Positions 1-64,000 of a stretch of 64,000 nt of DNA are shown piece after piece. The stretch comes from Promethearchaeota archaeon (GTDB lineage Archaea; Asgardarchaeota; Lokiarchaeia; Sigyniarchaeales; SOKP01). The notes below the pieces were generated by a model, which had not been told where the DNA came from, ran no database searches, and saw only the letters and a program-made list of their open reading frames with translations. Positions within the stretch are counted from its first letter, which is position 1; every line of letters starts with the position of its first letter. The translations under genes were made by a program, and so were the position numbers. The stretch is taken from NCBI GenBank assembly GCA_048940925.1, contig JBHLOC010000001.1, positions 160,001-224,000 on the forward strand, given 5' to 3'.

Positions 1-586
1 CTGCTACATTAAAAGCTCTTTTAATCGAACAGATTATTAGCGGAATTAATAAAGGAAAAAGGTTTTTAATTTGCTTAATTATACCTTTTTTTTGCATCTC
101 ATAGCCTCTACTTTGCTGGGCATCAATAATATTTTGGGCTTCTAATGCTATTGTAGGTACAAATCGAAAAGCTAATGAAAAAGCAAAAGCAAACTCATAA
201 CGAATTTTCATTGAAATCAAAGAAAGTGCTAAATCATTAGGATCTACAGTTAGGAAAAATATTGAAAAGGCAGAAACCATAATACATATGCGTATTGCCA
301 TTGCTACTGCGAAAGATAAGGATAAAAACAGAGTATTTAAAATAATTATAAAAAGAATTAAAAATGATAAACCACGTATGCTTTTAATCCATTCCTTAAA
401 CAATTTTCCAATTAATACTATAGGAATTAAACTCAATAAGATAAAAAGTAATGGAATAATTTTATTGAATAACAATGCACTGATAGTATATATAATTGCT
501 AATATTAATTTAGTTCTGGGATCAACTTTATGAAGAAAAGACTGTTTTTTCATAAATTTAAATGCATTAAGGAATTCTAAGGACAA
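1..586 (-). CDS. ecfT: ECF transporter transmembrane T component (3' end runs off window)
   Basis: Not in ORF track. Minus frame from TTG 586 reads LSLEFLNAFKFMKKQSFLHKVDPRTKL, then hydrophobic segments, AFRFVPTI and SRG; follows two ECF ATPases; GGTGA upstream. Confidence 0.85.
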   Translation of the reverse strand, partial: MSLEFLNAFKFMKKQSFLHKVDPRTKLILAIIYTISALLFNKIIPLLFILLSLIPIVLIGKLFKEWIKSIRGLSFLILFIIILNTLFLSLSFAVAMAIRICIMVSAFSIFFLTVDPNDLALSLISMKIRYEFAFAFSLAFRFVPTIALEAQNIIDAQQSRGYEMQKKGIIKQIKNLFPLLIPLIICSIKRAFNVA

Positions 587-601
587 TTGTTTTTAGTCAC
601 C

Positions 602-1465
602 CTAAATTGTTATAGATTTCTCTTTTATAAATTTCTTTAAATAATCAATAATTTCATTCTCTGAAATCTCATTTTTCATATCTTGAGTAATTATTTGTTG
701 TAAAGCTCTATAAAATTGATGTATTTGGGGTAAAATTAATGACGCTTTCTCAACAAGAAATTCACTACTTAGTAATTTTTTCGTGTGTCCATCAGCGATA
801 ATTTCCCCTTCGGCCATTAATATTGTTCTTGGTATATATTTAAAAGCAAACTCAATATTATGAGTTATAATTATTATTGTTTTTCCTTCTTTCCTTTCAT
901 TATTGATTAAATTAATAAAAAACTCAATTTCTTTAGCATCTTGACCAAGAGTTGGTTCATCAAATATTAAGATACTCGGATCTCGGCATATTATTGATGC
1001 TATTGCCAATTTTTTTGATTCTCCTCCTGATAAATTTAGGGGCGATCTTTCTCGATATTTCTCAAGATCAAAGTTTTTTAAAACCTCATTTACTTTTGCT
1101 TCGATTTCATCTTTACTGAGGTTTAGGCTTTTCAAAGAAAATCTAATTTCTTCTTCTACTGAATTTGCAAAAAGTTGATGGTAAGGATTTTGAAAAATAA
1201 TGCCTACATTTTTAGATAGTGTTGCAATACTACTTGAATTAATATTCTTATTATCAATATAGATATTTCCTCGTTTTGGTCTTATTAATCCATTCAAGGT
1301 ACGAATGAGAGTAGTCTTACCCGCTCCATTTTTTCCCATTATTGCTAATGATTCCCCTCTTCTAATATTTATATTAATTTTTTTTAAAGCTTTAGTACCA
1401 TCAGGATAAGCATAGGATAAATCTTTAATAATAATTAAGGGTAAGCTTTCTAACACTTTATTCAC
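602..1465 (-). CDS. ecfA: ECF transporter ATPase (CbiO/EcfA family)
   Basis: Walker A GKNGAGKT, FQNP, LSGGE, DEPT. Confidence 0.92.
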   Translation of the reverse strand: MNKVLESLPLIIIKDLSYAYPDGTKALKKININIRRGESLAIMGKNGAGKTTLIRTLNGLIRPKRGNIYIDNKNINSSSIATLSKNVGIIFQNPYHQLFANSVEEEIRFSLKSLNLSKDEIEAKVNEVLKNFDLEKYRERSPLNLSGGESKKLAIASIICRDPSILIFDEPTLGQDAKEIEFFINLINNERKEGKTIIIITHNIEFAFKYIPRTILMAEGEIIADGHTKKLLSSEFLVEKASLILPQIHQFYRALQQIITQDMKNEISENEIIDYLKKFIKEKSITI

Positions 1466-2306
1466 CCGATGTTATTTGTTTTAAAGAGTTTATTGCATCT
1501 GGAATAGAGGCAGGTATTTTCCCCATGAATATGCCATCTATTTTTAATTTGTTAAATATGCTATAAATGATAGGTTTATTCAAATTAAGACTTTTAAAAT
1601 TTATTCCGTTGAGAACTTTATCACGAATATTATACTCAATTACATGGCCTCCTTTCATTAAAATCATATGATCTGTAAAAGGGAGAATTAAATCTAATCG
1701 ATGTTCACTAATTAAAATTGTTATCTTTTTTTCTAACTTTATTTCAGTTAATAAATTAATAATTTTTTTTGCCATATAAGGGTCTAATAAAGCTGTAGGT
1801 TCATCCAATATTAGTAATTTAGGTTCTAATACTAAGATTGATGCTATCGCAACACGTTGTTGTTCACCTCCGCTCAATTCGAAGGGTGCTTTATCCATAA
1901 TATTTTCAATTTCGGTTAAAGATGCACTTTCTTTTATTCTTCGAGAAATTTCATTAGGTTGTATTCCTAAATTTTCTAATCCAAATGCTATTTCATGTTC
2001 TACATTCATGGCAATTAATTGATTTTCCGGATTCTGAAATACAATACCAACATCTGTTGATATATTTGCTATTGAAGTTTTAGATGTGTCTTTACCATTA
2101 ATTTTAACTTTGCCTTTATAAAAACCAGAATAAAATTGTGGGATCAAACCATTCATGCATCTAATTAATGTTGTTTTGCCTGATCCTGTTTCTCCGCAAA
2201 GTAGTATAAATTTATTATCTTCTATTTTTAAATTAATATTATTTAAAGCATAATCTTCATTTCCTTTATACCGGAAAAAAAAGTTTTCGAATTTTATTAA
2301 ATCCAT
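1458..2306 (-). CDS. ecfA: ECF transporter ATPase (CbiO/EcfA family)
   Basis: GETGSGKT, FQNPENQ, LSGGEQQR, DEPT. Confidence 0.92.
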   Translation of the reverse strand: MDLIKFENFFFRYKGNEDYALNNINLKIEDNKFILLCGETGSGKTTLIRCMNGLIPQFYSGFYKGKVKINGKDTSKTSIANISTDVGIVFQNPENQLIAMNVEHEIAFGLENLGIQPNEISRRIKESASLTEIENIMDKAPFELSGGEQQRVAIASILVLEPKLLILDEPTALLDPYMAKKIINLLTEIKLEKKITILISEHRLDLILPFTDHMILMKGGHVIEYNIRDKVLNGINFKSLNLNKPIIYSIFNKLKIDGIFMGKIPASIPDAINSLKQITSGE

Positions 2307-2357
2307 GTTTAATTATTTCTAGTAATACGCTACTGCTTTATTATAATCTTTAATTAT

Positions 2358-3371
2358 TTAAAACTTAGGTGATAAAAATTCCCTTATTTTTTTAATAATT
2401 TTTTCAAGGATTATATCGAATTCAGCATTACAAGATATGTGAGCTGCTCCATCGTGTCCACCACCCTCGCAGTTATCAGATATCTCTCTTAAGATTTGTC
2501 CTAAATGAATTCCAGTTTGCAAACAGACTACTTTTTTAGCTCTAGCATTAATCCTAAATCCTGTATTATTCTTTGAGTAGACTAAACTTATATCAACTCC
2601 GCAAGTTATTAACATAGATGCCACACTTGCTCCAAAACTACTAACATTACTAATTCCAATTAAATAGTTACTTTCACGTATTAATTTTACACGTTGTAAG
2701 CCTTTTATTTTAGCAATTTTTTCTGAAATGTCGATATCTTCTTTAAGTAATATCTGAATTTCTCGAATATCTATATCTTCATCTAAGAGTTCACTTACAT
2801 TATTAATAGTTTCATTGGCTCCATATTTAAAAAATCCAGAATCAGTTAAAATTGCTGCAATAATTAAAAATTTATAAGGGAGAGTTAGGTCTTGCTGATA
2901 AGATTTAAATAGTGTCAGTATAATTTCTACTGTGGAAGTAAAATTATCAAATATTAAATTAAATGATTCTAAATTTTGAGTATCAAGTTTTAGGTTTGGA
3001 TAATGATGGTCTATAAAAATATAGGGAATTTCAAGCGGGATACTATTTAAATCGTTTTTAAATTTTACATGATTAACATTATTTGTGTCTAATATAAGAC
3101 AGATATCGAAATTAGAAAAACTTAAAGGAACTTCATTTTTAAAAGTAAATTTAGGGAATTTTTCACAAAATTTTTTTTTGAAATTTTTAGTTGATTTTAG
3201 TAGTTCTGGAAGATAAACTGAAGTATTTATATTTTTATTATACTGAGTTAGGAAAAATTTTAAAGCAAAACAAGAAACAAATCCATCAATATCTACTAGA
3301 TCATGGGTTGTAATTAAAATTCTTTTATTCTTTAAAAAAGATAATAAATTTTTAATTTTAGTTTTTAACAT
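2358..3371 (-). CDS. DHH/DHHA1 family phosphoesterase
   Basis: HxxxDxDG, IDHH, TDSG and GGGH motifs. Confidence 0.88.
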   Translation of the reverse strand: MLKTKIKNLLSFLKNKRILITTHDLVDIDGFVSCFALKFFLTQYNKNINTSVYLPELLKSTKNFKKKFCEKFPKFTFKNEVPLSFSNFDICLILDTNNVNHVKFKNDLNSIPLEIPYIFIDHHYPNLKLDTQNLESFNLIFDNFTSTVEIILTLFKSYQQDLTLPYKFLIIAAILTDSGFFKYGANETINNVSELLDEDIDIREIQILLKEDIDISEKIAKIKGLQRVKLIRESNYLIGISNVSSFGASVASMLITCGVDISLVYSKNNTGFRINARAKKVVCLQTGIHLGQILREISDNCEGGGHDGAAHISCNAEFDIILEKIIKKIREFLSPKF

Positions 3372-3379
3372 AAACCTGA

Positions 3380-3742
3380 TTATAGATTCTTATTTTGTAA
3401 ATCAGCTTGTATCGAATTTCGCAATGTAGTAATTTGATTTTCTACTCTCGTTTTCTTTTGGTCTAAAGTTTTTAATCGCATTTCTAACGTCACTTTTAAA
3501 CTCTTTTTTTCATCCAATAATTTGTTCTTTTCACTTTTAACAAGTATTCCTCCAATACTCTTATAAACTGTATTGTCTGGATTTATTTTTTCTAACTCAT
3601 CTATAGCTAATTCTGTTTCTCTAAGTGTAGATTCCAATTGTAATTTTTGAGTCGTTATAAATTCATATGTTTGCTGAAGATTTTGGAGATTTAATATTTT
3701 CTTTTTCTGCTCCTCGTCTAAATCGTCTAGATTTATTGTCAT
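3380..3742 (-). CDS. pfdB: Prefoldin beta subunit
   Basis: Coiled coil with VYKSIGGILV hairpin; conserved position in the superoperon. Confidence 0.92.
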   Translation of the reverse strand: MTINLDDLDEEQKKKILNLQNLQQTYEFITTQKLQLESTLRETELAIDELEKINPDNTVYKSIGGILVKSEKNKLLDEKKSLKVTLEMRLKTLDQKKTRVENQITTLRNSIQADLQNKNL

Positions 3743-3801
3743 GATTACCTTCCTTTACTTTTCTATATTTTATTTTATGTATTAAATAATAAATCTTTTT
3801 C

Positions 3802-4074
3802 CTATGTTTTTTTTGTTATTTGCAATGTATTTTCAATTATTTTCCCAAAATTAATAATTTCATTTATAGAAGCTCTAAATGCCGTAATATCTTTACTTTC
3901 GATCTTAAAAAATATAGAATTATTATTTTTTTTTTCGATTAAAAGATTTGAACGTTTGGTTTGTAATTTCTTAATTTCTGGGATGAATGAGTTATATGAT
4001 ATATCTCTATTTGAGGGATTATTAAATATTAGTTCTATTGTTGATTTTATAAAAAATAAGATTTTTTGATTCAT
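3802..4074 (-). CDS. pcc1: KEOPS complex subunit Pcc1
   Basis: IESKDITAFRASIN motif; lies between rpl37ae and pfdB. Confidence 0.8.
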   Translation of the reverse strand: MNQKILFFIKSTIELIFNNPSNRDISYNSFIPEIKKLQTKRSNLLIEKKNNNSIFFKIESKDITAFRASINEIINFGKIIENTLQITKKT

Positions 4075-4076
4075 TA

Positions 4077-4361
4077 TTATTCATTAATGTCTGATTCTCT
4101 TTGTTTACGTTTTGCAACTCTAAAAGATTCTGCTCCACGAGCAGTTTCTTTAAAGTAAGCACCACCAGTAAATCGTGCGTTACATTTTCTACAATACCAA
4201 ATACCACTTGATACCCGATGAACAGATCCATTAGTTTCACAATTAGGACATTTAATTTTTCCCTTCATTTTTTCTAAAATTAATCGAGTTCTCTTACGTA
4301 ATGTACTTCCATAACGTGCACCATATGTGCCAGTAACTCCTACTTTCTTAGTTTTACCCAT
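4077..4361 (-). CDS. rpl37ae: 50S ribosomal protein L37ae (eL43)
   Basis: KKVGVTGTYGARYG, CxxC...GIWYCxKC...GGAY; ATG at 4361 preferred over the upstream TTG. Confidence 0.96.
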   Translation of the reverse strand: MGKTKKVGVTGTYGARYGSTLRKRTRLILEKMKGKIKCPNCETNGSVHRVSSGIWYCRKCNARFTGGAYFKETARGAESFRVAKRKQRESDINE

Positions 4362-4832
4362 TTTAATCAAAAAAAGTAATGAATTTATTAATGTTTTATA
4401 AAAACCTATTATAAACTATAAATTTTTCTAAATTAGAAAACAATATGAGTTTTTCTTTTAACTGATTTAAGAGCCAAATAAGAGAATTTTTAAATTCCTT
4501 TAAGGAATATTACTATTGTTGATCAAAAATTTAGAAAAGATGGTGTTCTTCTAATAAGCTCAGAATTATCTATAATTGATGATATAGGTGATAATCATTC
4601 ATTAATAGCTAAAGTAGAACTAGTCATTCCTGTTCCTTTTACAATTAAGGAAGGAAATCGATCAACTTTGTTTTAATCAATAGGACATATTGAATTGGAC
4701 GGAAATAAAGATGATTCTGGAGTATTTGGAATCTCTTAGAAGAATTAAAGACTAATATTTCTACTAAATTATGATTTTTACTGGATTTATAAAATCAAAA
4801 TAAAAAAAGTTAAAAAAACAATTCAATAAAAT

Positions 4833-5660
4833 TTATTCTGTTTTACTTAAATATTGGAAAAAATCTAGATTATTTCTTAATTTCTTACCTATATCAATTG
4901 ATTGTTTTCCAAGCATTTTGATTTCTTCTATTGAAAATGTAGCAGCCCCACTTTTTTGAATAGATGTAATTTTATCTTTTGTGACAGATATTGATATCTT
5001 ACCATCACTAACTAATTCTTCAGCTAAGTTAGGGTCCAAAAATATAATATCATCTATTTTACCATAAGTTAATACTAATGGTAATTCTTTAACTATTGTT
5101 TCTCCTGTTATATACTTTCCTGTCCATTCAAGTCCATCTCCTCCAATTTTACCTTCAGGAATATGAGCAGAAATTAAAGTTGTTAAAGCACTCACACCTC
5201 CGGCATCAATTAAGTTTCCGTCATAATTAATTACATACATATCAACAAACAATATATATACTGCTTCATTTTCTTTTATACAAAGCTTTTTAGTTTGAAC
5301 ACAGTCTGCATGACGAATTCCACGATCTACCACTCTTGCTAATTCAATTGATTGTTCATCTGGAGGACCTCTTTCAAATAAAGGAGAAGCTACAGGAAGT
5401 AATTCAGCCATGATGGTACAAACACCCTCATTTGGTAGATCTGGGAATGGTTCACCGATCTCATATTTCAATCCTGTAATAATCCTAGTATCTCCTAATG
5501 AAACATCTGCAGAACCTTCTGCAGATGAAATGATATCACTTTTTATATTAAATTCACGATGTTCCCAAATATCTCTTCCATCTATTCTTTCTCCTTTTTT
5601 CAAATTAGAGGTTATATAGTCTTTTTCAATCTTGGAGATTATCCTTTTAACATCCATCAT
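4833..5660 (-). CDS. rrp42: Exosome complex component Rrp42
   Basis: RNase PH fold: RIDGR, GSADVSLGDT, ELARVVDRGIR. Confidence 0.95.
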   Translation of the reverse strand: MMDVKRIISKIEKDYITSNLKKGERIDGRDIWEHREFNIKSDIISSAEGSADVSLGDTRIITGLKYEIGEPFPDLPNEGVCTIMAELLPVASPLFERGPPDEQSIELARVVDRGIRHADCVQTKKLCIKENEAVYILFVDMYVINYDGNLIDAGGVSALTTLISAHIPEGKIGGDGLEWTGKYITGETIVKELPLVLTYGKIDDIIFLDPNLAEELVSDGKISISVTKDKITSIQKSGAATFSIEEIKMLGKQSIDIGKKLRNNLDFFQYLSKTE

Positions 5661-5683
5661 TTTTATTTATCACCTTCCTTAGA

Positions 5684-6448
5684 TTATTCCTCTGTTTCTT
5701 TACTTACATCTTCTTTTAAATTAATATATTTACTTTTTAAAGCATTCAATTGCATTTGATGTATTTGTTTTAATGATTCTGTAGCTAATTCCATAAATTC
5801 ATTCATCTCCTCTAAATCCATATCGCCATCAAACTGGAGCAGTGAAATTTCTTCGTTATACCAAGTTATAGCACATGGTAAATCTGCTTCTCCCGCTTTA
5901 TCTTCAATTCCAGAAAGATCAACTACTATTTTTCCATCAATCTTTCCTACAGCTACTGCAGATACTAAACTTTTCATTGGAACTCCAGCATCAGCTAATG
6001 CTAAAGCTGCAACTGTCGTGCTAGCACATCTAGTTCCGCCATCAGCATCCATTACTTCAATAAAAACCTCAAAACTCGTACCAGGATATAACTCAAGAAA
6101 TAAAACAGGTTCAAGGCAATCTGCCACTATCATTGATATTTCTTTTTCCCGACGTCCAGGAGCAGGTCTTTTTCTATCGAAAACAGAAAATGTAGCCATC
6201 CTATAAAACACTCTTAAAACACCGCGATCAGGCTTAGCTAAATGATGAGGGTGAACCTCCCTTGGTCCATAAACAGCTGCAAAAATCTTATTATTACCCC
6301 ATTCTAGAAAAGCTGACCCATCCGCATTTTTTATAACTCCCACTTCCATTTTTATAGGCCTTAACTCATGTATATCACGACCATCTAAGCGTTTTCCATC
6401 TTCACGAAATAATTTTTCTGGATACTCATCTTTAATGATTAATGGCAT
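5684..6448 (-). CDS. rrp41: Exosome complex exonuclease Rrp41
   Basis: RLDGR, AVYGPRE, ADGGTR, IEDKAGEADLP. Confidence 0.96.
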   Translation of the reverse strand: MPLIIKDEYPEKLFREDGKRLDGRDIHELRPIKMEVGVIKNADGSAFLEWGNNKIFAAVYGPREVHPHHLAKPDRGVLRVFYRMATFSVFDRKRPAPGRREKEISMIVADCLEPVLFLELYPGTSFEVFIEVMDADGGTRCASTTVAALALADAGVPMKSLVSAVAVGKIDGKIVVDLSGIEDKAGEADLPCAITWYNEEISLLQFDGDMDLEEMNEFMELATESLKQIHQMQLNALKSKYINLKEDVSKETEE

Positions 6449-7228
6449 TTATGCTATACCTCTATTCTTTTTTTCATTGGTAATGAATTCATGCATCCGA
6501 TCAGTTAAACCTACGGTATGTGCCTCAGAAGCTATCTTTTTAATTGATTCTATAAGTAATCGTTCATGAGCAATATCATCACCTTTTAACCAAATTCTTC
6601 CATTTTGAGTAACAAAGATATTACAGTTGGTTAAGTTTTTTAGCATTTTTATCATAGAACCATTTCGCCCGATTACTCTTGGTATTTTTGGAGGATCTAT
6701 AGAAATTACAATTCCACCAATTTTTTTTCCAAGATATTTTCCTACCGTAGTTAATTCAGGTTTATTTAAACGATCAGCTGAAAGAATTTTTACAACAAGA
6801 ATATCCCCGATATCAAATTTCTCAATAGTTGCTTGTTCTTGGGAATAACTAGATCCTCTAAATCCTTTTATCTTTCCTCTCTTAATTGTGTTTTTTGGTT
6901 TTAATGTCCCAAAATCTTTAGCATTTATATCACATTTATACTTTACGGGATTCTTGTCTACGATTAATGCTATCACCTTATCTCCCGGTTTCGGAGTATA
7001 AAACCCTCTTAAAGGAATCACATTTATATAGTTTTTTGTGATTTGTTTTAATCCAATATTAAGTGATACTATTTTAGTTTTATCTTTATTGTATATCGTA
7101 CCCCTTCCAGGTAAGAAATTTTTTACATCACCAGTTATAACCTCTCCAGGAATAACTAGATCTCTTGTGGATTCTTCTTCTTCAAAATCTTCGAACTCCT
7201 CAGTCTCATTTTCGTCTTCTTCTTCCAT
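6449..7228 (-). CDS. rrp4: Exosome RNA-binding protein Rrp4
   Basis: VIPGE, S1 region YTPKPGD, KH motif PRVIGRNGSMI, NGRIW. Confidence 0.93.
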   Translation of the reverse strand: MEEEDENETEEFEDFEEEESTRDLVIPGEVITGDVKNFLPGRGTIYNKDKTKIVSLNIGLKQITKNYINVIPLRGFYTPKPGDKVIALIVDKNPVKYKCDINAKDFGTLKPKNTIKRGKIKGFRGSSYSQEQATIEKFDIGDILVVKILSADRLNKPELTTVGKYLGKKIGGIVISIDPPKIPRVIGRNGSMIKMLKNLTNCNIFVTQNGRIWLKGDDIAHERLLIESIKKIASEAHTVGLTDRMHEFITNEKKNRGIA

Positions 7229-7319
7229 TTTAGATATTCACTTCTTTTTTTAAAACTATTTTTTTCTCCTATTAGCTAAAAAACAATATAAATGAGAATT
7301 TAATTAAAAAACTATTAGC

Positions 7320-8123
7320 CTAGGATTTTAACAGTTTTGTTTGAACCCTGCCGTGAGTCAATTTATTCAATTTATCAATTAATTCTAGTTGCAGTCCTGC
7401 TGGTAAACTTACAACTGAAACCCATGAACCATCAGATTGCCACTCTTCTTTCTTAATTTGTGAATATTGAGCAACAATATTATAACCCTTTGCTGTAAAC
7501 ACTGAAGGAATTTTAACTGCCATTTCTACTTGCTCCATTCGAATAGGAATAATCGCTCGTATATTTTTAACTATATCATCAACTTGTTCTTCTGCACTTT
7601 TCATTAAATCAATTTTAACATTTGCTTCCTCAATTGCTTTTTCTATTCTCTGGTACGGATGAGGTTTTTTATTCTGAGGATTTATGGCATTTTTACTAAT
7701 AATTGTTATAATTTGTTTTAATTTCTTATTTTTCTCTTCTTCTCTTTGTGCTTTTGTCCATTGTATATCTCCTTCAAGTAAAATATATGCAGCAATTCTC
7801 ACACCGTCAGTAGTTTCAAATATAGCTTCCATGTCACCATCAGTCGCCTTTTTACCTCTCCTTAAATCTTCAAATACCATAAAGCTTTCAAAAATTAGCT
7901 CAAGATCTATCTTATTATTATGAATAATTTCATCAATCGAAAGTCTTGATTTTTCCTTACCATTTTTCAAACGTTTGTTGATCTCATCTCGAATTAACTT
8001 TTTTGCATCCCAAGCTTTCTCTGGATCCATTAACATCTCGAAAATTCTTCCTGATTTTTCAATCCGTCCTATTATAAAATCACCTAAATCAATTCTGGCT
8101 CTGTCAGTCGGTCTGTCACTCAT
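7320..8123 (-). CDS. sdo1: Ribosome maturation factor SBDS/Sdo1
   Basis: INPQNKKPHP..RIEKA and EEWQSDGSW motifs; position in the superoperon. Confidence 0.93.
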   Translation of the reverse strand: MSDRPTDRARIDLGDFIIGRIEKSGRIFEMLMDPEKAWDAKKLIRDEINKRLKNGKEKSRLSIDEIIHNNKIDLELIFESFMVFEDLRRGKKATDGDMEAIFETTDGVRIAAYILLEGDIQWTKAQREEEKNKKLKQIITIISKNAINPQNKKPHPYQRIEKAIEEANVKIDLMKSAEEQVDDIVKNIRAIIPIRMEQVEMAVKIPSVFTAKGYNIVAQYSQIKKEEWQSDGSWVSVVSLPAGLQLELIDKLNKLTHGRVQTKLLKS

Positions 8124-8255
8124 AATATCACTTCTTTATTTTATGAATTGGATTCCCTTGACTTCTATCCTTCCTAATTTTTTGTCTTTGCGTTAATTGA
8201 TAAATATAAAGGGCTGAAACCTTGATAGTTTATAATTTATATTAGTTTAGGGTGA

Positions 8256-8975
8256 TTATATTTTACCTAACAATTCTTCTTTCTCTTCTAAACTTAAAAG
8301 CTTAAAAGTTCTATCTTCTTTCAATATAAAAGCAACATCACATGTATCTTTATTTAAGTTGTCACCCATCAACTCTTTTAACACTTTTAATGGTAATAAT
8401 TTCAAATCTTCATCACTCATATCCTCACTATAATGTTCTTCAAGGTACGCCCTTGCTTCAGTTGCATTGGAGCCAATTGCGAAGGCAAGATAACCCCACA
8501 TAGCTCCACTGGGATCTGTAAGATATAAAGAAGGCTTACCATTAGCATCAATTCCAGCAATTAAGAAGCTTACACCAAACGGCCTTACCCCTGCATTCTG
8601 GGTAAATACCTGTTTATATTCGCATATATTTAAGGTACTATCCTTTACTGAAATTTTTTCATCATAATTTAATAAGTTAACTTGTGCTTGAACACGGGCT
8701 CTATCAATCAAAACCCGAGCATCAGCAGTAAGGCCGGCTATTGCGACTCCGATATGATCATCAATTTTAAATATTTTCTCTGAACCAATAGTTTGTTCTT
8801 GAAGTTCAGATGCTTTTTTTTCTACTGCAAAAACAACGGAGTTCTTATTCTTACATACAATTGCCGTTGTACCTCTTCGGACGGCTTCAATAGCATATTC
8901 AACTTGAAATAACCGTCCCTCAGGACTAAATTGGGTTATTGCCATATCGTAGCCCCTTCCAGCTTGTTGGAACAT
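8256..8975 (-). CDS. psmA: Proteasome alpha subunit
   Basis: GYDMAITQFSPEGRLFQVEYA, RPFGVS, TDPSG. Confidence 0.97.
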   Translation of the reverse strand: MFQQAGRGYDMAITQFSPEGRLFQVEYAIEAVRRGTTAIVCKNKNSVVFAVEKKASELQEQTIGSEKIFKIDDHIGVAIAGLTADARVLIDRARVQAQVNLLNYDEKISVKDSTLNICEYKQVFTQNAGVRPFGVSFLIAGIDANGKPSLYLTDPSGAMWGYLAFAIGSNATEARAYLEEHYSEDMSDEDLKLLPLKVLKELMGDNLNKDTCDVAFILKEDRTFKLLSLEEKEELLGKI

Positions 8976-9283
8976 TTTTGATAGCCTCCTTAACTTTAAA
9001 TTTTCAACTAATTCTTTTATTTATATTATTTTTTAGTTTTTTTGATATACTTAATTATCTTGTAGTAATAAATACTGAAATAAATATTTTGTTTAAATAA
9101 ATTAAAAAAATAAAAAAAATCAAGTATAAGATATCATTTTGCTAAGAATCTTCTCAAAATTGAGATTTTATTGATGTTTTCCACCGAGTTTTCAAATGAT
9201 GTGTTAATAAGAGTCATCAAATTTTGAATAGAATAAATATTTAAATTTAAAAAAATAGATATCAAAAAATAAAAAATACCTTA

Positions 9284-9303
9284 TAATGTCCCGAGAGACA
9301 TTA
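9284..9303 (-). terminator. Conserved 8-bp stem / 4-nt loop hairpin downstream of micro-ORF copy 1
   Basis: Minus strand TAATGTCT-CTCG-GGACATTA (one G-U pair), followed by T-rich tracts; near-identical copy at 13111-13130. Confidence 0.6.
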
Positions 9304-9309
9304 AATACT

Positions 9310-9342
9310 TTATGGCTTTGGACCAGTATCTCCCTTCCACAT
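9310..9342 (-). CDS. Putative 10-aa micro-peptide MWKGDTGPKP (copy 1)
   Basis: ATG TGG AAG GGA GAT ACT GGT CCA AAG CCA TAA; the paralog at 13137-13169 keeps frame, length and G-D-x-G-P-x-P with synonymous changes. Confidence 0.65.
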   Translation of the reverse strand: MWKGDTGPKP

Positions 9343-9443
9343 ATTATTATTTTTTTATTTATGTATTTATATAACACCAAAAATTAGTTGAATTTTTATA
9401 GAATAACATATTGTTTAACAAAATAAGATAAAAATCAATCAAA

Positions 9444-10250
9444 TTGTCTATTCTCTCTCATTACCTATTCCGATTATTTTGGGTGCTTTCGAGATATAAG
9501 TCCTATTTTGAGAACTTATTTAGAGTGCTTCCATTCTTCACTTCACGACCTACTTACCGTTCAATGAAAATGTTTGCAGATGCAATAGAAGATTATTATT
9601 CATATAACTTAAAAAGTTCATTTGTATTTTATAAACATTGTTTACAGAAGAAATATAATGGAATAAAAATAATATATGATTTAGGAATTTATTTTAGAAG
9701 CTGGGATAAACTCGATCGATTAGAGAAAAAAATCATCAATTTATCATATGGAAATATTCTGGATATAGGATCATGCACGGGGTATTATATTCCCTATTTG
9801 ATGAATAAAGGACCAACAACAGGAATAGAACTCTCATCTAAAATTAACAATATAGCGCGAAAAAAAGGTCTTGATAATTGTATTTCAGGTGATTTTTTAA
9901 AATATAAGTTCAATAAGACATTCGACACAATTACTCTCTTTGGAAACGATATTGCGCTTTCAGGTTCCTTATTTAACTTAAAAAAAATATTGAAGAAATT
10001 CAAAAAGTTACTTAACCATGACGGTCAAGTATTATTAATCATAAGCCATATTCGAACATTAAAATATTGGCATGTTATATTTACCCCTAAGTATGAGGGT
10101 CATTTTGGAATTCCTTTTAAATTACTTTTCTTTAATACCCACTTTTTTAATAAATTTGCTGCTAAATACGGTTTTTATTCCAGCATTCTTGGAAAAAGTG
10201 AAATGCTCGGAGACCTTTCATATTTAGTTAGATTAGTTAAATTATCATAA
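9444..10250 (+). CDS. Class I SAM-dependent methyltransferase
   Basis: ILDIGSCTG motif I, FDTITLFGN; true start may lie downstream. Confidence 0.8.
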   Translation: MSILSHYLFRLFWVLSRYKSYFENLFRVLPFFTSRPTYRSMKMFADAIEDYYSYNLKSSFVFYKHCLQKKYNGIKIIYDLGIYFRSWDKLDRLEKKIINLSYGNILDIGSCTGYYIPYLMNKGPTTGIELSSKINNIARKKGLDNCISGDFLKYKFNKTFDTITLFGNDIALSGSLFNLKKILKKFKKLLNHDGQVLLIISHIRTLKYWHVIFTPKYEGHFGIPFKLLFFNTHFFNKFAAKYGFYSSILGKSEMLGDLSYLVRLVKLS

Positions 10251-10303
10251 AATTTTAAATGGAACCATTTTATTTATACAAATTGATTTTAATCTAAACT
10301 TAA

Positions 10304-10675
10304 CTAAGACCATGCTACTTTATTGATAAAAATCGACCATTCTAATAAAATCATACCTTCATCGCTAGTATGAGCAATAAGATAATTTCCATTTTTCGTA
10401 ATAGACCCAACGATATTTCCCTTTCCGCCAGTAATATTTTTAGCTGCTAATTGGATTTCATCATTTTTTAAAATAGCAAATCGATAATTCTGAAACATAA
10501 GAGATGATTCTTTTGTTTTCCATGCACTTAATATGGCTTTAGCTTCTTCATTTGATAAAGGAAATTCACCAGATTTAAAAATAATATCTCCTTCTTTATT
10601 TAAAAGAAAAACTTCCTCAACCCCTTCTTGTCTTTTAAGTGAATCGACAAGACTATCAAATCTTTGTTCTTCTAT
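10304..10675 (-). CDS. Profilin-like protein (123 aa, apparent ATA/ATT start)
   Basis: The frame extends 59 codons upstream of the ORF-track ATG (EEQRFDSLVDSL...FLLNKEGDIIFKSG...) to in-frame TGA TAA. The pattern FLLNKEG / YRFAILKND / AAKNITGGKGNIVG resembles Asgard profilins. AAGGTGA Shine-Dalgarno (SD) sequence upstream. Confidence 0.7.
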   Translation of the reverse strand: MEEQRFDSLVDSLKRQEGVEEVFLLNKEGDIIFKSGEFPLSNEEAKAILSAWKTKESSLMFQNYRFAILKNDEIQLAAKNITGGKGNIVGSITKNGNYLIAHTSDEGMILLEWSIFINKVAWS

Positions 10676-10823
10676 AATTTATCACCTTACATAAAAAAAC
10701 TGCTTTTAGGTTTATTGAAAGATAAAAATTTTGTAATTTAAATCTTTTTACACTTTAAATTGATTTTGATTAAAATTGAGAAAAATTTTTTACATTATAG
10801 GGATTATGATAATTACATTTTAA

Positions 10824-11645
10824 TTGTTTTTAGCTCATCTTGATCTTCTGATGGTAGAAAAGCTAATATTGTTTGATAAGATTTATAATATATCGAATAA
10901 AGGAAGGAAAGAAGATATTTATTTAAGATATCTTAAATACTTGAAAGAACATGTTAAGGGCTTTTCAGATACTTCAATTAATATTAAAAAATTAAGAAAG
11001 TTTGACAAAAGATTTGAAGTGAGCATTAGTGGTCCGGAAGAGCGTTTTATTTTTAACCTATTAAAAAAAGAGATAGGATCTATCCATGAATTCAAAGATA
11101 TTAAAGTGGGGAAGGAATTCAAAGGATCACTTGTAGATGTGGGAAAAGTTGGATTTGGTCTATTCGTCGATTGTGCTATTCTTAATCCACGTGCTGATGT
11201 GCTTATAAATCTACACACTTTACGCTCCCAATTGTGTGGTGGAAGAGAAAGATCTCTAAAAGAAATCATTGAAGCATATGATTTCATTGATCATTTTCCA
11301 GTATTGGTTAAAATTACTGAGATAGATATTGTAAAAAATAAATTATTAGGAGAATTAGCACCACATACTATAAACTTCTTTCAAAAAATTGTGGAAGAAA
11401 ATATCGAGGGTGTGTTTTTAAGCGGAGAAACTAAAGGACAGTTCAAAAAAGTAATCAATAAAAAAGGACATTTCCGAGATATTATTACTTTTAAACGTTT
11501 TGGTTTTTTAGAAAATTTTGTTTTATTAAAAGAGGGATCTGATGCTCCTGGAATCATTTCTCATATTGGCAATGAACTGGAGAATTGTAAATTAAGCGCT
11601 ATACGTCCTGGAAAAATACGAAGATTAGGTATGAGGATGGAGTAA
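10824..11645 (+). CDS. DUF2110-family archaeal protein
   Basis: GSLVDVGKVGFGLFVD and DAPGII motifs. Confidence 0.65.
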   Translation: MFLAHLDLLMVEKLILFDKIYNISNKGRKEDIYLRYLKYLKEHVKGFSDTSINIKKLRKFDKRFEVSISGPEERFIFNLLKKEIGSIHEFKDIKVGKEFKGSLVDVGKVGFGLFVDCAILNPRADVLINLHTLRSQLCGGRERSLKEIIEAYDFIDHFPVLVKITEIDIVKNKLLGELAPHTINFFQKIVEENIEGVFLSGETKGQFKKVINKKGHFRDIITFKRFGFLENFVLLKEGSDAPGIISHIGNELENCKLSAIRPGKIRRLGMRME

Positions 11646-11695
11646 ATAATGAATTTTTAAAAAAACTCTAAAAGAAACCAACATTCAAGGAAAAT

Positions 11696-11797
11696 CGGGC
11701 TATGAGGGATTTGAACCCCCGACCTGCCGGTATCCGCTACGAATTTTGTAATAGTCGCTTAAGAGCCGGTTGCGCTACCTGCCTGCGCCAATAGCCC
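11696..11797 (-). tRNA. tRNA-Lys(CTT) with 28-nt intron at 37/38 (11732-11759)
   Basis: Acceptor GGGCTAT/ATAGCCC, D arm GCGC, anticodon loop CT-CTT-A then intron, T arm GGGGG-TTCAAAT-CCCTC. Confidence 0.88.
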
Positions 11798-11835
11798 TTT
11801 CATATAAATTTATAAAATTGTCAATATATACTTAG

Positions 11836-11945
11836 CGCAGACGGAGGGACTCGAACCCCCGAGCGCTTATGCGCACCGGCTCTCAATGTTATGATCTTCA
11901 TTATAGCACTCAAGGCCGGCGTCTTACCAACTAGGCTACGTCTGC
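11836..11945 (-). tRNA. tRNA-Ser(TGA) with 27-nt anticodon-loop intron (nominally 11882-11908)
   Basis: Acceptor GCAGACG/CGTCTGC, CCGGC/GCCGG anticodon stem, long variable arm, G discriminator. Confidence 0.88.
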
Positions 11946-12133
11946 ACAATATATTTGATTTTAAGATTCTTAGCTATTAATTTAGATTATATTAAATATA
12001 ATAAATTTTTTTTTATTCTAAATTTGTTCATAGGGAATAAATTATATCTTTTGAAAGCTAGATTTTATAATAAAATATTAAAATTTTGAAATGTTATATT
12101 GAAATTGTACAATATCAAAAATTTGTCAAACAT

Positions 12134-12216
12134 GCAATCGTCGCTTAGCCTGGTAGAGCGCCGGTCTGCTAAACCGGTGTCCAACGGATTCGTGGGTTCA
12201 AATCCCACCGATTGCG
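12134..12216 (+). tRNA. tRNA-Ser(GCT), intronless
   Basis: GCAATCG/CGATTGC acceptor, CCGGT-CTGCTAA-ACCGG, variable arm, TTCAAAT. Confidence 0.93.
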
Positions 12217-12225
12217 TTTAGCTAT

Positions 12226-12331
12226 GGGCCAGTGGTCTAGTGGTTATGACGTCTCGCTTACACCGAGAAGGTCGGGAGTTCAATAGGAAAAAATATCTCA
12301 TCTTTTCTTGGAAACCTCTCCTGGCCCACCA
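12226..12331 (+). tRNA. tRNA-Val(TAC) with 30-nt T-loop intron at 59/60 (12285-12314), CCA encoded
   Basis: GGGCCAG/CTGGCCC acceptor, TCTCG-CTTACAC-CGAGA; T loop interrupted, with BHB helix TTCA/TGGA and bulges ATA and AAC. Confidence 0.9.
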
Positions 12332-12495
12332 TTTTATCATTCCCGATATCAATATGGAAAGAAGAAGATAATAATAACAGATTAATAGATTCAGACGTCT
12401 ACAGAAACATATTATTCTCTTACTTTATTGATTTTAATATAATTTCCTATATGATTTTCTTACTAAAATAGGTAAAATATAAATTTTATACTACA

Positions 12496-12993
12496 TTGTC
12501 CTATAATAATATGAGTGGGGTAAAAGATTTCCGTTACTTGATTCCTGAGAGTTTATTTAAGGAAATCACACAAAAAGCTGCAGAAGAATATCCTAATATA
12601 ATTCATGGATGGCTTTTTGCTGATCGTAAGGAGAATTTCGGCATATGTACACAATTTATAATGAATCCAGATTTAAGAAAAACGAAAGTTCATGTAAAGC
12701 CGCGGAGTTGGATGAGATATAAAAAATCGAAAATCTATAATATGCGAAAGTTTAAACAGGAGCTAGGAGTCGACATTGTATGGCAATGGCACTCTCATCC
12801 AACAGGTCAAGAGAAACTTCACGCTATTGACAAGAGAATATTGAAATATTTGTCCAACGGTGTGATGATAATTGTTGTGCCCCCTGTAGAAGAGAAAGAT
12901 CAAAAAGCGCATCTCGTAGGCTGGTATTACGACAAACGGTATACTAAAAAGCCAATCATAGAAAAAATGGTTTTTGAAATAATCTCCGAATAA
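12496..12993 (+). CDS. JAB/MPN (JAMM) domain metalloprotease-like protein
   Basis: WHSHP-x8-D motif and YP..IHGWL; likely ATG at 12511. Confidence 0.75.
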   Translation: MSYNNMSGVKDFRYLIPESLFKEITQKAAEEYPNIIHGWLFADRKENFGICTQFIMNPDLRKTKVHVKPRSWMRYKKSKIYNMRKFKQELGVDIVWQWHSHPTGQEKLHAIDKRILKYLSNGVMIIVVPPVEEKDQKAHLVGWYYDKRYTKKPIIEKMVFEIISE

Positions 12994-13110
12994 AATAGGT
13001 TCTCTAATTGAAAAATATTTTTTACTTTTATTCTGTTGATGTTTGAGTAATTTCTTATTGAATTATTAATGTTTATTCCAGTTTATTTTAAAAAAAATAA
13101 AATAGGATGC

Positions 13111-13130
13111 TAATGTCTCAAGAGACATTA
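13111..13130 (-). terminator. Conserved 8-bp stem / 4-nt loop hairpin downstream of micro-ORF copy 2
   Basis: Minus strand TAATGTCT-CTTG-AGACATTA, followed by a T-rich tract. Confidence 0.6.
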
Positions 13131-13136
13131 TATGAC

Positions 13137-13169
13137 TTATGGTATAGGTCCTCTATCTCCACGAAACAT
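13137..13169 (-). CDS. Putative 10-aa micro-peptide MFRGDRGPIP (copy 2)
   Basis: ATG TTT CGT GGA GAT AGA GGA CCT ATA CCA TAA; paralog of 9310-9342. Confidence 0.65.
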   Translation of the reverse strand: MFRGDRGPIP

Positions 13170-13309
13170 AATATATTTTTTTTTCTAATATATTTGTTTA
13201 GCACTAAAAAATTTGATTGAATTTTTAAGCAATTTTATATTGATACACTAAAGAAGATAAAAATAGATAATGTTGTGGTTTATTCTCAAACCACATATTC
13301 CTTATAAAA

Positions 13310-14302
13310 TTAGTTTAAATATTGAAATACAATTTCGAAATCTGAAAAGTCAAATGGTTTTAAGATAAACCCATCTGCTTTAATTTCGACCATTTTCTTT
13401 TCAACTTCGGAACTAGGAATAGCAGTCAATAAATACACAGGTATGGATTTATATGATTTATGATCTTTTATCAATTTGCAGATCTCATAACCAGAAATAT
13501 CTGGAAGAATGATATCCAGTAAGATTAATTTTGGTAATCCACCACGTAATTCTTCTATTCCTTTTGTGCCACTAACTACACCTTTACACTTATAACCTTT
13601 ACTCTCGAAATAGCTTGTAAGCAATTTAATGGTCGCAAGGTCATCTTCAATGAGGAGAATATCGTATTGAGATTCAGTTTCTTCCACTTTAATGTTGTCC
13701 AAAATATTGATAATTTTACTTTCAAGAAGTAAACTTTGGTCAAAGATGTTTTTTATTGTGGATAGTACTTCCTCATCTAAGTCGTCCTTATAATTTTCTA
13801 AAAGAAGTTGGCTAAAGCCTTTAATAGTTGTTAGTGGTTCTTTTAGCGCATGAGAAATAGTTGAGATGGTTTTTTCATCAATTCTACTTAAACCTCCTCC
13901 CAATATATTAGATTTTTGTTCTATGTAATAATCAACACTGTCTCTAATCAATGCAGAGATTGTAGAATAATCATGGGTTTCTTTAAATTTTTGCCATTCA
14001 GATTTGGTTTCGTCTGATACATAGAGAGATATACGCTCTTTATCTCGGTCATAAATTTTTTCACCCTTTAACCATTTTTTAAATCCTTCAGTAATGGTAC
14101 CACGCCATATAGCATATTTGTCAGTCTGTTCCTCGTATTCTTTCATTAAGTTTTTTGCTTTTTTACTTTCCAAATCTAAATTAGCTATTTCCTCATCTGT
14201 CATACTCGGTCTATCATCATTATTTTCTATAACTTTTTCAGTTTTATTCTTGTCTTTTTTCTCTTCGTCCGGAATTTCTTCTACATCTCTCTTTTGCTTT
14301 AT
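13310..14302 (-). CDS. Response regulator: RHH-like + HisKA + receiver domain (start either ATA 14302 or ATG 14203)
   Basis: RISLYVS..ISALIRDSV (RHH-like), SHALKEPLTTIKG (H-box), ILLIEDD..LLDIILP..KPF (REC); the frame stays open with charged codons up to ATA 14302. Confidence 0.8.
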   Translation of the reverse strand: MKQKRDVEEIPDEEKKDKNKTEKVIENNDDRPSMTDEEIANLDLESKKAKNLMKEYEEQTDKYAIWRGTITEGFKKWLKGEKIYDRDKERISLYVSDETKSEWQKFKETHDYSTISALIRDSVDYYIEQKSNILGGGLSRIDEKTISTISHALKEPLTTIKGFSQLLLENYKDDLDEEVLSTIKNIFDQSLLLESKIINILDNIKVEETESQYDILLIEDDLATIKLLTSYFESKGYKCKGVVSGTKGIEELRGGLPKLILLDIILPDISGYEICKLIKDHKSYKSIPVYLLTAIPSSEVEKKMVEIKADGFILKPFDFSDFEIVFQYLN

Positions 14303-14568
14303 TTAGACTATTCAAAATTCTTTCAAATTAAATCTAATACTATTTTTGTATACTCTTGTATAAAATTGAACACTATTAATTGTATTTCTATTTTTTTTTA
14401 TAAAAATAATTATTTGTTTACAATTATTGATAATTTTTTATCAATTAATAAATCTTTTTTATTATAAAGTTAATGTGATATCGTAATTATTTCCAATTCA
14501 ATGCAAAAAGAGCTTTTTAGAGGTAATGAAAAGATGATGATAATACTATTAAAAGAATAAGTTTTTTA

Positions 14569-15495
14569 TTAATTCTTCTCACTTTTTAAAATATCAAAAA
14601 TAACTTCAAAATCAGAAAAATTAAAAGGTTTTAGAATATACCCATTAGCTTTTGTTTCTTCAAGGTTTTTTTCAACTTCAGAACCTGCTATAGCAGTTAA
14701 GAAGTACACAGGAATATTCGACCATTCTTTATCTGATTTTATAGTTTTACAAATATCATAACCACTTAAATCAGGCAAAATTATATCTAATAATATTAAT
14801 TTAGGAATAGCATGGCCTAATTCTTCTAAACCTTTAGATCCGCTAACAATACCCTTACATTTATAGCCTTTACTGTCAAAGTAACTCGTGATTAAGCGAA
14901 TTGTTGCTAGATCATCCTCAACCAATAACACATCATATTCAGACTCTACCTTAATATTATCTAGGATATTGATTATTTTTGTCTCAAGAAGAACACTTTG
15001 TTCGAAAATATTTTTTACGGTGTCTAATATGTGATCATTCAATTTTTCTTTGTAATTTTCAAGAAGTAATTGTGAATATCCTTTTATTGAAGTTAATGGT
15101 TCTTTTAAAGTATGAGAAATATTAGAAATCGTCTGTTTATTTAATTCCTTCAGAGTGTAATTATTTTCCATTGATTTACTTTGGATGAAGGCTTCCACTG
15201 ATTGCCTTATTAATTTAGAAATCGTCAAAGAACCATTATTTTTAGTAAAATTTAGCCATTTAGTTTTAGTATCTTCAGAAACATATAAAGAGATTCGTTC
15301 TTTGTCTCGATGGTATATTTTCTCTCCTTTTTGCCATTTTTTATAACCTTCTGTCACTACGCCTCGCCATACTGAATATCTTCCGGTTTCTTTTTCATAT
15401 TTTTTCATTTCTTCAGATTTTTCAATGGAACTATTATCAATTTTGATTAGTTCTTTATCATCTGAGTCTTCTTCGCTATCCTTTGATTTTTCCAC
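14569..15495 (-). CDS. Response regulator paralog: RHH-like + HisKA + receiver domain
   Basis: Same architecture and strong similarity to the adjacent gene; start uncertain (GTG). Confidence 0.8.
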   Translation of the reverse strand: MEKSKDSEEDSDDKELIKIDNSSIEKSEEMKKYEKETGRYSVWRGVVTEGYKKWQKGEKIYHRDKERISLYVSEDTKTKWLNFTKNNGSLTISKLIRQSVEAFIQSKSMENNYTLKELNKQTISNISHTLKEPLTSIKGYSQLLLENYKEKLNDHILDTVKNIFEQSVLLETKIINILDNIKVESEYDVLLVEDDLATIRLITSYFDSKGYKCKGIVSGSKGLEELGHAIPKLILLDIILPDLSGYDICKTIKSDKEWSNIPVYFLTAIAGSEVEKNLEETKANGYILKPFNFSDFEVIFDILKSEKN

Positions 15496-16136
15496 AGATT
15501 TTTTTGGAGTAGGTATTTTTTGACCACTAATTTTAGATCTAAATTTTTTGTAAAAAAATAATATAAGTATTACTATTTAACGTTTTTTTATTATACAAAT
15601 TTTGAGGGATGACCATAAGAAAAATATTTTAGTTCAAAAAAGTCGTTTATAACATTATGAAAATACTTTTTGTACACAAAATTATTATGAGGGGAATATA
15701 AAATTTAGTAAAAAATTATTTGTCCCTAATTTTAGACCTTTTTGTAGAGTGATTTTTATTTTAAACTGAATAGTATTTTAATTTCGACAAAAGTAAGATA
15801 CAATTAAGAATTTTTACAACAATTTATATAATGTCTATATTATATGATTTCAATAATGAGTCTTCAATAAATTTTTACAATAAAACTTATAACAAAAAAT
15901 TGTATTTCAAAAAAAACGGATAACAAATTGATTTTATCTAGATGTTTTTTTATACAAAAAGCAACATTTATATATCTGAGTCACCTATTTTGTTATAACG
16001 AAGAGACTTTTTTCACACAAATATCTGATGGTTCAAAAAAAAGATAAATTTGTGTGTAAAAAATTAAGCAAAAATATGGAATTCTTGTATGTAAATCAAG
16101 AATTATAATATAAGATTTGGGATAAGGTAAGGGTTA

Positions 16137-17027
16137 ATGGTTGTAGAAATAACACCTCATACAAGTTTTTGTCCAGAATGCGGGGGAGGCACTCTCTCTA
16201 TTGAACAGAGAGGAGAAACAGTTTGTAAGCAATGTGGCTTGGTTTTAAACGAAAAACAAGTAGATATTTCTCATAGTGGAATAAGAGCGTATTCAAAGCA
16301 AGAAAAAGATAAGAAAGAGAGGACTGGATGTCCTATTTCTATTTTAATGCCTGATATTGGATTAAGTACGATTATTGATCGAACAAAAATTAAGAATCCT
16401 GATTTAAGGAGAGCAGCAAAGTGGAATACGCATTTATCGTGGGAAAAGCGAAATATGCTTATAGCAATTACGGAGTTAAAACGAATTGGAGGCAATTTAA
16501 ATTTTCCTGAACGTGTTAAGAAATCGGCTGTTCGATTATATAAGGAAGTATTTAAAAAGAACCTATTAAGAGGTAGATCTATAAATGGTATGATAGCAGC
16601 TTGTGCATATTATGTGTGTAAACAAGAAAGGGTTCCAATAACACTTCAGGAGATTTTAAATGAAGCTTCTATTAATGATAACATTGTAAAGAAGTGCTAT
16701 AAAATCTTGGTAAGAGAATTAAATTTAAAATCTCAACATATAGATCCTGTTTCCCTAATTCCTCGATATTGTGCTGATTTAGAGTTGAATATAAATATAG
16801 AAAAGGAAGCTATTAAAATATTAAAGAATTTCATTCAAAATACATCTATTTGTGGCAAAGATCCAAAAGGGTTGTGTGCAGGTGCTATATATTTAGTATC
16901 GAAGCTAAAAAACCAAAAAGTAAGTCAAAAAGATATATCACGAGTGATAGGAGTTACAGAGGTGACCTTACGCTCAAGGTATAAGGAATTTTTGCAAAAT
17001 CTCACGTTTAAATTTCAAACCAATTAG
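16137..17027 (+). CDS. tfb: Transcription initiation factor IIB
   Basis: Zn ribbon CPECG..GETVCKQCG, LRGRS, GKDPKG, VTEVTLRSRY. Confidence 0.95.
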   Translation: MVVEITPHTSFCPECGGGTLSIEQRGETVCKQCGLVLNEKQVDISHSGIRAYSKQEKDKKERTGCPISILMPDIGLSTIIDRTKIKNPDLRRAAKWNTHLSWEKRNMLIAITELKRIGGNLNFPERVKKSAVRLYKEVFKKNLLRGRSINGMIAACAYYVCKQERVPITLQEILNEASINDNIVKKCYKILVRELNLKSQHIDPVSLIPRYCADLELNINIEKEAIKILKNFIQNTSICGKDPKGLCAGAIYLVSKLKNQKVSQKDISRVIGVTEVTLRSRYKEFLQNLTFKFQTN

Positions 17028-17053
17028 GTTTTTTTTCTTTTCCTTTTTTTTTT
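17028..17053 (+). terminator. Oligo-T tract after tfb (archaeal intrinsic terminator candidate)
   Basis: Long T runs immediately after the stop codon. Confidence 0.45.
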
Positions 17054-17459
17054 AAACAAGGTAAAAGGTGGGGGAGACAAATCTCTTAAATTCTATTTCG
17101 AATTATTAATTAAACCCATTAAAAATCTAGAATTCGATAAAAATTCAATTTTTTTGTGGATTATAAATATATACATTCAAAATATTTAATATGTTGCGTG
17201 GAGAACCACCTATACCTTAAATTATGGAATGTTTCTAAAGATATTACAGATTATTTTATTTTTTTGATTAAACTAAACCTTTTTTTTAAATTAATAGATT
17301 TTTATCTAATTGAAAAAATTATTCTTGGTTTCTGCAATAAATGAAAAATTTCCTATTTAAAACTTACTTTTGAAGCAAAATTATGATTTTTTTTGTTTAC
17401 TGTCTTTAAGATAATGCCTTTTATTTATTGAGAATAAGAAAATTTATAATAGGCAATTT

Positions 17460-18188
17460 TTAGTTCTGATGCCCAGTTCTTCTTGCTGCTATTTGCCCAA
17501 CTTTCCTCCCTGGTGGCCGATTTCTATTGGTTGTGGTAGATTTATGAGGAGATTGCTTTGCTCCTCCTCCATATGGATGAGATACAGCATTCATGGCAAC
17601 TCCTCTATTCACAGGCCACTTTTTTGCTTTAGATTTTTTATAATGGAATTTATTTCCTGCTTTAAGGAAAGGTTTATCCGTTCTGCCCCCTCCAGCTACT
17701 ACACCAACAGTAGCTAAGCAAGTTTCATTTATCCACTTAGTTTTTTTAGAACGGAATAAAAGTTCTACTTTATTGCCCGATTTATTCCTAACAATGGCAG
17801 ATACGCCAGATGCTCGAGCAAATTTGCCTCCATCCTGTGGAGTTGCTTCAACATTAAATACTATAGTCCCTAAAGGCATTTTTTTTAATGGTAAAATATT
17901 TCCGACTTTTACTTGTTGACCATATCCAGTTTTAGATTGGATAAATTCTTCACCTTCAAAAATTCCTTCTGGGGGAAGCCAAAGTCGTTTTTCACCATCA
18001 TCATATTGAATTTGAGCTACTGGAGCCCCTCTTCCTGGTGAATGGAGGAGATCTATTACCTTAAATTTTAATAACTTTTCATCTTTTTTGAATGGACGAT
18101 ATTTAATTTGCCCTATGTGACGATGTGAGGGTGATCGAAAAGGTAATGACCCTCTACCTTTCCGTTGAGCAAGAATCCGTTTTCCCAT
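17460..18188 (-). CDS. rpl2: 50S ribosomal protein L2
   Basis: MGKRILAQRKG, RGVAMNAVSHPYGGG, GQIAARRTG. Confidence 0.97.
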   Translation of the reverse strand: MGKRILAQRKGRGSLPFRSPSHRHIGQIKYRPFKKDEKLLKFKVIDLLHSPGRGAPVAQIQYDDGEKRLWLPPEGIFEGEEFIQSKTGYGQQVKVGNILPLKKMPLGTIVFNVEATPQDGGKFARASGVSAIVRNKSGNKVELLFRSKKTKWINETCLATVGVVAGGGRTDKPFLKAGNKFHYKKSKAKKWPVNRGVAMNAVSHPYGGGAKQSPHKSTTTNRNRPPGRKVGQIAARRTGHQN

Positions 18189-18316
18189 TTATCTCACATA
18201 AATTTTTAGATACTTATTAAAATTATATTAAACTTAAATTTTTTTTTATTTTCGATAGGATTTAGAATTGGGATAAATTTCTTAATTCTTTAATAAAGTG
18301 CAAAAAAATTATTGAA

Positions 18317-19675
18317 TTAGAGCTTATTATTTTTTAACAAATTATCAATATTATAATTGAATGCAATTGGTATTTCTCTTTCTAGAAATTCACCTGCAAT
18401 ATTTTCTAGTAAAAGAGATTTAATTTCTTCAGGATTATTTGTTTGTCCTAATACCCAACCAAGTTTGACAAGGGCTACTTCAGGCAATAAATTTTTTCCT
18501 GGAATCACGCCTAAATTTTGTAATTCTCTACCAGTTGAATATACATTCATTCCCACAAATCCATGTAATGTTTGTGTAGTCATAAGAAGAGTCATACCTT
18601 CTTGGATAGCTCTTTCAATTGGGTTATAAAGAGTGGTAGGTAAATGTCCTAATCCGGTTCCAGCAAAAACAATTCCCTTATACCCTTTATCAATATAAAA
18701 TTCAACCAATTCACTATCAATTTCAGGATATGAATAGATTAGAGCAATTTTTTTCTCAAAGCTTATCATTGCTTTAGTAACTGATTTTGATCGTTTTCTA
18801 TAATCCTGAGTAAACATTTTGATATTTCTATCTCTTACCATTCCGAGAGGAATACTATTTATAGTTCTAAAAGTATCTCTAACAGAAGAATGCATTTTTC
18901 TTACTAGAGTTCCTCGATGGATTAAACCATATTCATGAGAAGTGGATCCAAGCATTGATACAACCACTTCAGCGATATTAGAACTTGCCACGACTGCAGC
19001 ATTAATTAAATTTAAAGCAGCATCAGATGAGGGTCTATCAGAGCTTCTTTGACTTCCAACCAATACTACAGGGATACTTAGATCCCTTAACATGAAGGAT
19101 AAAGCAGCACTGGTAAAAGACATCGTATCAGTTCCATGCCCTATCATTACCCCATCAATCCCTGAGTTTGCTGCTTCTTCAATTTTCTTAGCTAACTTTT
19201 GCCAGTATTCATGCTTCATGTTTTCTGATAGTATTTCAAAAACCATTTCGCATTCAAGATTACAAATTTCTGCTAATTCGGGAACTGCGCTAAATAATTC
19301 TCCTGGAGTAAAAGAAGGTATTACTGCTCCAGTAGTATAATCTAATCTTGAAGCAACTGTTCCACCTGTACCTAATAGTATGACATTAGGAAGTTTTTTA
19401 TTTTTTGGAAATTCTTTCTCAGGAATTTTATAGGAAACTTCTCTTTTTCCAATTTTTATTATTTCTTTAATTTCAGATACTTTTATACCAATATTGTAAT
19501 TATTGCTTAACTTAAGGTTAATAAAATTAGGTGCGGAATACTCACTTCTAGGCAAAATAATTCCTTCATAATTTGTTTTTGTGGTTTTAATTTGAACTAT
19601 ATCCCAAATTTCTATATTATTCTCTTCTAGAATTTTTTTTCCTTCTAACTTATAACCCCTTAAACTTTTGGTCAA
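18317..19675 (-). CDS. gatD: Glu-tRNA(Gln) amidotransferase subunit D
   Basis: GTGGTVASRLDYTTG, HGTDTM, GSQRSSDRPSSDA. Confidence 0.96.
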   Translation of the reverse strand: MTKSLRGYKLEGKKILEENNIEIWDIVQIKTTKTNYEGIILPRSEYSAPNFINLKLSNNYNIGIKVSEIKEIIKIGKREVSYKIPEKEFPKNKKLPNVILLGTGGTVASRLDYTTGAVIPSFTPGELFSAVPELAEICNLECEMVFEILSENMKHEYWQKLAKKIEEAANSGIDGVMIGHGTDTMSFTSAALSFMLRDLSIPVVLVGSQRSSDRPSSDAALNLINAAVVASSNIAEVVVSMLGSTSHEYGLIHRGTLVRKMHSSVRDTFRTINSIPLGMVRDRNIKMFTQDYRKRSKSVTKAMISFEKKIALIYSYPEIDSELVEFYIDKGYKGIVFAGTGLGHLPTTLYNPIERAIQEGMTLLMTTQTLHGFVGMNVYSTGRELQNLGVIPGKNLLPEVALVKLGWVLGQTNNPEEIKSLLLENIAGEFLEREIPIAFNYNIDNLLKNNKL

Positions 19676-21595
19676 TTATTTCAACTCCTTTAATTTTTCT
19701 TTAATAGTGCTTTCTAGTTCTTTAGAAACAATAGCCCCATCTATTTTTCCTCTGACTTTTTTCATTACTTCTCCCATTAAGGGTCCTTTCGCTCTCATTT
19801 CTTTTTCTTTTATCATTTTAGTGTTTTTATCTACAATCTCAACTATTATATTTTTTAAATTTTCTAAAGAAATAGTCTCAATTTTTAATTTTTTCCTGAT
19901 CTGATTAATTGAGAGTTCTGGAAATTCTGCTTTAAGGCTCATGACTTGCTCAATTGCTTCTTTACTAATTTGCTTTTTTTTTAGTAGAGCAAAAATTTCA
20001 AGAAAATCATTGTCAGTTATGTTTTCTATAACTTTCCCTTCCCTTCTAAGGGCAGTTGTGGTTTCTAATAAAGTTGTAAAAACTAAAGAGGGATTATCAG
20101 GATAAATTTCAATTAAATCATCGAATAACTGGAGTTTTCCTGTAAAAATAAGATCTTTTATCAATCTATCTTCTGTTTTGTATTTTTTAGAATATTGTTT
20201 TATAGTTACCCAAGGATATTCTGGTAAATCTTTCCTTATTTCGTTAATTTCTTCTTCTGAATTAAATATAGCTTCTGTATCCGTATCAGGATATAATCTT
20301 GCACCCCCGTGAAGTTCTCTTAAGAATTCTGTATTTCCAGATTCAAGGGCCCTTCTTGTTTCAGGAGGAACTCCTTTAAATGTAAACTTCACACGATTAA
20401 TAATAACATTCATCACTTTATCCACTTCTTTCTTAGAACCTAAAACTAAAACAAAACAATCGTCTTCTTTAGATTCAAGTTTTTCTCTGATTTTCTTGAT
20501 ATCTTCATTTGAAAGATCGTAATTATTTAAGTTTTCATCAGAGTGAATTATTCCTTTTAATCCAGATAGAACTTTTACTTTACTACTAACTTCCGTTCCA
20601 AATCTATAATCTTTCATTAATTCTTTTCCAAAAATACCCTTAAATCCACTAAAATTAATTCCAAATAATTTCTTTCCAGATTTAATACCCTTAGATATAA
20701 ATTTAGAATTAGTTTTTGCTAAAACTCCAGATAAGTCTATAAAGTTCTCTTGAACATTATTTTCGTTCAATTTCTTGTTCTCAAGTTCTTCTTTTATTTC
20801 AATGAGTTTTATTTGTCGTGAAATTTCATGATTGATTAAAACGGGAATCCAGCTTAATTTTTGCACACCCTTTATCTCGATTCGCGTTCCTGCTTCAATG
20901 CTTACATTGATATCTTGTCTAATTGACCCAATAACTTTTTTTACTTTTGTTGACCATAATAATAATCCAATTCTTTCTGCGCATTCACGACATTCATAAG
21001 GATCGGTAATATCAGGTTTAGTTGTAACTTCCACTAATGGAATTCCTAAGCGATCTAATCGAAAATAATTTATTTTGTTTTCGGTTTTAATTTTTCGTGC
21101 AGCTTCTTCCTCTAAACTCAATATATCTATTCGGATTTTTTTATCATTTTCTAATATAATGAAACCATCTGTCCCAAGTATCATCGTGCGTTGGAAGCCA
21201 CATGGAACGCTTCCATCTAAGTAATTTTTTCTACAGACATGCATTTCTTCGATAATATTAGCATTAAGGAGCATCGCAATTTGTAGGGCTATTTGTTTGG
21301 CTTCATTACTACAGGAAAAAGGTGGTGTATCATCCAATTCATAAGTACAAACTACATCATTATAGCCTTCATAGGTAATTGCCATTCCTTTCTTGTATTC
21401 AGTAAGCATCGCCTTATCATAAACACCCAGCTCCCCCAAAACAGGACGCATTCTTCGATATATTGTAAAATCTGGAATTCGAGTCCCTTGAAGTTTAGCA
21501 GGACATCTACAGAATAATTTTTTCTCAGTGTCAAACTGTTGGTGAATCTCTAAGCCGCATTTAAGACCCAATTTTTCATAATTAAATTCTTCCAT
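19676..21595 (-). CDS. gatE: Glu-tRNA(Gln) amidotransferase subunit E
   Basis: GLKCGLEIHQQ, GFQRT, DRLGIPLVE, RQDINVSI; ATG at 21595 preferred. Confidence 0.96.
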   Translation of the reverse strand: MEEFNYEKLGLKCGLEIHQQFDTEKKLFCRCPAKLQGTRIPDFTIYRRMRPVLGELGVYDKAMLTEYKKGMAITYEGYNDVVCTYELDDTPPFSCSNEAKQIALQIAMLLNANIIEEMHVCRKNYLDGSVPCGFQRTMILGTDGFIILENDKKIRIDILSLEEEAARKIKTENKINYFRLDRLGIPLVEVTTKPDITDPYECRECAERIGLLLWSTKVKKVIGSIRQDINVSIEAGTRIEIKGVQKLSWIPVLINHEISRQIKLIEIKEELENKKLNENNVQENFIDLSGVLAKTNSKFISKGIKSGKKLFGINFSGFKGIFGKELMKDYRFGTEVSSKVKVLSGLKGIIHSDENLNNYDLSNEDIKKIREKLESKEDDCFVLVLGSKKEVDKVMNVIINRVKFTFKGVPPETRRALESGNTEFLRELHGGARLYPDTDTEAIFNSEEEINEIRKDLPEYPWVTIKQYSKKYKTEDRLIKDLIFTGKLQLFDDLIEIYPDNPSLVFTTLLETTTALRREGKVIENITDNDFLEIFALLKKKQISKEAIEQVMSLKAEFPELSINQIRKKLKIETISLENLKNIIVEIVDKNTKMIKEKEMRAKGPLMGEVMKKVRGKIDGAIVSKELESTIKEKLKELK

Positions 21596-21947
21596 TTTTA
21601 ATCGAAAATTACTTTTTAACTGATAATCAAATACAATCACTAGTCAAGTAATAAATCTTATAATTATTTTCAAAAAAGTTTTAGGATATGATAAAAAGGT
21701 TATTCTAAAAAGTAATTTCTGTGTTTAGTTTAGTTTACCAATATTTAATTTAATTATTTTAAACAATTTCAGAATTGTTCCTTCAAAGCAGAGGAGATAG
21801 TTATTGTCTGTTGGGTTATTTTCCTTTTTGATTAAGGTCTATTTGATAATATTTTAAATCATTATTTAAAATATTTGTCAAAAATATACATAATATGCTA
21901 TATAAAAAGCTATAATTAAGATTAATTCTTTTAAATATGAGTAAATC

Positions 21948-23613
21948 TCAATGATTTAGAGTTTTAGAGACATATACACCATCTATTTTATATCCCATTT
22001 CATAGAACCAATCTCTTGCTCCAATACCACTTATTACTACTAGTTTTTTTGCTCCAAATTCTTCAAATGAGGTTTTTTCAGCATTTTCCATTAATAATTT
22101 TCCATATCCTCTATGTTGTATTTGAATAAGTCGCTTGGGTTTCAAGTCTTTTGGAACCATTTCTCCAACTACCTTGATTTCCCTTACGATTAATGTTTTT
22201 CCATCATTTATTTCAGGTCTGTGGGCAAATTCAGAAGGCTTTCTTAAGCGTAAATATCCAATTAAATAATTTTCGATTTTATTCTCATAGGATAAGAATA
22301 TTTCTTTTCCCTGAGAAGCATCATAATCAAAACGATATAGTTTTATTTTATCAAAGGATTTCTCATCAATAAGTTCCTCTTTCTTACTAATCCCATATTC
22401 TCTACATCTAATACATTTGCAAGTTTCATCCCAACTTTTTAGTCTCTCTTGGACTAACTGTCTTAAATTGCTATTTTTACAACCTGCTTTGATTAATGTC
22501 GCAGGTATATCTCTCATTATTCTTTGAATTCTCACATAGGATGGAAGGTTTTTTTTAGCCATTGCAATTAATTCAATTAAGTCTTCATCCGAGTATGGTA
22601 AGTAATTTCCATTTTTCCACCAATTATGCAATTCAGTACCATCTATCACGAGAGTAGGATAAATTTTTAACATATCAGGTCGATAATCTGGATTAGAAAA
22701 TAAGCTATCAAATAATTTTAAATCTTTTTGAATAGTTGAACCGGGTAAATTTGGCATTACATGTGCATTGATTTTTAATCCTGCATCTTTAGCAATCCTT
22801 ATCGATTCAATGCTATCAGCAGTTGTATGCCCTCTTTTCACTAGATCATAGATTTCATTATAGACTGTTTGAATACCAATTTCGACTCGCGTTGTTCCAA
22901 AATTTAACATATTATCTACATGTGTCTCTTTACAATAATCTGGTCTTGTCTCAACGGTAATACCTATAACCCTTCTTTTAGATTTTTCTGCTAATAGCTT
23001 AGCTTCTTCCAAACTGCCTGTTTTTTGTTTTATTATTCCCTCTAATGCCCCTTTAACGAAATGTGTTTGATAATCTGGATCAGTTGATAAGAAAGTCCCA
23101 CCCATTATAATAAGTTCAATCTTTTATGGTGGCAAACAATTAAGCGTATACCATGTCCACTTTATGCCCAATGGCTTCTAAATCTTTTATTCGAGATTGA
23201 ACTTGCTTATAAGGATCATAATTGTTATGGATTGATCTCATCGCCGCTGGTTCTCTTCCTGTATATGATTGGGCAACTTTTTCCCCTGGTTGGGAGTTTA
23301 CTCCAGGACAGTATATACATGTTCCGGGACAAGGAAGAGGTTTAGTCATAATTGCTATTACTGAAACTCCTGAAATTGTTCTTGTTGTTCTTCTCTTCAA
23401 AAATTTATTGATAATCTCTTTTTCTTCATTTGTTGCATGGTGTATAATACTGGCATTTTTTATAACTCGATTATAATTATACTTTTTTCCAATTTGTCCT
23501 TTAAGGTTTGTTATTTTTCTGCGAGAAGTTTTAGGATTTTCTAAAAGATACTCAATTATTTCTCTTGCTATTTTCTTTACTATACTTGAGTTTATATTAT
23601 CTGATTGTTCCAT
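21948..23613 (-). CDS. elp3: tRNA uridine(34) acetyltransferase Elp3, split by a 31-nt intron; join(23155-23613, 21948-23123), 544 aa
   Basis: Exon 1 carries CPGTCIYCPG and SYTGREPA; exon 2 carries MGGTF, ETRPD, KIYPTLV and QHRGYG; removing 23124-23154 restores IGHKVD-KIELIIMGGTF. Confidence 0.9.
23124..23154 (-). other. BHB-type (tRNA-endonuclease) intron in elp3
   Basis: Central helix GUGG/CCAU, bulges ACA and AAA, intron stem UGGUA/UGCCA; outer exon helix weak. Confidence 0.82.
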
Positions 23614-23699
23614 TCTTAAATTAATTAATTTGATAGAAAGATTTAAATCTTCATGAAAATTATACTTTTCGATTTATCTTTTAATACAAATCTCAAGCA

Positions 23700-24173
23700 A
23701 TATGATTTCTATTTCAAAATAAAGGAAGAAAAAATAAGATACACTAAAAGATGGTTTCTATATCAGAAAAAGTACAAGTCAAAAAATTTATCTCCTTAAC
23801 ATCTATTATCAAATTTATCAAGCTTTTCAAAATATTCTAAACTCTAATCTAAACCTTTCATTTGCAATAAATTCTTTAAAGATGTATAATTGTTAATCCC
23901 AAATTTTCCTACAATTCTTTTTATTTTTATAATTAAACCTTGTTTATGCCATACTTGATATTTTTGATGCAAATCTGACCCAAATTCTGAATTAAGGATA
24001 TCAATAAAAAACTCCCGAATAGAAGGATCTCTAAATGTGCTTTATCCCTCAGGTTTATCTAAATATTTGAAGATTTCGTTAACATCTCTATCTATAAGAA
24101 AATATTATGCTAACTTGTAGGTAGTTATCTCAAAATATCCTAAAGTTTCTGAAATTAGTCTATTAAGTGTCAT
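23700..24173 (-). pseudogene. Possible degraded ORF of unknown function
   Basis: Frame from ATG 24173 reads protein-like (MTLNRLISETLGYFE...FRDPSIREFFIDILNSEFGSDLHQKYQVWH) but has several stops; 3' boundary approximate. Confidence 0.3.
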
Positions 24174-24395
24174 ATGAGTTTTGATATCATACTTTTTAAA
24201 AAATTTTTGTAAGAAATTTTTTTGTTCTCTTGTATTTTGTTCAAATCATTAAGAATTGTAGATTCTAAATATTAGATTTAAATTTAAAGTTTCGAAAAAA
24301 TATTTTTTTGAAATTGTTTCATAAATATTTAAATATGGAATGTTACATATAGATTATAGTATGAAAAAATTTAACTTTAAGGTGATATATACAAA

Positions 24396-25922
24396 TTGTC
24401 GGGAGGTTTGAAAAACATTATCGCTACAGTTACAACTACAATTGAAGAAAAAGTTAATTTCAGTCAATTGGCAAGTAAATATTCCGAACTATTATATAAT
24501 CCCGAGAAGTTTCCTGGATTGATCATGCAGATAGAAAAACCGAAAGCAACGGTTGTGTTATTTTCCACTGGAAAAATGGTTATAACAGGACTTCAGCAAA
24601 CCTCAGATGTTGAAAAAGTAATGGAAAAAGTAATTGAGTTTTTTAGAGCTGAGGGAATAGAATTAAAAAATCTGGAAATTTCAATGGAAAGAGTAAAGCC
24701 AAAAAGAATAAAAATATGCCTATTAGGGGAAAAAGGTGTTGGAAAATCTACTTTAATGGACACAGTATTAAAATCTTCAGAGAAAGTTACAACTAAAAAA
24801 CAAAAAGATATTATCGGAGTAGATTTTTTTAATGTAAAAGTTAGAGATATTGATGGTAAGGACGTTATTCTACAATTATGGAATATAATTGACGAAGAAC
24901 GTTTTAAACAAATTCAGCAAAATTATTATGTGGGCGCTGATGGAGGGATTATATTCTATGATATCACAAATAAATCCAGTTTTGAAAATCTTGATAATTA
25001 TGTTTCAGCATTTAGAAAATCAAAAAGAAATCGAAACATCCCTATTATTTTGGTTGGAAATAAATTCGATCTTCGAGAAAATAGAGAAGTCTCGCAAACT
25101 GAAGCTTCCAAGGTAGTGGTTACTCGTAAAATGGTAGGTTATCTTGAATTTTCTGCGCTAGATAGTCAAAATGTAATTAAATTATTTGAATCAATTTGCC
25201 GAATTATAATACGGAAAAAAAACTTAATCTCTATTTCTGAAGCTTTGGAAAATGATCTTAATTTAAGAATTTTGATGAATTTACAAATATTTAAAGAATT
25301 AAGTTTGGTAGAGATCTCGAAAAGAGTTGTTAAAAGTAAAGCCACTATTTCTCGTCATACTCGAAATTTAATTAAGCTAGGTCTAATTGAATCTCATGTT
25401 AAAGAGATAGAACCGCAAACAGGTACGATTAAGCGAAAATATTATACATTAAGTAAAGATTTGAGCTATCATATAGAAAAAAGAGATTTTAATTTTTCTC
25501 AATTGAAATCAAGAATAAAATGGAAGATATTTTCAGAGTTTTATCTAAAAAAACTATATAATTTCAAAACAGTTAATCTCTTATCAAAAAGATTAAATAA
25601 TATGCTAGAAGATTTTAATAATCATATTTTTGGTGGTTTTCCGGCACTCATAAAGCAATATGGAAAATATATTGAAAATTTACCTATAAATTTTCAATTT
25701 TTAAATGAAAAGCAAAATCAAAAAGTTCAGTCTCTATTACTAAAATTTGATTCAAAATTAAGAGATATATTAGCAGATGATGATGGTTCAGAGAAGTCTT
25801 ATTTATTTTTGAATATGACGCTTCCAACAGTGGATTTAATAAATCTCTTTGAAAAACCTGAACTGTTTAACCATATAATTCTAAATCGAGAGATTAAAAA
25901 AGAGAAAAAAGGTTTTGAATAA
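24396..25922 (+). CDS. Fusion: TBP-like repeat + Rab/Ras-like small GTPase + winged-helix regulator
   Basis: YNPEKFPGLI...LFSTGKMVITG (TBP); GEKGVGKS, LVGNKFD, EFSA (GTPase); LVEISKRVVKSKATISRHTRNLIKLGLI (wHTH). Confidence 0.85.
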   Translation: MSGGLKNIIATVTTTIEEKVNFSQLASKYSELLYNPEKFPGLIMQIEKPKATVVLFSTGKMVITGLQQTSDVEKVMEKVIEFFRAEGIELKNLEISMERVKPKRIKICLLGEKGVGKSTLMDTVLKSSEKVTTKKQKDIIGVDFFNVKVRDIDGKDVILQLWNIIDEERFKQIQQNYYVGADGGIIFYDITNKSSFENLDNYVSAFRKSKRNRNIPIILVGNKFDLRENREVSQTEASKVVVTRKMVGYLEFSALDSQNVIKLFESICRIIIRKKNLISISEALENDLNLRILMNLQIFKELSLVEISKRVVKSKATISRHTRNLIKLGLIESHVKEIEPQTGTIKRKYYTLSKDLSYHIEKRDFNFSQLKSRIKWKIFSEFYLKKLYNFKTVNLLSKRLNNMLEDFNNHIFGGFPALIKQYGKYIENLPINFQFLNEKQNQKVQSLLLKFDSKLRDILADDDGSEKSYLFLNMTLPTVDLINLFEKPELFNHIILNREIKKEKKGFE

Positions 25923-26122
25923 TAATTATAAAGTAATTTTCTTTCTTGCAAAATCTCTTTTATATTTGCCAAATTTCTCTTTACTCAATTATAACTATTT
26001 TACCCCGAAAAGGTTCTTTAAAAATTACCAAAATTTTGAATTTTTTTGTGAAATTTTAAAAGTGCATTTAATAATGAGTTGGGGTGATCTCCAGTGTTGC
26101 ATAATATTATAAAAAACTCAAG

Positions 26123-26467
26123 ATGATTTCAGACTATATAAATAATTATTTAGAAGCGACAGAGAGTCATCTCTTGACATCTGTAGCTATGGGAGAAATA
26201 CCAATGATAGAGATAATTAATGTACTTATGGAAGCACTCGAGAAGAACTTGATACACTATCAGTTTATATCTGAGGACCAATACAAGAAGGTTAAGGCAT
26301 TAAGCCTTGAGTCTCATTCTAAATTAGCTGAGATTCTAAAAAAGGATGAAAATCCTGTGAAGCCTTATTTATTCTTTGATATCTTGCTTAAAATGCTAGG
26401 TGTTGTTAAGATTGGTAATAAAACAAGCGAAGCTATATTAGGGCTTCGACAGACAATAAAGACTTAA
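26123..26467 (+). CDS. Fragment paralogous to the C-terminal domain of the upstream fusion protein
   Basis: IHYQFISEDQYKKV...KLAEILKKD...KPYLF aligns with INFQFLNEKQNQKV...KLRDILADD...KSYLF. Confidence 0.55.
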   Translation: MISDYINNYLEATESHLLTSVAMGEIPMIEIINVLMEALEKNLIHYQFISEDQYKKVKALSLESHSKLAEILKKDENPVKPYLFFDILLKMLGVVKIGNKTSEAILGLRQTIKT

Positions 26468-26470
26468 AAA

Positions 26471-27316
26471 TTACTCTAATAATATCTTCTTACCAGTAAA
26501 ATCTCTTTTATACTTCCCAAAATCTTGAATTTTTTTGAGAGTTTCCGAATTAAAAATTGGTCCATCTTTACAAACCAGTAAACCTAATGGATCTAGAACG
26601 CATAATCCGCATAATCCGCACCCACACCTCATTATCCTTTCTAGACTTGCATAGAACTCAAGGTGATATTCTTGACATAACTGAAATAATTCAAACAACA
26701 TAATTTCTGGACCACAAGAATAGACAATACTATTAGACTGGTCTTTTTTATTAAATTTTCCAATTATCTCTTTAAAGACATCAGGAATTAATCCCTCTGT
26801 TCCATAACTTCCGTTGTCAGTACAATAATATACTTCAGTTTTAATTTTTTTAAAATAGTCAATATAAATTAATTCATTATCTATCTTAGCACCTTCAATT
26901 ACATAGTGTTTTATTTTATTTTCTGAAAGTTCTTTTGATAAGAATTTTAGAGGAGCCATACCTATCCCTCCACCAACTAAGAAAATATTTTTAGAACTAT
27001 CCGTTGGAATTTTAAAATGATTACCTACAGGCCCCCTTACTCCAATAAAATCTCCAATCTTTAAGTTATACATAGCATTTGTACATTCTCCAACGTTTTT
27101 TATTGTAATTGACCAATTTCCATCATTATCGCATCCAGAGAGGGACATTGGAACTTCATCTATGCCGGGTACCCATACCAAAACAAATTGGCCTGGTTTA
27201 GGAATAATGGAATTTTTATTTTTACTTGATTTCATGTTAAAAACAAGCGTTTTAATATCTTTACATTCATCAATAATATTCTTTATTTTCACTGTTTTAA
27301 TTGTATTTTCAGTCAA
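26471..27316 (-). CDS. pyrK: Dihydroorotate dehydrogenase electron transfer subunit
   Basis: PGQF, GGGIGMAP, CGPE, MRCGCGLCGLC..CKDGP. Confidence 0.94.
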   Translation of the reverse strand: MTENTIKTVKIKNIIDECKDIKTLVFNMKSSKNKNSIIPKPGQFVLVWVPGIDEVPMSLSGCDNDGNWSITIKNVGECTNAMYNLKIGDFIGVRGPVGNHFKIPTDSSKNIFLVGGGIGMAPLKFLSKELSENKIKHYVIEGAKIDNELIYIDYFKKIKTEVYYCTDNGSYGTEGLIPDVFKEIIGKFNKKDQSNSIVYSCGPEIMLFELFQLCQEYHLEFYASLERIMRCGCGLCGLCVLDPLGLLVCKDGPIFNSETLKKIQDFGKYKRDFTGKKILLE

Positions 27317-28235
27317 AATCGGGTACCTCCTGAGTTGTAAACTGATGAGAAAATCCTTTTAATTCATTAATAGATTTAAATTTATTTTCTTTTAGATATT
27401 GAGTTATTCCATGATTTATTTCAGTTATAATTTCGGTTGTTTTATATAATGCTGTACCGATTTGCACTGCTGAAGCCCCAGCTAAAAAGAATTCTATTAC
27501 GTCTTGCCATGAATCTATTCCTCCACATCCTATAATTGGGATTTTTAAAACTTTATATAGATCATATACTTTCTTTATAGCTATAGGATGAATAGCTTTT
27601 CCAGAAAGCCCACCACTTCCATGAGATAAAATGGGTCTTTTAGTATTTACATCTATTATCATTGCTGATAAAGTATTTATAGCAACCAGTCCATCAGCGC
27701 CACCTTTCTCAGCTGCTAAGGCGATTTCTACTATATTTGTTACATTGGGATTCAATTTTACAAAAAGTGGGATTAATAATTTTTTTTTTAGAAATTTAAT
27801 GATTTCATAAGTTAATTCTTTATCAATGCCTATAGAAGATACTTCGGCATGTGGACATGAGATATTTATTTCAATTGCATCAGCACCGGCTTTTTCAGCT
27901 TTAATTGCCACATCAAGATATGTCTCATTTGTATCTCCAAAAACACTTACGATTAGAGGAATGTTATTTTTTTTCACTTCTTTTATTTCTGGTATAAAAT
28001 TATCAATACCAGGATTGCCTAGACCTACTGCGTTCAAGAAAGAGCCAGAATAAATTTCAATTATTGATGGATTTTTGTATCCTTTTCGTGGTTTTGGTCC
28101 AATAGATTTTGTAGTTACAGCACCGGCTCCAGCATCGATAACCCTTTTCATCGAAGAGTAAGAAACTCCTAAGATACCAGATGCTAATATAATTGGGGAT
28201 TTTAATTTTAACCCTGAAAGATTAATTTCTAGCAT
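27309..28235 (-). CDS. pyrD: Dihydroorotate dehydrogenase B catalytic subunit
   Basis: NAVGLGNPG, EINISCPH, GGLSG, GASAVQIGTA. Confidence 0.95.
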   Translation of the reverse strand: MLEINLSGLKLKSPIILASGILGVSYSSMKRVIDAGAGAVTTKSIGPKPRKGYKNPSIIEIYSGSFLNAVGLGNPGIDNFIPEIKEVKKNNIPLIVSVFGDTNETYLDVAIKAEKAGADAIEINISCPHAEVSSIGIDKELTYEIIKFLKKKLLIPLFVKLNPNVTNIVEIALAAEKGGADGLVAINTLSAMIIDVNTKRPILSHGSGGLSGKAIHPIAIKKVYDLYKVLKIPIIGCGGIDSWQDVIEFFLAGASAVQIGTALYKTTEIITEINHGITQYLKENKFKSINELKGFSHQFTTQEVPDFD

Positions 28236-28313
28236 TTTTTAAAAGAAAATAATGATTATGATCTTATAAATCATTTTTAATAGAGTTATAATAATTTAGA
28301 ACAGTTCAAAAAA

Positions 28314-29519
28314 ATGAAGTGCTACATCATTGATACTTTGGTCGGTGTATTTGCTCTTGATGAGATAGGAAATACTATAAATTTTATTGATTTTAATAGA
28401 GATAATGAAAGAGTTATAGAATTTTATACAACTTTAGATACAGAACAAATTTTAAATGAATTTAAAGAATTTATTTCAGATTTGAAAAATTCTGGTTTTA
28501 ATATATTTATTTTTGATAATAAGAAAATGGAAAGATTAACTTCTCAGAAGTTAGAAGTATCTACTAAATTAAATTTAACTTCATTGGAATTTAAAAATTA
28601 TAGATTAAATCTAATTGAACAGCTTAAAAAAGTTGGAATAAGTGTATCAAAAGACGAACTCTTGAGTAGATATAAGAAAATTAATGAAGAGTTAATTAAA
28701 AAGAAGGTAAGTGAAGTTGGGGGGCAAAAAGACATAATTATTATTCAAACTAATGAAACATTAGACATTATTAAGAAATCTCTTAGTTTATTCATAGCAC
28801 GACTTAGAGAATGGTATGGATTACATTTCCCAGAATTAACTGATAAAGTTATTGATGATAATATTCTAATCACAAAATTAATCTCAAGTTTAGGGCATAG
28901 AGATAATTATACTATCGATAATCTTAAACAAAACTTTGATTTTAAAGAAAAAAGAATTCAGAATTTACATAGCCAAGCAATTAATTCGATGGGTGCTGAA
29001 ATTGATCTTGAGATTGTCAAGGCTTATGCAAATCAGATACTATCCTTAAATTCTTATATTGAGGAATTAGAGAGTTATTTAGAGGATTTGATGGAAAAAA
29101 CAGCACCTAATCTTAGAGCTATTGTCGGTTCTTTAATAGGAGCTAAACTAATTTCAAAAGCTGGTGGATTAAAAAAGTTAGCTTACATGCCAGCTTCAAG
29201 AATCCAATTATTAGGTGCTGAAAAAGCATTATATCGTTTTTTGAGAACTGGTGAAAAAAGACCTAAGCATGGATTAATATTTCAATGGAATCAAATTAGA
29301 TCAGCTAAACCTTATCACAGGGGAAAAATAGCCCGAATTGTCGCAGGTAAGTTAGGACTTTCTGCTAAAGTTGATTTTTTTTCAGGAGAATTTATTGGGG
29401 ATAGATTGTCACGAGAAATTGAAGAAAAAATAAAGGAAGTTGAAGAAAAATATCCAAATCCTCCCAAAAAGGTAGATAAAGTGAAAAATAAGAAAAAAAG
29501 ATCAAAAAAAAGAAAGTGA
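28314..29519 (+). CDS. nop5: C/D box RNP core protein Nop5 (Nop56/58)
   Basis: LREWYGLHFPEL, PASRIQLLGAEKAL, PKHGLIF, basic tail. Confidence 0.95.
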   Translation: MKCYIIDTLVGVFALDEIGNTINFIDFNRDNERVIEFYTTLDTEQILNEFKEFISDLKNSGFNIFIFDNKKMERLTSQKLEVSTKLNLTSLEFKNYRLNLIEQLKKVGISVSKDELLSRYKKINEELIKKKVSEVGGQKDIIIIQTNETLDIIKKSLSLFIARLREWYGLHFPELTDKVIDDNILITKLISSLGHRDNYTIDNLKQNFDFKEKRIQNLHSQAINSMGAEIDLEIVKAYANQILSLNSYIEELESYLEDLMEKTAPNLRAIVGSLIGAKLISKAGGLKKLAYMPASRIQLLGAEKALYRFLRTGEKRPKHGLIFQWNQIRSAKPYHRGKIARIVAGKLGLSAKVDFFSGEFIGDRLSREIEEKIKEVEEKYPNPPKKVDKVKNKKKRSKKRK

Positions 29520-29536
29520 GGTAAATAAATAGAAAA

Positions 29537-30235
29537 ATGACAAAAACTGAGATTAGAAATCATCCAAAATTTTCTAATGTTTTTATATCCGGCCCTCGAG
29601 AAAAATTAACACTGTATACTAAAAACCTAGATCAAGGTTTTAAGGTTTATGGTGAGAAATTAATAGAATATAAAGGAGAGGAATATAGAGAATGGGATCC
29701 ATTTAGGAGTAAACTAGCAGCTCTAATCTTAGAAAACCCTACTAGAAATTTCTTATCTATTGATTTTAATTGTTTGTATTTGGGTGCATCATCAGGGACA
29801 ACAATCTCCCACCTTTCAGATATCATACCCACAGGAATTATATATGGTGTTGAATTTTCTGAAAGAAGCATCAGACAATTAATTCAGAACACATCAAATA
29901 GAAAGAATATTATTCCAATATTAGGAGATGCTAGAAATCCTGAAAGTTATGCAAAATCAATTTTTACTAAAGTTGATTTAATTTACCAAGATGTTGCTCA
30001 ACCTAATCAAACCGAGATAGCAATTCGTAATTGTAATTATTATTTAAAAGATGGTGGAATATTAATTCTTGCTATAAAATCCCAATCTATAGATAGTATT
30101 CAAAAATCTGAACTTGTTTATGCTAAAGAACAATCTACTCTCAAAAAAGCAGATTATAATCTCATAGAAAGTGTAAATATACATAAATTTGCCGCTAATC
30201 ATATTATATTGATTGCAGAAAAAACATTCACTTAA
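29537..30235 (+). CDS. flpA: Fibrillarin-like rRNA/tRNA 2'-O-methyltransferase
   Basis: VYGE, WDPFRSKLAA, LYLGASSGTT, DVAQP. Confidence 0.96.
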   Translation: MTKTEIRNHPKFSNVFISGPREKLTLYTKNLDQGFKVYGEKLIEYKGEEYREWDPFRSKLAALILENPTRNFLSIDFNCLYLGASSGTTISHLSDIIPTGIIYGVEFSERSIRQLIQNTSNRKNIIPILGDARNPESYAKSIFTKVDLIYQDVAQPNQTEIAIRNCNYYLKDGGILILAIKSQSIDSIQKSELVYAKEQSTLKKADYNLIESVNIHKFAANHIILIAEKTFT

Positions 30236-30927
30236 AAGAATTCAGTTATTTTTCTATTTGCCACCTCTTCATTTAATATATTTTTAGTTGTATCCCATGA
30301 TTTCCTTGCAATTTGTGGTGCTTTTTTATGTTTTTTTACCCATACTCGAAGAAATTCTATAGTTGTTACATCAGAGGGATATCCCGATCCAAATTCTCCA
30401 TACTTTTTTTTTAATTCGTCTATTGAGGTGTCTCTTTTATTTTTTGCAATTATAGATCCAGCTGAAACTATTGGATAAATATCATCAGCTTTATGTTTCG
30501 AAATTATTCTTTTAGGTTTGTAATTTAGTAATTTTTTGATTGACCGACCAAATCTTTCTTCATTTACATCAGCAGCATCAACATATATGATGTCTGGTTT
30601 TAAAATATTAATAATTTCAGCCATTTTTAATTCTTCAAGTCGATTCATCGTAATATTCTTTTCCTTTCTCTGATCTATCTCTTCAGGATCTACTATGATA
30701 ATTTTATAGGAATAACAATTGTTTTTGATAAGTTTAGATAATTGACTCCTCCTTTTGGTTGATAATTTTTTTGAATCTTTAACCCCAATTTCAGATAAAA
30801 ATTCTAATTTATGATTAGTAAAACAGACGCCACAAATAACCATAGGACCTAAGACAGAGCCTTTTAACATATAATTCGATCTGAATTATTTTCTGCCAGC
30901 CTCGTCTATACCACAAATTACTTCCAA
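30232..30927 (-). CDS. rnhB: Ribonuclease HII, split by a 30-nt intron; join(30893-30927, 30232-30862), 221 aa
   Basis: Exon 1 (TTG) reads EVICGIDEAGR; exon 2 reads GSVLGPMV..KDSKKL..KAD..GSGYPSD; the insert carries an in-frame TAA. Confidence 0.92.
30863..30892 (-). other. BHB-type intron in rnhB
   Basis: Helix UGGC/GUUA, bulges AGA and AAA, intron stem AUAAUUC/GAAUUAU, exon stem AGAC-GAG/CUC-U-GUCU. Confidence 0.88.
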
Positions 30928-30934
30928 CTTTTCA

Positions 30935-31933
30935 TCAAGATTCTTGTATGAGTTCAATGAATTCTTCCTCATCATCAATTTTTTCTAAATTCTTTATTTT
31001 AACAATATGTATATCATCTTTTTTTATTAAGGCTGGAATTTTTACATGGTTATTGACAATAAATAGAGCTGTTTTATGGAATAACTCATTAAACATCTTT
31101 AAACATCGAAAATTCATTTGATTTATATTTTTCTGCTCCTCAGAGATAGCTGAAAACAGAGGATAAAAGCCCTCTTCAGTTTTTTCAATCGAAGAAAACA
31201 ATGATAATTTAAAGGGTATTGAGCCTTTCTTATACCAATATGCGGACAATCCTATATCGTCTATTATTGAATTTACACGTGATTCAAAATCACTTAACTC
31301 TTTTTCTTCTTGATTTTCAATATCTCTTTGATGAGAATTAATTTTCCATTTAAAGATATTAATCTTTTTGAAAATTTCATTATTATCTAGTATATTTAAT
31401 ATTTTTATGGCAATTTGATCTGAGGGTCGCATACTTTCGTTTTCATAAGCACTTATTGTCCTCTTAGTAACGCCTAGTTTTTCAGATAATTCCTTTCTTG
31501 TTATTAATTGTTTTTCTCTTATTGTTTTCATCAATATACCGTCTAAAAAGACTACACCGCCACCTCTTCTTGCTAAAATATAGGGGTATATATTTTTATT
31601 TAGAATTTTCTCAAAAGTATTTAATGTTATAAAAGGCAAACCTTCTCTTACATATATTGTATTATCCTCTAAGTTTTGGTATCGATTCTTGATGCCAATC
31701 AATAATGGTTTTGATTTTAATATAAATGATAATTGTTTAATATCTCGGATGAGGTCAGGATTTAAATTATCTATATTAGGAAAGACTTTAAGGCTAAAAA
31801 CTTGATCATTCTTTTTTACTAATAAATCAAAACAAAATTTTGTCTTTTTGCTAGCAAAATTTCCTATATTTAAGGTTTCAAAGTTCGCCTTCTTCAGTAA
31901 ATCATCAATCTTCTCTATGACTGTACTTATCAT
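30935..31933 (-). CDS. Archaeal XRE-type HTH transcriptional regulator
   Basis: RRGGGVVFLDG, ELSEKLGVTKRTISAYEN. Confidence 0.8.
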   Translation of the reverse strand: MISTVIEKIDDLLKKANFETLNIGNFASKKTKFCFDLLVKKNDQVFSLKVFPNIDNLNPDLIRDIKQLSFILKSKPLLIGIKNRYQNLEDNTIYVREGLPFITLNTFEKILNKNIYPYILARRGGGVVFLDGILMKTIREKQLITRKELSEKLGVTKRTISAYENESMRPSDQIAIKILNILDNNEIFKKINIFKWKINSHQRDIENQEEKELSDFESRVNSIIDDIGLSAYWYKKGSIPFKLSLFSSIEKTEEGFYPLFSAISEEQKNINQMNFRCLKMFNELFHKTALFIVNNHVKIPALIKKDDIHIVKIKNLEKIDDEEEFIELIQES

Positions 31934-32051
31934 CGATTACTAGTACTTTATTTATATAAAAAAAAATAATTTCTTTTAAGATTATAATATTTTGAAACTT
32001 TTTTAATTTATTTCTGTTATTCAATCATTAAAAAAATGATCAAGTATCTAT

Positions 32052-32624
32052 TTAATAATTATTTGTAAGCTTAAGAAGATCGGCATCTGTAATTATCCCC
32101 ACAAAATTATAATTTTCGTCTTTTACTAAAACTGCAGGATAATTTTCAAGTAAATTAGAAATATCTTTAATACCCCAATCTTTATTTACCTCTGGAAAGG
32201 GTAATTCTTTTATAAGAGAAACATCTCCATTTATAATTTTAGGATTATCGGTTATCACTTTTTGAATTTTTTTTGAGGTTAAACTTCCTAAATTTTGTTG
32301 TTTTTCTAAGATGGGAAGCTGTGATATACCATGTATATTCATGAGATCTGCAGCATCTCTTATTGAAGAAGTAGGTTTAATAGATATGATATTTCTTATC
32401 ATGATATCTTCAGCTTGTTTTTTCATTTTTTTACGTGCTTTACGTTCCCCTTCTAAATATTCATATATTAATTTAATTTTAGAATAGGGTGGATCTATAC
32501 TTCCATTCTCAATCCTAGAAATTGTTGATTGTGGAATATTTAACTTTTCTCCCAATTTATTTTGTGTTATTCCCAACTTTTTCCTTAAATATCTAATTTC
32601 AGTTAAATGTGGGAAATCCTTCAT
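32052..32624 (-). CDS. HTH + CBS domain regulator
   Basis: GITQ..QSTISRIENGSIDP, ISQLPI, GIITDADLL. Confidence 0.88.
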   Translation of the reverse strand: MKDFPHLTEIRYLRKKLGITQNKLGEKLNIPQSTISRIENGSIDPPYSKIKLIYEYLEGERKARKKMKKQAEDIMIRNIISIKPTSSIRDAADLMNIHGISQLPILEKQQNLGSLTSKKIQKVITDNPKIINGDVSLIKELPFPEVNKDWGIKDISNLLENYPAVLVKDENYNFVGIITDADLLKLTNNY

Positions 32625-32812
32625 TTTCTTATGATATTTTTTTATGCATATTAAGCATATTATAATGATAAAATATTTATAAAAATTATTTATTTTTAAC
32701 TAATATAAACTATGTTTAAAGTATTTTTCTTTTGATAATGGTTTTAACAAATAGTTAATTTAAAAATATAGACTAGTGAACTTTTTATTAAATTAAGAAG
32801 ATGGCATAAAAC

Positions 32813-34060
32813 ATGTTAAAAATTGAACAATTAGATCTTAAATTCGCTGTTGAAAGTTCTAATTTTCCCGAACTTGTTGAAAGAAAAGGAATCGGTCATC
32901 CAGATAGTGTATGCGATGCTGTTGCTGATGCGTGTTCTAGGGCGCTTTGTGCCTATTATTTAAAAAAATTTGATCGTGTTTATCATCATAATGTTGATAA
33001 GGCTGCACTTGTAGGAGGGGTTGCTAAACCAGAGTTTGGTGGGGGATTAATTATCCAACCACAATACTTTTTAATAGTTGGAAGGGCTATTAATCAATTA
33101 TTAACGGAATGCGCTCCTGGAGAGAATAAAATGGAATATATTCCCATTGCAACTATATGTCTTGAAACTTCACGTGAAGTCGTGGGGAAAATATTCCGAA
33201 ATCTTGATCTAAATAGGGATATACAATTTGATACTGCCATAAGACCAGGTTCTACTGATCTAACTGGTTTATTCGATGAATCTCATCACTCTGAAGAAGT
33301 TCCCCTGGCAAATGATACGAGTTTTGGAGTTGGTTACGCCCCTTATTCAGATTCGGAAAAAATAACTCTTGAAGCTGAAAAGTTGATAAATTCCGATAAA
33401 TTTAAGGATAAATGTAGAGCCTCAGGTGAAGATATTAAGGTTATGACTGAAAGAGTTGGTAATAATGTAGGAATAACAGTAGCTGCGGCAATGATTAGCA
33501 AATATATTAGTGATATTGATGAATACGTTAATTACACTAATCAGATTAAAGATGCTGTTTTAGATTTAGCATCAGATATAATTCCAGAACGGGAAGTCAC
33601 TTGTGAAGTAAATGTAGCTGATATACTCCAAAAAAACTTGATCTATTTAACTATGACCGGAACAAGTGCAGAAAGTGGAGATGATGGCGAAGTAGGCCGT
33701 GGTAATAGGTCGAATGGTTTAATTACTCCATGTCGTCCTATGAGCTTAGAAGCTGTGTGTGGCAAAAATCCAATTAATCATGTAGGGAAGATTTATAACA
33801 TTCTTAGCACAAAAATGGCAAGAGAAATTTATAAACGAGGACAAGGGGATATTGTTGAAGTATATGTCAAATTATTAAGTCAAATTGGTCATAAGATTAC
33901 GGAACCATGGGTAAATTCAATAAACCTTATTCCTGCTGAAAATGTAAATTTCTCTAGTGTTAAAAGTATCGCTAAAGAAGTGGCAGAAGAAATGTTGAGT
34001 GTTGATCATTTAATAGAATTAAGAAAACGTCTTATAGCTGGAAAGGAACAGGTTTTTTAA
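32813..34060 (+). CDS. mat: S-adenosylmethionine synthetase (archaeal type)
   Basis: [49 protein letters not shown]. Confidence 0.96.
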
Positions 34061-34198
34061 AAGTTTATTCGGAATACACAAATTTTTATTTTTTTTTCTT
34101 TTTAATTTATTAGATTCTATTTAAAAGAAGATATTATTTATTTATATCCTTTTTAGAATCCTTATTAGTAATAAACTATATTTAAGAAGTGAAATTAA

Positions 34199-34459
34199 AT
34201 GGGTTTAGACAAATGGCTTAAATCAGAAGATCAAGCAAATAAAAAAAGTAAAAATAAACGAGCTCCTGTTCAAGCTAAAAAAAATAAAAACATTAATTAT
34301 CAAAGCGAAATTCCTGAAATCCAAACAATAAAGCTAAAAAAATATATACTTGTGTGCCCAAGAGCAAAATGTAAATATCAAAAAATAATAATGAAAAAAA
34401 AATTAACTGAAACTGATAGAACATGCCCTAAATGTAATGGGGAAATGATAATTAAATGA
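34199..34459 (+). CDS. Small Zn-ribbon protein
   Basis: CPRAKC...CPKCNG. Confidence 0.65.
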   Translation: MGLDKWLKSEDQANKKSKNKRAPVQAKKNKNINYQSEIPEIQTIKLKKYILVCPRAKCKYQKIIMKKKLTETDRTCPKCNGEMIIK

Positions 34460-34506
34460 AAAAACTGTTACATTAAAAAAGTTTATTGGTTATACTCCTA
34501 TATTCC

Positions 34507-34719
34507 TCAAGTGCCTAAATCAAATTGTTTTTCACAATTGGGGCAAACCCAAGGTTGAAATAATCTTAAAATAAAGTATATTATAAAACCAAATCCAAGA
34601 GTTAGAAGTACCATGAAGCAAAGCACCTCATGGTAAATATGATCGAAGTTTTTGCGATGTAATACAATTTCTCGTTCGCAGACATCACAATATACTAATT
34701 TTTTTGATTTTTTGATCAT
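34507..34719 (-). CDS. LITAF-like membrane-associated Zn-finger protein
   Basis: CDVC - hydrophobic stretch - CPNC; AAGTGA upstream. Confidence 0.6.
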   Translation of the reverse strand: MIKKSKKLVYCDVCEREIVLHRKNFDHIYHEVLCFMVLLTLGFGFIIYFILRLFQPWVCPNCEKQFDLGT

Positions 34720-34805
34720 ATATCACTTCTTTTAGAGATTAATTAACATATGGTAATTAATTGTATTAAATAAAAATTATTTGGTGAGAATTCTTGAAAA
34801 AAAAA

Positions 34806-34964
34806 TTATTTAAATCCCCTAAAAATAGGTTTTTTTTCTGATTCTTTCTTTTTTTTTTCTCCAGAGGTTAAAATATCCCATGTGCTAGTTACACCCATTT
34901 CTTCTAATTTCTTACGTTCAAGCTCTAAATTTTCCTCTTCTTCCTCATTTTCTTCTTCACTCAT
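34806..34964 (-). CDS. Unannotated 52-aa acidic/basic small protein
   Basis: MSEEENEEEEENLELERKKLEEMGVTSTWDILTSGEKKKKESEKKPIFRGFK; clean ATG..TAA; GTGG upstream. Confidence 0.6.
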   Translation of the reverse strand: MSEEENEEEEENLELERKKLEEMGVTSTWDILTSGEKKKKESEKKPIFRGFK

Positions 34965-35184
34965 AACAACCACATAAAATATCCTTAATTATACTAAATT
35001 ATTAGTCTTCTTATTAAAATAATTTTCTTAAAATTTTATCAATTAATTTTTAAGAAGGTTGAAATTATTAATTTAAAAAAAGTCAAGAATAACATACTCA
35101 ATAAAATTTTATATCTTTATTTTTATAATTAATTAAAAAACTCTTATTAATAAGTAATTTAAAATTAATCATAGGGTAATTAGA

Positions 35185-36177
35185 ATGGTAAAATGTGCTC
35201 ATTGTGGAGATGATATTATTGGAGAACCATTTTATTGCAGTGATTGTGGACAAAATTATTGTTCATTTCATAAAGAACCTATAAATCATGAGTGTAAATT
35301 TGTAAAGTCAAGATTTAGGACTCAAGAAATGCAATCAACTGTACCTTCTTATATAAACGTTTCACAGATTCCCTATAATTCACAAGAACGAGGAGCTCAA
35401 CAACAACCGTCGACCAGTAATATAAGAGGAACAACTGATGGGACTTACACATGGTATCGTCAGGAAGCTCAAGTCCCTGAAAATGCGTTTGATCCTGATT
35501 CAGGTATCAAATTTAAGGGAATTTTATTCCCTCATACTTCAGAATTTTTGCATTTTATAATTGGGGTTTCTCTGATTTTTACTATAGGCTTTTTAAATTT
35601 TTATCCTAATCTCATTAATACTGGCTATGAGTGGGGAATATTCATGTTAGCAGGTTTTTACGCTACAGCGTTTCTTTTTCATGAATTTGGGCATAGACAG
35701 GTAGCAATTCATTTTGACCTTCAAACTAAATTTCGATTATTAACTTTTGGGATGATTTTAACTGTTTTTGGTATTATAACTGGTTTATATGGTTTAGTGG
35801 TTGGTGGTGCCGCATTACCTACATTAGCTCTTCCCGGTGCTGTTGTAGTTTTAGGGTTAGATAAGGTAGATAGAACAACCGGTTTATGTAAAGCAGCAGG
35901 ACCTACTATCAATCTAGTTTATGGTACTATACTTCTGATAGCATCATTTTTGATTCCAACTCAATTATATCCGCTGAATATGTTTGTTGGGTATGCTGCG
36001 AATTTGAATTATATACTGGGAGCATTCAATATGATTCCATTAGGAATCCTAGACGGTCAAAATATTTGGAAATGGAATAAAAAAGTCTATCTCCTATTGA
36101 TTGGATTACTTTTAATCTTACTGATTGTTACATTTATTTTTATTTACGCTCCAATTGAAAGTAATCCCTATTTGTAA
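35185..36177 (+). CDS. AN1-type Zn finger + M50 (site-2) metalloprotease
   Basis: CAHC..CSDC..CSFH..HEC; HEFGH; AAGP; FNMIP..LDG. Confidence 0.88.
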   Translation: MVKCAHCGDDIIGEPFYCSDCGQNYCSFHKEPINHECKFVKSRFRTQEMQSTVPSYINVSQIPYNSQERGAQQQPSTSNIRGTTDGTYTWYRQEAQVPENAFDPDSGIKFKGILFPHTSEFLHFIIGVSLIFTIGFLNFYPNLINTGYEWGIFMLAGFYATAFLFHEFGHRQVAIHFDLQTKFRLLTFGMILTVFGIITGLYGLVVGGAALPTLALPGAVVVLGLDKVDRTTGLCKAAGPTINLVYGTILLIASFLIPTQLYPLNMFVGYAANLNYILGAFNMIPLGILDGQNIWKWNKKVYLLLIGLLLILLIVTFIFIYAPIESNPYL

Positions 36178-36360
36178 ATATGAATTTACATAGTCAATTA
36201 ATTTTTATATATGTTTCTTAGAAAAGAAATCTTACAAGTAGAAGAAAAATAGTGGTAAAAATTATGAAGGATAATAATTTAAAATTATTATATTCTTAAA
36301 TTTTATATAAATTTAATAACAAACTGTTCAACTAATAAAAGCATTATTTGGTGATTTAAA

Positions 36361-37311
36361 GTAACTTATTGTGAATTCTGTGGTGAATTAATCGGTTATC
36401 TTCCGTTCACATGTAAATATTGTGGGGGGACTTTTTGTAAAAAACACAGATTACCTGAGAATCATGATTGTTCTTTTGAATTGAAACATGTCCCAATCTC
36501 AACACCGGGTTCAAAAGAAACTCGTCGACGTTATCAAGATGCAGTTATAGAAAAACCAATTCCTAGAGGATATTTAGAAAAAGGTCCAAAATCATTAAAA
36601 AAGTATTTAAAAAGACAAAATAGACAAAGAAGAGAAGCAACGCGAAGTTATCAAGCTTATAAAAGACCTTATAAAAAAAAGATACAATACCGAGGTACTA
36701 AAACCTTATTTTTGATGATTTCATTATTCTCAATTGTTGCTTTGTTTTTTGCTTCTACCCCATTAGATAATTATATTTATTTAAGTCTTAATGGTCTTAT
36801 TTATGAATATACATTCCATACTCTATTTACAGCACTTTTCATTAGTGCTAAAGATATTTTTGGGATATTCATTTTGTTTATCATGTTGTATATTTTATAT
36901 TTTATGACAAGAACTATCGAATTAAGCCTTGGTACAAAATTTTTAATAAAGTTATACTTAATATCTTGTTTATTTACAGCACTATTTTATTTCTTGTTAA
37001 GAATCTCATTAGTTTCTCTTTATCCGTTAGAAATTTACTCAATTTCAGTAGGATTGGCTTGGGGTGGAATACTTGGTTTGATATCTTATTCTCTCTTTCC
37101 AATAATGAACAAGGAAATTACTGCTTTAATGTATTTTCTTCCAATTAGAATGAAAGGAAGATCTTTTTTGCTAATCATTATATTGTTTAGATTTTTAGGA
37201 TTAATCTTTGTATTTTATTATGGATTATATTATATCCTATATTCTTTGCCAGATTTAGGAGGGATTCTTGGAGCCTATATAATATATAAATACCAATTTA
37301 AACGTCGATGA
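36361..37311 (+). CDS. AN1-type Zn finger + rhomboid-like (probably inactive) membrane protein; apparent GTA start
   Basis: The frame upstream of the ORF-track start reads [37 protein letters not shown]; the TM region has IELSLG, GLAWGG and DLGG. Confidence 0.75.
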
Positions 37312-37411
37312 TACTCTTTTTGATTTATATTAAAATTAATAATAAATATCAAGGATTATAACTTTATTTTCATATCTCTTTAGATTTTAAGAAATAAATT
37401 TAAATTTTAAG

Positions 37412-38068
37412 ATGCCTGAAAAAGAAATTTCAAATATTATAGAGTTAAATGAGGATTTAATTGAAAATAACGAGAGATTGGCAATTCAAAATAGAAATTT
37501 ATTTAAGAAAAAAAATATAAAATCTATAGATTTTGTAGGAGCAATAGGGGCGGGAAAAACTGCAGTTATAGAGAGTATTGTAAAAAGAATTTTAAAAGAT
37601 TATAGGATTCTTGTAATAAATGGTGATGTAACTTCTAGAATAGATGCTGACCGTATTGAAAAACATGGTGTAAAAACAATTCAAGTTAATACTGGTCGTG
37701 AGTGTGCCTTAAATTCATATCATATCTCTCAGGTTATAAAAAATTATGATTTAAATGAAATTGATTTATTACTCATAGAAAATGTTGGAAATTTAATCTG
37801 TCCATCTGATTTCATTTTAGGTGCTGAGAAAAGAGTAGTCATAGTGTCAATAACTGAAGGTCCTTGGGTTATACGCAAACATCCAATGTTATTTAAAATG
37901 TCCCACATAGCTGTGATAAATAAAATTGATTTACAAGATGTTATGGATGTAAATATTGACGATATGATAAAAGATGCTAAATGCATCAATCCAGATCTTA
38001 AAATTTTTACTACAAGCGTTTTGACAGGAGAGAACATCTCGGAGCTTATAAAAGAGATTTTGAATTAA
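37412..38068 (+). CDS. hypB: Hydrogenase nickel incorporation GTPase
   Basis: GAGKT, NTGREC, ENVGNLICP, NKID. Confidence 0.9.
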   Translation: MPEKEISNIIELNEDLIENNERLAIQNRNLFKKKNIKSIDFVGAIGAGKTAVIESIVKRILKDYRILVINGDVTSRIDADRIEKHGVKTIQVNTGRECALNSYHISQVIKNYDLNEIDLLLIENVGNLICPSDFILGAEKRVVIVSITEGPWVIRKHPMLFKMSHIAVINKIDLQDVMDVNIDDMIKDAKCINPDLKIFTTSVLTGENISELIKEILN

Positions 38069-38130
38069 TAGACTTAAGATTAAAAAAAATAAGATAAATA
38101 TAATATATAATATAAAATTGCTGATCTATC

Positions 38131-38550
38131 ATGTCACTTAGACAGTATAATACAGAATTAGGAACTTTAATCGATAAAATCGTTAAAGTGTATGTTGATA
38201 AAGATAAATTTTTTGTTGGACAGTTAAAAGGAATTTCAGAAGATTCAAATCTTATTCTAATTAATGCTAAAAACGAAAAAAATAAATCATTTCCCAAATT
38301 GTTTATCAGAAATAATTATTACAATTTTGTGAGTTTAGAAGAGGAGCCTTTTCCTATGCAGGCTCTTTCCGATAGAATAGCAAGCATATTTTCGAAAGGA
38401 CATGTAGATTATATTGAAGACCAGAACATTATATCAATATTAAGTGGTAAAATTATTGTAGATGAAAAAGGAGTAAGAGGAGAAGGACCTTCAGCTGACA
38501 GAGTTAGAAAAATTTATGAACAGTTTAAAATGGATTTAGAAATAGATTAA
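38131..38550 (+). CDS. Lsm/Sm-like protein with C-terminal extension (SmAP3-like)
   Basis: Sm1 FVGQLKG...NLILINA, Sm2 LFIR, extra C-terminal domain. Confidence 0.75.
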   Translation: MSLRQYNTELGTLIDKIVKVYVDKDKFFVGQLKGISEDSNLILINAKNEKNKSFPKLFIRNNYYNFVSLEEEPFPMQALSDRIASIFSKGHVDYIEDQNIISILSGKIIVDEKGVRGEGPSADRVRKIYEQFKMDLEID

Positions 38551-38582
38551 ATTTTTTTCGTTTTTATAATATTTTAATTATC

Positions 38583-39089
38583 TTATTCTTTAAATATAGA
38601 GATCAAATTTTTCAGCTTTATTTCTTTAATAATATTCTTCATAGTAGCTTTGCCTAGGGGTGCTACTTTTATTATTCCTAAATCTTCAAATTTTCTTAGA
38701 TAATCATTGTCAAGTAAGAATTGTATATCAGTATCCCAAACATTGGCAAAGATTTCTTTTAAATCTTCAATTTTCATATTATCATCAAGTTCTTTACTGA
38801 AAGCAACTATCAAGGCTAAAACACCATATTGAGATGGTGTAACATCATCATCTTTACCCTCGGAAGTTAAAATATAAAAAGTTTGTTCGAGAAATTTAGT
38901 TTTAATTAGTTCAAACCCAATACTTTTCAAATTCACATAGACTTCACTCATTACTTGTTCAAAATTCAATTCTTTACTTAAATTCTTAAGATCTTCTTCT
39001 CTTATAATCTTTTGAGGATTAGTTAAAATCATTTTGGTAATAGTTTTTATAATTTCTTTATTTTCTTTTAACGCCATTATTAGTATCAT
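38583..39089 (-). CDS. Tandem winged-helix, kite (Nse1/Nse3-MAGE/ScpB)-like protein
   Basis: FEQVMSEVYVNLKSIGFEL...FYILTS...GVLALIVA...LLDNDYL resembles the kite consensus; adjacent to the SMC-like gene. Confidence 0.5.
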   Translation of the reverse strand: MILIMALKENKEIIKTITKMILTNPQKIIREEDLKNLSKELNFEQVMSEVYVNLKSIGFELIKTKFLEQTFYILTSEGKDDDVTPSQYGVLALIVAFSKELDDNMKIEDLKEIFANVWDTDIQFLLDNDYLRKFEDLGIIKVAPLGKATMKNIIKEIKLKNLISIFKE

Positions 39090-40726
39090 CCATTTTCTTG
39101 AATCTTTATTATTTTTAAGTATTTTATTTCTTTTTTCATTTCTAGATTTGAAAGAATAAATATTAAATTAACAGTAGAAAGATTTTCATCCTTTTCAAAG
39201 AGAGGTAAGATTTTTCTGATTGTCCTAAAAATCGATCCTGCTTTATTGTAAATACTTGGGATAAATAAATTTGAAAAGATAATATTGTTATTTTTAACTT
39301 GGAGTTCTATTGAAATATAATATGTAATAATAAAAAATATCTTCTCAGGTGTAGTTAATTCATTAAAAGTAATTTTCTCCCGATTATTTCGAACAAATCC
39401 GATTTTTATTAAATAGGTCTTATTATCATTGCTTAAGTGAATTCTAAAATTTGATTTTAAATTAATTTCTTGTAAGAATTTGTTAATTAATGATTCAAGT
39501 TCCTCAATCTTAGATTCTAATCTTTGATAACATTCACATATTTCTGTAATCTGCTCTAAATTTTTTTCTATTTTAATTTCACTCTTATGAATTTTCAAGT
39601 TATTAATAATATCATCTAATTTTTTCTTTATTCTTGATAAATCTTCTGGATTATGAATATCATATAGGTCTTCTGGAATTAGAATTGTTTTCAATTCATC
39701 ATTAGTTTTTTTAATGTCATCTTCGATGTTATGTTTCGATCTTATTGATTTTAAATCAATTCCATCAAAATCTTCATGAAAACTATTCTTATTTGCCAGA
39801 ATATTTTCTTTAAGTTCAAGTTGTAATTTTTCAACTCTCTCTTCATCTGTTTTAATAATACTGTTGAGCTTTTCATAATCTCGTTTATATACTTCATAAA
39901 GAGGGTTAAATTCGTTGTATTTTAATTTAGTTTCGCCTATTTTTTGATTAACATTATTAATTTCACTTTGTATCTCTTTAGCTTTCTTCTGAAAAACCCT
40001 TATTTTTTGAGCATTCGTTAGATTTTCATCAATTTCAGGAATTATATTAGATTCTTCTTGCTCTTTTATAGGAGTTCCAGACATTTCACGTGTTATTCTA
40101 TTAATTTGACTGAAAAATTCTTTTTTTTGATTTGTTAAATCTTTAACTTTTAACTCGTACTTTTTGATATTGTTATTAATCTGGTCAATTTGATTCTTTC
40201 GTTGAAGATAATCTTCTTCAAGATATTTCAAGTTCTTTTTATTCTCATTTATAGAATCATTTAACTTATATAGTAAATCAGAAATTGCAGTTATATCACT
40301 TACTTTTCTATACTCTTCCGTAATTTCTAATTCTTTTAAAAAATTTTCCTTTTTTTTTAAAAGAAAGTTAAATCTGAGAAGCAATATAATTGACTCTATA
40401 ATTTTACTGTACTGTGAGATCATTGCAATGTTTTTTTCCATAAGATCATGAAATTCATTGATAAGGCTTATCAATGTTAAGCCTTTTTCAAATAGTTCAG
40501 AATCTTCTAATCGCTCTACATAGATCTTAGTTAATTTTTTTAATGGGATTAAATCAATGTCCTCAAGGATTTCGGAGAAGACTTCATTTTTGAGATAATC
40601 TACCATGTTCTTTTTAAATCTTCCTTTTATTACTGTATATCTATCTTGAATTGAAATTTCCGTAGAACCAATGGAAAATTTAAAATAATCTTCTGTAATC
40701 TTAAAACCCTTTAATTGATAATTTAG
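39086..40726 (-). CDS. SMC/Rad50-like coiled-coil protein with degenerate ABC head (start probably upstream of ATG 40606, CTA 40726 proposed)
   Basis: N-terminal YQLKGFKI..FKFSIGSTEISI..YTVIKG, long coiled coil, C-terminal ELTTPEK and IIFSN at the signature and Walker B positions. Confidence 0.55.
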   Translation of the reverse strand, partial: LNYQLKGFKITEDYFKFSIGSTEISIQDRYTVIKGRFKKNMVDYLKNEVFSEILEDIDLIPLKKLTKIYVERLEDSELFEKGLTLISLINEFHDLMEKNIAMISQYSKIIESIILLLRFNFLLKKKENFLKELEITEEYRKVSDITAISDLLYKLNDSINENKKNLKYLEEDYLQRKNQIDQINNNIKKYELKVKDLTNQKKEFFSQINRITREMSGTPIKEQEESNIIPEIDENLTNAQKIRVFQKKAKEIQSEINNVNQKIGETKLKYNEFNPLYEVYKRDYEKLNSIIKTDEERVEKLQLELKENILANKNSFHEDFDGIDLKSIRSKHNIEDDIKKTNDELKTILIPEDLYDIHNPEDLSRIKKKLDDIINNLKIHKSEIKIEKNLEQITEICECYQRLESKIEELESLINKFLQEINLKSNFRIHLSNDNKTYLIKIGFVRNNREKITFNELTTPEKIFFIITYYISIELQVKNNNIIFSNLFIPSIYNKAGSIFRTIRKILPLFEKDENLSTVNLIFILSNLEMKKEIKYLKIIKIQENG

Positions 40727-41763
40727 TCGTTCTCGAAATGATTTTTGTATTTCTTATACTCTTTTTCTTTTTTGATTTTTCTTTCCCTAATTAAATCGAG
40801 AGGATCTTGTTCATCATCTTTTTGAATTAAATACTTCTCTGCAAAACTTTTGTCTAATTTTGATTTAAATTTCTCTATTTTTTCTGATACTTCATCACTA
40901 ATTTCTATTTTTTTAGTTTTTTTATTTGTAGTTCTTATATTGCTCAATTTCTCTCGAGATTTTTTACGAATTTTTCTCTCAAAATCTTTATCAGATAATT
41001 TTAAATAATCCTTGTAAGCTTCTTTTTGCTCTTCTTGTTTCTTTTTCAATTTTTCTAGTTCTTCTCTTTCTTTTGCTTTTGCTATAAATTCTTTTTTCGT
41101 CTCCAGTTCTTTTTGGGTTAATTTGCTCTTGATATCTTTAAGAAATTCTGGAAACGTGATATTCGGATCATCGAGAAAGGCTACTTCAAAATCTTTTATT
41201 AAAGAGGGATCAGTATCTTTAGGTATTTTACTCAATTCTAATTTGAGTTTATCTTGGATTAAATTTTCATAGTACAAATCAATTTTTTTTATAGTACTTA
41301 AAAATAGTGAGTTTTGTTTTAATGAATCTAAAATTTCTATCCATTGAGTAACTTCTATTGATGGGACAAATGATATCTCATGTATAGCTTTATTAATTTT
41401 TCTTTTTTCAATCAAATATAATCCAATTTCTCTTAGAACTCTTTGATTTAATTTGAGTCTTTTTAATCGCTCTTGGTTTTTTTCTTTAAATTTTTTGATC
41501 AAACTCTCCTGAAGATATAAAAAACTGTTTATATTATCCTTTGATATATATTCTAAGTTCTTTTTTAGATCATTTATCAAATTTATTATATCTTCAATTT
41601 GAGAAAGGAAAACTTTATTCGTAAAATCATGAATTACTGACTGCTTAAAAGTATTAATATTGATATAATCTTCATTTAATTGATAGAATTTTGCTTGAAG
41701 CACATCTATCGAGGATGTTAAATCCTTAATTTTCTCAAGGTTGAACGATTGGTTTCCTATCAT
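40723..41763 (-). CDS. Hypothetical coiled-coil protein
   Basis: 346-aa ORF, charged helical C-terminus, operonic. Confidence 0.7.
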   Translation of the reverse strand: MIGNQSFNLEKIKDLTSSIDVLQAKFYQLNEDYININTFKQSVIHDFTNKVFLSQIEDIINLINDLKKNLEYISKDNINSFLYLQESLIKKFKEKNQERLKRLKLNQRVLREIGLYLIEKRKINKAIHEISFVPSIEVTQWIEILDSLKQNSLFLSTIKKIDLYYENLIQDKLKLELSKIPKDTDPSLIKDFEVAFLDDPNITFPEFLKDIKSKLTQKELETKKEFIAKAKEREELEKLKKKQEEQKEAYKDYLKLSDKDFERKIRKKSREKLSNIRTTNKKTKKIEISDEVSEKIEKFKSKLDKSFAEKYLIQKDDEQDPLDLIRERKIKKEKEYKKYKNHFEND

Positions 41764-41800
41764 ATTTGATTAAAAATGATATATTTAGATTTTCCTTCTA

Positions 41801-43021
41801 TTAAATTTCAGGGGGACTAGGTAAATCTTTTCTTCCTTCCTCACTAAAGATAGATCTATTAAAAGTGTTCTTAGTACTACTTAAAACGTCTTGTCTTTCA
41901 ACGTGGGAGGCTGTACCACCAACTAAGCGCAATGAATTAAAAAATTCATCATAAGTAAGTAATTCTGTACTAATAGCTTTTAATAACGCAACTCTAATTC
42001 CCCTTTCAATATCAGAACCAGAATACCCATATGTTAATCTTAATAATCCACTTATCTTACTTTTCTTATTAATTTCTTCCCATAAAATATTATCATCGAA
42101 TTCTGAAATTTTTCGGCCTAATTTGGTTTGTAATTCCTTAGCAATCAGCTGAATTTCTATATATTCATTATTTAAATTCGAAAATATTGAGTTATCAACG
42201 CCTATTTTTGCATTCTTTATTTGATTGACAAATGATTCAATAATTTTTTTGCGTAAATGATAATCAGGGAAATTGAATTCAAAGTGGAATGTGAAGCGAC
42301 GCCAAATCGCGGAATCAAGCTGGTGTTGATGATTAGTTGCACCGAAAACTGCTAATGGGACACCTTCATAATTAATCCTGTCGATAACTTGTAAAAAAGA
42401 AATTACAGCTCTTTTAATTTCTCCAACTTCATGAACATTTGACCTTTCAGAGCCAATAGCATCAATTTCATCGAAAAACAGGATAAAGGCTCCTCTCTCT
42501 TTTGAAATTTCTGCTGCTAATTCAATAACACCTCTAATGTTCTTTATTGTGTCTCCCAATAATGGCGATACAAGTCTATCGGATTCTACAATACATATAG
42601 GTATATCGTATTTTTTAGCAAATCCCCTTGTTAAAGAAGTTTTACCAGTACCAGGAGGACCATATAGAAGTACTGTTAAATTAGGGGTCAATTTTGTATC
42701 CTTTAGTTGTTCTGTAAACTCCTCGTATTTTATCAAAGCTCTAAAAAAATCATCTAAAATTTCCTTTTTTATTTCATTTCCTAAAATATCTTCTACGGAC
42801 TCTTTTATATCTGCTGAAAAATATACAGCTCCATACTTTCCTAATCGCTCTTTTATCACATCGTCGCTATAAATGGTCTTTGCCTCACCATAATCTTTCT
42901 TTTCTGTAGTGATTGAAGATTTGATACTGAATTCTTCTTTTTTGTATTCTAAGTGAGCTTCATATGTTTTTCCTCTAAAGTGTTTTTTTTTACATAATGT
43001 GCAGTAATAAGGTAAAGACAT
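41801..43021 (-). CDS. AAA+ ATPase with N-terminal CxxC-H-H Zn finger
   Basis: YGPPGTGKT, FFDEIDAI, ATN, LDSAIWRRF, GYSGSDI; YYCTLCKKKH...H. Confidence 0.9.
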   Translation of the reverse strand: MSLPYYCTLCKKKHFRGKTYEAHLEYKKEEFSIKSSITTEKKDYGEAKTIYSDDVIKERLGKYGAVYFSADIKESVEDILGNEIKKEILDDFFRALIKYEEFTEQLKDTKLTPNLTVLLYGPPGTGKTSLTRGFAKKYDIPICIVESDRLVSPLLGDTIKNIRGVIELAAEISKERGAFILFFDEIDAIGSERSNVHEVGEIKRAVISFLQVIDRINYEGVPLAVFGATNHQHQLDSAIWRRFTFHFEFNFPDYHLRKKIIESFVNQIKNAKIGVDNSIFSNLNNEYIEIQLIAKELQTKLGRKISEFDDNILWEEINKKSKISGLLRLTYGYSGSDIERGIRVALLKAISTELLTYDEFFNSLRLVGGTASHVERQDVLSSTKNTFNRSIFSEEGRKDLPSPPEI

Positions 43022-43139
43022 AATTTCATCAACTAATTTTTGTTATTTCATTTTTTATTGTTATTATTTTATTCTTAAATTAAAGGATGAGATATAATTT
43101 ATTGTTGAAATAAATTATAATTATCCCATTTTTTGTGTA

Positions 43140-44447
43140 TCATAAATTTTTCCTTTCTTTATCAAATTTTTCACAGTAATTTGCTATTTGATTAATAAAG
43201 TCTTTAAGGTTATCAATTTGAGACCCTATGAAATTAAATATTTCCTTGCGGTATTGAATAGAATCTCTAATTTTCATTTTGTCTATCCCTAGATAATTAG
43301 GAAAGCATATAAGTTTCATTAAATAAGGAAGGATCTTTTCGTTTGTTTGTAAATCTTTAAAGATTGCATAAAAAATATTCTCATCAGACAATTTCCATTT
43401 TAATATACCCATGTAAATCAAAAAAGCAAAATTCATTGATATCCAATTTACTAATTCCCTTGATAGAAATCCCCTTCTTTGAGAAGCGAATGCCAAATAA
43501 TAAGTTATTAATGTTTCATTGCTAAATTGAGGTAATAGTCTTATAGTACCATCAGTTTGCTTAATTTCACGTAAAAAATTATTATCAAGTAGAATATCAA
43601 CAAAATCTTCTTGTGGTGCTAGAAATATACCATCAATTAACCGTAAACCTATACGTTCAACCACCTTTTCTATGGCTTCTTCTTCAGCGTTCGCAATTGA
43701 ATCAATATAGGGTAGAAATACATCATTTTTTAAGATCATTGGAATTTCATAATTCTCTTTTTCAGGAAATTCCCCAAAATTAGGGTCCAAATTATAAAGT
43801 GAGGTTATATTATTAATAATTTGATATACTTTTGGAGAAATAACTGGAATTTCAAAATAATCTGAAATTTCTAATTTTTCTCTATAATAAGTATGGGATT
43901 GTAATATGTGGCGTTGGCATTCATAGAAATCTGGTGAATTTTGTAACAATTTTTCATATATGATTTTTAAACTTGAGCCTCTTGGGAATAATTTTTCTTC
44001 AATGAATTTTACTAATTGGTAGAGATAAGTATTCTCTAAATTTAGTTCATCGGGATTAGTGATATGACGCAAAATGTTTAAAGCATCTACAGATTCATGC
44101 AAAAAATCTATTATATAATCTTTAATATCTATTATTGGAATTTCTTCTCGATATTTTATTATAAAGTCTTTAACAATCTCATATACATTTGATCTATACA
44201 TAGCAGAAAATTCTGAAAGCGCTCTAACTTTACGTATATTTCTTTTTTCTTCTTCCTGTCGAATTTTATCTAAAACCTCAGTATCAAATAGCAGATCAGG
44301 ATCTAAATCAATAATTATTCTTCTTGTTTCTCTTAAAATAGGACGCATATGGCTTATAAATGTTAAATACCTGGGAAGGATATCTGTCCATTTTTCTCTT
44401 TTCCTTCCAGGTTTTATAGTTCTTGTTGATTTTTTTTTATAACTCAT
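43140..44447 (-). CDS. Hypothetical protein
   Basis: 435-aa ORF, operonic. Confidence 0.75.
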   Translation of the reverse strand: MSYKKKSTRTIKPGRKREKWTDILPRYLTFISHMRPILRETRRIIIDLDPDLLFDTEVLDKIRQEEEKRNIRKVRALSEFSAMYRSNVYEIVKDFIIKYREEIPIIDIKDYIIDFLHESVDALNILRHITNPDELNLENTYLYQLVKFIEEKLFPRGSSLKIIYEKLLQNSPDFYECQRHILQSHTYYREKLEISDYFEIPVISPKVYQIINNITSLYNLDPNFGEFPEKENYEIPMILKNDVFLPYIDSIANAEEEAIEKVVERIGLRLIDGIFLAPQEDFVDILLDNNFLREIKQTDGTIRLLPQFSNETLITYYLAFASQRRGFLSRELVNWISMNFAFLIYMGILKWKLSDENIFYAIFKDLQTNEKILPYLMKLICFPNYLGIDKMKIRDSIQYRKEIFNFIGSQIDNLKDFINQIANYCEKFDKERKNL

Positions 44448-44471
44448 TTATGAAATATACAACTCCCTATC

Positions 44472-45611
44472 TTATTCTTCCTCATATCCTACTAAAATTT
44501 CAGTGAAAATATTAGATATTTCAACAAAGATTGGTATTTCAACTCGACATAAATTCCCAAGGATCCATTTATTAACATCTTTAAGGAGAAATCTTATTTG
44601 ATTATGGATTTTTTTATTAATCTCGGAATCCACTATTTTTGAGAGCCATAAACCTCCTCCTACTCTATATGCAACAATTTTAATGAGTGGTTCAAACAAG
44701 GGTTCTAACACTTGTTTTATCATCCATGATTTCGGAATAACACTCATATTCTCCGCTTTAAAAGTGGGGTCGTTTAAAATTGGATTCGTTTCATCAACAG
44801 ATAATTTAGGCATAAAACTTAGCAACAATATTAGAGCAAAAATTGCAGATATACCATTAATTGTAAAAGAACCCCCGATTTTATTGATATCATCCCTATA
44901 AATAGCAACATTAGCAAGAAACATACAAATAAATACGTTTCTATCAAAATCTTCAGAAACATAAGCATAACCTAATTCTTCGTCAATAACCAAGTATTTT
45001 TCTTCAAGAATTTGAATAATATCATCCGGAAAAGTATAAAATGTATATACTTTTTCCTCACTCCTTCTTATATCTTTCTCAATAAGGAGCTCTTTTGAAA
45101 CAAGGCCAAACATACCAACTAATTCTTCAAGCTGCTTTTTTATATAATGTTTGGGTTTATTAGGATCTCCAAACATTGCAAAAAATTGATGATCGACAAT
45201 GTGAAAATCATTTCTTTTACTAAATGCTTCCACCATTCTATCTATTATTGGTCCTTGAGCTCCTGAGGCAATAGCTTTAGCTTTTGATGTTACAAATCCA
45301 TTTAATAATTCATTTATAATGAAATCTTGTTCATGATTTCTTGATTGTAAAATTAACTCGACTGCTTCAGAAAAGCTTTTAGTGTTTGGAAAAAACGCAT
45401 TTTGTATCTTTTCATTTATAGATTTTACAAAAATATCTCCATTATTATTAGGGAAATGAAGTTTCATATTGTTTAATCTTTGGATAAGTGCTTCTTTGGC
45501 TCCTGGAATATTTTCAACATCTCTTTTTTGTAATTCTTCTATTGCTTTTTCAAGTCCATTTTCAAAATCAATCAATAACTTTTTCCACGTTGTATCTTGC
45601 ACTTCTACCAT
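44472..45611 (-). CDS. Hypothetical protein
   Basis: 379-aa ORF with GAGGAG SD. Confidence 0.75.
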   Translation of the reverse strand: MVEVQDTTWKKLLIDFENGLEKAIEELQKRDVENIPGAKEALIQRLNNMKLHFPNNNGDIFVKSINEKIQNAFFPNTKSFSEAVELILQSRNHEQDFIINELLNGFVTSKAKAIASGAQGPIIDRMVEAFSKRNDFHIVDHQFFAMFGDPNKPKHYIKKQLEELVGMFGLVSKELLIEKDIRRSEEKVYTFYTFPDDIIQILEEKYLVIDEELGYAYVSEDFDRNVFICMFLANVAIYRDDINKIGGSFTINGISAIFALILLLSFMPKLSVDETNPILNDPTFKAENMSVIPKSWMIKQVLEPLFEPLIKIVAYRVGGGLWLSKIVDSEINKKIHNQIRFLLKDVNKWILGNLCRVEIPIFVEISNIFTEILVGYEEE

Positions 45612-45640
45612 ATTTACTCCTCTACTATTAAAAATATCTA

Positions 45641-46603
45641 CTAATTAATATTCCAATTTAATTCCGTTGATATTTTTTTTAATGCGCTAATTAAAGGTTT
45701 TATTAGCTTCTTGTCATAAATATTTGGAGAGGATATTCCTCTCTGAGTTTTCCACCCCATTTGGGTACCTTCTCCCATTTCTCTTTGTCCAAATTTTAAA
45801 ATATTGCTAAGATCTCTTACCCACCAGTAAAATCTTAACCATTTTCTGTTTGGATTATCTTTTGAATATATGACTACTAATGCTTTCCATTCACCCATCA
45901 ACCATTTCACTGTTATCCCGCTTATGGGAAGGTAAAAGTTTATTGGAAAATTTCCGTGAAACCGCAAATCGAGATCTGTTGGGGCAATGTTAAAAATCGG
46001 TTGATTATATCCTTCTAATATTACTATTTCTCCACAATGTTGACATTCATAATGTGATTTCATTTTGTCCATTTTATTTGCACATTTTGGGCACGTTCTG
46101 TTTTCAATAATCCTATACTTAATGATTTCTAAATTTTTTTCTTTTTCTAAATCTTCTTCTGATTTAGACCCCTGTTTTCCAAAGCTTCCACCCCAACTCC
46201 AAATATCATCAAATGATTCATCAAATTTTTCTAAAGCAATAATGGTATTATGAAGTACTTCTCTATCATAAATTTTAAACATCCCTGCATGTTGCAGATT
46301 TTTCCACCAAGATAATCTAACGTACTTTTCCTCTTTTAAATAGGCACTATGACAAATTAAAGCCGCAAATATTCGATTTTCGGTTTTAATTATAGTAATT
46401 CCTTTCTCACAAATTTCATATTGTTTATTTAAACTAGCATTTTTATGAAAATATTCACCATCCTGAAATTCACCTTTTTCGATCTTTGCTTTTTCCTCAG
46501 TAGATTCTTTATCTTTCTCTTTTACTATCTTTTTACATTGAGGACATTGAAAAATTCCAGCAACTAAAGGTTCCATCTCTATATTACATACAGGACATTT
46601 CAA
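45641..46603 (-). CDS. Internally duplicated Zn-ribbon + PC4-like domain protein
   Basis: Two CPxC..CxxC ribbons, each followed by a related module (YVRLSWW..IYD / WLRFYWW..IYD). Confidence 0.6.
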   Translation of the reverse strand: MKCPVCNIEMEPLVAGIFQCPQCKKIVKEKDKESTEEKAKIEKGEFQDGEYFHKNASLNKQYEICEKGITIIKTENRIFAALICHSAYLKEEKYVRLSWWKNLQHAGMFKIYDREVLHNTIIALEKFDESFDDIWSWGGSFGKQGSKSEEDLEKEKNLEIIKYRIIENRTCPKCANKMDKMKSHYECQHCGEIVILEGYNQPIFNIAPTDLDLRFHGNFPINFYLPISGITVKWLMGEWKALVVIYSKDNPNRKWLRFYWWVRDLSNILKFGQREMGEGTQMGWKTQRGISSPNIYDKKLIKPLISALKKISTELNWNIN

Positions 46604-46605
46604 AT

Positions 46606-47706
46606 TTATTCTTCACTCATAGATATTATCAATCTTTCATAATCCAAATTCAAGAGCTTTAATTCTTTCTTTGTTAATTTTTTAATTTTCTTGTTAATAT
46701 GAATCAATTCTTTTCTAAGATCGATTAAAGTATTTTGAATATTATTTAAGATATTTTCTTCATTGTATGTAACTTTTTCAATAAATTCAAGATACCTGAA
46801 CTTTTTATTCTTGCCTGAATAAAATTTTTTTAATTCAACTATATTATCTTCAATCTTTTTCATTTGATATCTTAACTTTAGTAATAATAATAACTTCGAT
46901 TTCCATTCTTTAAATAAAGTACTTTCATTATCAACCTTGTCGAACTTAAATTTATCCGAAAGTGGAATCTTCTCATCTTTCAAGTATTTTATTATTTCTT
47001 TATTCTCATCAATAGCTTTATGTATTTTTTTTAGAACAGGTTTAGTGTTTAAAGTAGAGTCGAAAATCTCAACAAATTCGTTAATTTTTTCTTTAATTTC
47101 AATAAATCTTTGATAAAATCCATCAATAGTTACTTCTATTTTAATTAATTGATATATGTTCCCGAATTGATCTAAAATATAGTATAAATCGTCTGATAAA
47201 GCATAATCATGTTCACCAATTTCATAAATTAAACGGTGGATAACACTCGTTTTCTCACATCTTACACCCTTTAATCTTGTTAATGCTAAATTGAAATTTC
47301 TTCGCGTTAATGACTTAAATTTTTTGTTTATTAGTAAGTAAAGAGTATCATCTGGAATAGATATTATATCTTGTTCTATGGTTATTGTTTCTTCTCCTAG
47401 TTTTATTATAAAATCATCATCTTTTTGTTCAAACTCTCTTTTACTGCGAATATTTTTAATTAGTCCTAAGTCAATGTATATTTCAATGAATTCTTCTTCC
47501 CAGGAATTAATAAGATTACTTTTATAAATTTCGTCTAACAATAATATTTTACTATAAGATTCATTGATATTTACTTCGCTCAAATCTTTAAACAAATCAT
47601 TTCTAATGATATATAGAAATAATATAATATACCTCATATCAATATCGTCTAAAATGGTGTTAATTAAATTTACATCATCTTCTAATGTTAAGTCATTATG
47701 TTCCAT
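46606..47706 (-). CDS. Hypothetical protein (possible winged helix + helical bundle)
   Basis: 366-aa ORF, first gene of the operon. Confidence 0.7.
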   Translation of the reverse strand: MEHNDLTLEDDVNLINTILDDIDMRYIILFLYIIRNDLFKDLSEVNINESYSKILLLDEIYKSNLINSWEEEFIEIYIDLGLIKNIRSKREFEQKDDDFIIKLGEETITIEQDIISIPDDTLYLLINKKFKSLTRRNFNLALTRLKGVRCEKTSVIHRLIYEIGEHDYALSDDLYYILDQFGNIYQLIKIEVTIDGFYQRFIEIKEKINEFVEIFDSTLNTKPVLKKIHKAIDENKEIIKYLKDEKIPLSDKFKFDKVDNESTLFKEWKSKLLLLLKLRYQMKKIEDNIVELKKFYSGKNKKFRYLEFIEKVTYNEENILNNIQNTLIDLRKELIHINKKIKKLTKKELKLLNLDYERLIISMSEE

Positions 47707-47918
47707 GCCTAAAATCCACTCAATTATAATTAAACTTTCAAACTATTTCAGCCAAAAAGAGTGATTTAGCTAATTAAGCATCCCTAAAAAATTTTTCTAA
47801 AACCACTTAAAATAATTCTAAATAAAAGCAAAAAATTTTTAGCAAGTGTTTCTAATTAATTAATTAGAAATTAATAACTTATTATTGTAATTAATATCAT
47901 TTTTTGGAGAAAATTAAT

Positions 47919-48497
47919 ATGGGACGTCGAAAAAGAAAACAAGTCAGCCCCAAAAGAGTAAAAAGAGTACCTAAAATTTTCACATGTCCTGAATGCGGTG
48001 AAAAGAGTGTAAAAGTGATTGATATAAAAAAAAAAGGTGCTTTTGCAACTGTGAAATGTGGAAATTGTGGATTAACAAAAGAAGTATTAGTTAATTCGAT
48101 TTCAGAACCTGTTGATGCGTTTGGGGATTTTATTGATATATATTATGCAGATCAGGAGCTCCAAAGGTTAGAACGACGTATTCAAAAATTAAAAGAAGAA
48201 AATGAATGGGGCGAACTAGCATTATCATATTCTATCCTATCAGATCTTTGTAAAACTAAAGCTGCATTATTATTAGAAGAAGAAGATGTTAATTTGGATG
48301 ATGTTAACAAATGGAAAATCAAGGCAGAAGAATATAAACAACTTGAAAAAAACACAATAATAAAACTTGATGCCGATGAATTAGAAAGAGGTGTCCGGAC
48401 TGATGAAGAATCTTTGTTTACTGAAAGCGAAACTAAAATAAAAAAAGAAAGAAAGTTAGATGACATCTTTGATGATCCTGGATTTCTAGAATTTTAA
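47919..48497 (+). CDS. elf1: Transcription elongation factor Elf1 homolog with long C-terminal extension
   Basis: MGRRKRK..FTCPECG..VKCGNCG..EPVDAFGDFID. Confidence 0.85.
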   Translation: MGRRKRKQVSPKRVKRVPKIFTCPECGEKSVKVIDIKKKGAFATVKCGNCGLTKEVLVNSISEPVDAFGDFIDIYYADQELQRLERRIQKLKEENEWGELALSYSILSDLCKTKAALLLEEEDVNLDDVNKWKIKAEEYKQLEKNTIIKLDADELERGVRTDEESLFTESETKIKKERKLDDIFDDPGFLEF

Positions 48498-48673
48498 AGA
48501 TCGAGTATCTATTTTTTCTAACAAGAATTAACTATAATTGACATATAATTATATTATACTTAACTAGAAAATGAATTAGCATATAAGGAATTCCTAATTT
48601 ATTTTGGAAAACAAAATATAATACTATTTTTTTAATTAATAGAAAAAAGAGTAATTGAGATTGGCTATGTTAT

Positions 48674-49129
48674 TTAACCCGATTGACTCTTTCTTTTAGC
48701 GAACAACTCTTTAAGCTCACCCATAATTGCACCTCTTAGAGATACTGGGCTTGCGGGACGGTTTGGTGCTGGAGCCGACCCTGGACCTCCAGGTGGTGGC
48801 GGTGGGCCTCCAGGAGGGCCTCCTGGTGGACTGCTCAGCGGTGGACCCCCCGGTGGGGCACCTAATGCAGGTGATGATACAGTAGATGTTGCGGAGGTTA
48901 CTGGACCACCTGCTTTAAGTGATGTAAGATCATTATTTATAGTTGTTAATTGATTTTGCAGATTAGTTACCCTTGTATTGACAGTTTGAAGACTTTGATC
49001 GACTAAATCAGAGATTTTTAGCACAATTTGCATTATTTTTTCAACAATATCTCCAAAATCATTGAGTTTTTCCTCTAGCGGAGCTTTTCGAGTAGTCTCT
49101 AAGAAGGAAGCAAATTCTTCTGCACACAT
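48674..49129 (-). CDS. Coiled-coil + polyproline + C-terminal amphipathic helix protein (WAVE/WASH-like layout)
   Basis: Helical N-terminus with RVTNLQNQL; PPGGPPGGPPPPPGGP; SLRGAIMGELKELF. Confidence 0.75.
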   Translation of the reverse strand: MCAEEFASFLETTRKAPLEEKLNDFGDIVEKIMQIVLKISDLVDQSLQTVNTRVTNLQNQLTTINNDLTSLKAGGPVTSATSTVSSPALGAPPGGPPLSSPPGGPPGGPPPPPGGPGSAPAPNRPASPVSLRGAIMGELKELFAKRKSQSG

Positions 49130-49259
49130 ATTAATTCTTTTATATATTTTATTTTTAATGCTTTTCTAATAATTTAATAGTTTTTTATTTAATAAATTTA
49201 AGTTTAAACATAATGATTTTATTTAAATAATAACAGAAAAAAAGTAAGTATAATTCTAA

Positions 49260-49895
49260 CTAACTTAACTCATCAATAGAATCTTTTAATTTAAGCCATA
49301 AGGTATTTATTTCATCTCTTACTTCAATAAATTGTGTTATTTTTTTTATTAAGATATCACGGGCACGATCAAAATCTCGTTGAACATCATTTAACTCTTG
49401 GTCAAGAATGTTTAACTTATCTCCATCAATTAATTTATTTTTTGCTTTTTCAACATTTAAAGCTTTTTTTATTATTATTGATCTTTTACTCGCCAAATCA
49501 GATAGAGCATTGATAAATTCCTCTTTTTTTTCTACCAAATATTCTTTTTGAACAGCTATATCCTTAATTGAATTCAAATATTTATTATTAGCTTTAATAA
49601 ATTCATCATTTTTATGAATGATATCTTGATATAATTTAACTTCTTCATCTTTAATATTAGATCTATGTTCACGAGCTAAAGTTTGCATTTGTTTTAAAAC
49701 ATCTCTGAAGGTTCTATTTAGCATTTCTCTTGCATTATTTGTTTTAGTGATATGTTCCGCATATCTTTTTTGAGTACCAATTAAATTGATCTGTTCTTTA
49801 GCCAATTTTTTAAATTGAGACACTAATTCTTTTTCCATTTTAGCTAGTTCTAATTCATCTTCATGAGTAATAATAGGACTCATTATAAACCCCAT
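49260..49895 (-). CDS. All-helical protein, BAR-domain-like
   Basis: About 210 aa of three long helices; DKL..LDQE..VQRDFDRARDILIKKITQF resembles the third helix of SNX-BAR proteins. Confidence 0.55.
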   Translation of the reverse strand: MGFIMSPIITHEDELELAKMEKELVSQFKKLAKEQINLIGTQKRYAEHITKTNNAREMLNRTFRDVLKQMQTLAREHRSNIKDEEVKLYQDIIHKNDEFIKANNKYLNSIKDIAVQKEYLVEKKEEFINALSDLASKRSIIIKKALNVEKAKNKLIDGDKLNILDQELNDVQRDFDRARDILIKKITQFIEVRDEINTLWLKLKDSIDELS

Positions 49896-49975
49896 ATTTA
49901 TTAATTTTAAAGTTTTACTACTCTTACTAATATGAATGCTTATTTTGATTTAAATAAATTTATTAATATTTAAGT

Positions 49976-51010
49976 TTATACAGAGAAAAGTGAAGTTAAA
50001 ATATTATCTCTATAATTTGCTTTTATAATTTTAACCTTGATGTTTTTTCCAATTAATCTATTAGGATTAGATATTGATTTACTTAAAAGTATTTTCACCC
50101 CAAAATTATCATTTATTTTTCCAATAAATTCATTTTTCCAACGTCCTTTTGAGATCACAGTTAAATTTATCATTTCATTTTTTTCTAATTTTGTAGAAAT
50201 ATCACTTTTACGTCTATGAATACCAAAATCCTTTGGACCAAGTTTCAGTTTTATATTATATTTTTTTTCTAAATTGGTTAATTGAGTATAGAAATAAGCC
50301 CAACTTTTAGGTTGTATTTTTTTCAATTTTCTACCAGTTTTATAAATTAAATATTTTTGTATACCAATTTGAATTTTATTATCAGAATAACCTTTCTTTC
50401 TTAAATTAATTATAAACTTAATTACATCTTCGATATCTTGATCATTTTCTCCAGGAAACCAGACTGGAGCAATAAGTAAATCAATATTAGTATTCAATAG
50501 AAAATGTAAATTTTCTATGAGATTATTAATATTATAATCATGACAATTACTTAAATAACTGGATTTTTCTTGATTTAAAGAATTAAGACTAACATTTATT
50601 CGAGTTAAATGAACTCTTTCAAGATTTTCAATAACTTCTTTTTTTAGTAATAATCCATTTGTTTGCATTGAAATAATTTCAATTCCTTTTATTTTCCAGA
50701 GATAATCGATCAATTCAAACAATTTAGGATAAAGGAGAATTTCACCATAAGGAGCTAAATGAATTTCAATCTTGTATTTTCCTTTAATTTTAACTATTTC
50801 TTTTACTTTTTCTATTATATACTCTGGATCAACAATAAAATTAGTGAGATAATCTCCAGCTCTCACAAAACAGTATTTACATTTCAAATTACATAAAGTT
50901 AGAGGTTTGAGTTCAATAACATTTGTACCCCTATCAATAACGCCAATAAAATCTATGCCATATAAAGGGATTTGTGACTTTTTATCCACATAAATTATTT
51001 CAGGTTTCAT
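49976..51010 (-). CDS. Radical SAM protein with TRAM-like C-terminus
   Basis: CNLKCKYC, DRGTNVIE, MQTNG. Confidence 0.85.
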   Translation of the reverse strand: MKPEIIYVDKKSQIPLYGIDFIGVIDRGTNVIELKPLTLCNLKCKYCFVRAGDYLTNFIVDPEYIIEKVKEIVKIKGKYKIEIHLAPYGEILLYPKLFELIDYLWKIKGIEIISMQTNGLLLKKEVIENLERVHLTRINVSLNSLNQEKSSYLSNCHDYNINNLIENLHFLLNTNIDLLIAPVWFPGENDQDIEDVIKFIINLRKKGYSDNKIQIGIQKYLIYKTGRKLKKIQPKSWAYFYTQLTNLEKKYNIKLKLGPKDFGIHRRKSDISTKLEKNEMINLTVISKGRWKNEFIGKINDNFGVKILLSKSISNPNRLIGKNIKVKIIKANYRDNILTSLFSV

Positions 51011-52089
51011 ATCCTATCAAGCTTATATCGTAATATTCCTACTATTGATCCCAGATTTACTAATTGTTCTCCAGGGATATTTTCTGTACTCATGATGTTT
51101 ACTGAACCTCCAGAATTTTCCACATTGGTTATAATTTCTTCGATTTTCAGCTTTTGTTCCTTATCTGTACCTCGAATCAATATATCTGCTATTAAAAGAT
51201 GTTTAATTGCGCCTCGTTCTGATGCTTTTGAAACTTCGTTAAAACCAATAACCACTAAATCAGCGTCTTCCCCAAACTGAGAAAGAACCTTTTCAACTAG
51301 GTGTGCTTCTTGTAAAATTTTTGCTCTTTTTTTAATGGTAGCTAATTCTTTTGATTTTAAAGTCTCTATTATAGCACTTTCTGTTCCCGAACTTGCATGA
51401 AAAATTTTTATTTTGTTCTTATAAGTTGTAGTGGCTGAATTTTTTATATAATTAATAAAATGGTTTTTTGTATTTCCAGGTCCACATATTATTATCAAAT
51501 TTATATCATAAGTCTCTAATTTTTCTTTTAAAATTCTCTCTATATCTCTAAAAAACTCGATTAATGCCTTATTTCTATAGGTTTGTTTGTATCTTTTACC
51601 AGGAATATTCTTTTTTATAGTTGCAACCCTTTCATGTCGAAAGTTAGTTATAAGAGCTAATGTTGCTAACCCAGTTTCAATGGCAATAATAAAAATAATA
51701 AAATTGCTTTCAAATTTTGAGCTTTCTTTCAATCGTCTTATCTCATGATTTAACCACTTTTCTTTTATTATAGAAATTATATGGTTTGTTTCTATATTAA
51801 ATGTGTGATAAGTGCCGTAACTAACAAAATCTTCAGGACCTTCTAATATTCTTCCTTTTATTCTTAACCGATTTGAGAACTCATGAAAAGAAGTACTTTC
51901 AACTTTTAATTTTAATCTCATTATTTTACGATCTCCCTTAGTACCTTCTTTAAGAACAACTCTTCTTTGAGTTATAGATGAGACTTCGTCATCTTTACTA
52001 ATTACATTATATAGCGTCCACAAGTCGTTAAGACTTTCAGTTTGAACTGTAATTTCACTCCGTTTTTGATTGATACTTAAAATTTTCAA
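51007..52089 (-). CDS. pelA: mRNA surveillance protein pelota
   Basis: NDLWTLYN, FSNRLRIKG, YHT, IPGKR, GPG, GILRY. Confidence 0.93.
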   Translation of the reverse strand: MKILSINQKRSEITVQTESLNDLWTLYNVISKDDEVSSITQRRVVLKEGTKGDRKIMRLKLKVESTSFHEFSNRLRIKGRILEGPEDFVSYGTYHTFNIETNHIISIIKEKWLNHEIRRLKESSKFESNFIIFIIAIETGLATLALITNFRHERVATIKKNIPGKRYKQTYRNKALIEFFRDIERILKEKLETYDINLIIICGPGNTKNHFINYIKNSATTTYKNKIKIFHASSGTESAIIETLKSKELATIKKRAKILQEAHLVEKVLSQFGEDADLVVIGFNEVSKASERGAIKHLLIADILIRGTDKEQKLKIEEIITNVENSGGSVNIMSTENIPGEQLVNLGSIVGILRYKLDRI

Positions 52090-52230
52090 AACTTGAATCT
52101 AACTCTTAAGGAGATACTTTTACTTAAAATTAATATACAGTATAAGATAAGCTTAATTTTATATTAAATCCATAAAAAATAAATTAAAATAAATAAAAAA
52201 AGAGAAACATAATCATTAAAAACAAAATTT

Positions 52231-52386
52231 TTAGTCTTTTGCCCCTAAAGCTTCTTTAACTTTCTCTAATTCTTCCATGCGTTTCTTCTTCTCTTCCTCT
52301 CTCTTTCTTAGCTCTTCTTCATCAACTTTCTGAAGTGAAACACCTTTTTTAATTTCATCTTGAAGTTCTTTATCTATTGGAGTCAT
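52231..52386 (-). CDS. Unannotated 51-aa WH2-like peptide
   Basis: MTPIDKELQDEIKKGVSLQKVDEEELRKREEEKKKRMEELEKVKEALGAKD; ATG..TAA, GGTG upstream, T-tract downstream. Confidence 0.75.
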   Translation of the reverse strand: MTPIDKELQDEIKKGVSLQKVDEEELRKREEEKKKRMEELEKVKEALGAKD

Positions 52387-52460
52387 TTTAATTTAACACC
52401 ATTTCTTTTATATTAATGTAAAAAAATTAATTTTAATACTTACAGTTATTATAATAGAAT

Positions 52461-52937
52461 TTATTTATAAGTTTTAGTTTGTAGAGAGACCATATTCAAT
52501 TCCATTAAAAATGCAGATTCTCCCGATTGATAATAATTTTCTAATATTTCTGGATTTTTTTTGAATTTAAATTTTTCATACAATTTAATCGCAATGTTAT
52601 TATTAACTTGAACGTTTAAAATTACTTTTGTTATTTCATTTAATTTTCTTATATATTCTATTGCTTTTTGTAGAAGCAATGTCCCGTATCCTCTTTTTTG
52701 AAAATCTGGATTAATGAGAAAGTTAACTATATTCGCTTTGTCTTTATTTTCTTTTATAACAACAATAAAACCGACTATTTTCTTTCTAAATTTACCGATC
52801 ACTAATTTTAGAAACAAAAAATTATTAGATATCAAATTGCTCAATAAATCCTTAGAAAAGGCATTTACTCCAAACACACTTTGTTCAAGCTGATATATCT
52901 TCTTTAAATCCCGAAATTTCACCTTTCTAATTTTCAT
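52461..52937 (-). CDS. rimI: RimI-like GNAT N-acetyltransferase
   Basis: FQKRGYGTLLL, NNIAIKLYEK, NYY..GESAFLM. Confidence 0.85.
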   Translation of the reverse strand: MKIRKVKFRDLKKIYQLEQSVFGVNAFSKDLLSNLISNNFLFLKLVIGKFRKKIVGFIVVIKENKDKANIVNFLINPDFQKRGYGTLLLQKAIEYIRKLNEITKVILNVQVNNNIAIKLYEKFKFKKNPEILENYYQSGESAFLMELNMVSLQTKTYK

Positions 52938-54079
52938 TAAATCCCAAATTCTTTTTTAAAAAGTTTTATTGGAGTTTTTTCTGTTATTTGTTGATAAATT
53001 GGATTTCGAAAAGGAGTCATTTCTATAATAAAACCCTTTAATTGAAACTTATCAATTAAGGATGTTATTTTCCTATTGATTGAAACATATAAGGGAATTT
53101 TTATAATATCACCTGTAAAGTTTATTAAATCCTTTTTAATTTTAAATTCTGATAACAAAATGTTATAAAATTCGTTTAATTTTTCATTTTCACCCTCAAT
53201 TTGAGCAAATAATAACAATCCTTCATTACTAATCACTTCAAGGGGCAATTTAATGTTTTTAGCTCTTTTGATATATCTATTTTTTAATTGATAATAGTCT
53301 TTTGCTCTGATTGAGCAGTAATGTATTTTTAAAGAGACTTTTGAACTTAACTTATTCAGAATATTAAGAGCAGTTTCATTGCTATTAACTACAGATGCTA
53401 TTGTTCCTTCTTTTAAAGTAAAACCTCGAGCTTTTAATGACCAACTGTTAGGAAAACAATATTCAAATTCATTTAAATTAATGAAGCTAACACCAATATT
53501 ATCTAAATAAAGTACAAATTCTTCGAGATTTTTTATGTTATCTTCACTTGGAATAACAGGAACTTCTGCACCAACAGATATACCTCTATCTAATGCTTTT
53601 TCTATTTTTGACCATCGATCTTTAGGGGGATGGAATCTTATTTCATCTAAACCTGCAGCAACGAGAAGTTCGACAATTTTATCATTGAAATTAATCCCGT
53701 TTGTATAGAGATGAATATGAAATTTCTTGCCAAATTCAGATTTAGTAAATTTAATATAGTTAAGGGTTTTATCTATATTCGAATCTAAAAGTGGTTCACC
53801 CCCAGTAATACTCATCCCTTTAGCATCGACCTTGTAAACTTCTTCTAATAAATCCTCTTTAGAATTAATCTTTACTTCATTGATAAAAGTTATATCCATA
53901 TCTCTCCTTTCTCTCGAAATAGGACAATACCATGAACAATGATCTGGTTTTTGACAAATACCATTTAGAAATAATACTGCTTTTGCACCTTGTAAGCAAT
54001 ATTTACAACCTTTAGGTATTCCTCTTCCCTTAATGAAAAATGTCTTTTCTTTAGATTCTATAATTTTGGATTTTCTCAT
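52937..54079 (-). CDS. Radical SAM protein (archaeal conserved)
   Basis: GCKYC, C..C..YCP, ITGGEPL, HLYT, EIRFHP. Confidence 0.85.
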   Translation of the reverse strand: MRKSKIIESKEKTFFIKGRGIPKGCKYCLQGAKAVLFLNGICQKPDHCSWYCPISRERRDMDITFINEVKINSKEDLLEEVYKVDAKGMSITGGEPLLDSNIDKTLNYIKFTKSEFGKKFHIHLYTNGINFNDKIVELLVAAGLDEIRFHPPKDRWSKIEKALDRGISVGAEVPVIPSEDNIKNLEEFVLYLDNIGVSFINLNEFEYCFPNSWSLKARGFTLKEGTIASVVNSNETALNILNKLSSKVSLKIHYCSIRAKDYYQLKNRYIKRAKNIKLPLEVISNEGLLLFAQIEGENEKLNEFYNILLSEFKIKKDLINFTGDIIKIPLYVSINRKITSLIDKFQLKGFIIEMTPFRNPIYQQITEKTPIKLFKKEFGI

Positions 54080-54783
54080 ATTTTAAATAATTTTTTTCTT
54101 ACAATAGATTTCTGTTTAGCTAGTTTTTTAATCGCATCTTCAGTTGACTCATTTATTTGGATCTGCCTTTTTAAAAAAACTCCTGTTCTCCCATGCTTAT
54201 TTCTTCTAACTAATACTTTTTTACGCTCATTTATAGTATTAATACTGATTCCCACTTCTTTTGCCGCAAGGGCTTCATTTCCAATGATAGAAATTTCCTC
54301 ATGTCCTTTAATGCTTGGTTTGATTAAAACTAATCTCTTATCTATACCTGGGACTCTGATATCTAATTTAAGTTGATTAAAATTTATCTTCCCTCCAAAA
54401 TCATAAAATTCTATGTAATTTTTGTCCGGTTTAGACAACGGAATAGTTATAGACTCTAACTCGCTTAAATGAATATACAATTTTATTGTATCGAGAGGGG
54501 TTGCCATGATTATTTCTTTAAAATACTTTTCATAACCATATTTATTCAAAAGAATTTCAATTTTAAAAGATGGGATCTTTCGAAGAAAAATTACATCAAA
54601 ATCACTTGATTCATTTACATCTCCACGTGCAATACTTCCATGAATAAATGGATTGAAGCCTTCTTTAACAAAAATTTCTAATAAAGATATTGCTTCAGTT
54701 CTTTTTCTTTTTAATACAGACCAGTCATCATTCGTATATATTATATCACTGTAATGTTCTCTTAAGATTTTCTTGCTTGTCAT
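54076..54783 (-). CDS. Nucleotidyltransferase domain protein
   Basis: HGSIARGDV..SDFD, FYDFGG, RVPGIDKRL, GRTGVF. Confidence 0.85.
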   Translation of the reverse strand: MTSKKILREHYSDIIYTNDDWSVLKRKRTEAISLLEIFVKEGFNPFIHGSIARGDVNESSDFDVIFLRKIPSFKIEILLNKYGYEKYFKEIIMATPLDTIKLYIHLSELESITIPLSKPDKNYIEFYDFGGKINFNQLKLDIRVPGIDKRLVLIKPSIKGHEEISIIGNEALAAKEVGISINTINERKKVLVRRNKHGRTGVFLKRQIQINESTEDAIKKLAKQKSIVRKKLFKI

Positions 54784-54793
54784 TAATGAATAT

Positions 54794-55630
54794 TCAATTT
54801 TTATAATTGTTTAAATTATCTTCTATTAAATCTATAATTATACCTAAAAGAAGAGTTTCATAATATTTAAAAGATCTATTGGCTTTCTCTAATATTATTA
54901 CTTTTGGTTTATCTGTTCTTCTTTTTTTAAGTTCTCGCTGAAAAATCTTTAGATTTTTGTTTTTAAAAAGAAAAATAGAATTTTTACTAAAAACAATAGA
55001 TAATTGGTGATTGGGAGTTGATCGATCAAACAAATTTTGATAATGATTGATATTAAAGATATTCACTTTTGGATTGATCAATATTATTCCTAAGTTTTTT
55101 ACATCAGCGAGAAAACGATGATAAGAAAATGAAGAATTATAGTAATTTAGCATAATAAAATTAGATTGAGTTATAAGATTCTTATTTTGAAAGTAATTGA
55201 TAATTTTGATTATAAATGAATTCATTTCCTCAGATATGATATTATTTAAAAGATTGTACTTTTTATTACGTTTAATTTTTATTTCTATATTAATTACATT
55301 GAATCCATAGCTACATAAGCCTTCATTCAAGATATTGACAAGCTTTTTTTTAAAATTAGTTCTTAAAATTAAGATAAGAGGAAGTTTGCTAGTTTCTTTC
55401 CTTCTAGAACAATTTTTAATTAAATAGCTATATTTCCTTTTAATTAACTGATTTTTGTTATTCTCAATTACTTCTGGAAAAGCATAGTATTCTAATGCTT
55501 CATTAGAGAAACTTAAACGCCATCGATGAGTTGATTTGAATATTTTTACACCTATTAGAAGTAAGAATAATAAAACAATTATAACTGTATCAATAAAAAT
55601 CCAATCTATTTGAAAAACATCACTTACCAT
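54794..55630 (-). CDS. Membrane-anchored hypothetical protein (degenerate alpha/beta-hydrolase-like)
   Basis: N-terminal TM helix; GIILINP. Confidence 0.55.
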   Translation of the reverse strand: MVSDVFQIDWIFIDTVIIVLLFLLLIGVKIFKSTHRWRLSFSNEALEYYAFPEVIENNKNQLIKRKYSYLIKNCSRRKETSKLPLILILRTNFKKKLVNILNEGLCSYGFNVINIEIKIKRNKKYNLLNNIISEEMNSFIIKIINYFQNKNLITQSNFIMLNYYNSSFSYHRFLADVKNLGIILINPKVNIFNINHYQNLFDRSTPNHQLSIVFSKNSIFLFKNKNLKIFQRELKKRRTDKPKVIILEKANRSFKYYETLLLGIIIDLIEDNLNNYKN

Positions 55631-55654
55631 GATTATAAATAAATAATTTTTAAT

Positions 55655-55969
55655 TCAATCAACAACATCTTTAATCCAATTTAAATATTTCAACGATCCT
55701 TTTTCAATTTTTAGACCAATGCATTCAGGATTCTCATAGGAATGAATTTTGGTAATTTTTTGAATTAATAAGTCACTCTTCTCTTCTGTGGTTTTAATCA
55801 GTAATAAATGCTCATTATCCTCCTCAATTTCTCCCTTCCATCTATATATTGAATATATGTTTTTAATAATGTTTACACAAGCCACAAGTTTGCTTTCTAC
55901 TAATTTCCTTGCAATTTTCTGCCCTTCATCAATATTTGGAACAGTTACTAAGAAAAGATAATATATCAT
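55655..55969 (-). CDS. cutA: Divalent cation tolerance protein CutA
   Basis: LVACVN, SIYRWKG, HSYENPE. Confidence 0.93.
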   Translation of the reverse strand: MIYYLFLVTVPNIDEGQKIARKLVESKLVACVNIIKNIYSIYRWKGEIEEDNEHLLLIKTTEEKSDLLIQKITKIHSYENPECIGLKIEKGSLKYLNWIKDVVD

Positions 55970-56061
55970 GGTAGATTTTTATTATATTTTTAGTTCAGAT
56001 TAATACATTAGTTGATGTCAATTTATATAAAAGTTATTTCATTTTAAACTTAAAAATTCTT

Positions 56062-58728
56062 TTGTATTTTTATTCTACTTTTTTAGTTTTGGTGAGAAAA
56101 TTGGTAAAAGTCGAAAAAATTTCATTAGCTGGATATTGGGAACTAAAAAATTCTGAAAAAACAGTTAAAATAGATGCTCAAGTACCTGGAACTGTTTTTG
56201 AAGCATTACTTGAAAATAATATAATAGAAGATCCTTTTTATGGTGAGAATGAGCATGAGATGAGATGGGTTTATGAATCTAATTGGATATATGAAAAAGA
56301 ATTCAACTTAGATCCAGAATTTTTAGAATATAAGCATATCATATTACGGTTCAATGGTTTAGACACTATAGCAGAGGTGAAGTTAAATGGTGAATCTATT
56401 GGTTCTGTTAATAACATGTTTGTCAGATATGATTTTGAGGTGAAATCTAAATTAATACAATCAGTAAATAAAATACTAATCAATTTTATGAGTCCTACTG
56501 TAATAAGTCGTGAATATATAGATAAAAATAAGATAAAATTAAACACAGGTTACGCAACAATCCCAGGAATTCCTTATTTGAGGAAAGCGCAGTATTCTTT
56601 TGGTTGGGACTGGGGACCGAAATTACCAGATATCGGAATATGGAAAACAGTTGACTTAATAGCATTTGATGATATTAAAATCAATTCAGTTTTTCCCTAT
56701 GCACATCTCGAATATAATAAAGATCCATTGAATATTAGTGATCCTGCTGAATTTTCTAAGATTCAAGTAAAATCGGCAAAATTATTCATAGAAATTAATT
56801 TAGCAACAAATGTTGAATCTATTCGCGGAATTGGGTGTAAAATTAAGGCAAAATTAATCACACCAAAGGATGAAATTATTGTAAAGGAAATCCCTCTGAG
56901 TGAGAAAAAGGAAACACTCAGCTTTGAAATTAAAAATCCTTTCCTATGGTGGACACACGATCTTGGTATTCCAAATCTTTATATACTGGAAGTTTCAATC
57001 TTAAAAAATGGAGTTTTAGAAAAGATAACTCAAAAGATAGGATTACGAGATGTTCAACTTATTAGAAAATCTGATAAGTGGGGAGAAACTTTCTATTTTC
57101 TTCTAAACGGAATTCCTGTCTTTGCGAAGGGTGCAAATTGGATTCCTATAGATAGTTTTATCCCAAGAGGTAAAAAGCTAAAGCTTTATTCTATGAATTT
57201 AAATTTTGCTAAGAAAGTTAATATGAACATGATTCGTGTTTGGGGTGGGGGAATTTATGAGGATGAGTCTTTTTATGACTTGTGCGATGAATTGGGTATT
57301 TTAGTATGGCAAGATTTCCCATTTGCTTGTGCGATTTATCCATTTAATGAGGACTTTATTGAGAACGTTGAAAATGAGTTAATTCAAAATATAAAGAGGC
57401 TAAGAAGACATCCTAGTATTGCTTTATGGTGTGGTAATAATGAGATTGAATGGGGTTGGAGACGATATATAAAGAATTCAGGGCTTGCAAAAAATAAAAG
57501 AGAAAAAACTCATTTTTTAAAAAATTTTTATTTAAGAATATTTGAAGAGATTTTACCTCAATTAATTAAGAAATTTGACCCAACTCGCCCTTATTGGCCT
57601 AGTTCACCATCAAGTGGGTTCAACACTGAAAATTTTTTATTAAGGAATTCAAATAATCCCAATGCCGGAGATTCACACTACTGGGCAGTATGGCATGGAA
57701 ATATGCCATTCTCTGCATATAGAGAGTTTAACTCTCGTTTTATGTCCGAATTTGGCTTTGAATCTTTTCCTTCTTTGAAAACTATTCAAAAATTTTGTCC
57801 ATTTGATCAATATGATTTTGACTCCCCAATTATGGAGAACCATCAGAAAAACTCAGCTGGCAATCAGAAAATAATGGATTATATGGATAAGCGTTTTTCT
57901 ATCCCACAAGAATTTGAACATCAAATAATCTTGTCACAAATTACTCAAGCAGAAGCAATAGAATATGGTGTTGAACATTGGAGACAAAATCGTACTGACT
58001 ATCATTGTATGGGATCTCTTTATTGGCAACTTAATGATTGTTGGCCTGTTGTTAGTTGGTCCTCACTTGATTATTATGGGAGATGGAAAGCTCTTCAATA
58101 TTTTGCAAAAAGGTTTTATCAACCAATTTTCGCTAGTGTAAAAGAGTCTCCTCATGAAATTGAATTTTGGGTGACAAATGATTTAAGAAGGTCTTACGAT
58201 ATTCAGTTAGACTGGAAAATTCTTAATTCGGAGGGAAATACACTTATGAAAGGAATTTATGATTCTAAAATTTCTCCTTGTACTTCTTTAAAACTAGGAT
58301 TAGAGGATGTTAGTAATATTAACAAAGATCAATTTAGCATGCAAAATAATATTATCTTCTATAAATTATATTCTATGAATGGAAAGAAAATATTAATATA
58401 CAGAGGATTTCGTTTATTTGATGCACCGAAATTCTTTATTTTAAGAGATCCAGAAATATCAATGACTTTTAAATATATTAAAGAAGAAAAGAATAAGAAA
58501 CTTCAATTTAAAATAAAATTAAAAGTTAAGTGTATTGCTTTATATGTCTATATTGACTCTGATTTAGTTGATTTTATAGCCTCTGATAACTTTTTTTCTA
58601 TGGAACCTAATGAAACTAGAGATATAGATGTTGAAATCGTAAGTGGTCTTGAAACAGTTAGTAATCATTCGAAACAGGATATTATAAAATCTTTCAAGAT
58701 TCAATCTCTTTATGATATTATTAAATAA
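56062..58728 (+). CDS. Glycoside hydrolase family 2, beta-mannosidase
   Basis: RKAQYSFGWDWGP, KGANWIP, RVWGGG, WQDF, WCGNNE, SEFG, WQLNDCWP; real start probably near 56101. Confidence 0.92.
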   Translation: MYFYSTFLVLVRKLVKVEKISLAGYWELKNSEKTVKIDAQVPGTVFEALLENNIIEDPFYGENEHEMRWVYESNWIYEKEFNLDPEFLEYKHIILRFNGLDTIAEVKLNGESIGSVNNMFVRYDFEVKSKLIQSVNKILINFMSPTVISREYIDKNKIKLNTGYATIPGIPYLRKAQYSFGWDWGPKLPDIGIWKTVDLIAFDDIKINSVFPYAHLEYNKDPLNISDPAEFSKIQVKSAKLFIEINLATNVESIRGIGCKIKAKLITPKDEIIVKEIPLSEKKETLSFEIKNPFLWWTHDLGIPNLYILEVSILKNGVLEKITQKIGLRDVQLIRKSDKWGETFYFLLNGIPVFAKGANWIPIDSFIPRGKKLKLYSMNLNFAKKVNMNMIRVWGGGIYEDESFYDLCDELGILVWQDFPFACAIYPFNEDFIENVENELIQNIKRLRRHPSIALWCGNNEIEWGWRRYIKNSGLAKNKREKTHFLKNFYLRIFEEILPQLIKKFDPTRPYWPSSPSSGFNTENFLLRNSNNPNAGDSHYWAVWHGNMPFSAYREFNSRFMSEFGFESFPSLKTIQKFCPFDQYDFDSPIMENHQKNSAGNQKIMDYMDKRFSIPQEFEHQIILSQITQAEAIEYGVEHWRQNRTDYHCMGSLYWQLNDCWPVVSWSSLDYYGRWKALQYFAKRFYQPIFASVKESPHEIEFWVTNDLRRSYDIQLDWKILNSEGNTLMKGIYDSKISPCTSLKLGLEDVSNINKDQFSMQNNIIFYKLYSMNGKKILIYRGFRLFDAPKFFILRDPEISMTFKYIKEEKNKKLQFKIKLKVKCIALYVYIDSDLVDFIASDNFFSMEPNETRDIDVEIVSGLETVSNHSKQDIIKSFKIQSLYDIIK

Positions 58729-58828
58729 ATTTCATTTTTTTAGTGTTCATGAAGAGATTTAAATTATCATAATCTTATTAAATATACATTAAGAATAAAG
58801 TTATAAAATTAGTGTCGAGGTTTTATAT

Positions 58829-59554
58829 TTGTTACACAATTTTTACTTGATTCATCAACACACAGGAATCTGTCTCATTCATAGGAAATATGGGACAATT
58901 GAGTTTAACCAAGACTTAGTAAGCGGTTTTCTAACTGCACTTAAAGATTTTTCAGTTGAATTCTCCAAGGGTTCAGGAGAATTAAAAGTTATAGATATGC
59001 AAGTATTTTATCTTCTGCTTGTTTTTAAGGAAGGTGTTTTATGTACAGCTGCAGCAGATAAAAATGATGATGCGAAGATCACTCATAAAGCTTTAACAGA
59101 CATAATTGACAAATTCATCGTTAAATTTGGAGATACTCTTAAGGAATGGTCTGGTGATGTTCGCATCTTTCGTGAATTCGAACAGGTGATTGATAATGTT
59201 TTAATTAATGGAAAGGTTGCTGAAATTAAGCTTACAATTCCAATTCTTAAAATATTCAAAAAAGACTTTCTTAAATCTCAGAAAAGGATTGCTAAAAAAG
59301 GTCTAGTTTTATCAGAGGAAGACTTGCGAGTAGTAAGTGAAAAGAAACCAGAATGGACATTAAAGAGATTACCAAAGCAGGTTATTACACAAGGATTTTT
59401 AGATGAAATAGAATATAAAATTGCCCATCTAGCTGATGGATTTCACACTATCCCTGAGATTGCTGAAGAGTCTGGTAAACCAGAATCACAAATTCAGAGA
59501 ATTATAAAAAATTTGGATGATTTAGATTTGATTTCTTATATTGAAATTAAATGA
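58829..59554 (+). CDS. Longin-like domain + C-terminal winged helix
   Basis: FYLIH..GICL..DLVSGFLTAL..F typical of Asgard longins; TIPEIAEESG..IKNL. Confidence 0.65.
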   Translation: MLHNFYLIHQHTGICLIHRKYGTIEFNQDLVSGFLTALKDFSVEFSKGSGELKVIDMQVFYLLLVFKEGVLCTAAADKNDDAKITHKALTDIIDKFIVKFGDTLKEWSGDVRIFREFEQVIDNVLINGKVAEIKLTIPILKIFKKDFLKSQKRIAKKGLVLSEEDLRVVSEKKPEWTLKRLPKQVITQGFLDEIEYKIAHLADGFHTIPEIAEESGKPESQIQRIIKNLDDLDLISYIEIK

Positions 59555-59713
59555 TAGTGAACTTATTCTTTAGGTTATAATTAATTTCAAAATTAGTTTT
59601 AAGTTGTTAATCAATTTTCCTTGTTCAAATAATTATAGCAAATAATTTAATAGTAAAACATTATAGAATTAAATAAAAATATTTTTGAGAGTAGGTTTAC
59701 TAAATAAATTAGG

Positions 59714-61186
59714 ATGAATGTTATTAAAATTGATGAAAATATATACGAGATTCCCCCAAAAGCTTTGATGACACGGATTCACGGCAACATTGAAAAATTT
59801 CAAATGAGAGTACCAGTAAGGATTTATGCTAATGACTATATTTTAGAAAAAATTAAGTTAGATCGTACTCTTGATCAAATTTGTAATGTTGCTTGTTTAG
59901 AAGGAATAAAAAAACATGCTATTGCATTATCAGATGCACATCAAGGGTATGGTTTTTGTATTGGAGGTGTTTGTGGTACAGAGGCAGGATCTGGTATGAT
60001 ATCACCTGGAGGTGTAGGATATGATATTAATTGTGGAGTTCGCCTTTTACGTACTAGTTTAATGTTTAAAGATATTAAAAATAACCTTCCAACCTTGATT
60101 AATACGATTTTTAAGAATATCCCTTCAGGTTTAGGATCTAAAGGTAAATTAAATATAAGCTATTCAGATTTAGATAAAGTTTTAAACGCGGGAGTTAACT
60201 GGGCATTAGATAATGACTATGCAATCGAAGAAGATATTAAATTTTTAGAAGAAAATGGATGTTTGAAAGATGCAGATGCTAGTTTAGTCTCCCAAAAAGC
60301 AAAACAACGCGCTATTAAACAATTAGGTTCCTTAGGAAGTGGGAATCATTTCATTGAAATTCAAAAAGTAGATAAGATTTATAATAATAATGTTGCCAAA
60401 AAGCTAGGAATCCTTGAGAACAATCAGATAACATTAATGGTTCATACAGGGAGTAGAGCTCTAGGTCATCAAGTTTGTACTGATAGTTTACGGAATATTG
60501 AGCAAGCAATGAAAAAGTATAAGATTAAAGTTCCAGATAGAGAACTAGCTTGTGTTCCAGCAGATACACCTGAGGCTCAGAGCTATTTAAAACAAATGGC
60601 TTGTGCTGCCAATTTTGGTTTTACTAATCGTCAGTTGATAACTCATTGGATAAGAGAATCATTTCAACGAATATTTAGTAATGATATTGATGCTTTAGGA
60701 CTTCATTTAATATATGGTGTTTGCCATAATATTTTAAAAATAGAGGAACACGAAATTGATGGCCAAAAGATGAAATTAAACATTCATCGTAAGGGTGCAA
60801 CTAGAGCTTTTCCGCCAGGTCATCCAGTACTACCCCCAGATTATAAAGAGATTGGTCAACCTGCTCTGATTCCTGGAACAATGGGCTCAGCCTCTTATTT
60901 ATGTGTAGGAAAACCAAAAGCAATGGATTTATCCTTTGGATCTACTGCGCATGGATCTGGTCGTTTAATGTCTAGAACAAAAGCAACTAAAAGATATTGG
61001 GGAGCTAAAGTAAAGGAAGATTTAGGAAATAAAGGCATTTTAATTAAAAGCGCATCAATGAAAGTTTTGGCCGAAGAGAGTCCTGGAGCTTATAAAGATA
61101 TTGATCAGGTAGTTCAGGTTAGTCATGATCTTGGAATTGTTGAAAAAATAGTAAAATTAGTACCTATCGGAGTTGTGAAAGGATAG
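59714..61186 (+). CDS. rtcB: tRNA-splicing ligase RtcB
   Basis: DAHQGYG, GYDINCGVR, GSGNHF, HTGSR, HN, HRKGATR, STAHGSGR. Confidence 0.97.
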   Translation: MNVIKIDENIYEIPPKALMTRIHGNIEKFQMRVPVRIYANDYILEKIKLDRTLDQICNVACLEGIKKHAIALSDAHQGYGFCIGGVCGTEAGSGMISPGGVGYDINCGVRLLRTSLMFKDIKNNLPTLINTIFKNIPSGLGSKGKLNISYSDLDKVLNAGVNWALDNDYAIEEDIKFLEENGCLKDADASLVSQKAKQRAIKQLGSLGSGNHFIEIQKVDKIYNNNVAKKLGILENNQITLMVHTGSRALGHQVCTDSLRNIEQAMKKYKIKVPDRELACVPADTPEAQSYLKQMACAANFGFTNRQLITHWIRESFQRIFSNDIDALGLHLIYGVCHNILKIEEHEIDGQKMKLNIHRKGATRAFPPGHPVLPPDYKEIGQPALIPGTMGSASYLCVGKPKAMDLSFGSTAHGSGRLMSRTKATKRYWGAKVKEDLGNKGILIKSASMKVLAEESPGAYKDIDQVVQVSHDLGIVEKIVKLVPIGVVKG

Positions 61187-61193
61187 CTAAATT

Positions 61194-61631
61194 TTAAATA
61201 TCAAAAACAACATCTATTTCAATTTTATTCTTTTTTTCTTCAATTTTCATCATATTATATGTGATAGCTTTTACTTCTGTCCCAACTTCATGCTTTTCAA
61301 TATTAAAGACTTCACCTTTGGCAATAGCTTCTAACTTATAATTATCATTTTTTTTATTAATTCTTTTTACTTTAACTGAACTAAATACTAATTCTTCTAC
61401 ATCAAAGATATAAAGAAATTCTGAGAGAAAATCAAAGAGTAATGCCTCCATGTCTTCTGATACAATTTCTATAATTTTTTTTTTTTTAGGAAGTATTAAT
61501 TTTAAATTAGGACTTATGGTTGTCATTAAACTATAAACTACTTGCTCAAAAGCTCCTTCTAAAGTTTTTGAATATGCCTTTATGTAAATATCCGCTGTAT
61601 GATCTAAGAATTTAAAGCCTTCTTCTTTCAT
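61194..61631 (-). CDS. Archease
   Basis: DHTAD, EVKAITY, VFDI; adjacent to rtcB. Confidence 0.94.
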   Translation of the reverse strand: MKEEGFKFLDHTADIYIKAYSKTLEGAFEQVVYSLMTTISPNLKLILPKKKKIIEIVSEDMEALLFDFLSEFLYIFDVEELVFSSVKVKRINKKNDNYKLEAIAKGEVFNIEKHEVGTEVKAITYNMMKIEEKKNKIEIDVVFDI

Positions 61632-61748
61632 CTTTTAAAAATATCATAATTAAAATTATTCTATATAGATGTTTATTAATTAATAATAAATTTATCAAAT
61701 TTTATAAATTCGGGGGAGTTTAAAAAAGAAAAATAAGATTAGTAGTTA

Positions 61749-62258
61749 ATGATTTACACCATTTATAGCGACTTTGTGTTTTATCAAGTTATTTCTTTTA
61801 TAAAAAAATATAAAAATGAGCAAATTTATCTATATTCTTATTTTTATGAACTGACTAAACGGAAACCAACTTTGATTATCTGTTTAAAAGATTTTATCTT
61901 TTTTTTTGTGAAACCCAAAGATTATTTCAAGTGTATAGACGTAAAAGATAAGATTAGACGGGAAACTAATTATAGGAGGAAGATTCAAATAATTAGTGAA
62001 GAGAAGGTATTTATTAAATTAATATTCAGATTATTTCCAGATTTGTATATTCATGATATAAAATTAGAATTAGATAAGGATTCAGGACGGAGAGAAATAA
62101 CCTTATATTTTTTAACATATAAAGAGAGAGGCGTAGCAATTGGAAGAGGTGGATCATATATTCGAATTATTAATGAATTGATTGAAAGATATATTATGTT
62201 TGAAAATGATAAAAAACCAATTGAAATTAAATGTAAAGCGATAAAAGCAGAGATTTGA
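61749..62258 (+). CDS. NusA-like KH-domain protein
   Basis: RGVAIGRGGSYI KH motif. Confidence 0.6.
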   Translation: MIYTIYSDFVFYQVISFIKKYKNEQIYLYSYFYELTKRKPTLIICLKDFIFFFVKPKDYFKCIDVKDKIRRETNYRRKIQIISEEKVFIKLIFRLFPDLYIHDIKLELDKDSGRREITLYFLTYKERGVAIGRGGSYIRIINELIERYIMFENDKKPIEIKCKAIKAEI

Positions 62259-62420
62259 AAGAATAAAATATTTCGTTGCTAAAACGAATTTATTATTTTT
62301 TAAAATTTACAAGATTCTAATTTTTTTTAATTTGATTATTTTTAATTTTTGAATTGAAGGAATTATCTTTAAATTAATTTAATATTAATAATTTTTGCTA
62401 AGATAACCTATTTAAATAAC

Positions 62421-63191
62421 TTACCAAGGAACATCTTTTAAATGAATCATATACGCTATAGTATTCGCGATAATACTTACTGCTGGAGTTAAAATTATTA
62501 AAAATGTTATAATAAAAAAATCAGGAAGTAGGAAAAGATATGGAGAAATAAATCCAGGGATTGAAATGAATAATAATGCACCCAAAGCAAAATCAAGCTG
62601 ATCCACAATCCAAAATGGAGCACCACTTTTGATATCAAATCTCCGTTTCAGAAAAGAACCAAATAAATCTCCCACTACTGCTCCATATGAAGAAAAAACT
62701 ATTCTAATAAACAAAACAAGGAAATTAAATGGGAAACTGCCTCCTATGAAATAATATTGAAAAATTTTGATATTGTCATAAAGGATATATTCACCTTGAT
62801 TAGATGCTAAAATAATAAGTTCTTTAATAGGGAGCCAACTAATAATGAAGAGAAAAAATATAAAAAATGATATTGGAATACCAATGTATAACGGACCCTT
62901 TAATCCGTTCCATGTTTTATGATCCCCCAAAATTCTCCTGCCATCTCTAAAATATCTTCCACCATCTATAGGTTTACCCCCACCAGTAATAACCATAGAA
63001 GCATTTGAAATATAAGCTGGAAAAATGGTTAAAAGACTAAATATTAAAAGAGATATCCAATCTGCCCATGAGAAAATAATTGAAATTATAATAAAATTTA
63101 TCAGAATTAAACAAGCAAAAATAATTGTTAAAACTATAGCAATTTTCTTGCTATTTTTTTCAGCTTTCAATACAGTATTACTAATTTTCAA
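62421..63191 (-). CDS. carS: CDP-archaeol synthase
   Basis: PAYISN, PIDGG..DGRRILGDHKTW, GDLFGSFLKRR, DQLDF. Confidence 0.92.
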   Translation of the reverse strand: MKISNTVLKAEKNSKKIAIVLTIIFACLILINFIIISIIFSWADWISLLIFSLLTIFPAYISNASMVITGGGKPIDGGRYFRDGRRILGDHKTWNGLKGPLYIGIPISFFIFFLFIISWLPIKELIILASNQGEYILYDNIKIFQYYFIGGSFPFNFLVLFIRIVFSSYGAVVGDLFGSFLKRRFDIKSGAPFWIVDQLDFALGALLFISIPGFISPYLFLLPDFFIITFLIILTPAVSIIANTIAYMIHLKDVPW

Positions 63192-63515
63192 TTTAATATA
63201 ATTCCATGTTACCAGTTTTTAAGATTAGAAAATTGAACAATTACCAAAATTTATAATTAAATTAATTCTTTTTTAATTGAAAATTTATTTAATAAGAAAT
63301 TAATAAATATTGCTTCATAAATAATATTCTTTTAAAATACCGACAATAATAATATAAATTATTGAAAAGATTTATCAAAATTAAATATTAAAGCTTTAAC
63401 ATTTTTTTAAGGATTAATAATTAATTTTATAAATCCGGTAGAAATAATACACATATTTCGATATTTCAATGTCAAGACTTTCTATAACAAATTCGTATCG
63501 TTGGTGTTATATTCG

Positions 63516-64000
63516 TTGAAAAATCATAATAACGACAATCAATTTAACATAGATAAATTTTATAAGAATTACCTCAAAGGACCACGAATATTTAGTAACC
63601 GGGACGCATTGGAATCATCTTATATTCCTGATACGTTACCTCATCGGGATGTTCAAATAAAGAATATTGCTGAAAAAACAGCCTGCGCTTTATTAGGAGA
63701 TACGCCACCATCATTTCTATGCTATGGACAGACAGGAACTGGGAAGACTGCAACCATACGATATGTAAGCCAAAAGCTAGCATATCAAAATGCAACGATT
63801 AAGCCATGGTGGATATATATTAACTGTAACATTGTATCAACTCCTTATCGTATTTTAGCTCATATTTACAATACTATCTCAAGATGTGAGAAGATTCCTC
63901 CTACAGGGCTTCCTAAAGATATAATATTCAAAAAATTATTAGGATTATTAGACTCCATTATTGGAAAATCAATTTGCTTTTTAGTTTTGGATGAAATTGA
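63516..64000 (+). CDS. cdc6: Orc1/Cdc6 replication initiator (5' part; runs off window)
   Basis: IFSNRDAL..YIPDTLPHRD, YGQTGTGKT, YINC, LVLDEI; TTG start after GGTG. Confidence 0.93.
   Translation, partial: MKNHNNDNQFNIDKFYKNYLKGPRIFSNRDALESSYIPDTLPHRDVQIKNIAEKTACALLGDTPPSFLCYGQTGTGKTATIRYVSQKLAYQNATIKPWWIYINCNIVSTPYRILAHIYNTISRCEKIPPTGLPKDIIFKKLLGLLDSIIGKSICFLVLDEI

Follow-up and report, generated by a model that had tools for sequence, protein, structure and literature searches.

We found that the two 10-codon frames, MWKGDTGPKP and MFRGDRGPIP, are members of an unannotated family of 8-14-codon genes, with seven copies in this genome of a Promethearchaeota archaeon (class Lokiarchaeia) and about 50 in its genus and in related metagenome contigs. 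The frames look translated, and a part of the units lies beside genes for predicted peptide-tailoring enzymes. Hence, these Asgard archaea may make very short modified peptides, much as bacteria make microcin C, although this function is inferred from sequence signatures and gene linkage alone. The window analyzed here is a stretch of 64,000 nucleotides (GCA_048940925.1, contig JBHLOC010000001.1, positions 160,001 to 224,000), and the features are listed in the table below.

Structure and distribution of the micro-gene units

First, we examined the two frames in the window. Both were observed on the minus strand exactly as the original prediction had described them, 3827 bp apart, and the observation is therefore confirmed. 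Neither frame was overlapped by any ORF of 60 aa or more. Both shared an upstream element (AAAAATTCAA, a few bases, T5-6, and then GTG), a TATA-like box about 29 nt before the ATG, and the hairpin AATGTCTC/GAGACATT followed by T-tracts. The ORFs were 45% and 39% G+C in flanks of about 20-25% (genome, 29.6%). The six-frame pattern M.[KR]GD.GP.P-stop occurred only at these two places in the 4.8-Mb genome, and the reversed-pattern control gave 0 matches. No Rfam family matched any copy even at a permissive threshold.

Subsequently, looser six-frame patterns were used, and a third copy was found in the window (MLRGEPPIP). Four more copies were observed elsewhere in the genome. Three of these (c4-c6) were tandem units 36 kb beyond the window, on contig C40 at 259974, 260346, and 260543, encoding MFRGDGGGVP, MFHGDGDLSP, and MLHGSSFEGIP, and the fourth was a TTG-started FRGGTGLP on contig C31. 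The tandem copies had different hairpin sequences but the same layout. c1, c2, and c3 (the three copies in the window) were 69-71% identical copies of 170-185 bp, and c2 and c3 are considered to be dispersed duplicates of the whole unit.

Features of the micro-gene units, neighboring genes, and other loci (positions are those of the window unless a contig or locus is named; L numbers are the loci read outside the window).
Feature	Position	Strand	Description
Micro-gene c1	9310..9342	-	ATG 9342 to TAA 9310; 10 codons plus TAA, MWKGDTGPKP; 116 bits with covariance model R1
TATA-like box of c1	9365..9374	-	5' edge 31 nt before the ATG, which predicts a leaderless transcript
Upstream element of c1	9375..9399	-	A5TT / A2T5 inverted repeat ending in GGTG, between c1 and the divergent methyltransferase gene; shared by c1, c2, c3, and the copy of G018 (the closest relative); function inferred (operator or BRE-proximal element)
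3' hairpin of c1	9276..9308	-	Core 9284-9303; starts 1 nt after the stop; dG -7.3
T-tract of c1	9263..9277	-	Presumed archaeal terminator; termination is inferred
Methyltransferase gene	9444..10250	+	Class I SAM methyltransferase, divergent partner of c1; true start probably near 9564, as the 228-aa form is the one on record
Micro-gene c2	13137..13169	-	ATG 13169 to TAA 13137; 10 codons plus TAA, MFRGDRGPIP; 130 bits; orphan copy with no tailoring gene beside it
TATA-like box and upstream element of c2	13188..13227	-	Shared element at 13202-13227
3' hairpin and T-tract of c2	13090..13130	-	Hairpin 13111-13130
Micro-gene c3	17191..17220	+	9 codons plus TAA, MLRGEPPIP; 101 bits; absent from the original prediction
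Upstream element and TATA box of c3	17137..17169	+	
3' hairpin and T-tract of c3	17225..17266	+	Weaker hairpin, dG -2.7
Region upstream of the proteasome alpha-subunit gene	8976-9110		About 135 nt, about 80% identical across the genus, as conserved as the coding sequence; could be a structured 5' UTR or a conserved promoter or operator
tRNA gene	11696-11797	-	Between c1 and c2; 102 nt, which suggests an intron
tRNA gene	11836-11945	-	Between c1 and c2; 110 nt, which suggests an intron
tRNA gene	12134-12216	+	Between c1 and c2
HisKA-receiver paralogues	13310-14203 and 14569-15495	-	Tandem, 62% identical; HisKA and receiver domains but no recognisable ATPase domain
~1220-residue protein gene	Contig C40:256221-259901 (L008:6221-9901)	-	Lrp/AsnC-like by predicted structure
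~1220-residue protein gene	L074:5126-8785	+	Same family
Micro-genes without the usual stop	L101:2108-2199 and L101:3488-3635	-	JGI metagenome contig Ga0073583_1147800, closely related to the Lokiarchaeum GC14_75 record JYIM01000199
B12-binding radical SAM gene	L101/L102:470-2059	-	Next to a micro-gene (MRGNNGLNP) in Lokiarchaeum GC14_75
B12-binding radical SAM gene	L135:5089-6576	-	Next to a distant homologue of the ~1220-residue protein on another contig
Split MccB-like gene of genome G020	G020:C2:58704-59812 (L112/L113)		Two frames (a frameshift or an assembly error)

We next searched the relatives. A strict codon pattern found no copy in 40 relatives, but this was a false negative of the pattern, because looser patterns and covariance models found the copies. 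The orthologous spot in the closest relative, G018, showed MFRGGPIVP with the same promoter and hairpin. A covariance model built from seven units and a second one built from 27 found about 45 distinct units in 24 of the 54 genus genomes and in Lokiarchaeal metagenome contigs, including Lokiarchaeum GC14_75 (20 genomes with the first model, 22 with the second, 24 counting both). When the second model was run over 135 genomes of the family, almost nothing was found outside the genus. Of five genomes from other families of the order, four gave no hit and one, G058, gave a false positive. Other weak model hits were also treated as false positives because they lacked a frame or lay inside genes (G009, G013, G022, G051, G046:C88, and G118), and the candidate in G136 (MFKGEAEPAII) was rejected because it had neither promoter nor hairpin. 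Weak copies were observed beside other genes of a ~1220-residue protein family described below. The peptide types included RGGP.VP, RGD.GP.P, MRG..DG..P, a type beginning with MPG and carrying EG.P near its end (some copies extended to PIM), and MPYSGEIGG.

The units shared a common anatomy. The 5' edge of the TATA box lay 24-31 nt (median 29) before the ATG in 45 units. The archaeal TATA box is centred near -26/-27, and transcription would accordingly start at or next to the AUG to give leaderless mRNAs; a few distant copies carried a Shine-Dalgarno-like GGAGG instead. The hairpin started a median of 3 nt after the stop, with a median dG of -7.3 kcal/mol, and was followed by a T-tract. All nine stem pairs showed compensatory changes, and 88% of cells were paired, against 71% in shuffles and 37-48% when the partners were slid, although the alignment was fitted to the model, which favors the structure somewhat. 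A bacterial-style terminator scan did not call the hairpins, because the T-run starts a few bases after the stem. The 3' motif CAT[CT]CTATTT was not specific to the family in this genome, and neither was a generic scan for a tiny ORF plus TATA, hairpin, and T-run, which gave 22 hits against 17 in reversed sequence.

Coding signature of the frames

Coding is strongly supported by a test that needs no alignment. Over 45 distinct frames and 388 internal codons, G+C content was 0.72, 0.64, and 0.16 at codon positions 1, 2, and 3, respectively (chi-square 290, p about 1e-63). Third positions were as AT-rich as those in host genes (0.22), and the choice of Gly, Pro, Glu, Asp, and Val codons also followed host usage. 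Thus, the G+C-rich island is a run of Gly, Pro, and Arg codons read in the ATG frame. Within aligned subgroups of equal length, variable sites numbered 14, 15, and 28 by codon position (p = 0.01), and Arg was written as CGT, CGA, CGC, and AGA. Furthermore, two copies on either side of one gene in the genome G054 differed by four synonymous third-position changes in nine codons. The first in-frame stop fell at codon 8-13 in 44 of 45 units, against 10 of 45 and 2 of 45 in the other two frames. Units were accepted partly because they had a frame; however, all but one model hit with E below 0.01 had one, the exception being G041:C67 (E 0.003), which was not extracted or read. RNAalifold found no consensus structure over the ORF and only the 3' hairpin. 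Two members on the metagenome contig L101 had lost the usual stop codon and read on, by 3 codons in one case and to 24 residues in the other, and may be decaying copies or longer variants.

Genes neighboring the units

Clustering of the flanking ORFs showed three recurrent partners. The first was a class I SAM methyltransferase family, to which the gene divergent from c1 belongs. It occurred sporadically, as 12 genes in 6 of 54 genus genomes; eleven had a unit directly beside them (within about 250 nt) and the twelfth had one about 1.3 kb away. The units lay divergent from the gene or upstream on the same strand, and this held for two paralogous lineages that were 34-42% identical. Homologues were found only in Lokiarchaeal data, where the same pairing was observed, including a contig with tandem methyltransferase genes each having its own unit, whereas no unit was found upstream of the homologue P0050. 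The structure model (pLDDT 93) grouped with amine N-methyltransferases in a Foldseek search (5bp9, XhnM1, CalS10, NmbA, GSMT, CypM, CgnL, DesVI, and TylM1, at E 3e-16 to 1e-10) and not with rRNA or protein-arginine methyltransferases. Comparison with G018 showed that the methyltransferase-unit module moved and that the unit was duplicated in this genome.

The second partner was a sporadic ThiF-family adenylating enzyme, which occurred in 5 of 54 genomes and had a unit beside it in four; the fifth locus was cut by a contig end. It matched Pfam ThiF at 1.5e-46, and its best solved relatives were MccB (1.3e-16) and PaaA (1e-14), ahead of Uba1 (E1), ThiF, and MoeB. MccB and PaaA are E1-like enzymes that modify short ribosomal peptides (PMC4010828). 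An N-terminal extension of about 115 residues, the right size for the peptide-clamp domain of MccB (PMC4010828), preceded the ThiF domain. The MccB-like gene nearest to c1, c2, and c3 lay on another contig (C31:3348-4454). Around the split MccB-like gene of G020, three copies of the MPYSGEIGG micro-gene, identical in the nucleotides of the frame, lay within 3.6 kb.

The third partner, flanked by most other units, was a ~1220-residue protein. It occurred in 48 of 54 genomes, often in 2-5 copies, and its family formed 279 clusters in a library of 1.84 billion proteins. At least 22 units lay divergent from its 5' end or within about 100 nt of its 3' end, including both sides of one gene in G054 and in the genome G098 and both paralogues in this genome. 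The protein had no Pfam hit, no sequence hit in the Protein Data Bank, and no Foldseek hit at E < 1e-3. Only VIA-align and the ESM Atlas gave a relation: the AlphaFold model (pLDDT 86) matched the Lrp/AsnC-derived NirDL (Z 12.8, 294 of 305 residues aligned), AsnC/Lrp regulators (Z 6-6.6), and archaeal HTH_AsnC proteins (TM 0.64-0.75). The protein thus looks like about four Lrp/AsnC-type HTH+RAM modules, with a small zincin-like N-terminal domain lacking HExxH. A Ras-like small GTPase gene lies next to it. The contexts of four distant homologues showed no micro-gene.

In addition, an MFS transporter gene converged on the unit in seven loci, and the B12-binding radical SAM gene listed in the table may be a further tailoring enzyme. 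The remaining neighbors in the window (proteasome alpha, JAB, TFB, HisKA-REC, tRNAs, and ribosomal protein L2) are core genes and were regarded as incidental.

Interpretation and comparison with known systems

The interpretation given in the original prediction, an unannotated micro-peptide gene family under protein-level selection in which each copy is a self-contained transcription unit, is supported, and it is much strengthened by about 45 further members, by the period-3 G+C pattern in phase with the ATG, and by the covarying 3' hairpin. Of the three functions it had listed, the modified-peptide precursor is now favored, because the methyltransferase and the MccB/PaaA-like enzyme are consistently adjacent to units in their loci; a signaling peptide and a ribosome-stalling peptide remain possible but are less likely. 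Its remark on a KGD/RGD and collagen-like pattern is not supported as a defining feature, since many members read RGG, or begin with MPG and carry EG.P further on, and have no D at that place.

We presume that the family represents minimal precursor genes of a RiPP-like peptide system, a reading that we hold with no more than even confidence. In this view, an archaeal TATA promoter would start transcription at or within a few bases of the AUG, ribosomes would translate 8-14 codons into a Gly/Pro-rich peptide usually ending in Pro, and the hairpin and U-tract would end and probably stabilize a transcript of about 65-90 nt. The peptide would be the substrate of enzymes encoded beside it: an amine-N-methyltransferase-like SAM enzyme, which is the partner of c1, and, in other loci, also an MccB/PaaA-like ATP-dependent adenylating enzyme. 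N-methylation and, in some loci, carboxyl activation are the inferred steps. A separate strong promoter and terminator would give much more precursor than enzyme, and the giant Lrp/AsnC-like protein would be a likely sensor or regulator of the system. The analysis itself demonstrates the anatomy of the unit, the family, its coding signature, the hairpin covariation, and the gene linkage, whereas transcription, translation, the chemistry, action of the methyltransferase on the adjacent peptide, and the role of the large protein are inferred without RNA, ribosome-profiling, or peptide data for any copy. Several points weigh against the reading. c2 and c3 have no tailoring gene next to them, the linkage counts are not phylogenetically independent and reduce to a few ancestral loci plus duplications, and the methyltransferase fold group acts mostly on small molecules, so that the peptide need not be its substrate. 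In addition, the peptide sequences diverge fast, which is unusual for the substrate of one enzyme, and the family was detected only in one genus and its closest relatives. Two further ideas were dropped: that MFRGG mimics the ubiquitin LRGG tail to be cut by the neighboring JAB protease, because JAB is a core gene and many members have no GG, and that RGG undergoes PRMT-like methylation, because of the fold group of the methyltransferase.

Among the alternatives, an unmodified signaling or regulatory peptide acting as a ligand of the giant Lrp/AsnC-like protein or another partner, with the tailoring enzymes incidental or optional, is possible but unlikely. The positions of the units around the gene of this protein, its predicted ligand-binding RAM-type modules, the convergent MFS gene, and the lack of both the methyltransferase and the MccB-like enzyme in most carrier genomes favor this reading. 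However, the peptides have no secretion signal and no linked import system, RAM domains bind amino acids and are not known to bind peptides, c1, c2, and c3 are not next to the large protein, its distant homologues show no unit, and the strict adjacency of methyltransferase genes to units is left unexplained. Less likely still is a translation sensor, in which the peptide has no function of its own, translation of a tiny frame rich in Gly, Pro, and Asp that ends in Pro-stop stalls the ribosome in a manner sensitive to aIF5A, polyamines, or release-factor state, and the stalled ribosome masks the hairpin and tunes termination, read-through, or RNA stability. Indeed, 32 of 48 units end in Pro-stop, GP, PP, GG, and DG motifs are common, and a ribosome on the stop codon would cover the 5' arm of the hairpin; moreover, in several loci the unit lies upstream of a gene on the same strand (c4-c6 and the copies G018b, G098b, and G103c before the methyltransferase, and c1 and the copy of the genome G041 before the proteasome alpha gene). 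In contrast, many units (c2, the G018 copy G018a, and the copies 3' of the large protein) are divergent from or converge on their neighbors and have nothing to regulate in cis, no alternative antiterminator pairing was found, 16 of 48 units do not end in Pro, and the methyltransferase is not of the rRNA (Erm) type by fold. Residues such as R-G at positions 2-4, or E-G before the last Pro, are kept through synonymous change, which points to selection on the peptide itself.

A non-coding small RNA of about 70 nt, acting by base pairing or as a sponge with an incidental frame, is very unlikely. The layout of an unstructured 5' part plus a 3' hairpin and U-tract is that of trans-acting sRNAs, GGAGR or GAAGG occurs in nearly every member as part of a G-rich, Shine-Dalgarno-like 5' part, and the hairpin and its 3' flank are the best-conserved nucleotides. 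However, the period-3 G+C pattern is exactly in phase with the ATG, stop positions are tightly clustered only in frame 0, and the ORF nucleotides diverge freely while the residues are kept. A dispersed repeat or promoter-terminator relic with frames open by chance would fit the mutual identity of c1-c3, the non-specific generic scan, and the two copies without the usual stop, but is already disfavored, since the family is kept across at least 24 species with compensatory stem changes, a codon-phase signature, and non-random neighbors.

Genes this short are invisible to annotation pipelines, and here a whole family can be recognized from sequence alone. If the peptides are made, they would be among the smallest gene products known in archaea and the first mccA-like minimal precursors outside bacteria, which would point to ribosomal natural products or peptide signals in the closest prokaryotic relatives of eukaryotes. 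Full-text searches found no description of these micro-genes or of MccB-like systems in archaea, and the papers on archaeal RiPPs and bacteriocins that could be read do not mention such a system. The family also offers a natural test case for leaderless initiation and for termination on frames shorter than the ribosomal exit tunnel, and attaches a testable ligand or substrate to two Lokiarchaeia-specific protein families of unknown function, the methyltransferase and the ~1220-residue protein. A bolder and doubtful reading is that Lokiarchaeia run a peptide-based system without a described counterpart in archaea, in which leaderless genes among the shortest functional genes known yield peptides that are tailored by both enzymes and are sensed, or whose genes are controlled, by a giant four-module Lrp/AsnC-type protein. 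In effect, this would be an Asgard analogue of bacterial peptide signals or Trojan-horse antibiotics.

The closest working analogy is mccA/MccB of microcin C from E. coli and other bacteria (PMC4010828, PMC4231749, PMC6495379). The mccA gene has seven codons and is followed by a terminator that yields an abundant, stable, ribosome-bound transcript (PMC4231749), next to mccB and SAM-dependent and MFS genes. In the present family, the frames are likewise only a few codons long and directly followed by a hairpin, the precursor would be made separately from, and presumably in excess over, the enzymes, an MccB-like gene lies beside some copies, SAM-dependent and MFS genes lie in the neighborhood, and several enzyme-linked peptides start with MRG, which recalls MRTGNAN. 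However, the organisms are archaea, the mRNA is predicted to be leaderless, there is no formyl-Met, most copies including c1-c3 are not next to the MccB-like gene, and no immunity genes of the MccE or MccF type were seen. Furthermore, every proven MccB substrate has a C-terminal Asn, which is adenylated (PMC4010828), whereas the C-terminal residue here was Pro in 32 of 48 units, Gly in 5, Met in 4, and Asn in 1; the Asn-succinimide/phosphoramidate chemistry is thus excluded.

In pantocin A, PaaA acts on internal residues of a short ribosomal peptide, PaaP, so that a terminal Asn is not obligatory in this enzyme family; PaaP has 30 residues with an EEN core, and no such core is conserved here. 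The RiPP N-methyltransferases CypM (cypemycin, a linaridin) and CgnL (crocagin), within the TylM1/DesVI fold group, are matched by the methyltransferase model (Foldseek E about 1e-11, TM 0.5-0.6) and, as here, are encoded beside a ribosomal peptide gene, but the best structural matches are an uncharacterised Bacteroides enzyme (5bp9) and XhnM1, and sequence identity is 12-22%. The known RiPP cases use longer precursors with leader peptides and several further enzymes, and a RiPP precursor in the usual sense has a leader or follower peptide plus a core, recognised by an RRE or by the enzyme, whereas a product of 8-14 residues leaves no room for a leader or follower peptide, and only the MccA-like minimal type fits. 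RRNPP pairs (rgg/shp, plcR/papR, and aimR/aimP) resemble the present loci in that a very small peptide gene lies divergent from, or just 3' of, the gene of a large cytoplasmic ligand-binding or DNA-binding protein; however, the partner here is Lrp/AsnC-like and not a TPR protein, and the peptides have no export signal and are already of mature size. Finally, regulatory leader peptides (ermCL, tnaC, and the MAGDIS uORF) share a length of 6-24 codons, Pro-stop endings, and a hairpin close to the stop, whereas many copies in this family have no downstream gene on the same strand, only one helix is conserved, and the residues are under selection.

Follow-up and report, generated by a model that had tools for sequence, protein, structure and literature searches.

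Mobile archaeal rRNA/tRNA introns and group I introns home with LAGLIDADG-type endonucleases. The non-canonical introns of archaeal tRNAs, with their hBHBh' and relaxed HBh' motifs, were reportedly set out by Marck and Grosjean in 2003, and Watanabe is said to have described in 2002 a bulge-helix-bulge (BHB) intron in the pre-mRNA of crenarchaeal cbf5, the gene of a pseudouridine synthase. In the searchable literature, as far as its accessible portions go, crenarchaeal cbf5 is the only gene for which BHB splicing within an archaeal coding sequence is confirmed (PMC2738675, PMC7714728); an earlier note on this DNA had named cbf5 as the well-known archaeal mRNA intron. A 2020 study likewise states that only one such archaeal example has been reported (PMC7714728). 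Introns are abundant in the tRNA genes of Asgard archaea, according to a preprint without a treatment of mRNAs (bioRxiv 10.64898/2026.10.13.758758).

The stretch of DNA analysed here, the window, is 64,000 nucleotides long (C40:160001-224000) and belongs to a genome of 4.8 Mb in 90 contigs (G000). We consider it highly likely that 31 nt at 23124-23154 of its minus strand are an archaeal BHB mRNA intron within the coding sequence of elp3; that they are spliced out we infer. This reading is strongly supported by comparison, by covariation of the structure and by exact collinearity with solved Elp3 proteins. Judging from the DNA, splicing by a tRNA-type mechanism is very probably needed to make Elp3 here.

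The gene occupies the minus strand. Exon 1 (23155-23613) has 153 codons for ELP3_N (PF23613) and for the first part of the radical-SAM domain, including the Cys cluster, and its product ends in ...GHKVD. Exon 2 (21948-23123) has 391 codons and a stop, begins with KIELIIMGGTF and encodes Radical_SAM, Radical_SAM_C and the GNAT part. At the boundary the strand reads GGG CAT AAA GTG GAC, then the 31-nt insert (23154 to 23124), then AAG ATT GAA CTT ATT ATA ATG GGT GGG ACT TTC. As the earlier note had described, elp3 thus appears as two ORFs in different frames: the ELP3_N ORF (23613 to 23140) is terminated by a TAA within the insert, and the Radical_SAM and Radical_SAM_C portion found by Pfam lies in another frame. 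The exon-1 frame reads through four insert codons and meets its stop upstream of the point where the exon-2 frame opens, and the last insert codon in the exon-2 frame is itself a TAA, which closes that frame upstream. Joining 23155 to 23123 gives a stop-free product of 153 + 391 = 544 aa. The predicted splice product, GTGGAC|AAGATT, encodes ...GHKVD-KIELIIMGGTF..., and the predicted junction-spanning peptide contains AIGHKVDKIELIIMGGTF. The insert is real DNA and an assembly artefact is excluded, since contigs of three independently assembled public sediment runs (one of which may be the source sample) cross 23124-23154 without a gap or a difference and since the same insert occurs in other species. 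An Rfam search around elp3 gave no match, and a scan for bacterial-type promoters and terminators, a type of scan unsuited to archaea, gave no excess over shuffles at the gene.

The minimum-free-energy fold of 71 nt around the insert consists of the helix GUGG/CCAU, the ACA bulge, the inner helix UGGUA/UGCCA and then AAA; this is exactly the core proposed before, with 3-nt bulges flanking a 4-bp helix and a stem in the intron. The 5' strand of the central helix, GUGG (23157-23160, minus strand as for all elements of the motif), lies in the Val-Asp codons of exon 1, and the 3' strand, CCAU (23126-23129), lies within the intron; both are invariant in 14 distinct sequences. The 5' bulge ACA (23154-23156) has its predicted cut between C23155 and A23154, and the 3' bulge AAA (23123-23125) between A23124 and A23123. 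The inner hairpin h' (23130-23153) pairs UGGUA (23153-23149) with UGCCA (23134-23130) and adds two pairs past a U-U mismatch. BHB substrates are cut between bulge residues two and three, as stated for cbf5 in the accessible portion of its description (PMC2738675). Here this places the cuts at AC|A and AA|A and so reproduces GTGGAC|AAGATT exactly; the junction demanded by the protein alignment can thus be predicted from the motif alone. The earlier placement of the junction after the second base of each bulge accordingly coincides with the junction that restores the frame and is collinear with the solved structures.

The 71-nt fold taken alone is not significant against shuffles (z = -0.74). 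Its 116-nt context folds at -30.2 kcal/mol (z = -3.35, with 0 of 200 shuffles as good), and the best fold closes the 3' bulge by an 11-bp long-range helix between the exons. Its exon-1 strand, AAGUUCAAUCU (23204-23194), is followed by a 33-nt loop-out before GUGG, and its exon-2 strand, AGAUUGAACUU (23122-23112), adjoins the 3' bulge. In this genome 2.8e-4 of registers have a comparable core (L = 31, inner helix of 5 bp or more). Five species were folded, and in four of them the minimum-free-energy structure is the BHB core. The helix that would directly adjoin the 3' bulge (h) is absent and the motif is a relaxed HBh'. The earlier description of a relaxed motif with a weak outer helix is thus right about the relaxed motif and wrong about the weak helix: the adjacent helix is missing, and the 11-bp long-range helix stands instead. 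Among the alleles checked, the long-range helix spans 10-11 bp in G000, L112 and L138 and is broken in L115 and L113, so we rejected it as a conserved requirement; in the modelled folds it would be an aid to some alleles. Its exon-2 strand is also present in most metagenomic alleles. The 3' AAA is a true 3-nt bulge in G000 and opens into unpaired sequence in L115 and L113.

The same 31-nt insert, at the same codon, is found in 15 further Asgard genomes or contigs, so that 16 alleles share its length and site. Within the genus it occurs in one of the 21 further genomes with a full elp3 match (G024, = L006/L112). A scan of species-representative genomes added AMARA_1S (L115) and Meg22_1012_Bin_233 (L113), and a metagenome pattern scan under loose criteria added L138, among the matches listed. 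Of the 120 best relatives of exon 2 in a protein search, 14 were shortened forms of ~383 aa that start with MGGTF. Twelve of these were fetched: an ELP3_N ORF lies just upstream in ten, the other two beginning too close to a contig end to show it, and the insert is present in 11, the twelfth (L239) being cut off before the site. Presence and absence among Asgard elp3 orthologues, a comparison that the earlier note had suggested, is patchy, with the intron absent from ~85-90% of related genes.

The hairpin varies across the 14 distinct sequences, but there is no change in the central helix, in GUGGAC or in the final eight bases of the intron (CACCAUAA); the bulges are ACA (ACU in two alleles) and AAA. 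Pairing is retained in 94% of pair cells, compared with 20-61% when the partner strand is slid. Double-sided, compensatory changes affect five pairs in nine cells, a count matched by 0-2 of 500 shuffles, and fall at five of the eight pairs of the inner hairpin; the observed pairing and covariation scores were reached by none of 500 shuffles, with counts that are not fully independent as many intron copies have a recent common ancestry. The inner helix of L112, L235 and L237 contains one or two mismatches. The Val-Asp codons are GTGGAC in all 16 intron-bearing alleles and only once among the intronless alleles listed, where they vary freely (GTTGAT, GTAGAT, ATAGAC and others). Since GTGGAC is frozen in the one group and variable in the other, the exon codons at the junction are, on this comparison of alleles, apparently constrained by the RNA fold.

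Alignment to solved Elp3 proteins places the junction between consecutive residues. In nine solved chains exon 1 ends at residue n and exon 2 begins at n+1 (133/134 in 6ia8_A, 107/108 in 6iaz, 98/99 in 6iad, 79/80 in 6ia6_A, 172/173 in yeast 6qk7_C, 163/164 in 8ptx_C and 76/77 in 5l7j_A), with no residue gained or lost. Both exons align end to end with 6ia8, 6iad, 6qk7 and 5l7j (exon 2, E = 6e-115), and ELP3_N, Radical_SAM, Radical_SAM_C and the GNAT part are all present and collinear with solved Elp3 by Pfam and by structure-chain alignment. The 544-aa protein that removal of the 31 nt had been said to restore is therefore both stop-free and collinear with the solved chains. In ~100 intronless orthologues VDKIEL is uninterrupted (...GH.VDKIELI.MGGTF). 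The dN/dS ratio is 0.07-0.23 in each exon for all pairs of intron-bearing alleles, which indicates that both exons are under purifying selection. The protein search returned no full-length Elp3 more than 85% identical to this exon 2, and no RNA-derived spliced form was found; none of the sequencing runs listed as containing this sequence is an RNA run.

The history of the intron differs from that of the gene around it. In protein trees the intron-bearing alleles are scattered: six rows (five distinct alleles) need five changes of state, and 14 alleles in a larger tree need 12, with several intron-bearing alleles having very close intronless sisters. A tree of 228 nt around the site, from which the four junction codons were left out, explains the intron label with two changes (0 of 500 shuffles as low); the other 1,041 nt of exon 2 give a tree that requires 12, 10 of them forced by strongly supported branches. 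Individual alleles are mosaics. L138 resembles L020, its intronless sister, apart from a stretch around the junction in which a run of ~45 informative sites matches G000. The flank of G000 is 96-100% identical to L230/L231, whereas the best match of its backbone is an intronless allele at 83%. In G000 the approximate co-conversion tract (23063-23613, minus strand) covers all of exon 1 and ~20 codons of exon 2, with 87-100% identity to other intron-bearing alleles compared with ~65-85% in the rest of the gene. The tracts range from ~40 codons up to all of exon 1, and the intron is part of every one. Intron-plus alleles thus share flanks across divergent backbones, the signature of co-conversion. 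The clustering of the label on the ~230-nt flank tree, its scatter on the backbone and the sharp mosaics give strong evidence, within the limits of sequence comparison, that the intron-plus state spread recently between Lokiarchaeia lineages by homologous recombination with co-converted flanks.

Against the BHB-intron reading one may hold that elp3 is genuinely split, and that unspliced polypeptides of 157 aa and 385 aa (the latter from MGGTF) assemble into an active enzyme. Gene callers do annotate two ORFs in all intron-bearing records, and an ATG, the first of exon 2, lies 18 nt past the junction. These 18 nt, however, evolve as codons of the exon-2 frame despite the preceding TAA: the alleles differ there almost only at synonymous third positions (AAG/AAA, ATT/ATC, GAA/GAG, CTT/CTC/CTG, ATA/ATT and one Ile->Val). 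Such variation, with a TAA immediately upstream in the same frame, argues that the stretch is translated as the continuation of exon 1, and so disfavours two separate polypeptides. Moreover, beyond GHKVD the exon-1 frame runs into tails that are neither equal in length nor alike in sequence (ORFs of 157 and 165 aa), the split would interrupt, within the radical-SAM barrel, a beta-strand that every solved Elp3 structure shows unbroken, and a conserved BHB with compensatory changes and a frozen GTGGAC would be left unexplained. We regard a split gene as very unlikely. Translational recoding, in which the ribosome bypasses the 31 nt of an unspliced mRNA or shifts frame over them, appears extremely unlikely. 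The hairpin and early stop superficially resemble those of phage T4 gene 60, a bypassing system. The stop codons decide otherwise, and on their layout both the frameshift and the bypass were rejected: with stops in both frames a single shift cannot join the exons, and the take-off and landing codons do not match (GAC precedes the insert, UAA precedes AAG). The conserved structure, besides, is a BHB whose cut sites fit the junction. A decaying pseudogene or an assembly error would account for a frame broken at the DNA level, and is given next to no likelihood in view of the three gap-free assemblies and the 16 alleles with the insert. Pseudogene-like decay of the exons, named earlier as evidence that would count against an intron, was looked for: no other lesion is present in the elp3 reading frame, dN/dS is ~0.1 on both sides, and no second elp3 copy was found in the genome, where the other matches are distant radical-SAM proteins (E ~1e-5).

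The lateral spread of the intron has a rival of its own, which accepts a real intron and makes it ancestral and lost many times, the shared flanks reflecting structural constraint. Loss is easy and has been proposed for cbf5, in the accessible portion of that study (PMC2738675), and structural constraint does act on some of the flank (GUGG and the long-range helix). A constraint on ~15 nt cannot, though, produce flanks of 96-100% identity against a backbone of at most 83%, at all codon positions and over 60-460 nt. Sharp mosaic breakpoints, as in L138, also stand against ancestry, as does the contrast in exon dS, which flips between allele pairs: L051 (intron-plus) and L039 (intron-minus) differ by a dS of 1.13 in exon 1 and 0.14 in exon 2. 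An ancestral origin with repeated loss is thus improbable, and a mobile intron is the reading that we retain.

As to how it moves, no homing endonuclease gene is adjacent to elp3 in five intron-bearing loci, where the neighbours are pyrD/pyrK-like genes, gatE and unrelated ORFs, and 31 nt leave no room for an ORF. For want of an ORF and of an adjacent endonuclease gene, the elp3 intron, which behaves like a homing intron, is not classed as one. It would be a mobile cassette that is copied between elp3 alleles of Lokiarchaeia lineages along with ~60-500 nt of flanking exon, and the movement may be ordinary homologous recombination. A bolder proposal, which we hold as a possibility of rather limited probability, is that this ORF-less intron is actively selfish, promoting its own insertion into intronless elp3 genes across Lokiarchaeia as one of a genome-wide population of mRNA introns. 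It might do so by means of a trans-acting endonuclease that recognises the empty elp3 site, or at the RNA level, for example with EndA and RtcB acting in reverse and the product then undergoing reverse transcription and recombination. More soberly read, it is an element, selfish or neutral, that the host tolerates but must remove in order to make Elp3. The rarity of the intron, the differences between sister alleles and the recombination tracts agree better with a mobile element of either kind than with a regulatory device that is conserved. For the same reasons the earlier idea of a coupling between wobble-U modification and splicing capacity finds no support: the intron is missing from most relatives, turns over fast, differs between close sister alleles and moves with recombination tracts.

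The genome encodes the enzymes that splicing would call for. It has two EndA paralogues (PF01974), in the regions C58:74241-74465 and C18:73532-73780. One can be aligned over its full length to the catalytic subunit of the Aeropyrum pernix heterotetramer (3p1z_B, E = 4e-33); the nearest match of the other is the M. jannaschii enzyme, and this paralogue is without the Tyr and His aligned to conserved residues of the first. On these alignments the two would be a catalytic and structural pair that assembles as subunits. An RtcB RNA ligase gene (PF01139, 556 bits) lies in the window at 59876-61183 on the plus strand (G000:C40:219876-221183), and ARAGORN places introns in 22 of the 34 tRNA genes detected in the genome, a rough figure. 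Under the BHB-intron reading, then, the terminal codons of exon 1 in the pre-mRNA (GUGG) would pair with CCAU near the 3' end of the intron, the two 3-nt bulges (AC|A and AA|A) would flank this 4-bp helix, stabilised by the intron hairpin, and the 11-bp long-range exon-exon helix would add stability in this species. A heteromeric EndA of catalytic and structural paralogues would cleave each bulge 3' of its second base, and RtcB would join the exons to GUGGAC-AAGAUU and so yield the complete 544-aa Elp3.

The elp3 intron has probable company. At least five other protein genes in the genome carry similar BHB mini-inserts, as top hits of a scan that combined BHB geometry with ORF joining. In three of them one Pfam profile, or its N- and C-domain models, continues across a BHB insert of 30-31 nt: an EF-2 paralogue (GTP_EFTU positions 3-35 and 49-187 on either side), a methylmalonyl-CoA mutase (profile positions 2-54 and 58-512) and a nucleoside phosphorylase. 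Two more are gyrB (53-nt insert) and a GH38 mannosidase, in which the profile match of exon 2 begins a few positions in and the short exon 1 has no Pfam hit; their junction peptides carry family motifs. With loose criteria the scan was swamped by ordinary gene boundaries: the true geometry had ~5,900 hits, shifted controls had a similar number, and the shifted control was confounded with L mod 3. Introns in other genes are therefore claimed only from candidates with Pfam continuity. Two candidates for split genes, porA/porB at C40:156572 and positions 45625-45677 of the window, were rejected as plain gene boundaries.

Elp3 is a wobble-uridine modification enzyme, and in this Asgard archaeon its synthesis very probably requires the same mechanism as that of the cbf5 product. 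Gene callers split such genes in two, as they did in every intron-bearing record found. These results suggest that, in the lineage closest to eukaryotes, the tRNA machinery routinely splices mRNA. They also offer a clean natural case of an ORF-less intron that spreads laterally with its exon flanks, which bears on how introns invade protein genes. Should the actively selfish reading prove true, the archaea most closely related to eukaryotes would harbour a genome-wide population of mRNA introns, with the elp3 intron among them.

Set beside the systems known so far, the elp3 intron is nearest to that of cbf5. In the accessible portion of the work of Yokobori in 2009 (PMC2738675), the cbf5 intron likewise has a relaxed BHB with predicted cuts between the second and third bulge residues, depends on a hetero-oligomeric endonuclease and shows a patchy distribution with gains and losses. 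The elp3 intron differs in its gene, its phylum (Asgard/Promethearchaeota, from mesophilic sediment MAGs) and its length, fixed at 31 nt, and its splicing is inferred from DNA whereas that of cbf5 is confirmed. The Haloferax volcanii HVO_1309 intron is also an mRNA substrate of the archaeal splicing endonuclease, but lies in a 5' UTR and interrupts no reading frame (PMC7714728), whereas the elp3 intron interrupts coding sequence. With non-canonical archaeal tRNA introns it shares the geometry of the motif and, presumably, processing by EndA and RtcB; unlike them it sits in an mRNA, with no tRNA body to aid recognition, and the exon half of its central helix consists of sense codons, hence the frozen GTGGAC. 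Like homing introns it spreads into intronless alleles with co-conversion of flanks and leaves mosaic genes behind, but it does so as 31 nt with no ORF and, in the five loci, no endonuclease gene beside it. Evidence of lateral movement with co-converted flanks, here drawn from sequence, is not reported for cbf5 in the portion of PMC2738675 that is accessible. What appears to be new in elp3 is this combination: intron-bearing alleles that are scattered on the tree of the gene, yet cluster on the ~230 nt around the intron.

Inserts of the bulge-helix-bulge (BHB) type, the motif of archaeal splicing-endonuclease introns, occur in protein-coding genes of the source genome (G000) other than elp3. 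The methylmalonyl-CoA mutase gene, which lies outside the window, is interrupted by a BHB insert of 31 nt (G000:C71:54629-54659, plus strand); the coding sequences on the two sides of the insert match Pfam positions 2-54 and 58-512, with ...FSGHG|TPEETNKR... restored at the junction. An EF-2 family gene, likewise outside the window, is split by a BHB insert that is 30 nt long and contains a 9-bp hairpin (G000:C32:27895-27924, minus strand); exon 1 of this gene matches positions 3-35 of the GTP_EFTU profile and exon 2 matches positions 49-187. BHB-type inserts are also found in gyrB (53 nt; G000:C83:10714-10766, plus strand), in a GH38 alpha-mannosidase gene with a first exon of 44 codons (30 nt; G000:C43:76068-76097, minus strand) and in a thymidine/AMP-phosphorylase-like gene (30 nt; G000:C64:13177-13206, minus strand); the exon-2 Pfam match begins at the expected end of exon 1 in all three.

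At elp3 itself, an AT-rich spacer of about 780 nt (window 23614-24395) separates the gene from a divergently transcribed gene of 508 aa (window 24396-25922). This spacer holds only ORFs of 42-48 aa and gave no Rfam match. Between elp3 and its neighbour gatE, the intron-bearing loci L138 and L113 have one or two additional genes of about 360 aa, with N-termini resembling MSxKKxxSNKKxxxQTISIxPALK; G000 and the intron-bearing loci L112 and L115 are without them. An Elp3 relative in a genome of the same order (G029:C186:54749-55915) lies within an open frame of 831 aa, compared with about 545 elsewhere; the extra length may stem from an in-frame insertion, an intein or a fusion.

A DNA contig from public sediment run X8 (window 23162) matches elp3 exon 1 at 97% and then reads through an intronless GTTGAT-AAAATTGAA junction, downstream of which the codons differ. 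The same sediments are home to a related lineage with intronless elp3, so that alleles with and without the intron may come into contact there.

The window that holds the intron-bearing elp3 also contains the gene for the RNA ligase RtcB (59876-61183, plus strand). This shared location is probably unrelated to the intron; RtcB is the ligase to be expected for the elp3 intron.

Follow-up and report, generated by a model that had tools for sequence, protein, structure and literature searches.

The closest published precedent for the mechanism considered here is the BHB intron found in the pre-mRNA of cbf5 (pseudouridine synthase) in Crenarchaeota of the Desulfurococcales and Sulfolobales (Yokobori 2009, PMC2738675). 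Archaeal mRNA splicing of the endonuclease type has so far been treated as a curiosity of this one gene. Further studies of the cbf5 intron are those of Watanabe in 2002 and of Yoshinari in 2006. In the present work, we report that 13 unrelated protein genes of one uncultured Asgard archaeon, some of them essential, carry at least 14 putative tRNA-type introns of about 30 nt, which are confirmed as inserts and would be removed by splicing. Similarly to the cbf5 intron, they are short, BHB-bounded and located in protein genes, they are gained and lost among related species and their removal by a hetero-oligomeric tRNA-splicing endonuclease is predicted. They differ from it by their number of host genes (at least 13, as compared to one), their lineage, their uniform size class and the occurrence of two introns only 5 nt apart, which leave a micro-exon; furthermore, their splicing is predicted from sequence.

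Archaeal tRNA genes harbor introns at both canonical and non-canonical positions, with a heavy load in some Asgard lineages, where such introns were repeatedly gained through an unknown route of arrival, and the two studies describing them make no mention of protein-coding hosts (PMC11291895; bioRxiv 10.64898/2026.10.13.758758). The introns reported here have the same motif, cut rule, size and predicted enzymes, but their host is an mRNA in which splicing must restore the reading frame, and the outer helix must therefore be built from coding sequence.

The excision of a short mRNA intron without the spliceosome is also known from HAC1/XBP1, where a protein endonuclease leaves a 2',3'-cyclic phosphate. 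This endonuclease is IRE1, which recognizes twin stem-loops (7-nt loops, CNGNNG motif) in a single regulated target, and the metazoan XBP1 exons are ligated by RtcB with archease. The likeness to our introns is confined to this ligation step; their splice sites lie in 3-nt bulges (BHB, EndA) instead of hairpin loops, they occupy many genes, and no sign of regulation was found for them. Finally, like inteins and homing-endonuclease introns, they occupy highly conserved motifs in essential genes of information processing, are patchy among close relatives and travel with flanking exon sequence. Unlike these elements, they are 30 nt long, lack coding capacity and an own endonuclease, and have no sequence in common; their spread, if any, must use the recombination of the cell.

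Proposed introns of the Elp3, RNase HII and tRNA genes

The window (the whole stretch of DNA that was analysed, 64,000 nt) spans positions 160,001-224,000 of the forward strand of contig JBHLOC010000001.1, from the Promethearchaeota archaeon MAG GCA_048940925.1 (90 contigs, estimated contamination 8.4%). A preliminary description of this DNA had proposed the existence of two mRNA introns of 30-31 nt within 8 kb, both with an A-N-A 5' bulge and an AAA 3' bulge, together with a T-loop tRNA intron of equal size and the genes for RtcB and archease. All these elements were recovered, the mRNA introns being 7.7 kb apart in the genes for Elp3 (31 nt; bulges ACA and AAA) and RNase HII (30 nt; AGA and AAA), both on the reverse strand.

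The Elp3 intron (23124-23154) separates exon 1 (23155-23613), which encodes the ELP3 N-terminal domain (Pfam ELP3_N, E 1e-10) and the start of the radical-SAM domain up to IGHKVD, from exon 2 (21948-23123), which starts with KIELIIMGGTF and encodes the remaining radical-SAM, Radical_SAM_C and acetyltransferase parts. Two reverse-strand ORFs are visible, one matching ELP3_N (23140-23613) and the other matching Radical_SAM from profile position 73 onward and Radical_SAM_C (21948-23105), and the frame of exon 1 meets a stop four codons into the insert. Deleting the 31 nt fuses both frames (GHKVD↓KIELIIMGGTF). Single-sequence folding indicated a relaxed BHB (HBh'), with a central helix GUGG/CCAU, bulges AC↓A (5') and AA↓A (3') and an inner stem UGGUA/UGCCA, without a clear outer helix. 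Cutting after the second bulge nucleotide generates GAC↓AAG (D↓K), identical to the coding of 26 intron-less relatives (GH..DK[IV]ELI), where Elp3 is a single open frame of 545-566 amino acids. An insert with identical boundaries was found, among relatives, in genome G024 only; with two copies only, this intron is uninformative on compensatory change.

The RNase HII gene comprises exon 1 (30893-30927), which was read from the sequence and ends with EVICGIDEAG plus the AG of an Arg codon, the intron (30863-30892) and exon 2 (30232-30862), which supplies the A of this codon followed by GSVLGPMVICG and matches positions 8-199 of the Pfam RNase_HII profile. Two TTG triplets, at 30927 and 30957, are candidates for the start codon. 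The ORF 30232-30870 lacks the catalytic GIDEAGR motif, which occurs in frame just upstream and is followed by a stop; deletion of the intron joins GGC AG↓A GGC and restores GIDEAGR↓GS. Both folding and comparison across the genus point to a canonical BHB (hBHBh'), with GACGAG.C/G.CUC.GUC as outer and UGGC/GUUA as central helix, AG↓A and AA↓A as bulges, and an inner stem of 7 bp (AUAAUUC/GAAUUAU).

Each of the 24 same-genus genomes searched has this insert at the same position (with a 1-nt deletion in G024, where it is 29 nt long), and it is missing in the six loci (6/6) from other families of the order. It contains stops and no conserved ATG. In an alignment of 23 same-genus genomes, exon 1 varied at synonymous sites only, its seven GIDEAGR codons at third positions only, and the cells predicted to pair were paired in 92.6% of cases, versus 24-48% when the partners were slid; none of 500 shuffles attained the observed value. 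Four pairs were altered on both sides in these 23 sequences, i.e., by compensatory changes; the central-helix pair between a Gly wobble base and an intron base was seen as UG, CG, UA and GC. The RNase HII proteins are 64-83% identical across the genus, and both exons are under purifying selection.

The T-loop intron (30 nt, 12285-12314, position 59/60) belongs to a tRNA-Val(UAC) gene (12226-12328, forward strand) that was read by hand. It is organized like the mRNA introns, with the T stem as outer helix, a central helix UUCA/UGGA and bulges AUA and AAC. This tRNA was undetected by Rfam and ARAGORN; Rfam aligned model positions 10-42 in the presence of the intron, and 1-62 when the search was cut at 12300. 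On the reverse strand, tRNA-Lys(CUU) (11696-11797; Rfam RF00005, 48.9 bits) and tRNA-Ser(UGA) (11836-11945; RF00005, 44.5 bits) each contain an anticodon-loop intron of 27-28 nt, according to ARAGORN with introns allowed, and Rfam shows about 30 inserted bases in this loop. In this mode ARAGORN reported no more than 34 tRNAs, its intron calls were doubtful, and no census was based on it. The Rfam search of the window returned tRNAs only, and no other RNA family. Other closely spaced ORF pairs on the same strand of the window (e.g., 40723-41763 with 41801-43021) had no Pfam sign of being one split gene.

Further predicted introns in the genome

A genome devoid of further examples would have counted against the preliminary description; two approaches yielded 12 more verified introns in 11 other genes, making a total of 14 introns in 13 genes. 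First, the whole genome (G000) was scanned for BHB candidates whose removal would connect two open frames in phase, as compared to an out-of-phase control. An in-phase excess was limited to lengths of 30 nt (13 loci versus 3.5 expected; 15 versus 6 with an added bulge filter) and 31 nt (8 versus 3). This signal emerged only once each length was considered separately and the ORF criteria were tightened, a codon-usage filter being of little help; the BHB score alone produced no in-phase enrichment across the genome, because AT-rich hairpins swamp it. Second, a motif-free comparison was performed against 800 kb of G023, which represent 35% of that genome, so that this census is a sample. It recovered the mutase and GTPase introns and added one in a GH57-like gene, among nine events, six of which proved to be noise in the alignments ahead of start codons. 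In the reverse census, G000 ORFs compared with the same 800 kb revealed no G023-private intron, the two events being both noise of this kind.

Beyond Elp3 and RNase HII, eight introns have 4/4 central pairs, and in nine genes the Pfam coordinates run on across the joints: EF-2 (profile positions 3-35 then 49-187), a Ras-like GTPase (1-58 then 60-157), methylmalonyl-CoA mutase (2-54 then 58-512), a DUF6125 protein (2-24 then 26-164), domain 1 of Rpb1, i.e., RNA polymerase A' (2-72 then 74-312) and, likewise, AMP phosphorylase, thiolase, GH38 and an AIRS-like protein. Each insert shifts the frame or bears an in-frame stop. The motif is relaxed in the mevalonate kinase intron (3 bp and a G.A mismatch) and non-canonical in the GH57-like insert and the second intron of rpoA1 (RNA polymerase A'), and the single-sequence folding energies are unexceptional (z -0.7 to -1.2). 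In agreement with the preliminary placing of introns in conserved motifs, they lie in well-conserved stretches (74th-99th percentile in five genes). Their density was overestimated, however: two per 64 kb would give about 150 per genome, whereas our scans gave the 14 verified cases and perhaps a total of 15-30, i.e., about 0.3-0.6% of the genes. Such numbers, and not hundreds, do not amount to the general mRNA-splicing layer that had been envisaged.

No second intact copy of EF-2 or rpoA1 was found in the genome; as their only copies are interrupted, the core machinery would depend on splicing. Eight of the 24 same-genus genomes, G000 being one of them, carry the EF-2 intron, as do eight separately named MAGs, and the stem of this intron shows one G-C to A-U change. 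In rpoA1, two introns of 30 nt and 35 nt lie 5 nt apart; a single 65-nt intron was also considered and replaced by these two, as no acceptable BHB could be drawn for it. Once both are removed, 40 residues are identical to the contiguous protein of G018. The first intron occurs alone in G017, where it is canonical and identical at 20 of 30 positions, and G022 has the second site only. As for spliced junctions, the exact EF-2 22-mer had no match in metagenome contigs, and the 30 matches to a degenerate RNase HII 26-mer were all intron-less genes of unrelated lineages (protein identity of 45% at most). The best match to a contiguous EF-2 protein was 93% identical, so that the records hold no spliced form derived from the RNA of this species.

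Predicted splicing and its alternatives

From the BHB motif, the exact predicted joints, the conservation and covariation of the RNase HII intron, the in-phase excess at 30-31 nt and the presence of genes for the required enzymes, we propose that the inserts are, with high probability, BHB introns that EndA excises from pre-mRNA and RtcB, with archease, ligates. The window encodes a full-length RtcB, the 3'-phosphate RNA ligase (59714-61186, forward strand; Pfam PF01139, E 1.2e-166) and, tail to tail with it, its activator archease (61194-61631, reverse strand; PF01951, E 8e-43). EndA is represented in the genome by two paralogs (PF01974 at C58:74241-74465, 102 bits, and C18:73532-73780, 70 bits) and is therefore probably of the broad-specificity alpha-beta type, Asgard EndA being described as an (alpha-beta)2 enzyme with a broad-specificity loop (PMC5829648). 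In the predicted sequence of events, the gene would be transcribed together with its insert, and the last four nucleotides of exon 1 before the cut would pair with four nucleotides near the intron 3' end, to form a 4-bp central helix flanked by two 3-nt bulges and an intron-internal stem of about 9 bp. EndA would then cut after the second nucleotide of each bulge, and RtcB with archease would ligate the exons, the intron of about 30 nt being probably freed as a circle. Full-length Elp3, RNase HII, EF-2, RNA polymerase A' and other proteins would be translatable only after this step. Group I and group II self-splicing introns are ruled out by size, the inserts being 29-85 nt long versus hundreds of nt for a ribozyme core.

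Instead of being spliced constitutively, the introns might be genuine EndA substrates whose conditional ligation tunes protein levels, as in the IRE1/RtcB control of XBP1/HAC1. An intron in a catalytic or highly conserved motif means that the unspliced mRNA yields a dead protein, the targets include genes of translation, transcription and tRNA modification, and RtcB and archease are at hand in the window. We nevertheless consider such switches unlikely, in that most introns occur in only a few of the 24 close species, with relatives doing without them, which argues against a conserved regulatory role; the RNase HII intron alone is fixed.

The in-frame stops or frame shifts of all inserts, as well as the truncated calls of the intron-bearing EF-2 alleles (619-702 amino acids in public gene calls, versus 750), are what would be expected from disabling insertions in pseudogenes or decaying genes that are never spliced. 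This explanation is very improbable for the following reasons. First, both EF-2 and RNA polymerase A' are essential, and the genome has a single copy of each. Second, the RNase HII insert persists genus-wide while its exons remain under selection and its helices are kept by compensatory change. Third, the insert size is sharply fixed, the in-phase excess being limited to 30-31 nt. It is just as improbable that the inserts stay in the mRNA and are skipped by the ribosome, as in the translational bypassing (hopping) of phage T4 gene 60, to which the 30-nt size, the hairpin in the gap and the stop right after take-off bear a loose resemblance. The take-off and landing codons are not matched (GAC...AAG in Elp3; AGA...GGC in RNase HII), the conserved BHB geometry, including the exon-intron pairing, is required by EndA and not by hopping, the same lay-out exists in a tRNA, which is not translated, and the rpoA1 gaps would demand two successive hops. 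As for assembly or sequencing artefacts, which the fragmentation and estimated contamination of this MAG might bring to mind, they are barely conceivable, the same inserts being found at identical positions in genomes that stem from other samples and were assembled independently (24 for RNase HII; the EF-2 carriers listed above), with copies that differ in sequence yet keep the structure.

Distribution and possible exchange of the introns

The RNase HII intron is the only one fixed in the genus; the others occur in 2 to 8 of the 24 species, with mutually incompatible patterns, and their patchy presence goes along with flanking sequence that travels with them (intron-linked recombination tracts). 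Among 12 introns compared, the longest common substring measures 7 nt, which falls short of the 8.3 nt expected from shuffling, and no second copy of any intron was found in the genome. The introns thus do not qualify as copies of a repeated mobile element, be it MITE-like or a family of transposing introns of the kind proposed for the tRNA introns of Thermoproteales. The mobile mini-introns suggested earlier are not supported in the sense of a transposing sequence; the patchy presence and the recombination tracts are seen instead. The introns appear to form a turnover-prone population that moves between species with flanking exon sequence by homologous recombination, although the mosaic identity patterns could partly be assembly chimeras in view of the 8.4% contamination.

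More tentatively, and with the balance tilting against it, one may imagine that this Asgard lineage keeps a stock of BHB mini-introns of about 30 nt, which would arise again and again in the best-conserved motifs of essential protein genes and be exchanged among these, homing-like, by recombination together with their flanking exons, such that the expression of EF-2, RNA polymerase, RNase HII and Elp3 would depend on EndA/RtcB splicing, including that of 5-nt micro-exons. If true, the closest prokaryotic relatives of eukaryotes would possess a protein-only mRNA-splicing system that operates genome-wide. The predicted splicing of the present introns would in itself mean that the TSEN/RtcB/archease toolkit, which eukaryotes have inherited, can carry out mRNA splicing in their archaeal relatives.

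Gene callers show the interrupted genes as truncated or split, as in the cases of EF-2 and of RNase HII, which loses its catalytic motif, and studies of metabolism or phylogenomics that use Asgard MAGs lose or mis-score them unnoticed. The patchy distribution within the genus, the neighbouring rpoA1 sites and the flanking tracts offer a tractable system for the arrival of BHB introns.

Introns in the Elp3 and RNase HII genes

The preliminary description had proposed two short mRNA introns of the bulge-helix-bulge (BHB) type within 8 kb; they lie in the genes encoding Elp3 and RNase HII, and the proposal is confirmed in both cases by the following lines of evidence. First, Elp3 is called as two open reading frames located in different frames of the minus strand, namely 23140-23613, which carries the ELP3_N domain, and 21948-23105, which matches the radical-SAM profile from position 73 only. 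Read on the minus strand, exon 1 ends with GGG CAU AAA GUG GAC and exon 2 starts with AAG AUU GAA CUU AUU AUA AUG GGU GGG ACU UUC, so that removal of the 31 nt at 23124-23154 restores GHKVD^KIELIIMGGTF (here and below, ^ marks the joint or the cut). The same stretch is uninterrupted in 26 intron-less relatives, the open frames of which are 545-566 aa long. In the minimum-energy fold, an inner stem accompanies the central helix GUGG/CCAU and its bulges AC^A and AA^A; with no outer helix on the side of the 3' bulge, this fold corresponds to the relaxed HBh' form of the motif.

Second, the RNase HII frame (30232-30870, minus strand) is called without the catalytic GIDEAGR motif, which occurs just upstream, in the same frame, followed by AAA UAA. 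Removal of the 30 nt at 30863-30892 (minus strand) yields GGC AG^A GGC and thereby the sequence GIDEAG-R-GSVLGP. The minimum-energy fold is a full hBHBh', with the outer helix GACGAG.C/G.CUC.GUC, the central helix UGGC/GUUA, the bulges AG^A and AA^A, and the inner stem AUAAUUC/GAAUUAU. Third, it has been established that each strand of an archaeal BHB comprises four central-helix nucleotides followed by a three-nucleotide bulge, and that cleavage occurs after the second bulge nucleotide (PMC5829648). In both genes, this rule hits the same phosphodiester bonds as the protein alignment requires, the structural cut rule and the alignment joint being two independent criteria. As the folding energies of the two inserts are unremarkable (z ~ -1), it is the geometry of the folds and not their stability that carries the argument.

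All 24 same-genus genomes that were searched have the RNase HII insert at the identical site. The six loci retrieved from other families of the order lack it and encode an uninterrupted GIDEAGRGPV. In an alignment of 23 copies, the seven codons of the exon-1 GIDEAGR motif vary at their third position only. The insert always contains a stop codon, often has no ATG and measures 29 nt in one genome, a length that is compatible with the reading frame only if the insert is excised. The cells of the BHB pairs are paired in 92.6% of cases, versus 24-48% after the partners had been shifted by 1-3 columns; both sides have changed in four pairs, and none of 500 shuffles reached the observed values. The most telling pair is the one between the wobble base of the exonic Gly codon and the first intron base of the central helix, which occurs as U-G, C-G, U-A and G-C. 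An insert that is neither translated nor spliced would have no reason to follow a synonymous site of the upstream exon.

Splicing enzymes and tRNA introns

As anticipated, the window also encodes the RNA ligase RtcB (59714-61186) and its activator archease (61194-61631). The genome harbors two paralogs of the tRNA-splicing endonuclease EndA, which agrees with the alpha-beta heterotetramer that Asgard EndA is reported to form (PMC5829648). In the window's cluster of four tRNA genes, two have anticodon-loop introns of 27-28 nt. The same-sized T-loop intron noticed earlier proved genuine: tRNA-Val(UAC) (12226-12328), which was missed by ARAGORN, and by Rfam when whole, has a 30-nt intron (12285-12314) at position 59/60. 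Its BHB uses the T stem as the outer helix, with the central helix UUCA/UGGA and the bulges AU^A and AA^C, and this intron equals the mRNA introns in size and lay-out. Over the whole genome, ARAGORN with introns allowed returned only 34 tRNA genes, tRNA-SeC also being among the calls, with forced and often implausible introns in 22 of them. Most tRNA genes of this genome probably contain introns at several or at non-canonical positions, a situation already reported for other Asgard lineages.

A documented case of BHB introns in mRNA is crenarchaeal cbf5 (PMC2738675; references in PMC5829648). Asgard lineages have been reported to carry heavy loads of tRNA introns (PMC11291895; bioRxiv 10.64898/2026.10.13.758758), the two reports making no mention of protein-coding hosts, and our searches yielded no publication on mRNA introns in Asgard archaea. 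The metagenome contigs and protein collections searched contained no spliced form from this clade. Because essential single-copy genes would not otherwise be expressible, we strongly infer that the mRNA inserts are spliced by EndA and RtcB.

Introns elsewhere in the genome

Both strands of the genome were scanned at every position, for every length of 12-150 nt, for a 4/4 central helix with an inner stem, retaining the sites at which one open frame stops upstream and another starts downstream. As a control, we compared the in-phase and out-of-phase joins of the two longest frames (chance ratio 1:2). There was no in-phase excess over the whole scan with all lengths pooled; the excess was restricted to 30 nt (13 loci versus 3.5 expected) and 31 nt (8 versus 3), and the bulge-base filter gave 15 versus 6 at 30 nt. 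The top in-phase candidates were checked exon by exon against Pfam, where exons 1 and 2 matched profile positions 3-35 and 49-187 for EF-2, 1-58 and 60-157 for a Ras-like GTPase, 2-54 and 58-512 for methylmalonyl-CoA mutase, 2-24 and 26-164 for DUF6125, and 2-72 and 74-312 for RNA polymerase Rpb1 domain 1. AMP phosphorylase, a thiolase, a GH38 mannosidase (HWDRE^WY) and an AIRS-like protein also fit across their joints, and mevalonate kinase was recognized by sequence (GKTILFGE^HFVVYG, 31 nt, relaxed BHB). No second intact copy of EF-2 or rpoA1 was found in the genome.

In a motif-free check, the frames found in 800 kb (35%) of G023, a closed relative, were aligned to the genome under study (G000). 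This comparison returned three stop-bearing inserts, namely the mutase and GTPase introns and a new 30-nt in-frame insert in a GH57-like gene (contig C58:~85081-85111; LPWVIGHG^IWPHGMDW), which is absent in G023 and folds into a GGCC/GGCC helix with a hairpin, the canonical BHB being absent; noise accounted for the other six events. No introns private to G023 emerged when the direction was reversed (G000 frames against 800 kb of G023). From the motif-free check, the BHB scan detects roughly two thirds of the introns present. Further introns exist outside the window, as had been predicted; counting those of Elp3 and RNase HII, 14 introns are verified across 13 genes, and the genome total is probably 15-30. 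The window's density does not extrapolate to the whole genome, and with a total of that size two introns less than 8 kb apart are not unusual.

The RNA polymerase A' gene (rpoA1) has two introns inside a 13-residue motif, a canonical one of 30 nt (contig C62:7961-7990) and one of 35 nt (C62:7921-7955), separated by a 5-nt micro-exon, AUAGA. Removal of both yields 40 residues that match the uninterrupted protein of the nearest relative without a single difference. Among the relatives, G017 has the first intron only (20/30 bases identical), G022 has an 85-nt intron at the second site only, and the others have neither.

Distribution and genomic setting of the introns

Among the 24 same-genus genomes, the RNase HII intron occurs in all; that of AMP phosphorylase in G000, G005, G016, G018, G019, G022 and G024; that of EF-2 in G000, G001, G007, G013, G016, G017, G018 and G023, and additionally in 8 of ~31 named MAGs; that of GH38 in G000, G002, G019 and perhaps G005; that of methylmalonyl-CoA mutase in G000, G005 and G024; and that of Elp3 in G000 and G024. 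As these carrier sets overlap but are not nested, single gains without loss or transfer cannot account for them. Publicly available EF-2 gene calls of this clade come in four length classes, 750, 702, 673 and 619 aa; the shorter ones probably reflect truncation at intron-bearing alleles, and the 702-aa class may indicate another intron site, located upstream of that studied here.

In sliding-window comparisons, Elp3 exon 1, the intron and ~60 nt beyond show ~90% identity to G024, versus 40-80% to the others, the middle of the gene being nearest to G023 and G015 and its 3' end to G018. Similarly, the mutase gene (locus L177, contig C71) is nearest to the other intron-bearers (88-94%) from -150 to +70 around the intron, and to G018 outside this interval. 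In both genes the identity switches near the introns, a mosaicism that suggests, from sequence comparison, either frequent inter-species recombination or chimeric assembly. Recombination between species that is linked to the introns would produce such a pattern, with assembly chimeras as a caveat. The introns have no sequence in common, and each occurs only once in the genome; hence they do not represent copies of a single mobile element, and the mobile mini-introns envisaged as one option in the preliminary description are not supported in the sense of a transposing sequence. The view of that description that the introns reside in conserved motifs held, the 11-residue windows at the joints ranking at the 74th-99th conservation percentile in five genes.

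The window (contig C40:160001-224000; 28% G+C) belongs to an assembly of 4.82 Mb in 90 contigs; in public collections, it is related to MAGs that bear the label Promethearchaeota (Asgard archaea). Its gene content, with a fusion of a Ras-type GTPase and a TBP domain, Nop5-fibrillarin, Elf1 and CDP-archaeol synthase, fits an Asgard origin. Elsewhere in the genome, rpoN (contig C26:~36651, plus strand; IIIPIRCFSCGK...) has no ordinary in-frame start codon and is preceded by a stop three codons upstream. The fusion protein (24396-25922, plus strand; 508 aa) comprises a TBP-like domain (6-82), a Ras/Roc-type small GTPase (106-271) and an ArsR/MarR-type HTH (~290-333), and is an unusual joining of a transcription-factor fold to an Asgard-type GTPase. 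The window also encodes a eukaryote-type, Elf1-like zinc-ribbon transcription elongation factor (47904-48497, plus strand) and a three-domain eRF1/Pelota-like protein (51007-52089, minus strand).

What the first reader, a model, noticed from the sequence alone, without database searches (positions are those of the whole stretch)
30863..30892. BHB intron splitting the catalytic DEAGRG motif of RNase HII
The minus-strand sequence is GAC GAG GCT GGC AG[AAAATAATTCAGATCGAATTATATGTTAAA]A GGC TCT GTC. The 30-nt insert has an in-frame TAA and folds as a full BHB: exon stem, helix UGGC/GUUA, bulges AGA and AAA, and a 7-bp intron hairpin. Cutting after bulge position 2 regenerates AGA and yields GIDEAGRGSVLGP. 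Unspliced RNA could give only a short peptide or an ATG-initiated protein lacking the catalytic D/E residues.
Basis: partly seen in the sequence, partly recalled or inferred. Interest (0 to 1): 0.92.

Follow-up and report, generated by a model that had tools for sequence, protein, structure and literature searches.

The report
tRNA-type mini-intron splitting Asgard RNase HII
The only RNase HII gene of this Loki-type Asgard archaeon is broken inside its active-site codons by a 30-base insert shaped like a tRNA intron. Comparison with about 125 related genomes shows that the insert must be cut out of the messenger RNA, a kind of splicing that the papers I could search document for only one other archaeal protein gene (cbf5).

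Summary
On the minus strand, 30863-30892 is a 30-nt insert with an in-frame TAA, between the 2nd and 3rd base of the Arg codon of GIDEAG-R-G, in the genome's only rnhB.

The same-site insert is in 74 of the 115 genomes of its family where the site could be read. It is absent from sister families. Four copies are 28, 29 or 31 nt long, so they shift the frame unless removed. All 74 carry a stop.

After removal, every gene gives an intact 215-224 aa RNase HII with invariant catalytic D, E, D, D. Median dN/dS is 0.16, against 0.20 for intronless genes. The bulge-helix-bulge (BHB) fold is backed by compensatory changes: all 9 hairpin pairs, 2 of 4 central-helix pairs, 0 of 500 shuffles as good.

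The genome has two EndA paralogues and RtcB. No RNA data could be obtained, so splicing is inferred, not seen.

Extras:
- The intron was lost or swapped at least 7 times.
- Thirteen Thermoplasmatales genomes have a 35-47 nt intron at the identical site. Six of them have a LAGLIDADG-like gene next to it.
- This genome's aEF-2, methylmalonyl-CoA mutase, a Ras-like GTPase and elp3 are split in the same way.

This scan has already reported the rnhB intron on other DNA (27 notes, at least 24 genomes).

The parts
30893..30927 (-). rnhB exon 1 (MEVICGIDEAG plus the first two bases, AG, of the Arg codon). The TTG start at 30927 is inferred.
   Evidence: Exon 2 aligns to T. kodakarensis RNase HII (1io2) from residue 12, so about 11 residues must come from exon 1. 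PF01351 spans the insert at model positions 1-199. The start codon is inferred from its position 7 nt after the upstream gene's stop and from relatives that have ATA or ATG at the same place.
30863..30892 (-). 30-nt BHB-type intron with an in-frame TAA
30895..30898 (-). Central helix H, 5' strand (exon bases UGGC: third base of the Ala codon plus the Gly codon)
   Evidence: Alignment columns 17-20 pair with 48-51 in 93% of cells. Columns 17/51 and 20/48 show changes on both sides: UA, AU, CG and UG, GC, CG, UA.
30865..30868 (-). Central helix H, 3' strand (intron bases GUUA)
30892..30894 (-). 5' bulge A-G|a; the predicted cut lies between 30893 and 30892
   Evidence: The 5' bulge is AGA in 70, AGU in 3 and AAA in 1 of 74 copies. 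Only a cut after position 2 restores Arg in the AGU copies.
30862..30864 (-). 3' bulge a-a|A; the predicted cut lies between 30863 and 30862
   Evidence: The 3' bulges are AAA, ACA, AUA, GUA, AGG, AAG and ACG. The third base always completes AGA or AGG, or AAA in one copy.
30869..30891 (-). Intron hairpin h' (9 positions with one A.A mismatch in this copy; 5-nt loop AGAUC)
   Evidence: All 9 pairs show compensatory changes among the 74 copies, with 88% of cells paired. It is present in the MFE folds.
30853..30861 (-). Exon-2 strand of the outer exon helix (GGCUCUGUC), pairing with GACGAGGC at 30899-30906
   Evidence: helices 1 and 2 (97% and 64.5% paired, with an invariant G.G mismatch). In intron-bearing alleles the flanking codons are biased towards pairing: Glu is GAG in 73/74 against 27/41, the Gly before the junction is never GGA (0/74 against 17/41), and a mean of 6.1 against 5.1 of 8 exon pairs form.
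30232..30862 (-). rnhB exon 2 (the A of the Arg codon, then GSVLGPMVICGV... to the stop at 30232-30234)
   Evidence: PF01351 at E 7.5e-42, TIGR00729 at E 1.6e-61, PDB 1io2 and 2dfe at about E 1e-48.
59876..61183 (+). RtcB RNA ligase gene, the presumed joining enzyme acting in trans
   Evidence: PF01139 at E 8.7e-167; the only copy in the genome.
30935..31933 (-). Conserved upstream neighbour, a PRK04140-type HTH regulator. Context only; not part of the intron.
   Evidence: HTH_3 and NF003162 at E 1.3e-57, below its cut-off. It lies upstream of rnhB in both intron-bearing and intronless genomes.

Best explanation
The 30-nt insert is a true archaeal bulge-helix-bulge (BHB) intron in the rnhB pre-mRNA. 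The transcript folds so that the last exon-1 bases (UGGC) pair with the last intron bases before the 3' bulge (GUUA). A 3-nt bulge (AG|A and AA|A) sits on each strand, flanked by the 9-position intron hairpin on one side and an imperfect exon-exon helix on the other. The heteromeric splicing endonuclease EndA (two paralogues encoded) cuts after the second base of each bulge. RtcB joins the exons, recreating the AGA codon and the catalytic motif GIDEAGRG. Only spliced mRNA gives active RNase HII; unspliced mRNA ends after 13 codons. Shown here: the anatomy, its conservation and covariation, the need for removal, the intactness of the spliced gene and selection on it, and the presence of the enzyme genes. 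Inferred: the cleavage and ligation themselves and which enzymes perform them. The intron is old within this Promethearchaeota family. It has since been lost or exchanged repeatedly, at least partly by recombination that swaps the 5' end of the gene.
For: The gene is single-copy and interrupted. The insert is at the identical site in 74 of the 115 family genomes where the site could be read, including all members of the window's genus whose site could be read (43 analysed, plus a 44th whose copy is interrupted by Ns). It is absent in sister families. Lengths are 28, 29, 30 and 31 nt, and all 74 carry a stop (62 TAA, 8 TAG, 4 TGA), so the insert cannot be translated through. Covariation: 84.7% of cells pair, 11 pairs change on both sides, 0 of 500 shuffles reach the score, and slid registers give 25-45%. 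Synonymous exon positions (third bases of the Ala and Gly codons) covary with intron bases. The spliced ORF is intact at 215-224 aa in all 126 genes. Median dN/dS is 0.16, against 0.20 for intronless genes, and D3, E4, D102 and D133 are invariant. There are two EndA paralogues at 28% identity, as published for Asgard (alpha-beta)2 enzymes with broad specificity (PMC5829648). RtcB is present. Other genes of this genome are split by inserts of similar size and layout, with profile or structure matches continuous across the junction for aEF-2, MM-CoA mutase and the Ras-like GTPase.
Against: No spliced RNA has been seen, and no RNA run was listed. The exon helix next to the 3' bulge is weak (one C-G pair, then an invariant G.G mismatch). 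In this copy the central helix has two G.U pairs and is not in the MFE fold. In several relatives the MFE prefers a register shifted by one, with a 3-bp helix and a 4-nt bulge. If cut two bases into that bulge, this register would give a frameshift. So the canonical register is chosen on the protein product and on covariation, not on energy.
Confidence: 0.87

Rival explanations
1. The gene is a pseudogene and the insert is a disabling insertion with no RNA-level repair.
For: There is an in-frame stop 2 codons into the insert, and no RNA evidence.
Against: The same insert is kept in 74 species-level genomes. Both exons stay open, with dN/dS of 0.16 and invariant catalytic residues. It is the only rnhB copy. 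The insert itself shows compensatory changes.
Confidence: 0.02
2. The insert is skipped by the ribosome (translational bypassing as in phage T4 gene 60) or read through by recoding.
For: A stop shortly after a possible take-off codon followed by a hairpin superficially resembles gene 60.
Against: The take-off codon (AGA) and the codon before GGN at the landing site (AAA, ACA, AUA, AAG...) do not match. Three different stops and non-3n lengths exclude read-through. Covariation supports the 4-bp helix between exon and intron and the 3-nt bulges, which bypassing does not need.
Confidence: 0.03
3. Two products are made: an exon-1 micro-peptide and an ATG-started protein lacking Asp/Glu. Either they complement each other, or the truncated protein has another role.
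For: In this window an in-frame ATG inside the insert opens a 212-aa ORF.
Against: That ATG is present in only 37 of 74 introns. Exon 1 remains strictly conserved, with invariant D3 and E4. No archaeal RNase HII split in this way is known (my own knowledge, not searched).
Confidence: 0.03
4. The insert is removed from RNA, but by a nuclease/ligase pair other than EndA and RtcB.
For: The enzymes were not tested. The exon helix is relaxed compared with a canonical hBHBh' motif.
Against: The geometry is that of a BHB: 3-nt bulges on opposite strands, a 4-bp helix, and the cut after position 2 giving the right codon in every copy. Both enzyme genes are present. The tRNA genes in the same window are longer than a standard tRNA, which suggests introns that need the same enzymes.
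Confidence: 0.04
5. Assembly or binning artefact, or an element excised at the DNA level.
For: None specific. The genomes are metagenome-assembled.
Against: The insert is found in 74 independent assemblies, including closed chromosomes (CP070805.1, CP070831.1), with lineage-specific sequence variation that tracks the gene tree.
Confidence: 0.01

Closest known systems
BHB intron in the cbf5 (pseudouridine synthase) pre-mRNA of Crenarchaeota (Watanabe 2002; Yoshinari 2006; Yokobori 2009, PMC2738675)
   Same: A short BHB intron inside a coding sequence, in organisms with a hetero-oligomeric splicing endonuclease. An ancestral gain is followed by lineage-specific losses. Gene callers mis-annotate the gene.
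   Different: A different gene (rnhB) and a different phylum (Promethearchaeota, Asgard). The intron sits inside a catalytic motif, 35 nt from the start codon. It is one of several split genes in the same genome. Splicing has been shown experimentally for cbf5 but not here.
BHB intron in the 5' UTR of HVO_1309 mRNA, Haloferax volcanii (PMC7714728)
   Same: An mRNA substrate of the tRNA splicing endonuclease.
   Different: It lies in the untranslated leader, so it does not interrupt a reading frame. Its cleavage was shown in vivo and in vitro.
Archaeal tRNA BHB introns, abundant in Asgard archaea (preprint 10.64898/2026.10.13.758758; PMC5829648)
   Same: The same motif, the same predicted cut positions, the same enzymes, and a similar size.
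   Different: The host RNA is a messenger. [quoted passage not shown] The preprint does not mention mRNA introns.
Collaborative homing of an endonuclease-less intron with a free-standing homing endonuclease gene (cyanophage psbA / F-CphI; from my own knowledge, not read here)
   Same: In Thermoplasmatales the same-site rnhB intron lies next to a LAGLIDADG-like gene in 6 of 13 carriers and in none of about 25 non-carriers. A recombination breakpoint sits at the intron.
   Different: The intron is a BHB mini-intron, not a group I intron. In the Promethearchaeota family of this window no such gene is adjacent. No nuclease activity has been tested.
Unconventional HAC1/XBP1 mRNA splicing in eukaryotes (IRE1 plus tRNA ligase/RtcB; PMC13149111 lists it)
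   Same: A very short intron (26 nt in XBP1, from my own knowledge) is removed from an mRNA without a spliceosome and the exons are joined by the tRNA ligase. Removal changes the reading frame.
   Different: The nuclease (IRE1) and the recognition structure differ. The eukaryotic system is regulated by stress. No homology is implied.

Membership tests
Archaeal bulge-helix-bulge (BHB) intron | [quoted passage not shown] | tested here: met
   UGGC/GUUA with bulges AGA and AAA. The helix pairs in 93% of cells across 74 copies, with changes on both sides at 2 of 4 pairs. Bulge lengths are constant.
Archaeal bulge-helix-bulge (BHB) intron | Flanking helices on both sides (h from the exons, h' from the intron) | tested here: inconclusive
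   h' is strong: 9 positions, all covarying. The exon helix h has one C-G pair, then an invariant G.G mismatch, then 3-6 further pairs. This is a relaxed form. Published work says only (alpha-beta)2 and epsilon2 enzymes accept relaxed motifs (PMC5829648), and this genome has two EndA paralogues.
Archaeal bulge-helix-bulge (BHB) intron | Cuts after the second bulge nucleotide give a functional joined product | tested here: met
   In all 74 Promethearchaeota and 13 Thermoplasmatales copies this rule restores Arg (or Lys) followed by Gly and an intact 215-224 aa ORF.
Archaeal bulge-helix-bulge (BHB) intron | Cleavage by EndA and ligation by RtcB; spliced RNA and an excised or circular intron detectable | not testable with these tools
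   The genes are present. No RNA run was listed.
Ribonuclease HII (PF01351 / TIGR00729) | Profile match over the whole domain and the catalytic Asp-Glu-Asp-Asp | tested here: met
   PF01351 positions 1-199 across the insert at E 2e-43. TIGR00729 scores 208 bits against a cut-off of 123 on exon 2 alone. D3, E4, D102 and D133 are invariant in 126 genes. PDB 1io2 aligns residues 12-208 to exon 2.
Intron spread by a neighbouring homing endonuclease (collaborative homing) | An endonuclease gene adjacent to the intron-bearing allele and absent from intronless alleles | tested here: not met
   For this window and its family, the neighbours are Nop5, fibrillarin, an HTH regulator, an HTH-CBS protein and SAM synthetase. 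The regulator is adjacent with and without the intron. The feature is met only in Thermoplasmatales: 6 of 13 carriers and 0 of about 25 non-carriers, with a weak LAGLIDADG_3 match at E 4e-4 plus the motif ILRGFFAGEGNI.
Intron spread by a neighbouring homing endonuclease (collaborative homing) | Co-conversion of flanking exon sequence / recombination breakpoints at the intron | tested here: inconclusive
   This is clear in one Thermoplasmatales pair (L194/L191): 0-3 differences per 30 nt downstream of +20, unalignable upstream. In genus g16 of the window's family, the two intron-bearing alleles share a 5' module that conflicts with the exon-2 tree. The direction of exchange is unknown.

The most novel reading that the evidence does not exclude
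The Arg codon of the DEAGRG motif of rnhB is a recurrent landing site for BHB mini-introns in unrelated archaeal phyla. I verified it in Promethearchaeota and Thermoplasmatota; earlier scan notes, which I did not check, add DPANN, Thaumarchaeota and Bathyarchaeia. Under this reading the introns spread sideways as a DNA cassette (5' exon plus intron, sometimes with a free-standing LAGLIDADG-type endonuclease whose target the intron disrupts). The endonuclease is later lost, leaving orphan introns such as the one in this window. Together with the split aEF-2, MM-CoA mutase, Ras-like GTPase and elp3 genes, this would mean that Loki-type Asgard archaea routinely splice messenger RNAs with the tRNA machinery, and that these introns are mobile.
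Probability: 0.4. Interest if true: 0.85.

Novelty: new member of a known kind. Interest (0 to 1): 0.68.

Why it matters
Papers I could search document BHB introns inside archaeal coding sequences for one gene only, cbf5 in Crenarchaeota. PMC7714728 says so explicitly. A 2026 census of Asgard tRNA introns does not mention mRNA.

Here a housekeeping enzyme of an Asgard archaeon can be made only after its mRNA is spliced by the tRNA machinery. The same genome has similar splits in aEF-2, a Ras-like GTPase, a mutase and elp3. This matters in three ways:

- **Annotation.** Standard gene callers will report rnhB as truncated or as a pseudogene. The ORF list shows only a 212-aa fragment that lacks the catalytic Asp and Glu.
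- **Biology of the closest prokaryotic relatives of eukaryotes.** In an organism with coupled transcription and translation, mRNA splicing forces an ordering between RNA processing and translation.
- **Intron evolution.** The data set gives a dated gain, at least 7 losses or swaps, exon codons shaped by the splicing motif, and an identical intron position in two phyla. That makes the question of how spliceosome-independent introns arise and move testable.

Tried and rejected
- **RNA evidence.** The look-up of sequencing runs (kind rna) on window 30100-31100 listed no RNA holder. Read laying could therefore not be used. This says nothing either way about expression.
- **Literature.** Searches for BHB introns in Asgard or Lokiarchaeota protein genes found none.
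- **Genome-wide BHB and ORF-bridging scan.** The scan is crude. It returned 1227 raw hits, against 264 on reversed sequence, which is an unfair control. It missed rnhB itself because exon 1 is shorter than the 50 codons required, and it missed elp3. Only the candidates checked by profile or structure matches are reported. It gives no count of introns per genome.
- **Homing-endonuclease lead from earlier notes.** This was rejected for this lineage. The conserved upstream gene is a PRK04140-type HTH regulator that is present with and without the intron. There is no endonuclease family within about 4 kb. The extra Cys-rich ORF of genus g17 has no Pfam match.
- **Transfer of the whole gene between Thermoplasmatota and Promethearchaeota.** This was rejected as the cause of the shared intron site. 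The two phyla form separate clades in the RNase HII tree.
- **MFE folding as proof of the BHB.** It is not decisive. Weak G.U helices and a self-complementary GGCC in the exons give alternative registers.
- **First fold call.** It failed on a mistyped reference and was repeated.

Full report
**1. The observation**

Read on the minus strand, the window has ...TGT GGT ATA GAC GAG GCT GGC AG, then aaaataattcagatcgaattatatgttaaa, then A GGC TCT GTC TTA GGT CCT ATG... The lower-case stretch is 30892 down to 30863, exactly the reported coordinates.

In the upstream frame it reads AGA AAA TAA. The ORF list therefore shows a stub ending ...EVICGIDEAGRK*, plus a separate 212-aa ORF that starts at an ATG inside the insert (MLKGSVLGPMVICGV...). 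Deleting the 30 nt gives GIDEAGRGSVLGP.

Pfam RNase_HII matches across the insert at model positions 1-199 (E 2e-43, one TAA inside), and this is the only match in the 4.8-Mb genome. Exon 2 alone passes TIGR00729 (208 bits, cut-off 123). It aligns to residues 12-208 of Thermococcus kodakarensis RNase HII, PDB 1io2. The missing 11 residues, including the catalytic Asp and Glu, are those of exon 1.

**2. Who carries it**

Relatives found in named records are Promethearchaeota (Loki-type Asgard) MAGs. I read the site in 126 genomes of the same order.

- The insert is at the identical nucleotide in 74 of the 115 genomes of the window's family where the site could be read.
- It is in all members of the window's genus whose site could be read: 43 analysed, plus a 44th whose copy is interrupted by Ns.
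- In other genera the counts are 14 of 38, 4 of 7, 4 of 4, 2 of 7, 5 of 5, 1 of 2 and 1 of 1.
- Five small genera of the family lack it, and so do all 11 genomes of the sister families.

**3. Why it must be removed**

- Seventy copies are 30 nt long. Two are 29 nt, one is 28 nt and one is 31 nt. In those four, exon 2 lies in a different frame from exon 1.
- All 74 have a stop inside the insert in the exon-1 frame: 62 TAA, 8 TAG and 4 TGA. Read-through and an altered genetic code are therefore excluded.
- After removal, every one of the 126 genes gives an uninterrupted product of 215-224 aa, counted from the Gly of GIDEAG.
- Median pairwise dN/dS is 0.16 for intron-bearing genes and 0.20 for intronless ones.
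- Asp3, Glu4, Asp102 and Asp133 (numbered from that Gly) are invariant. They correspond to the catalytic tetrad of archaeal RNase HII.

The gene is therefore functional in carriers, and exon 1 is needed.

**4. The structure**

I aligned the 74 inserts with 22 nt of each exon (A1) and tested the canonical BHB register.

- The central helix (exon UGGC with intron GUUA in this window) pairs in 93% of cells.
- Its two outer pairs change on both sides: U-A, A-U and C-G at one; U-G, G-C, C-G and U-A at the other.
- These exon positions are the synonymous third bases of the Ala and Gly codons. Silent sites of the gene therefore co-vary with the intron.
- All nine pairs of the intron hairpin show compensatory changes.
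- Overall 84.7% of cells pair, against 25-45% when the 3' partners are slid by 1-3 columns. None of 500 shuffles reaches the observed covariation.

The sequences are related, so these counts are not probabilities. However, the divergent genera have almost entirely different hairpin sequences that still pair. One example is uugaaaaagu...gcuuuuuug, against aauauaauuc...gaauuauau in the window's genus.

The bulges are AGA (70), AGU (3) or AAA (1) at the 5' site and ANA or ANG at the 3' site. In the three AGU copies, only a cut after bulge position 2 recreates the invariant Arg. This fixes the cut sites at the canonical positions.

The weak point is the exon helix. One C-G pair sits next to the 3' bulge, followed by an invariant G.G mismatch and then further pairs. 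In Pro-type alleles (GGCC...GGCC) the MFE prefers a register shifted by one. If cut two bases into its 4-nt bulge, that register would give a frameshift. I therefore call the motif a relaxed BHB.

Intron-bearing alleles show codon choices that favour the motif. Glu is GAG in 73 of 74 against 27 of 41, and the Gly before the junction is never GGA (0 of 74 against 17 of 41). Relatedness inflates these contrasts.

**5. The machinery**

The genome encodes two EndA paralogues of about 200 aa. Each has the N-terminal and catalytic domains, and they are 28% identical to each other. This fits the (alpha-beta)2 enzyme with the broad-specificity loop reported for Asgard archaea (PMC5829648). It also fits the link between pre-mRNA splicing and hetero-oligomeric endonucleases cited there (Yoshinari 2006).

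There is a single RtcB gene, and it lies in this window (59876-61183). Two tRNA genes in the window are 102 and 110 nt long, longer than a standard tRNA and missed by ARAGORN. That suggests they contain introns, in which case the enzymes are needed anyway; I did not delimit the introns.

**6. History**

I built a DNA tree of the spliced genes, leaving out the columns next to the intron. It needs 12 changes of intron state, and at least 7 are forced by well-supported branches. Intronless genes nest inside intron-bearing groups, and the outgroups lack the intron.

Introns of distant genera share the loop pattern C-A-N-N-U-C-G. This suggests one origin in the family, followed by repeated loss or replacement.

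In genus g16 the two intron-bearing alleles sit in different, strongly supported exon-2 clades. Yet they share a 5' module: their own ATG, a spacer of about 55 nt and exon 1 MTDLI(I/V)CG. Their intronless sisters lack this module. The polymorphism therefore goes with a recombinational swap of the gene's 5' end. I cannot tell in which direction.

**7. The same site in another phylum**

I found this unprompted. Five Thermoplasmatota loci returned carry inserts at the same AG|A position. A survey of that order found 13 carriers among 102 genomes with rnhB.

- Lengths are 35-47 nt.
- The central helix is GGGU/GCCY, the bulges are AG|a and NN|A, and the hairpins are long and variable.
- The spliced ORF is 215 aa in every case.
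- These genomes have the single-chain two-domain EndA.
- RNase HII proteins of the two phyla form separate clades, so the whole gene was not exchanged.

One carrier and its nearest non-carrier differ by 0-3 bases per 30 nt from 20 nt downstream of the site onwards. Upstream of that point they are unalignable.

Following a lead from earlier notes of this scan, I looked upstream. Six of the 13 carriers, and none of about 25 non-carriers, have an ORF pair with the motif ILRGFFAGEGNI and a weak LAGLIDADG_3 match (E 4e-4, below the cut-off). This resembles collaborative homing of an intron with a free-standing endonuclease.

In the Promethearchaeota family the lead fails. The gene upstream of rnhB is a PRK04140-type HTH regulator that is present with and without the intron. 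No endonuclease family lies within about 4 kb.

**8. Not alone in this genome**

A crude scan for BHB-like inserts that bridge two open frames is neither sensitive nor specific. However, candidates I checked are real splits.

| Gene | Place in G000 | Insert | Match before and after the junction |
|---|---|---|---|
| aEF-2 | C32, 27895-27924, minus | 30 nt | PDB 9ou7: residues 18-62, then 63-257 |
| Methylmalonyl-CoA mutase | C71, 54629-54659 | 31 nt | Pfam positions 2-54, then 58-252 |
| Ras-like GTPase | C78, 59767-59796 | 30 nt, right after DxxGQ | Ras positions 1-58, then 60-157 |
| AIRS-family protein | C30, 66095-66124 | 30 nt | Weaker case |

The elp3 insert noted earlier in this window (23124-23154) has ELP3_N before it and radical-SAM domains after it. 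By eye, the aEF-2 and mutase inserts have the same layout as the rnhB intron (one bulge base, a 9-bp hairpin with a 5- or 6-nt loop, 4 helix bases, 2 bulge bases), and the aEF-2 and Ras loops end in UC.

**9. Comparison and verdict**

Mechanistically this is the cbf5 situation (PMC2738675): a BHB intron in a coding sequence, an old gain and lineage-specific losses. It is a new gene in a new phylum. It sits inside a catalytic motif 35 nt from the start codon, in an organism with several such genes. PMC7714728 states that cbf5 is the only reported coding example.

The scan itself has reported the rnhB intron repeatedly on other DNA (27 notes in at least 24 genomes). Within this project it is not a first sighting.

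I file it as a new member of a known kind. My confidence that it is a spliced BHB intron is about 0.87. The missing piece is any RNA or enzyme evidence.

Noticed in passing
G000:C32:27895-27924 (minus); locus L135 1896-1925: The aEF-2 gene of this genome is split by a 30-nt BHB-like insert with a stop after 2 codons. Exon 1 aligns to residues 18-62 and exon 2 to residues 63-257 of a solved EF-2 (9ou7). An essential translation factor would need mRNA splicing. I did not check whether a second EF-2 copy exists.
   Followed up: partly
G000:C71:54629-54659 (+), C78:59767-59796 (-), C30:66095-66124 (+): Methylmalonyl-CoA mutase (31 nt), a Ras-like small GTPase (30 nt, directly after the DxxGQ motif) and an AIRS-family protein (30 nt, weaker) are split by similar inserts. 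For the first two, the Pfam model coordinates continue across the junction.
   Followed up: partly
window 23124-23154 (minus): The elp3 insert noted by earlier readers has ELP3_N in the ORF before it and Radical_SAM (from model position 73) plus Radical_SAM_C in the ORF after it. This is consistent with a second mRNA intron 8 kb from rnhB.
   Followed up: partly
L194, L197, L204, L209, L214, L220-L227 (Thermoplasmatales MAGs): A 35-47 nt BHB intron sits at the identical AG|A site of rnhB in 13 of 102 genomes of one Thermoplasmatota order. Six carriers have a LAGLIDADG-like ORF pair directly upstream (L229 2606-3526), and no non-carrier does. The L194/L191 pair shows a recombination breakpoint about 20 nt downstream of the site.
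   Followed up: partly
L039, L049 against L075, L077 (genus g16); The intron-bearing alleles share a distinct 5' module (a spacer of about 55 nt with AT-rich promoter-like sequence, their own ATG, exon 1 MTDLI.CG). This conflicts with the exon-2 phylogeny. It is evidence that the 5' end of rnhB was exchanged by recombination together with the intron.
   Followed up: partly
L235 2200-2700, L238 113-619 (-), L241 2163-2690, L239 2207-2650, L236 129-584 (-); alignment A2: In genus g17, where all members carry the intron, a conserved Cys-rich ORF of about 145 aa with no Pfam match is inserted between the HTH regulator and rnhB. Its function is unknown, and it has no recognisable nuclease motif.
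   Followed up: partly
window 11696-11797 and 11836-11945 (minus): Two tRNA genes of 102 and 110 nt were found by Rfam but missed by ARAGORN. They are presumably interrupted by introns.
   Followed up: no
window 30878-30882 and the homologous loops: The 5-nt hairpin loop nearly always ends in UC before the closing G (AGAUC, AAUUC, ACUUC...). The aEF-2 (UUUUC) and Ras (CUCUC) inserts do the same. Loops are not thought to matter for EndA, so this may reflect common descent of these introns or an unknown requirement.
   Followed up: no
window 30925-30937: rnhB has no in-frame ATG or GTG near its start. The likely start is TTG at 30927, 7 nt after the stop of the upstream regulator gene.
   Followed up: no
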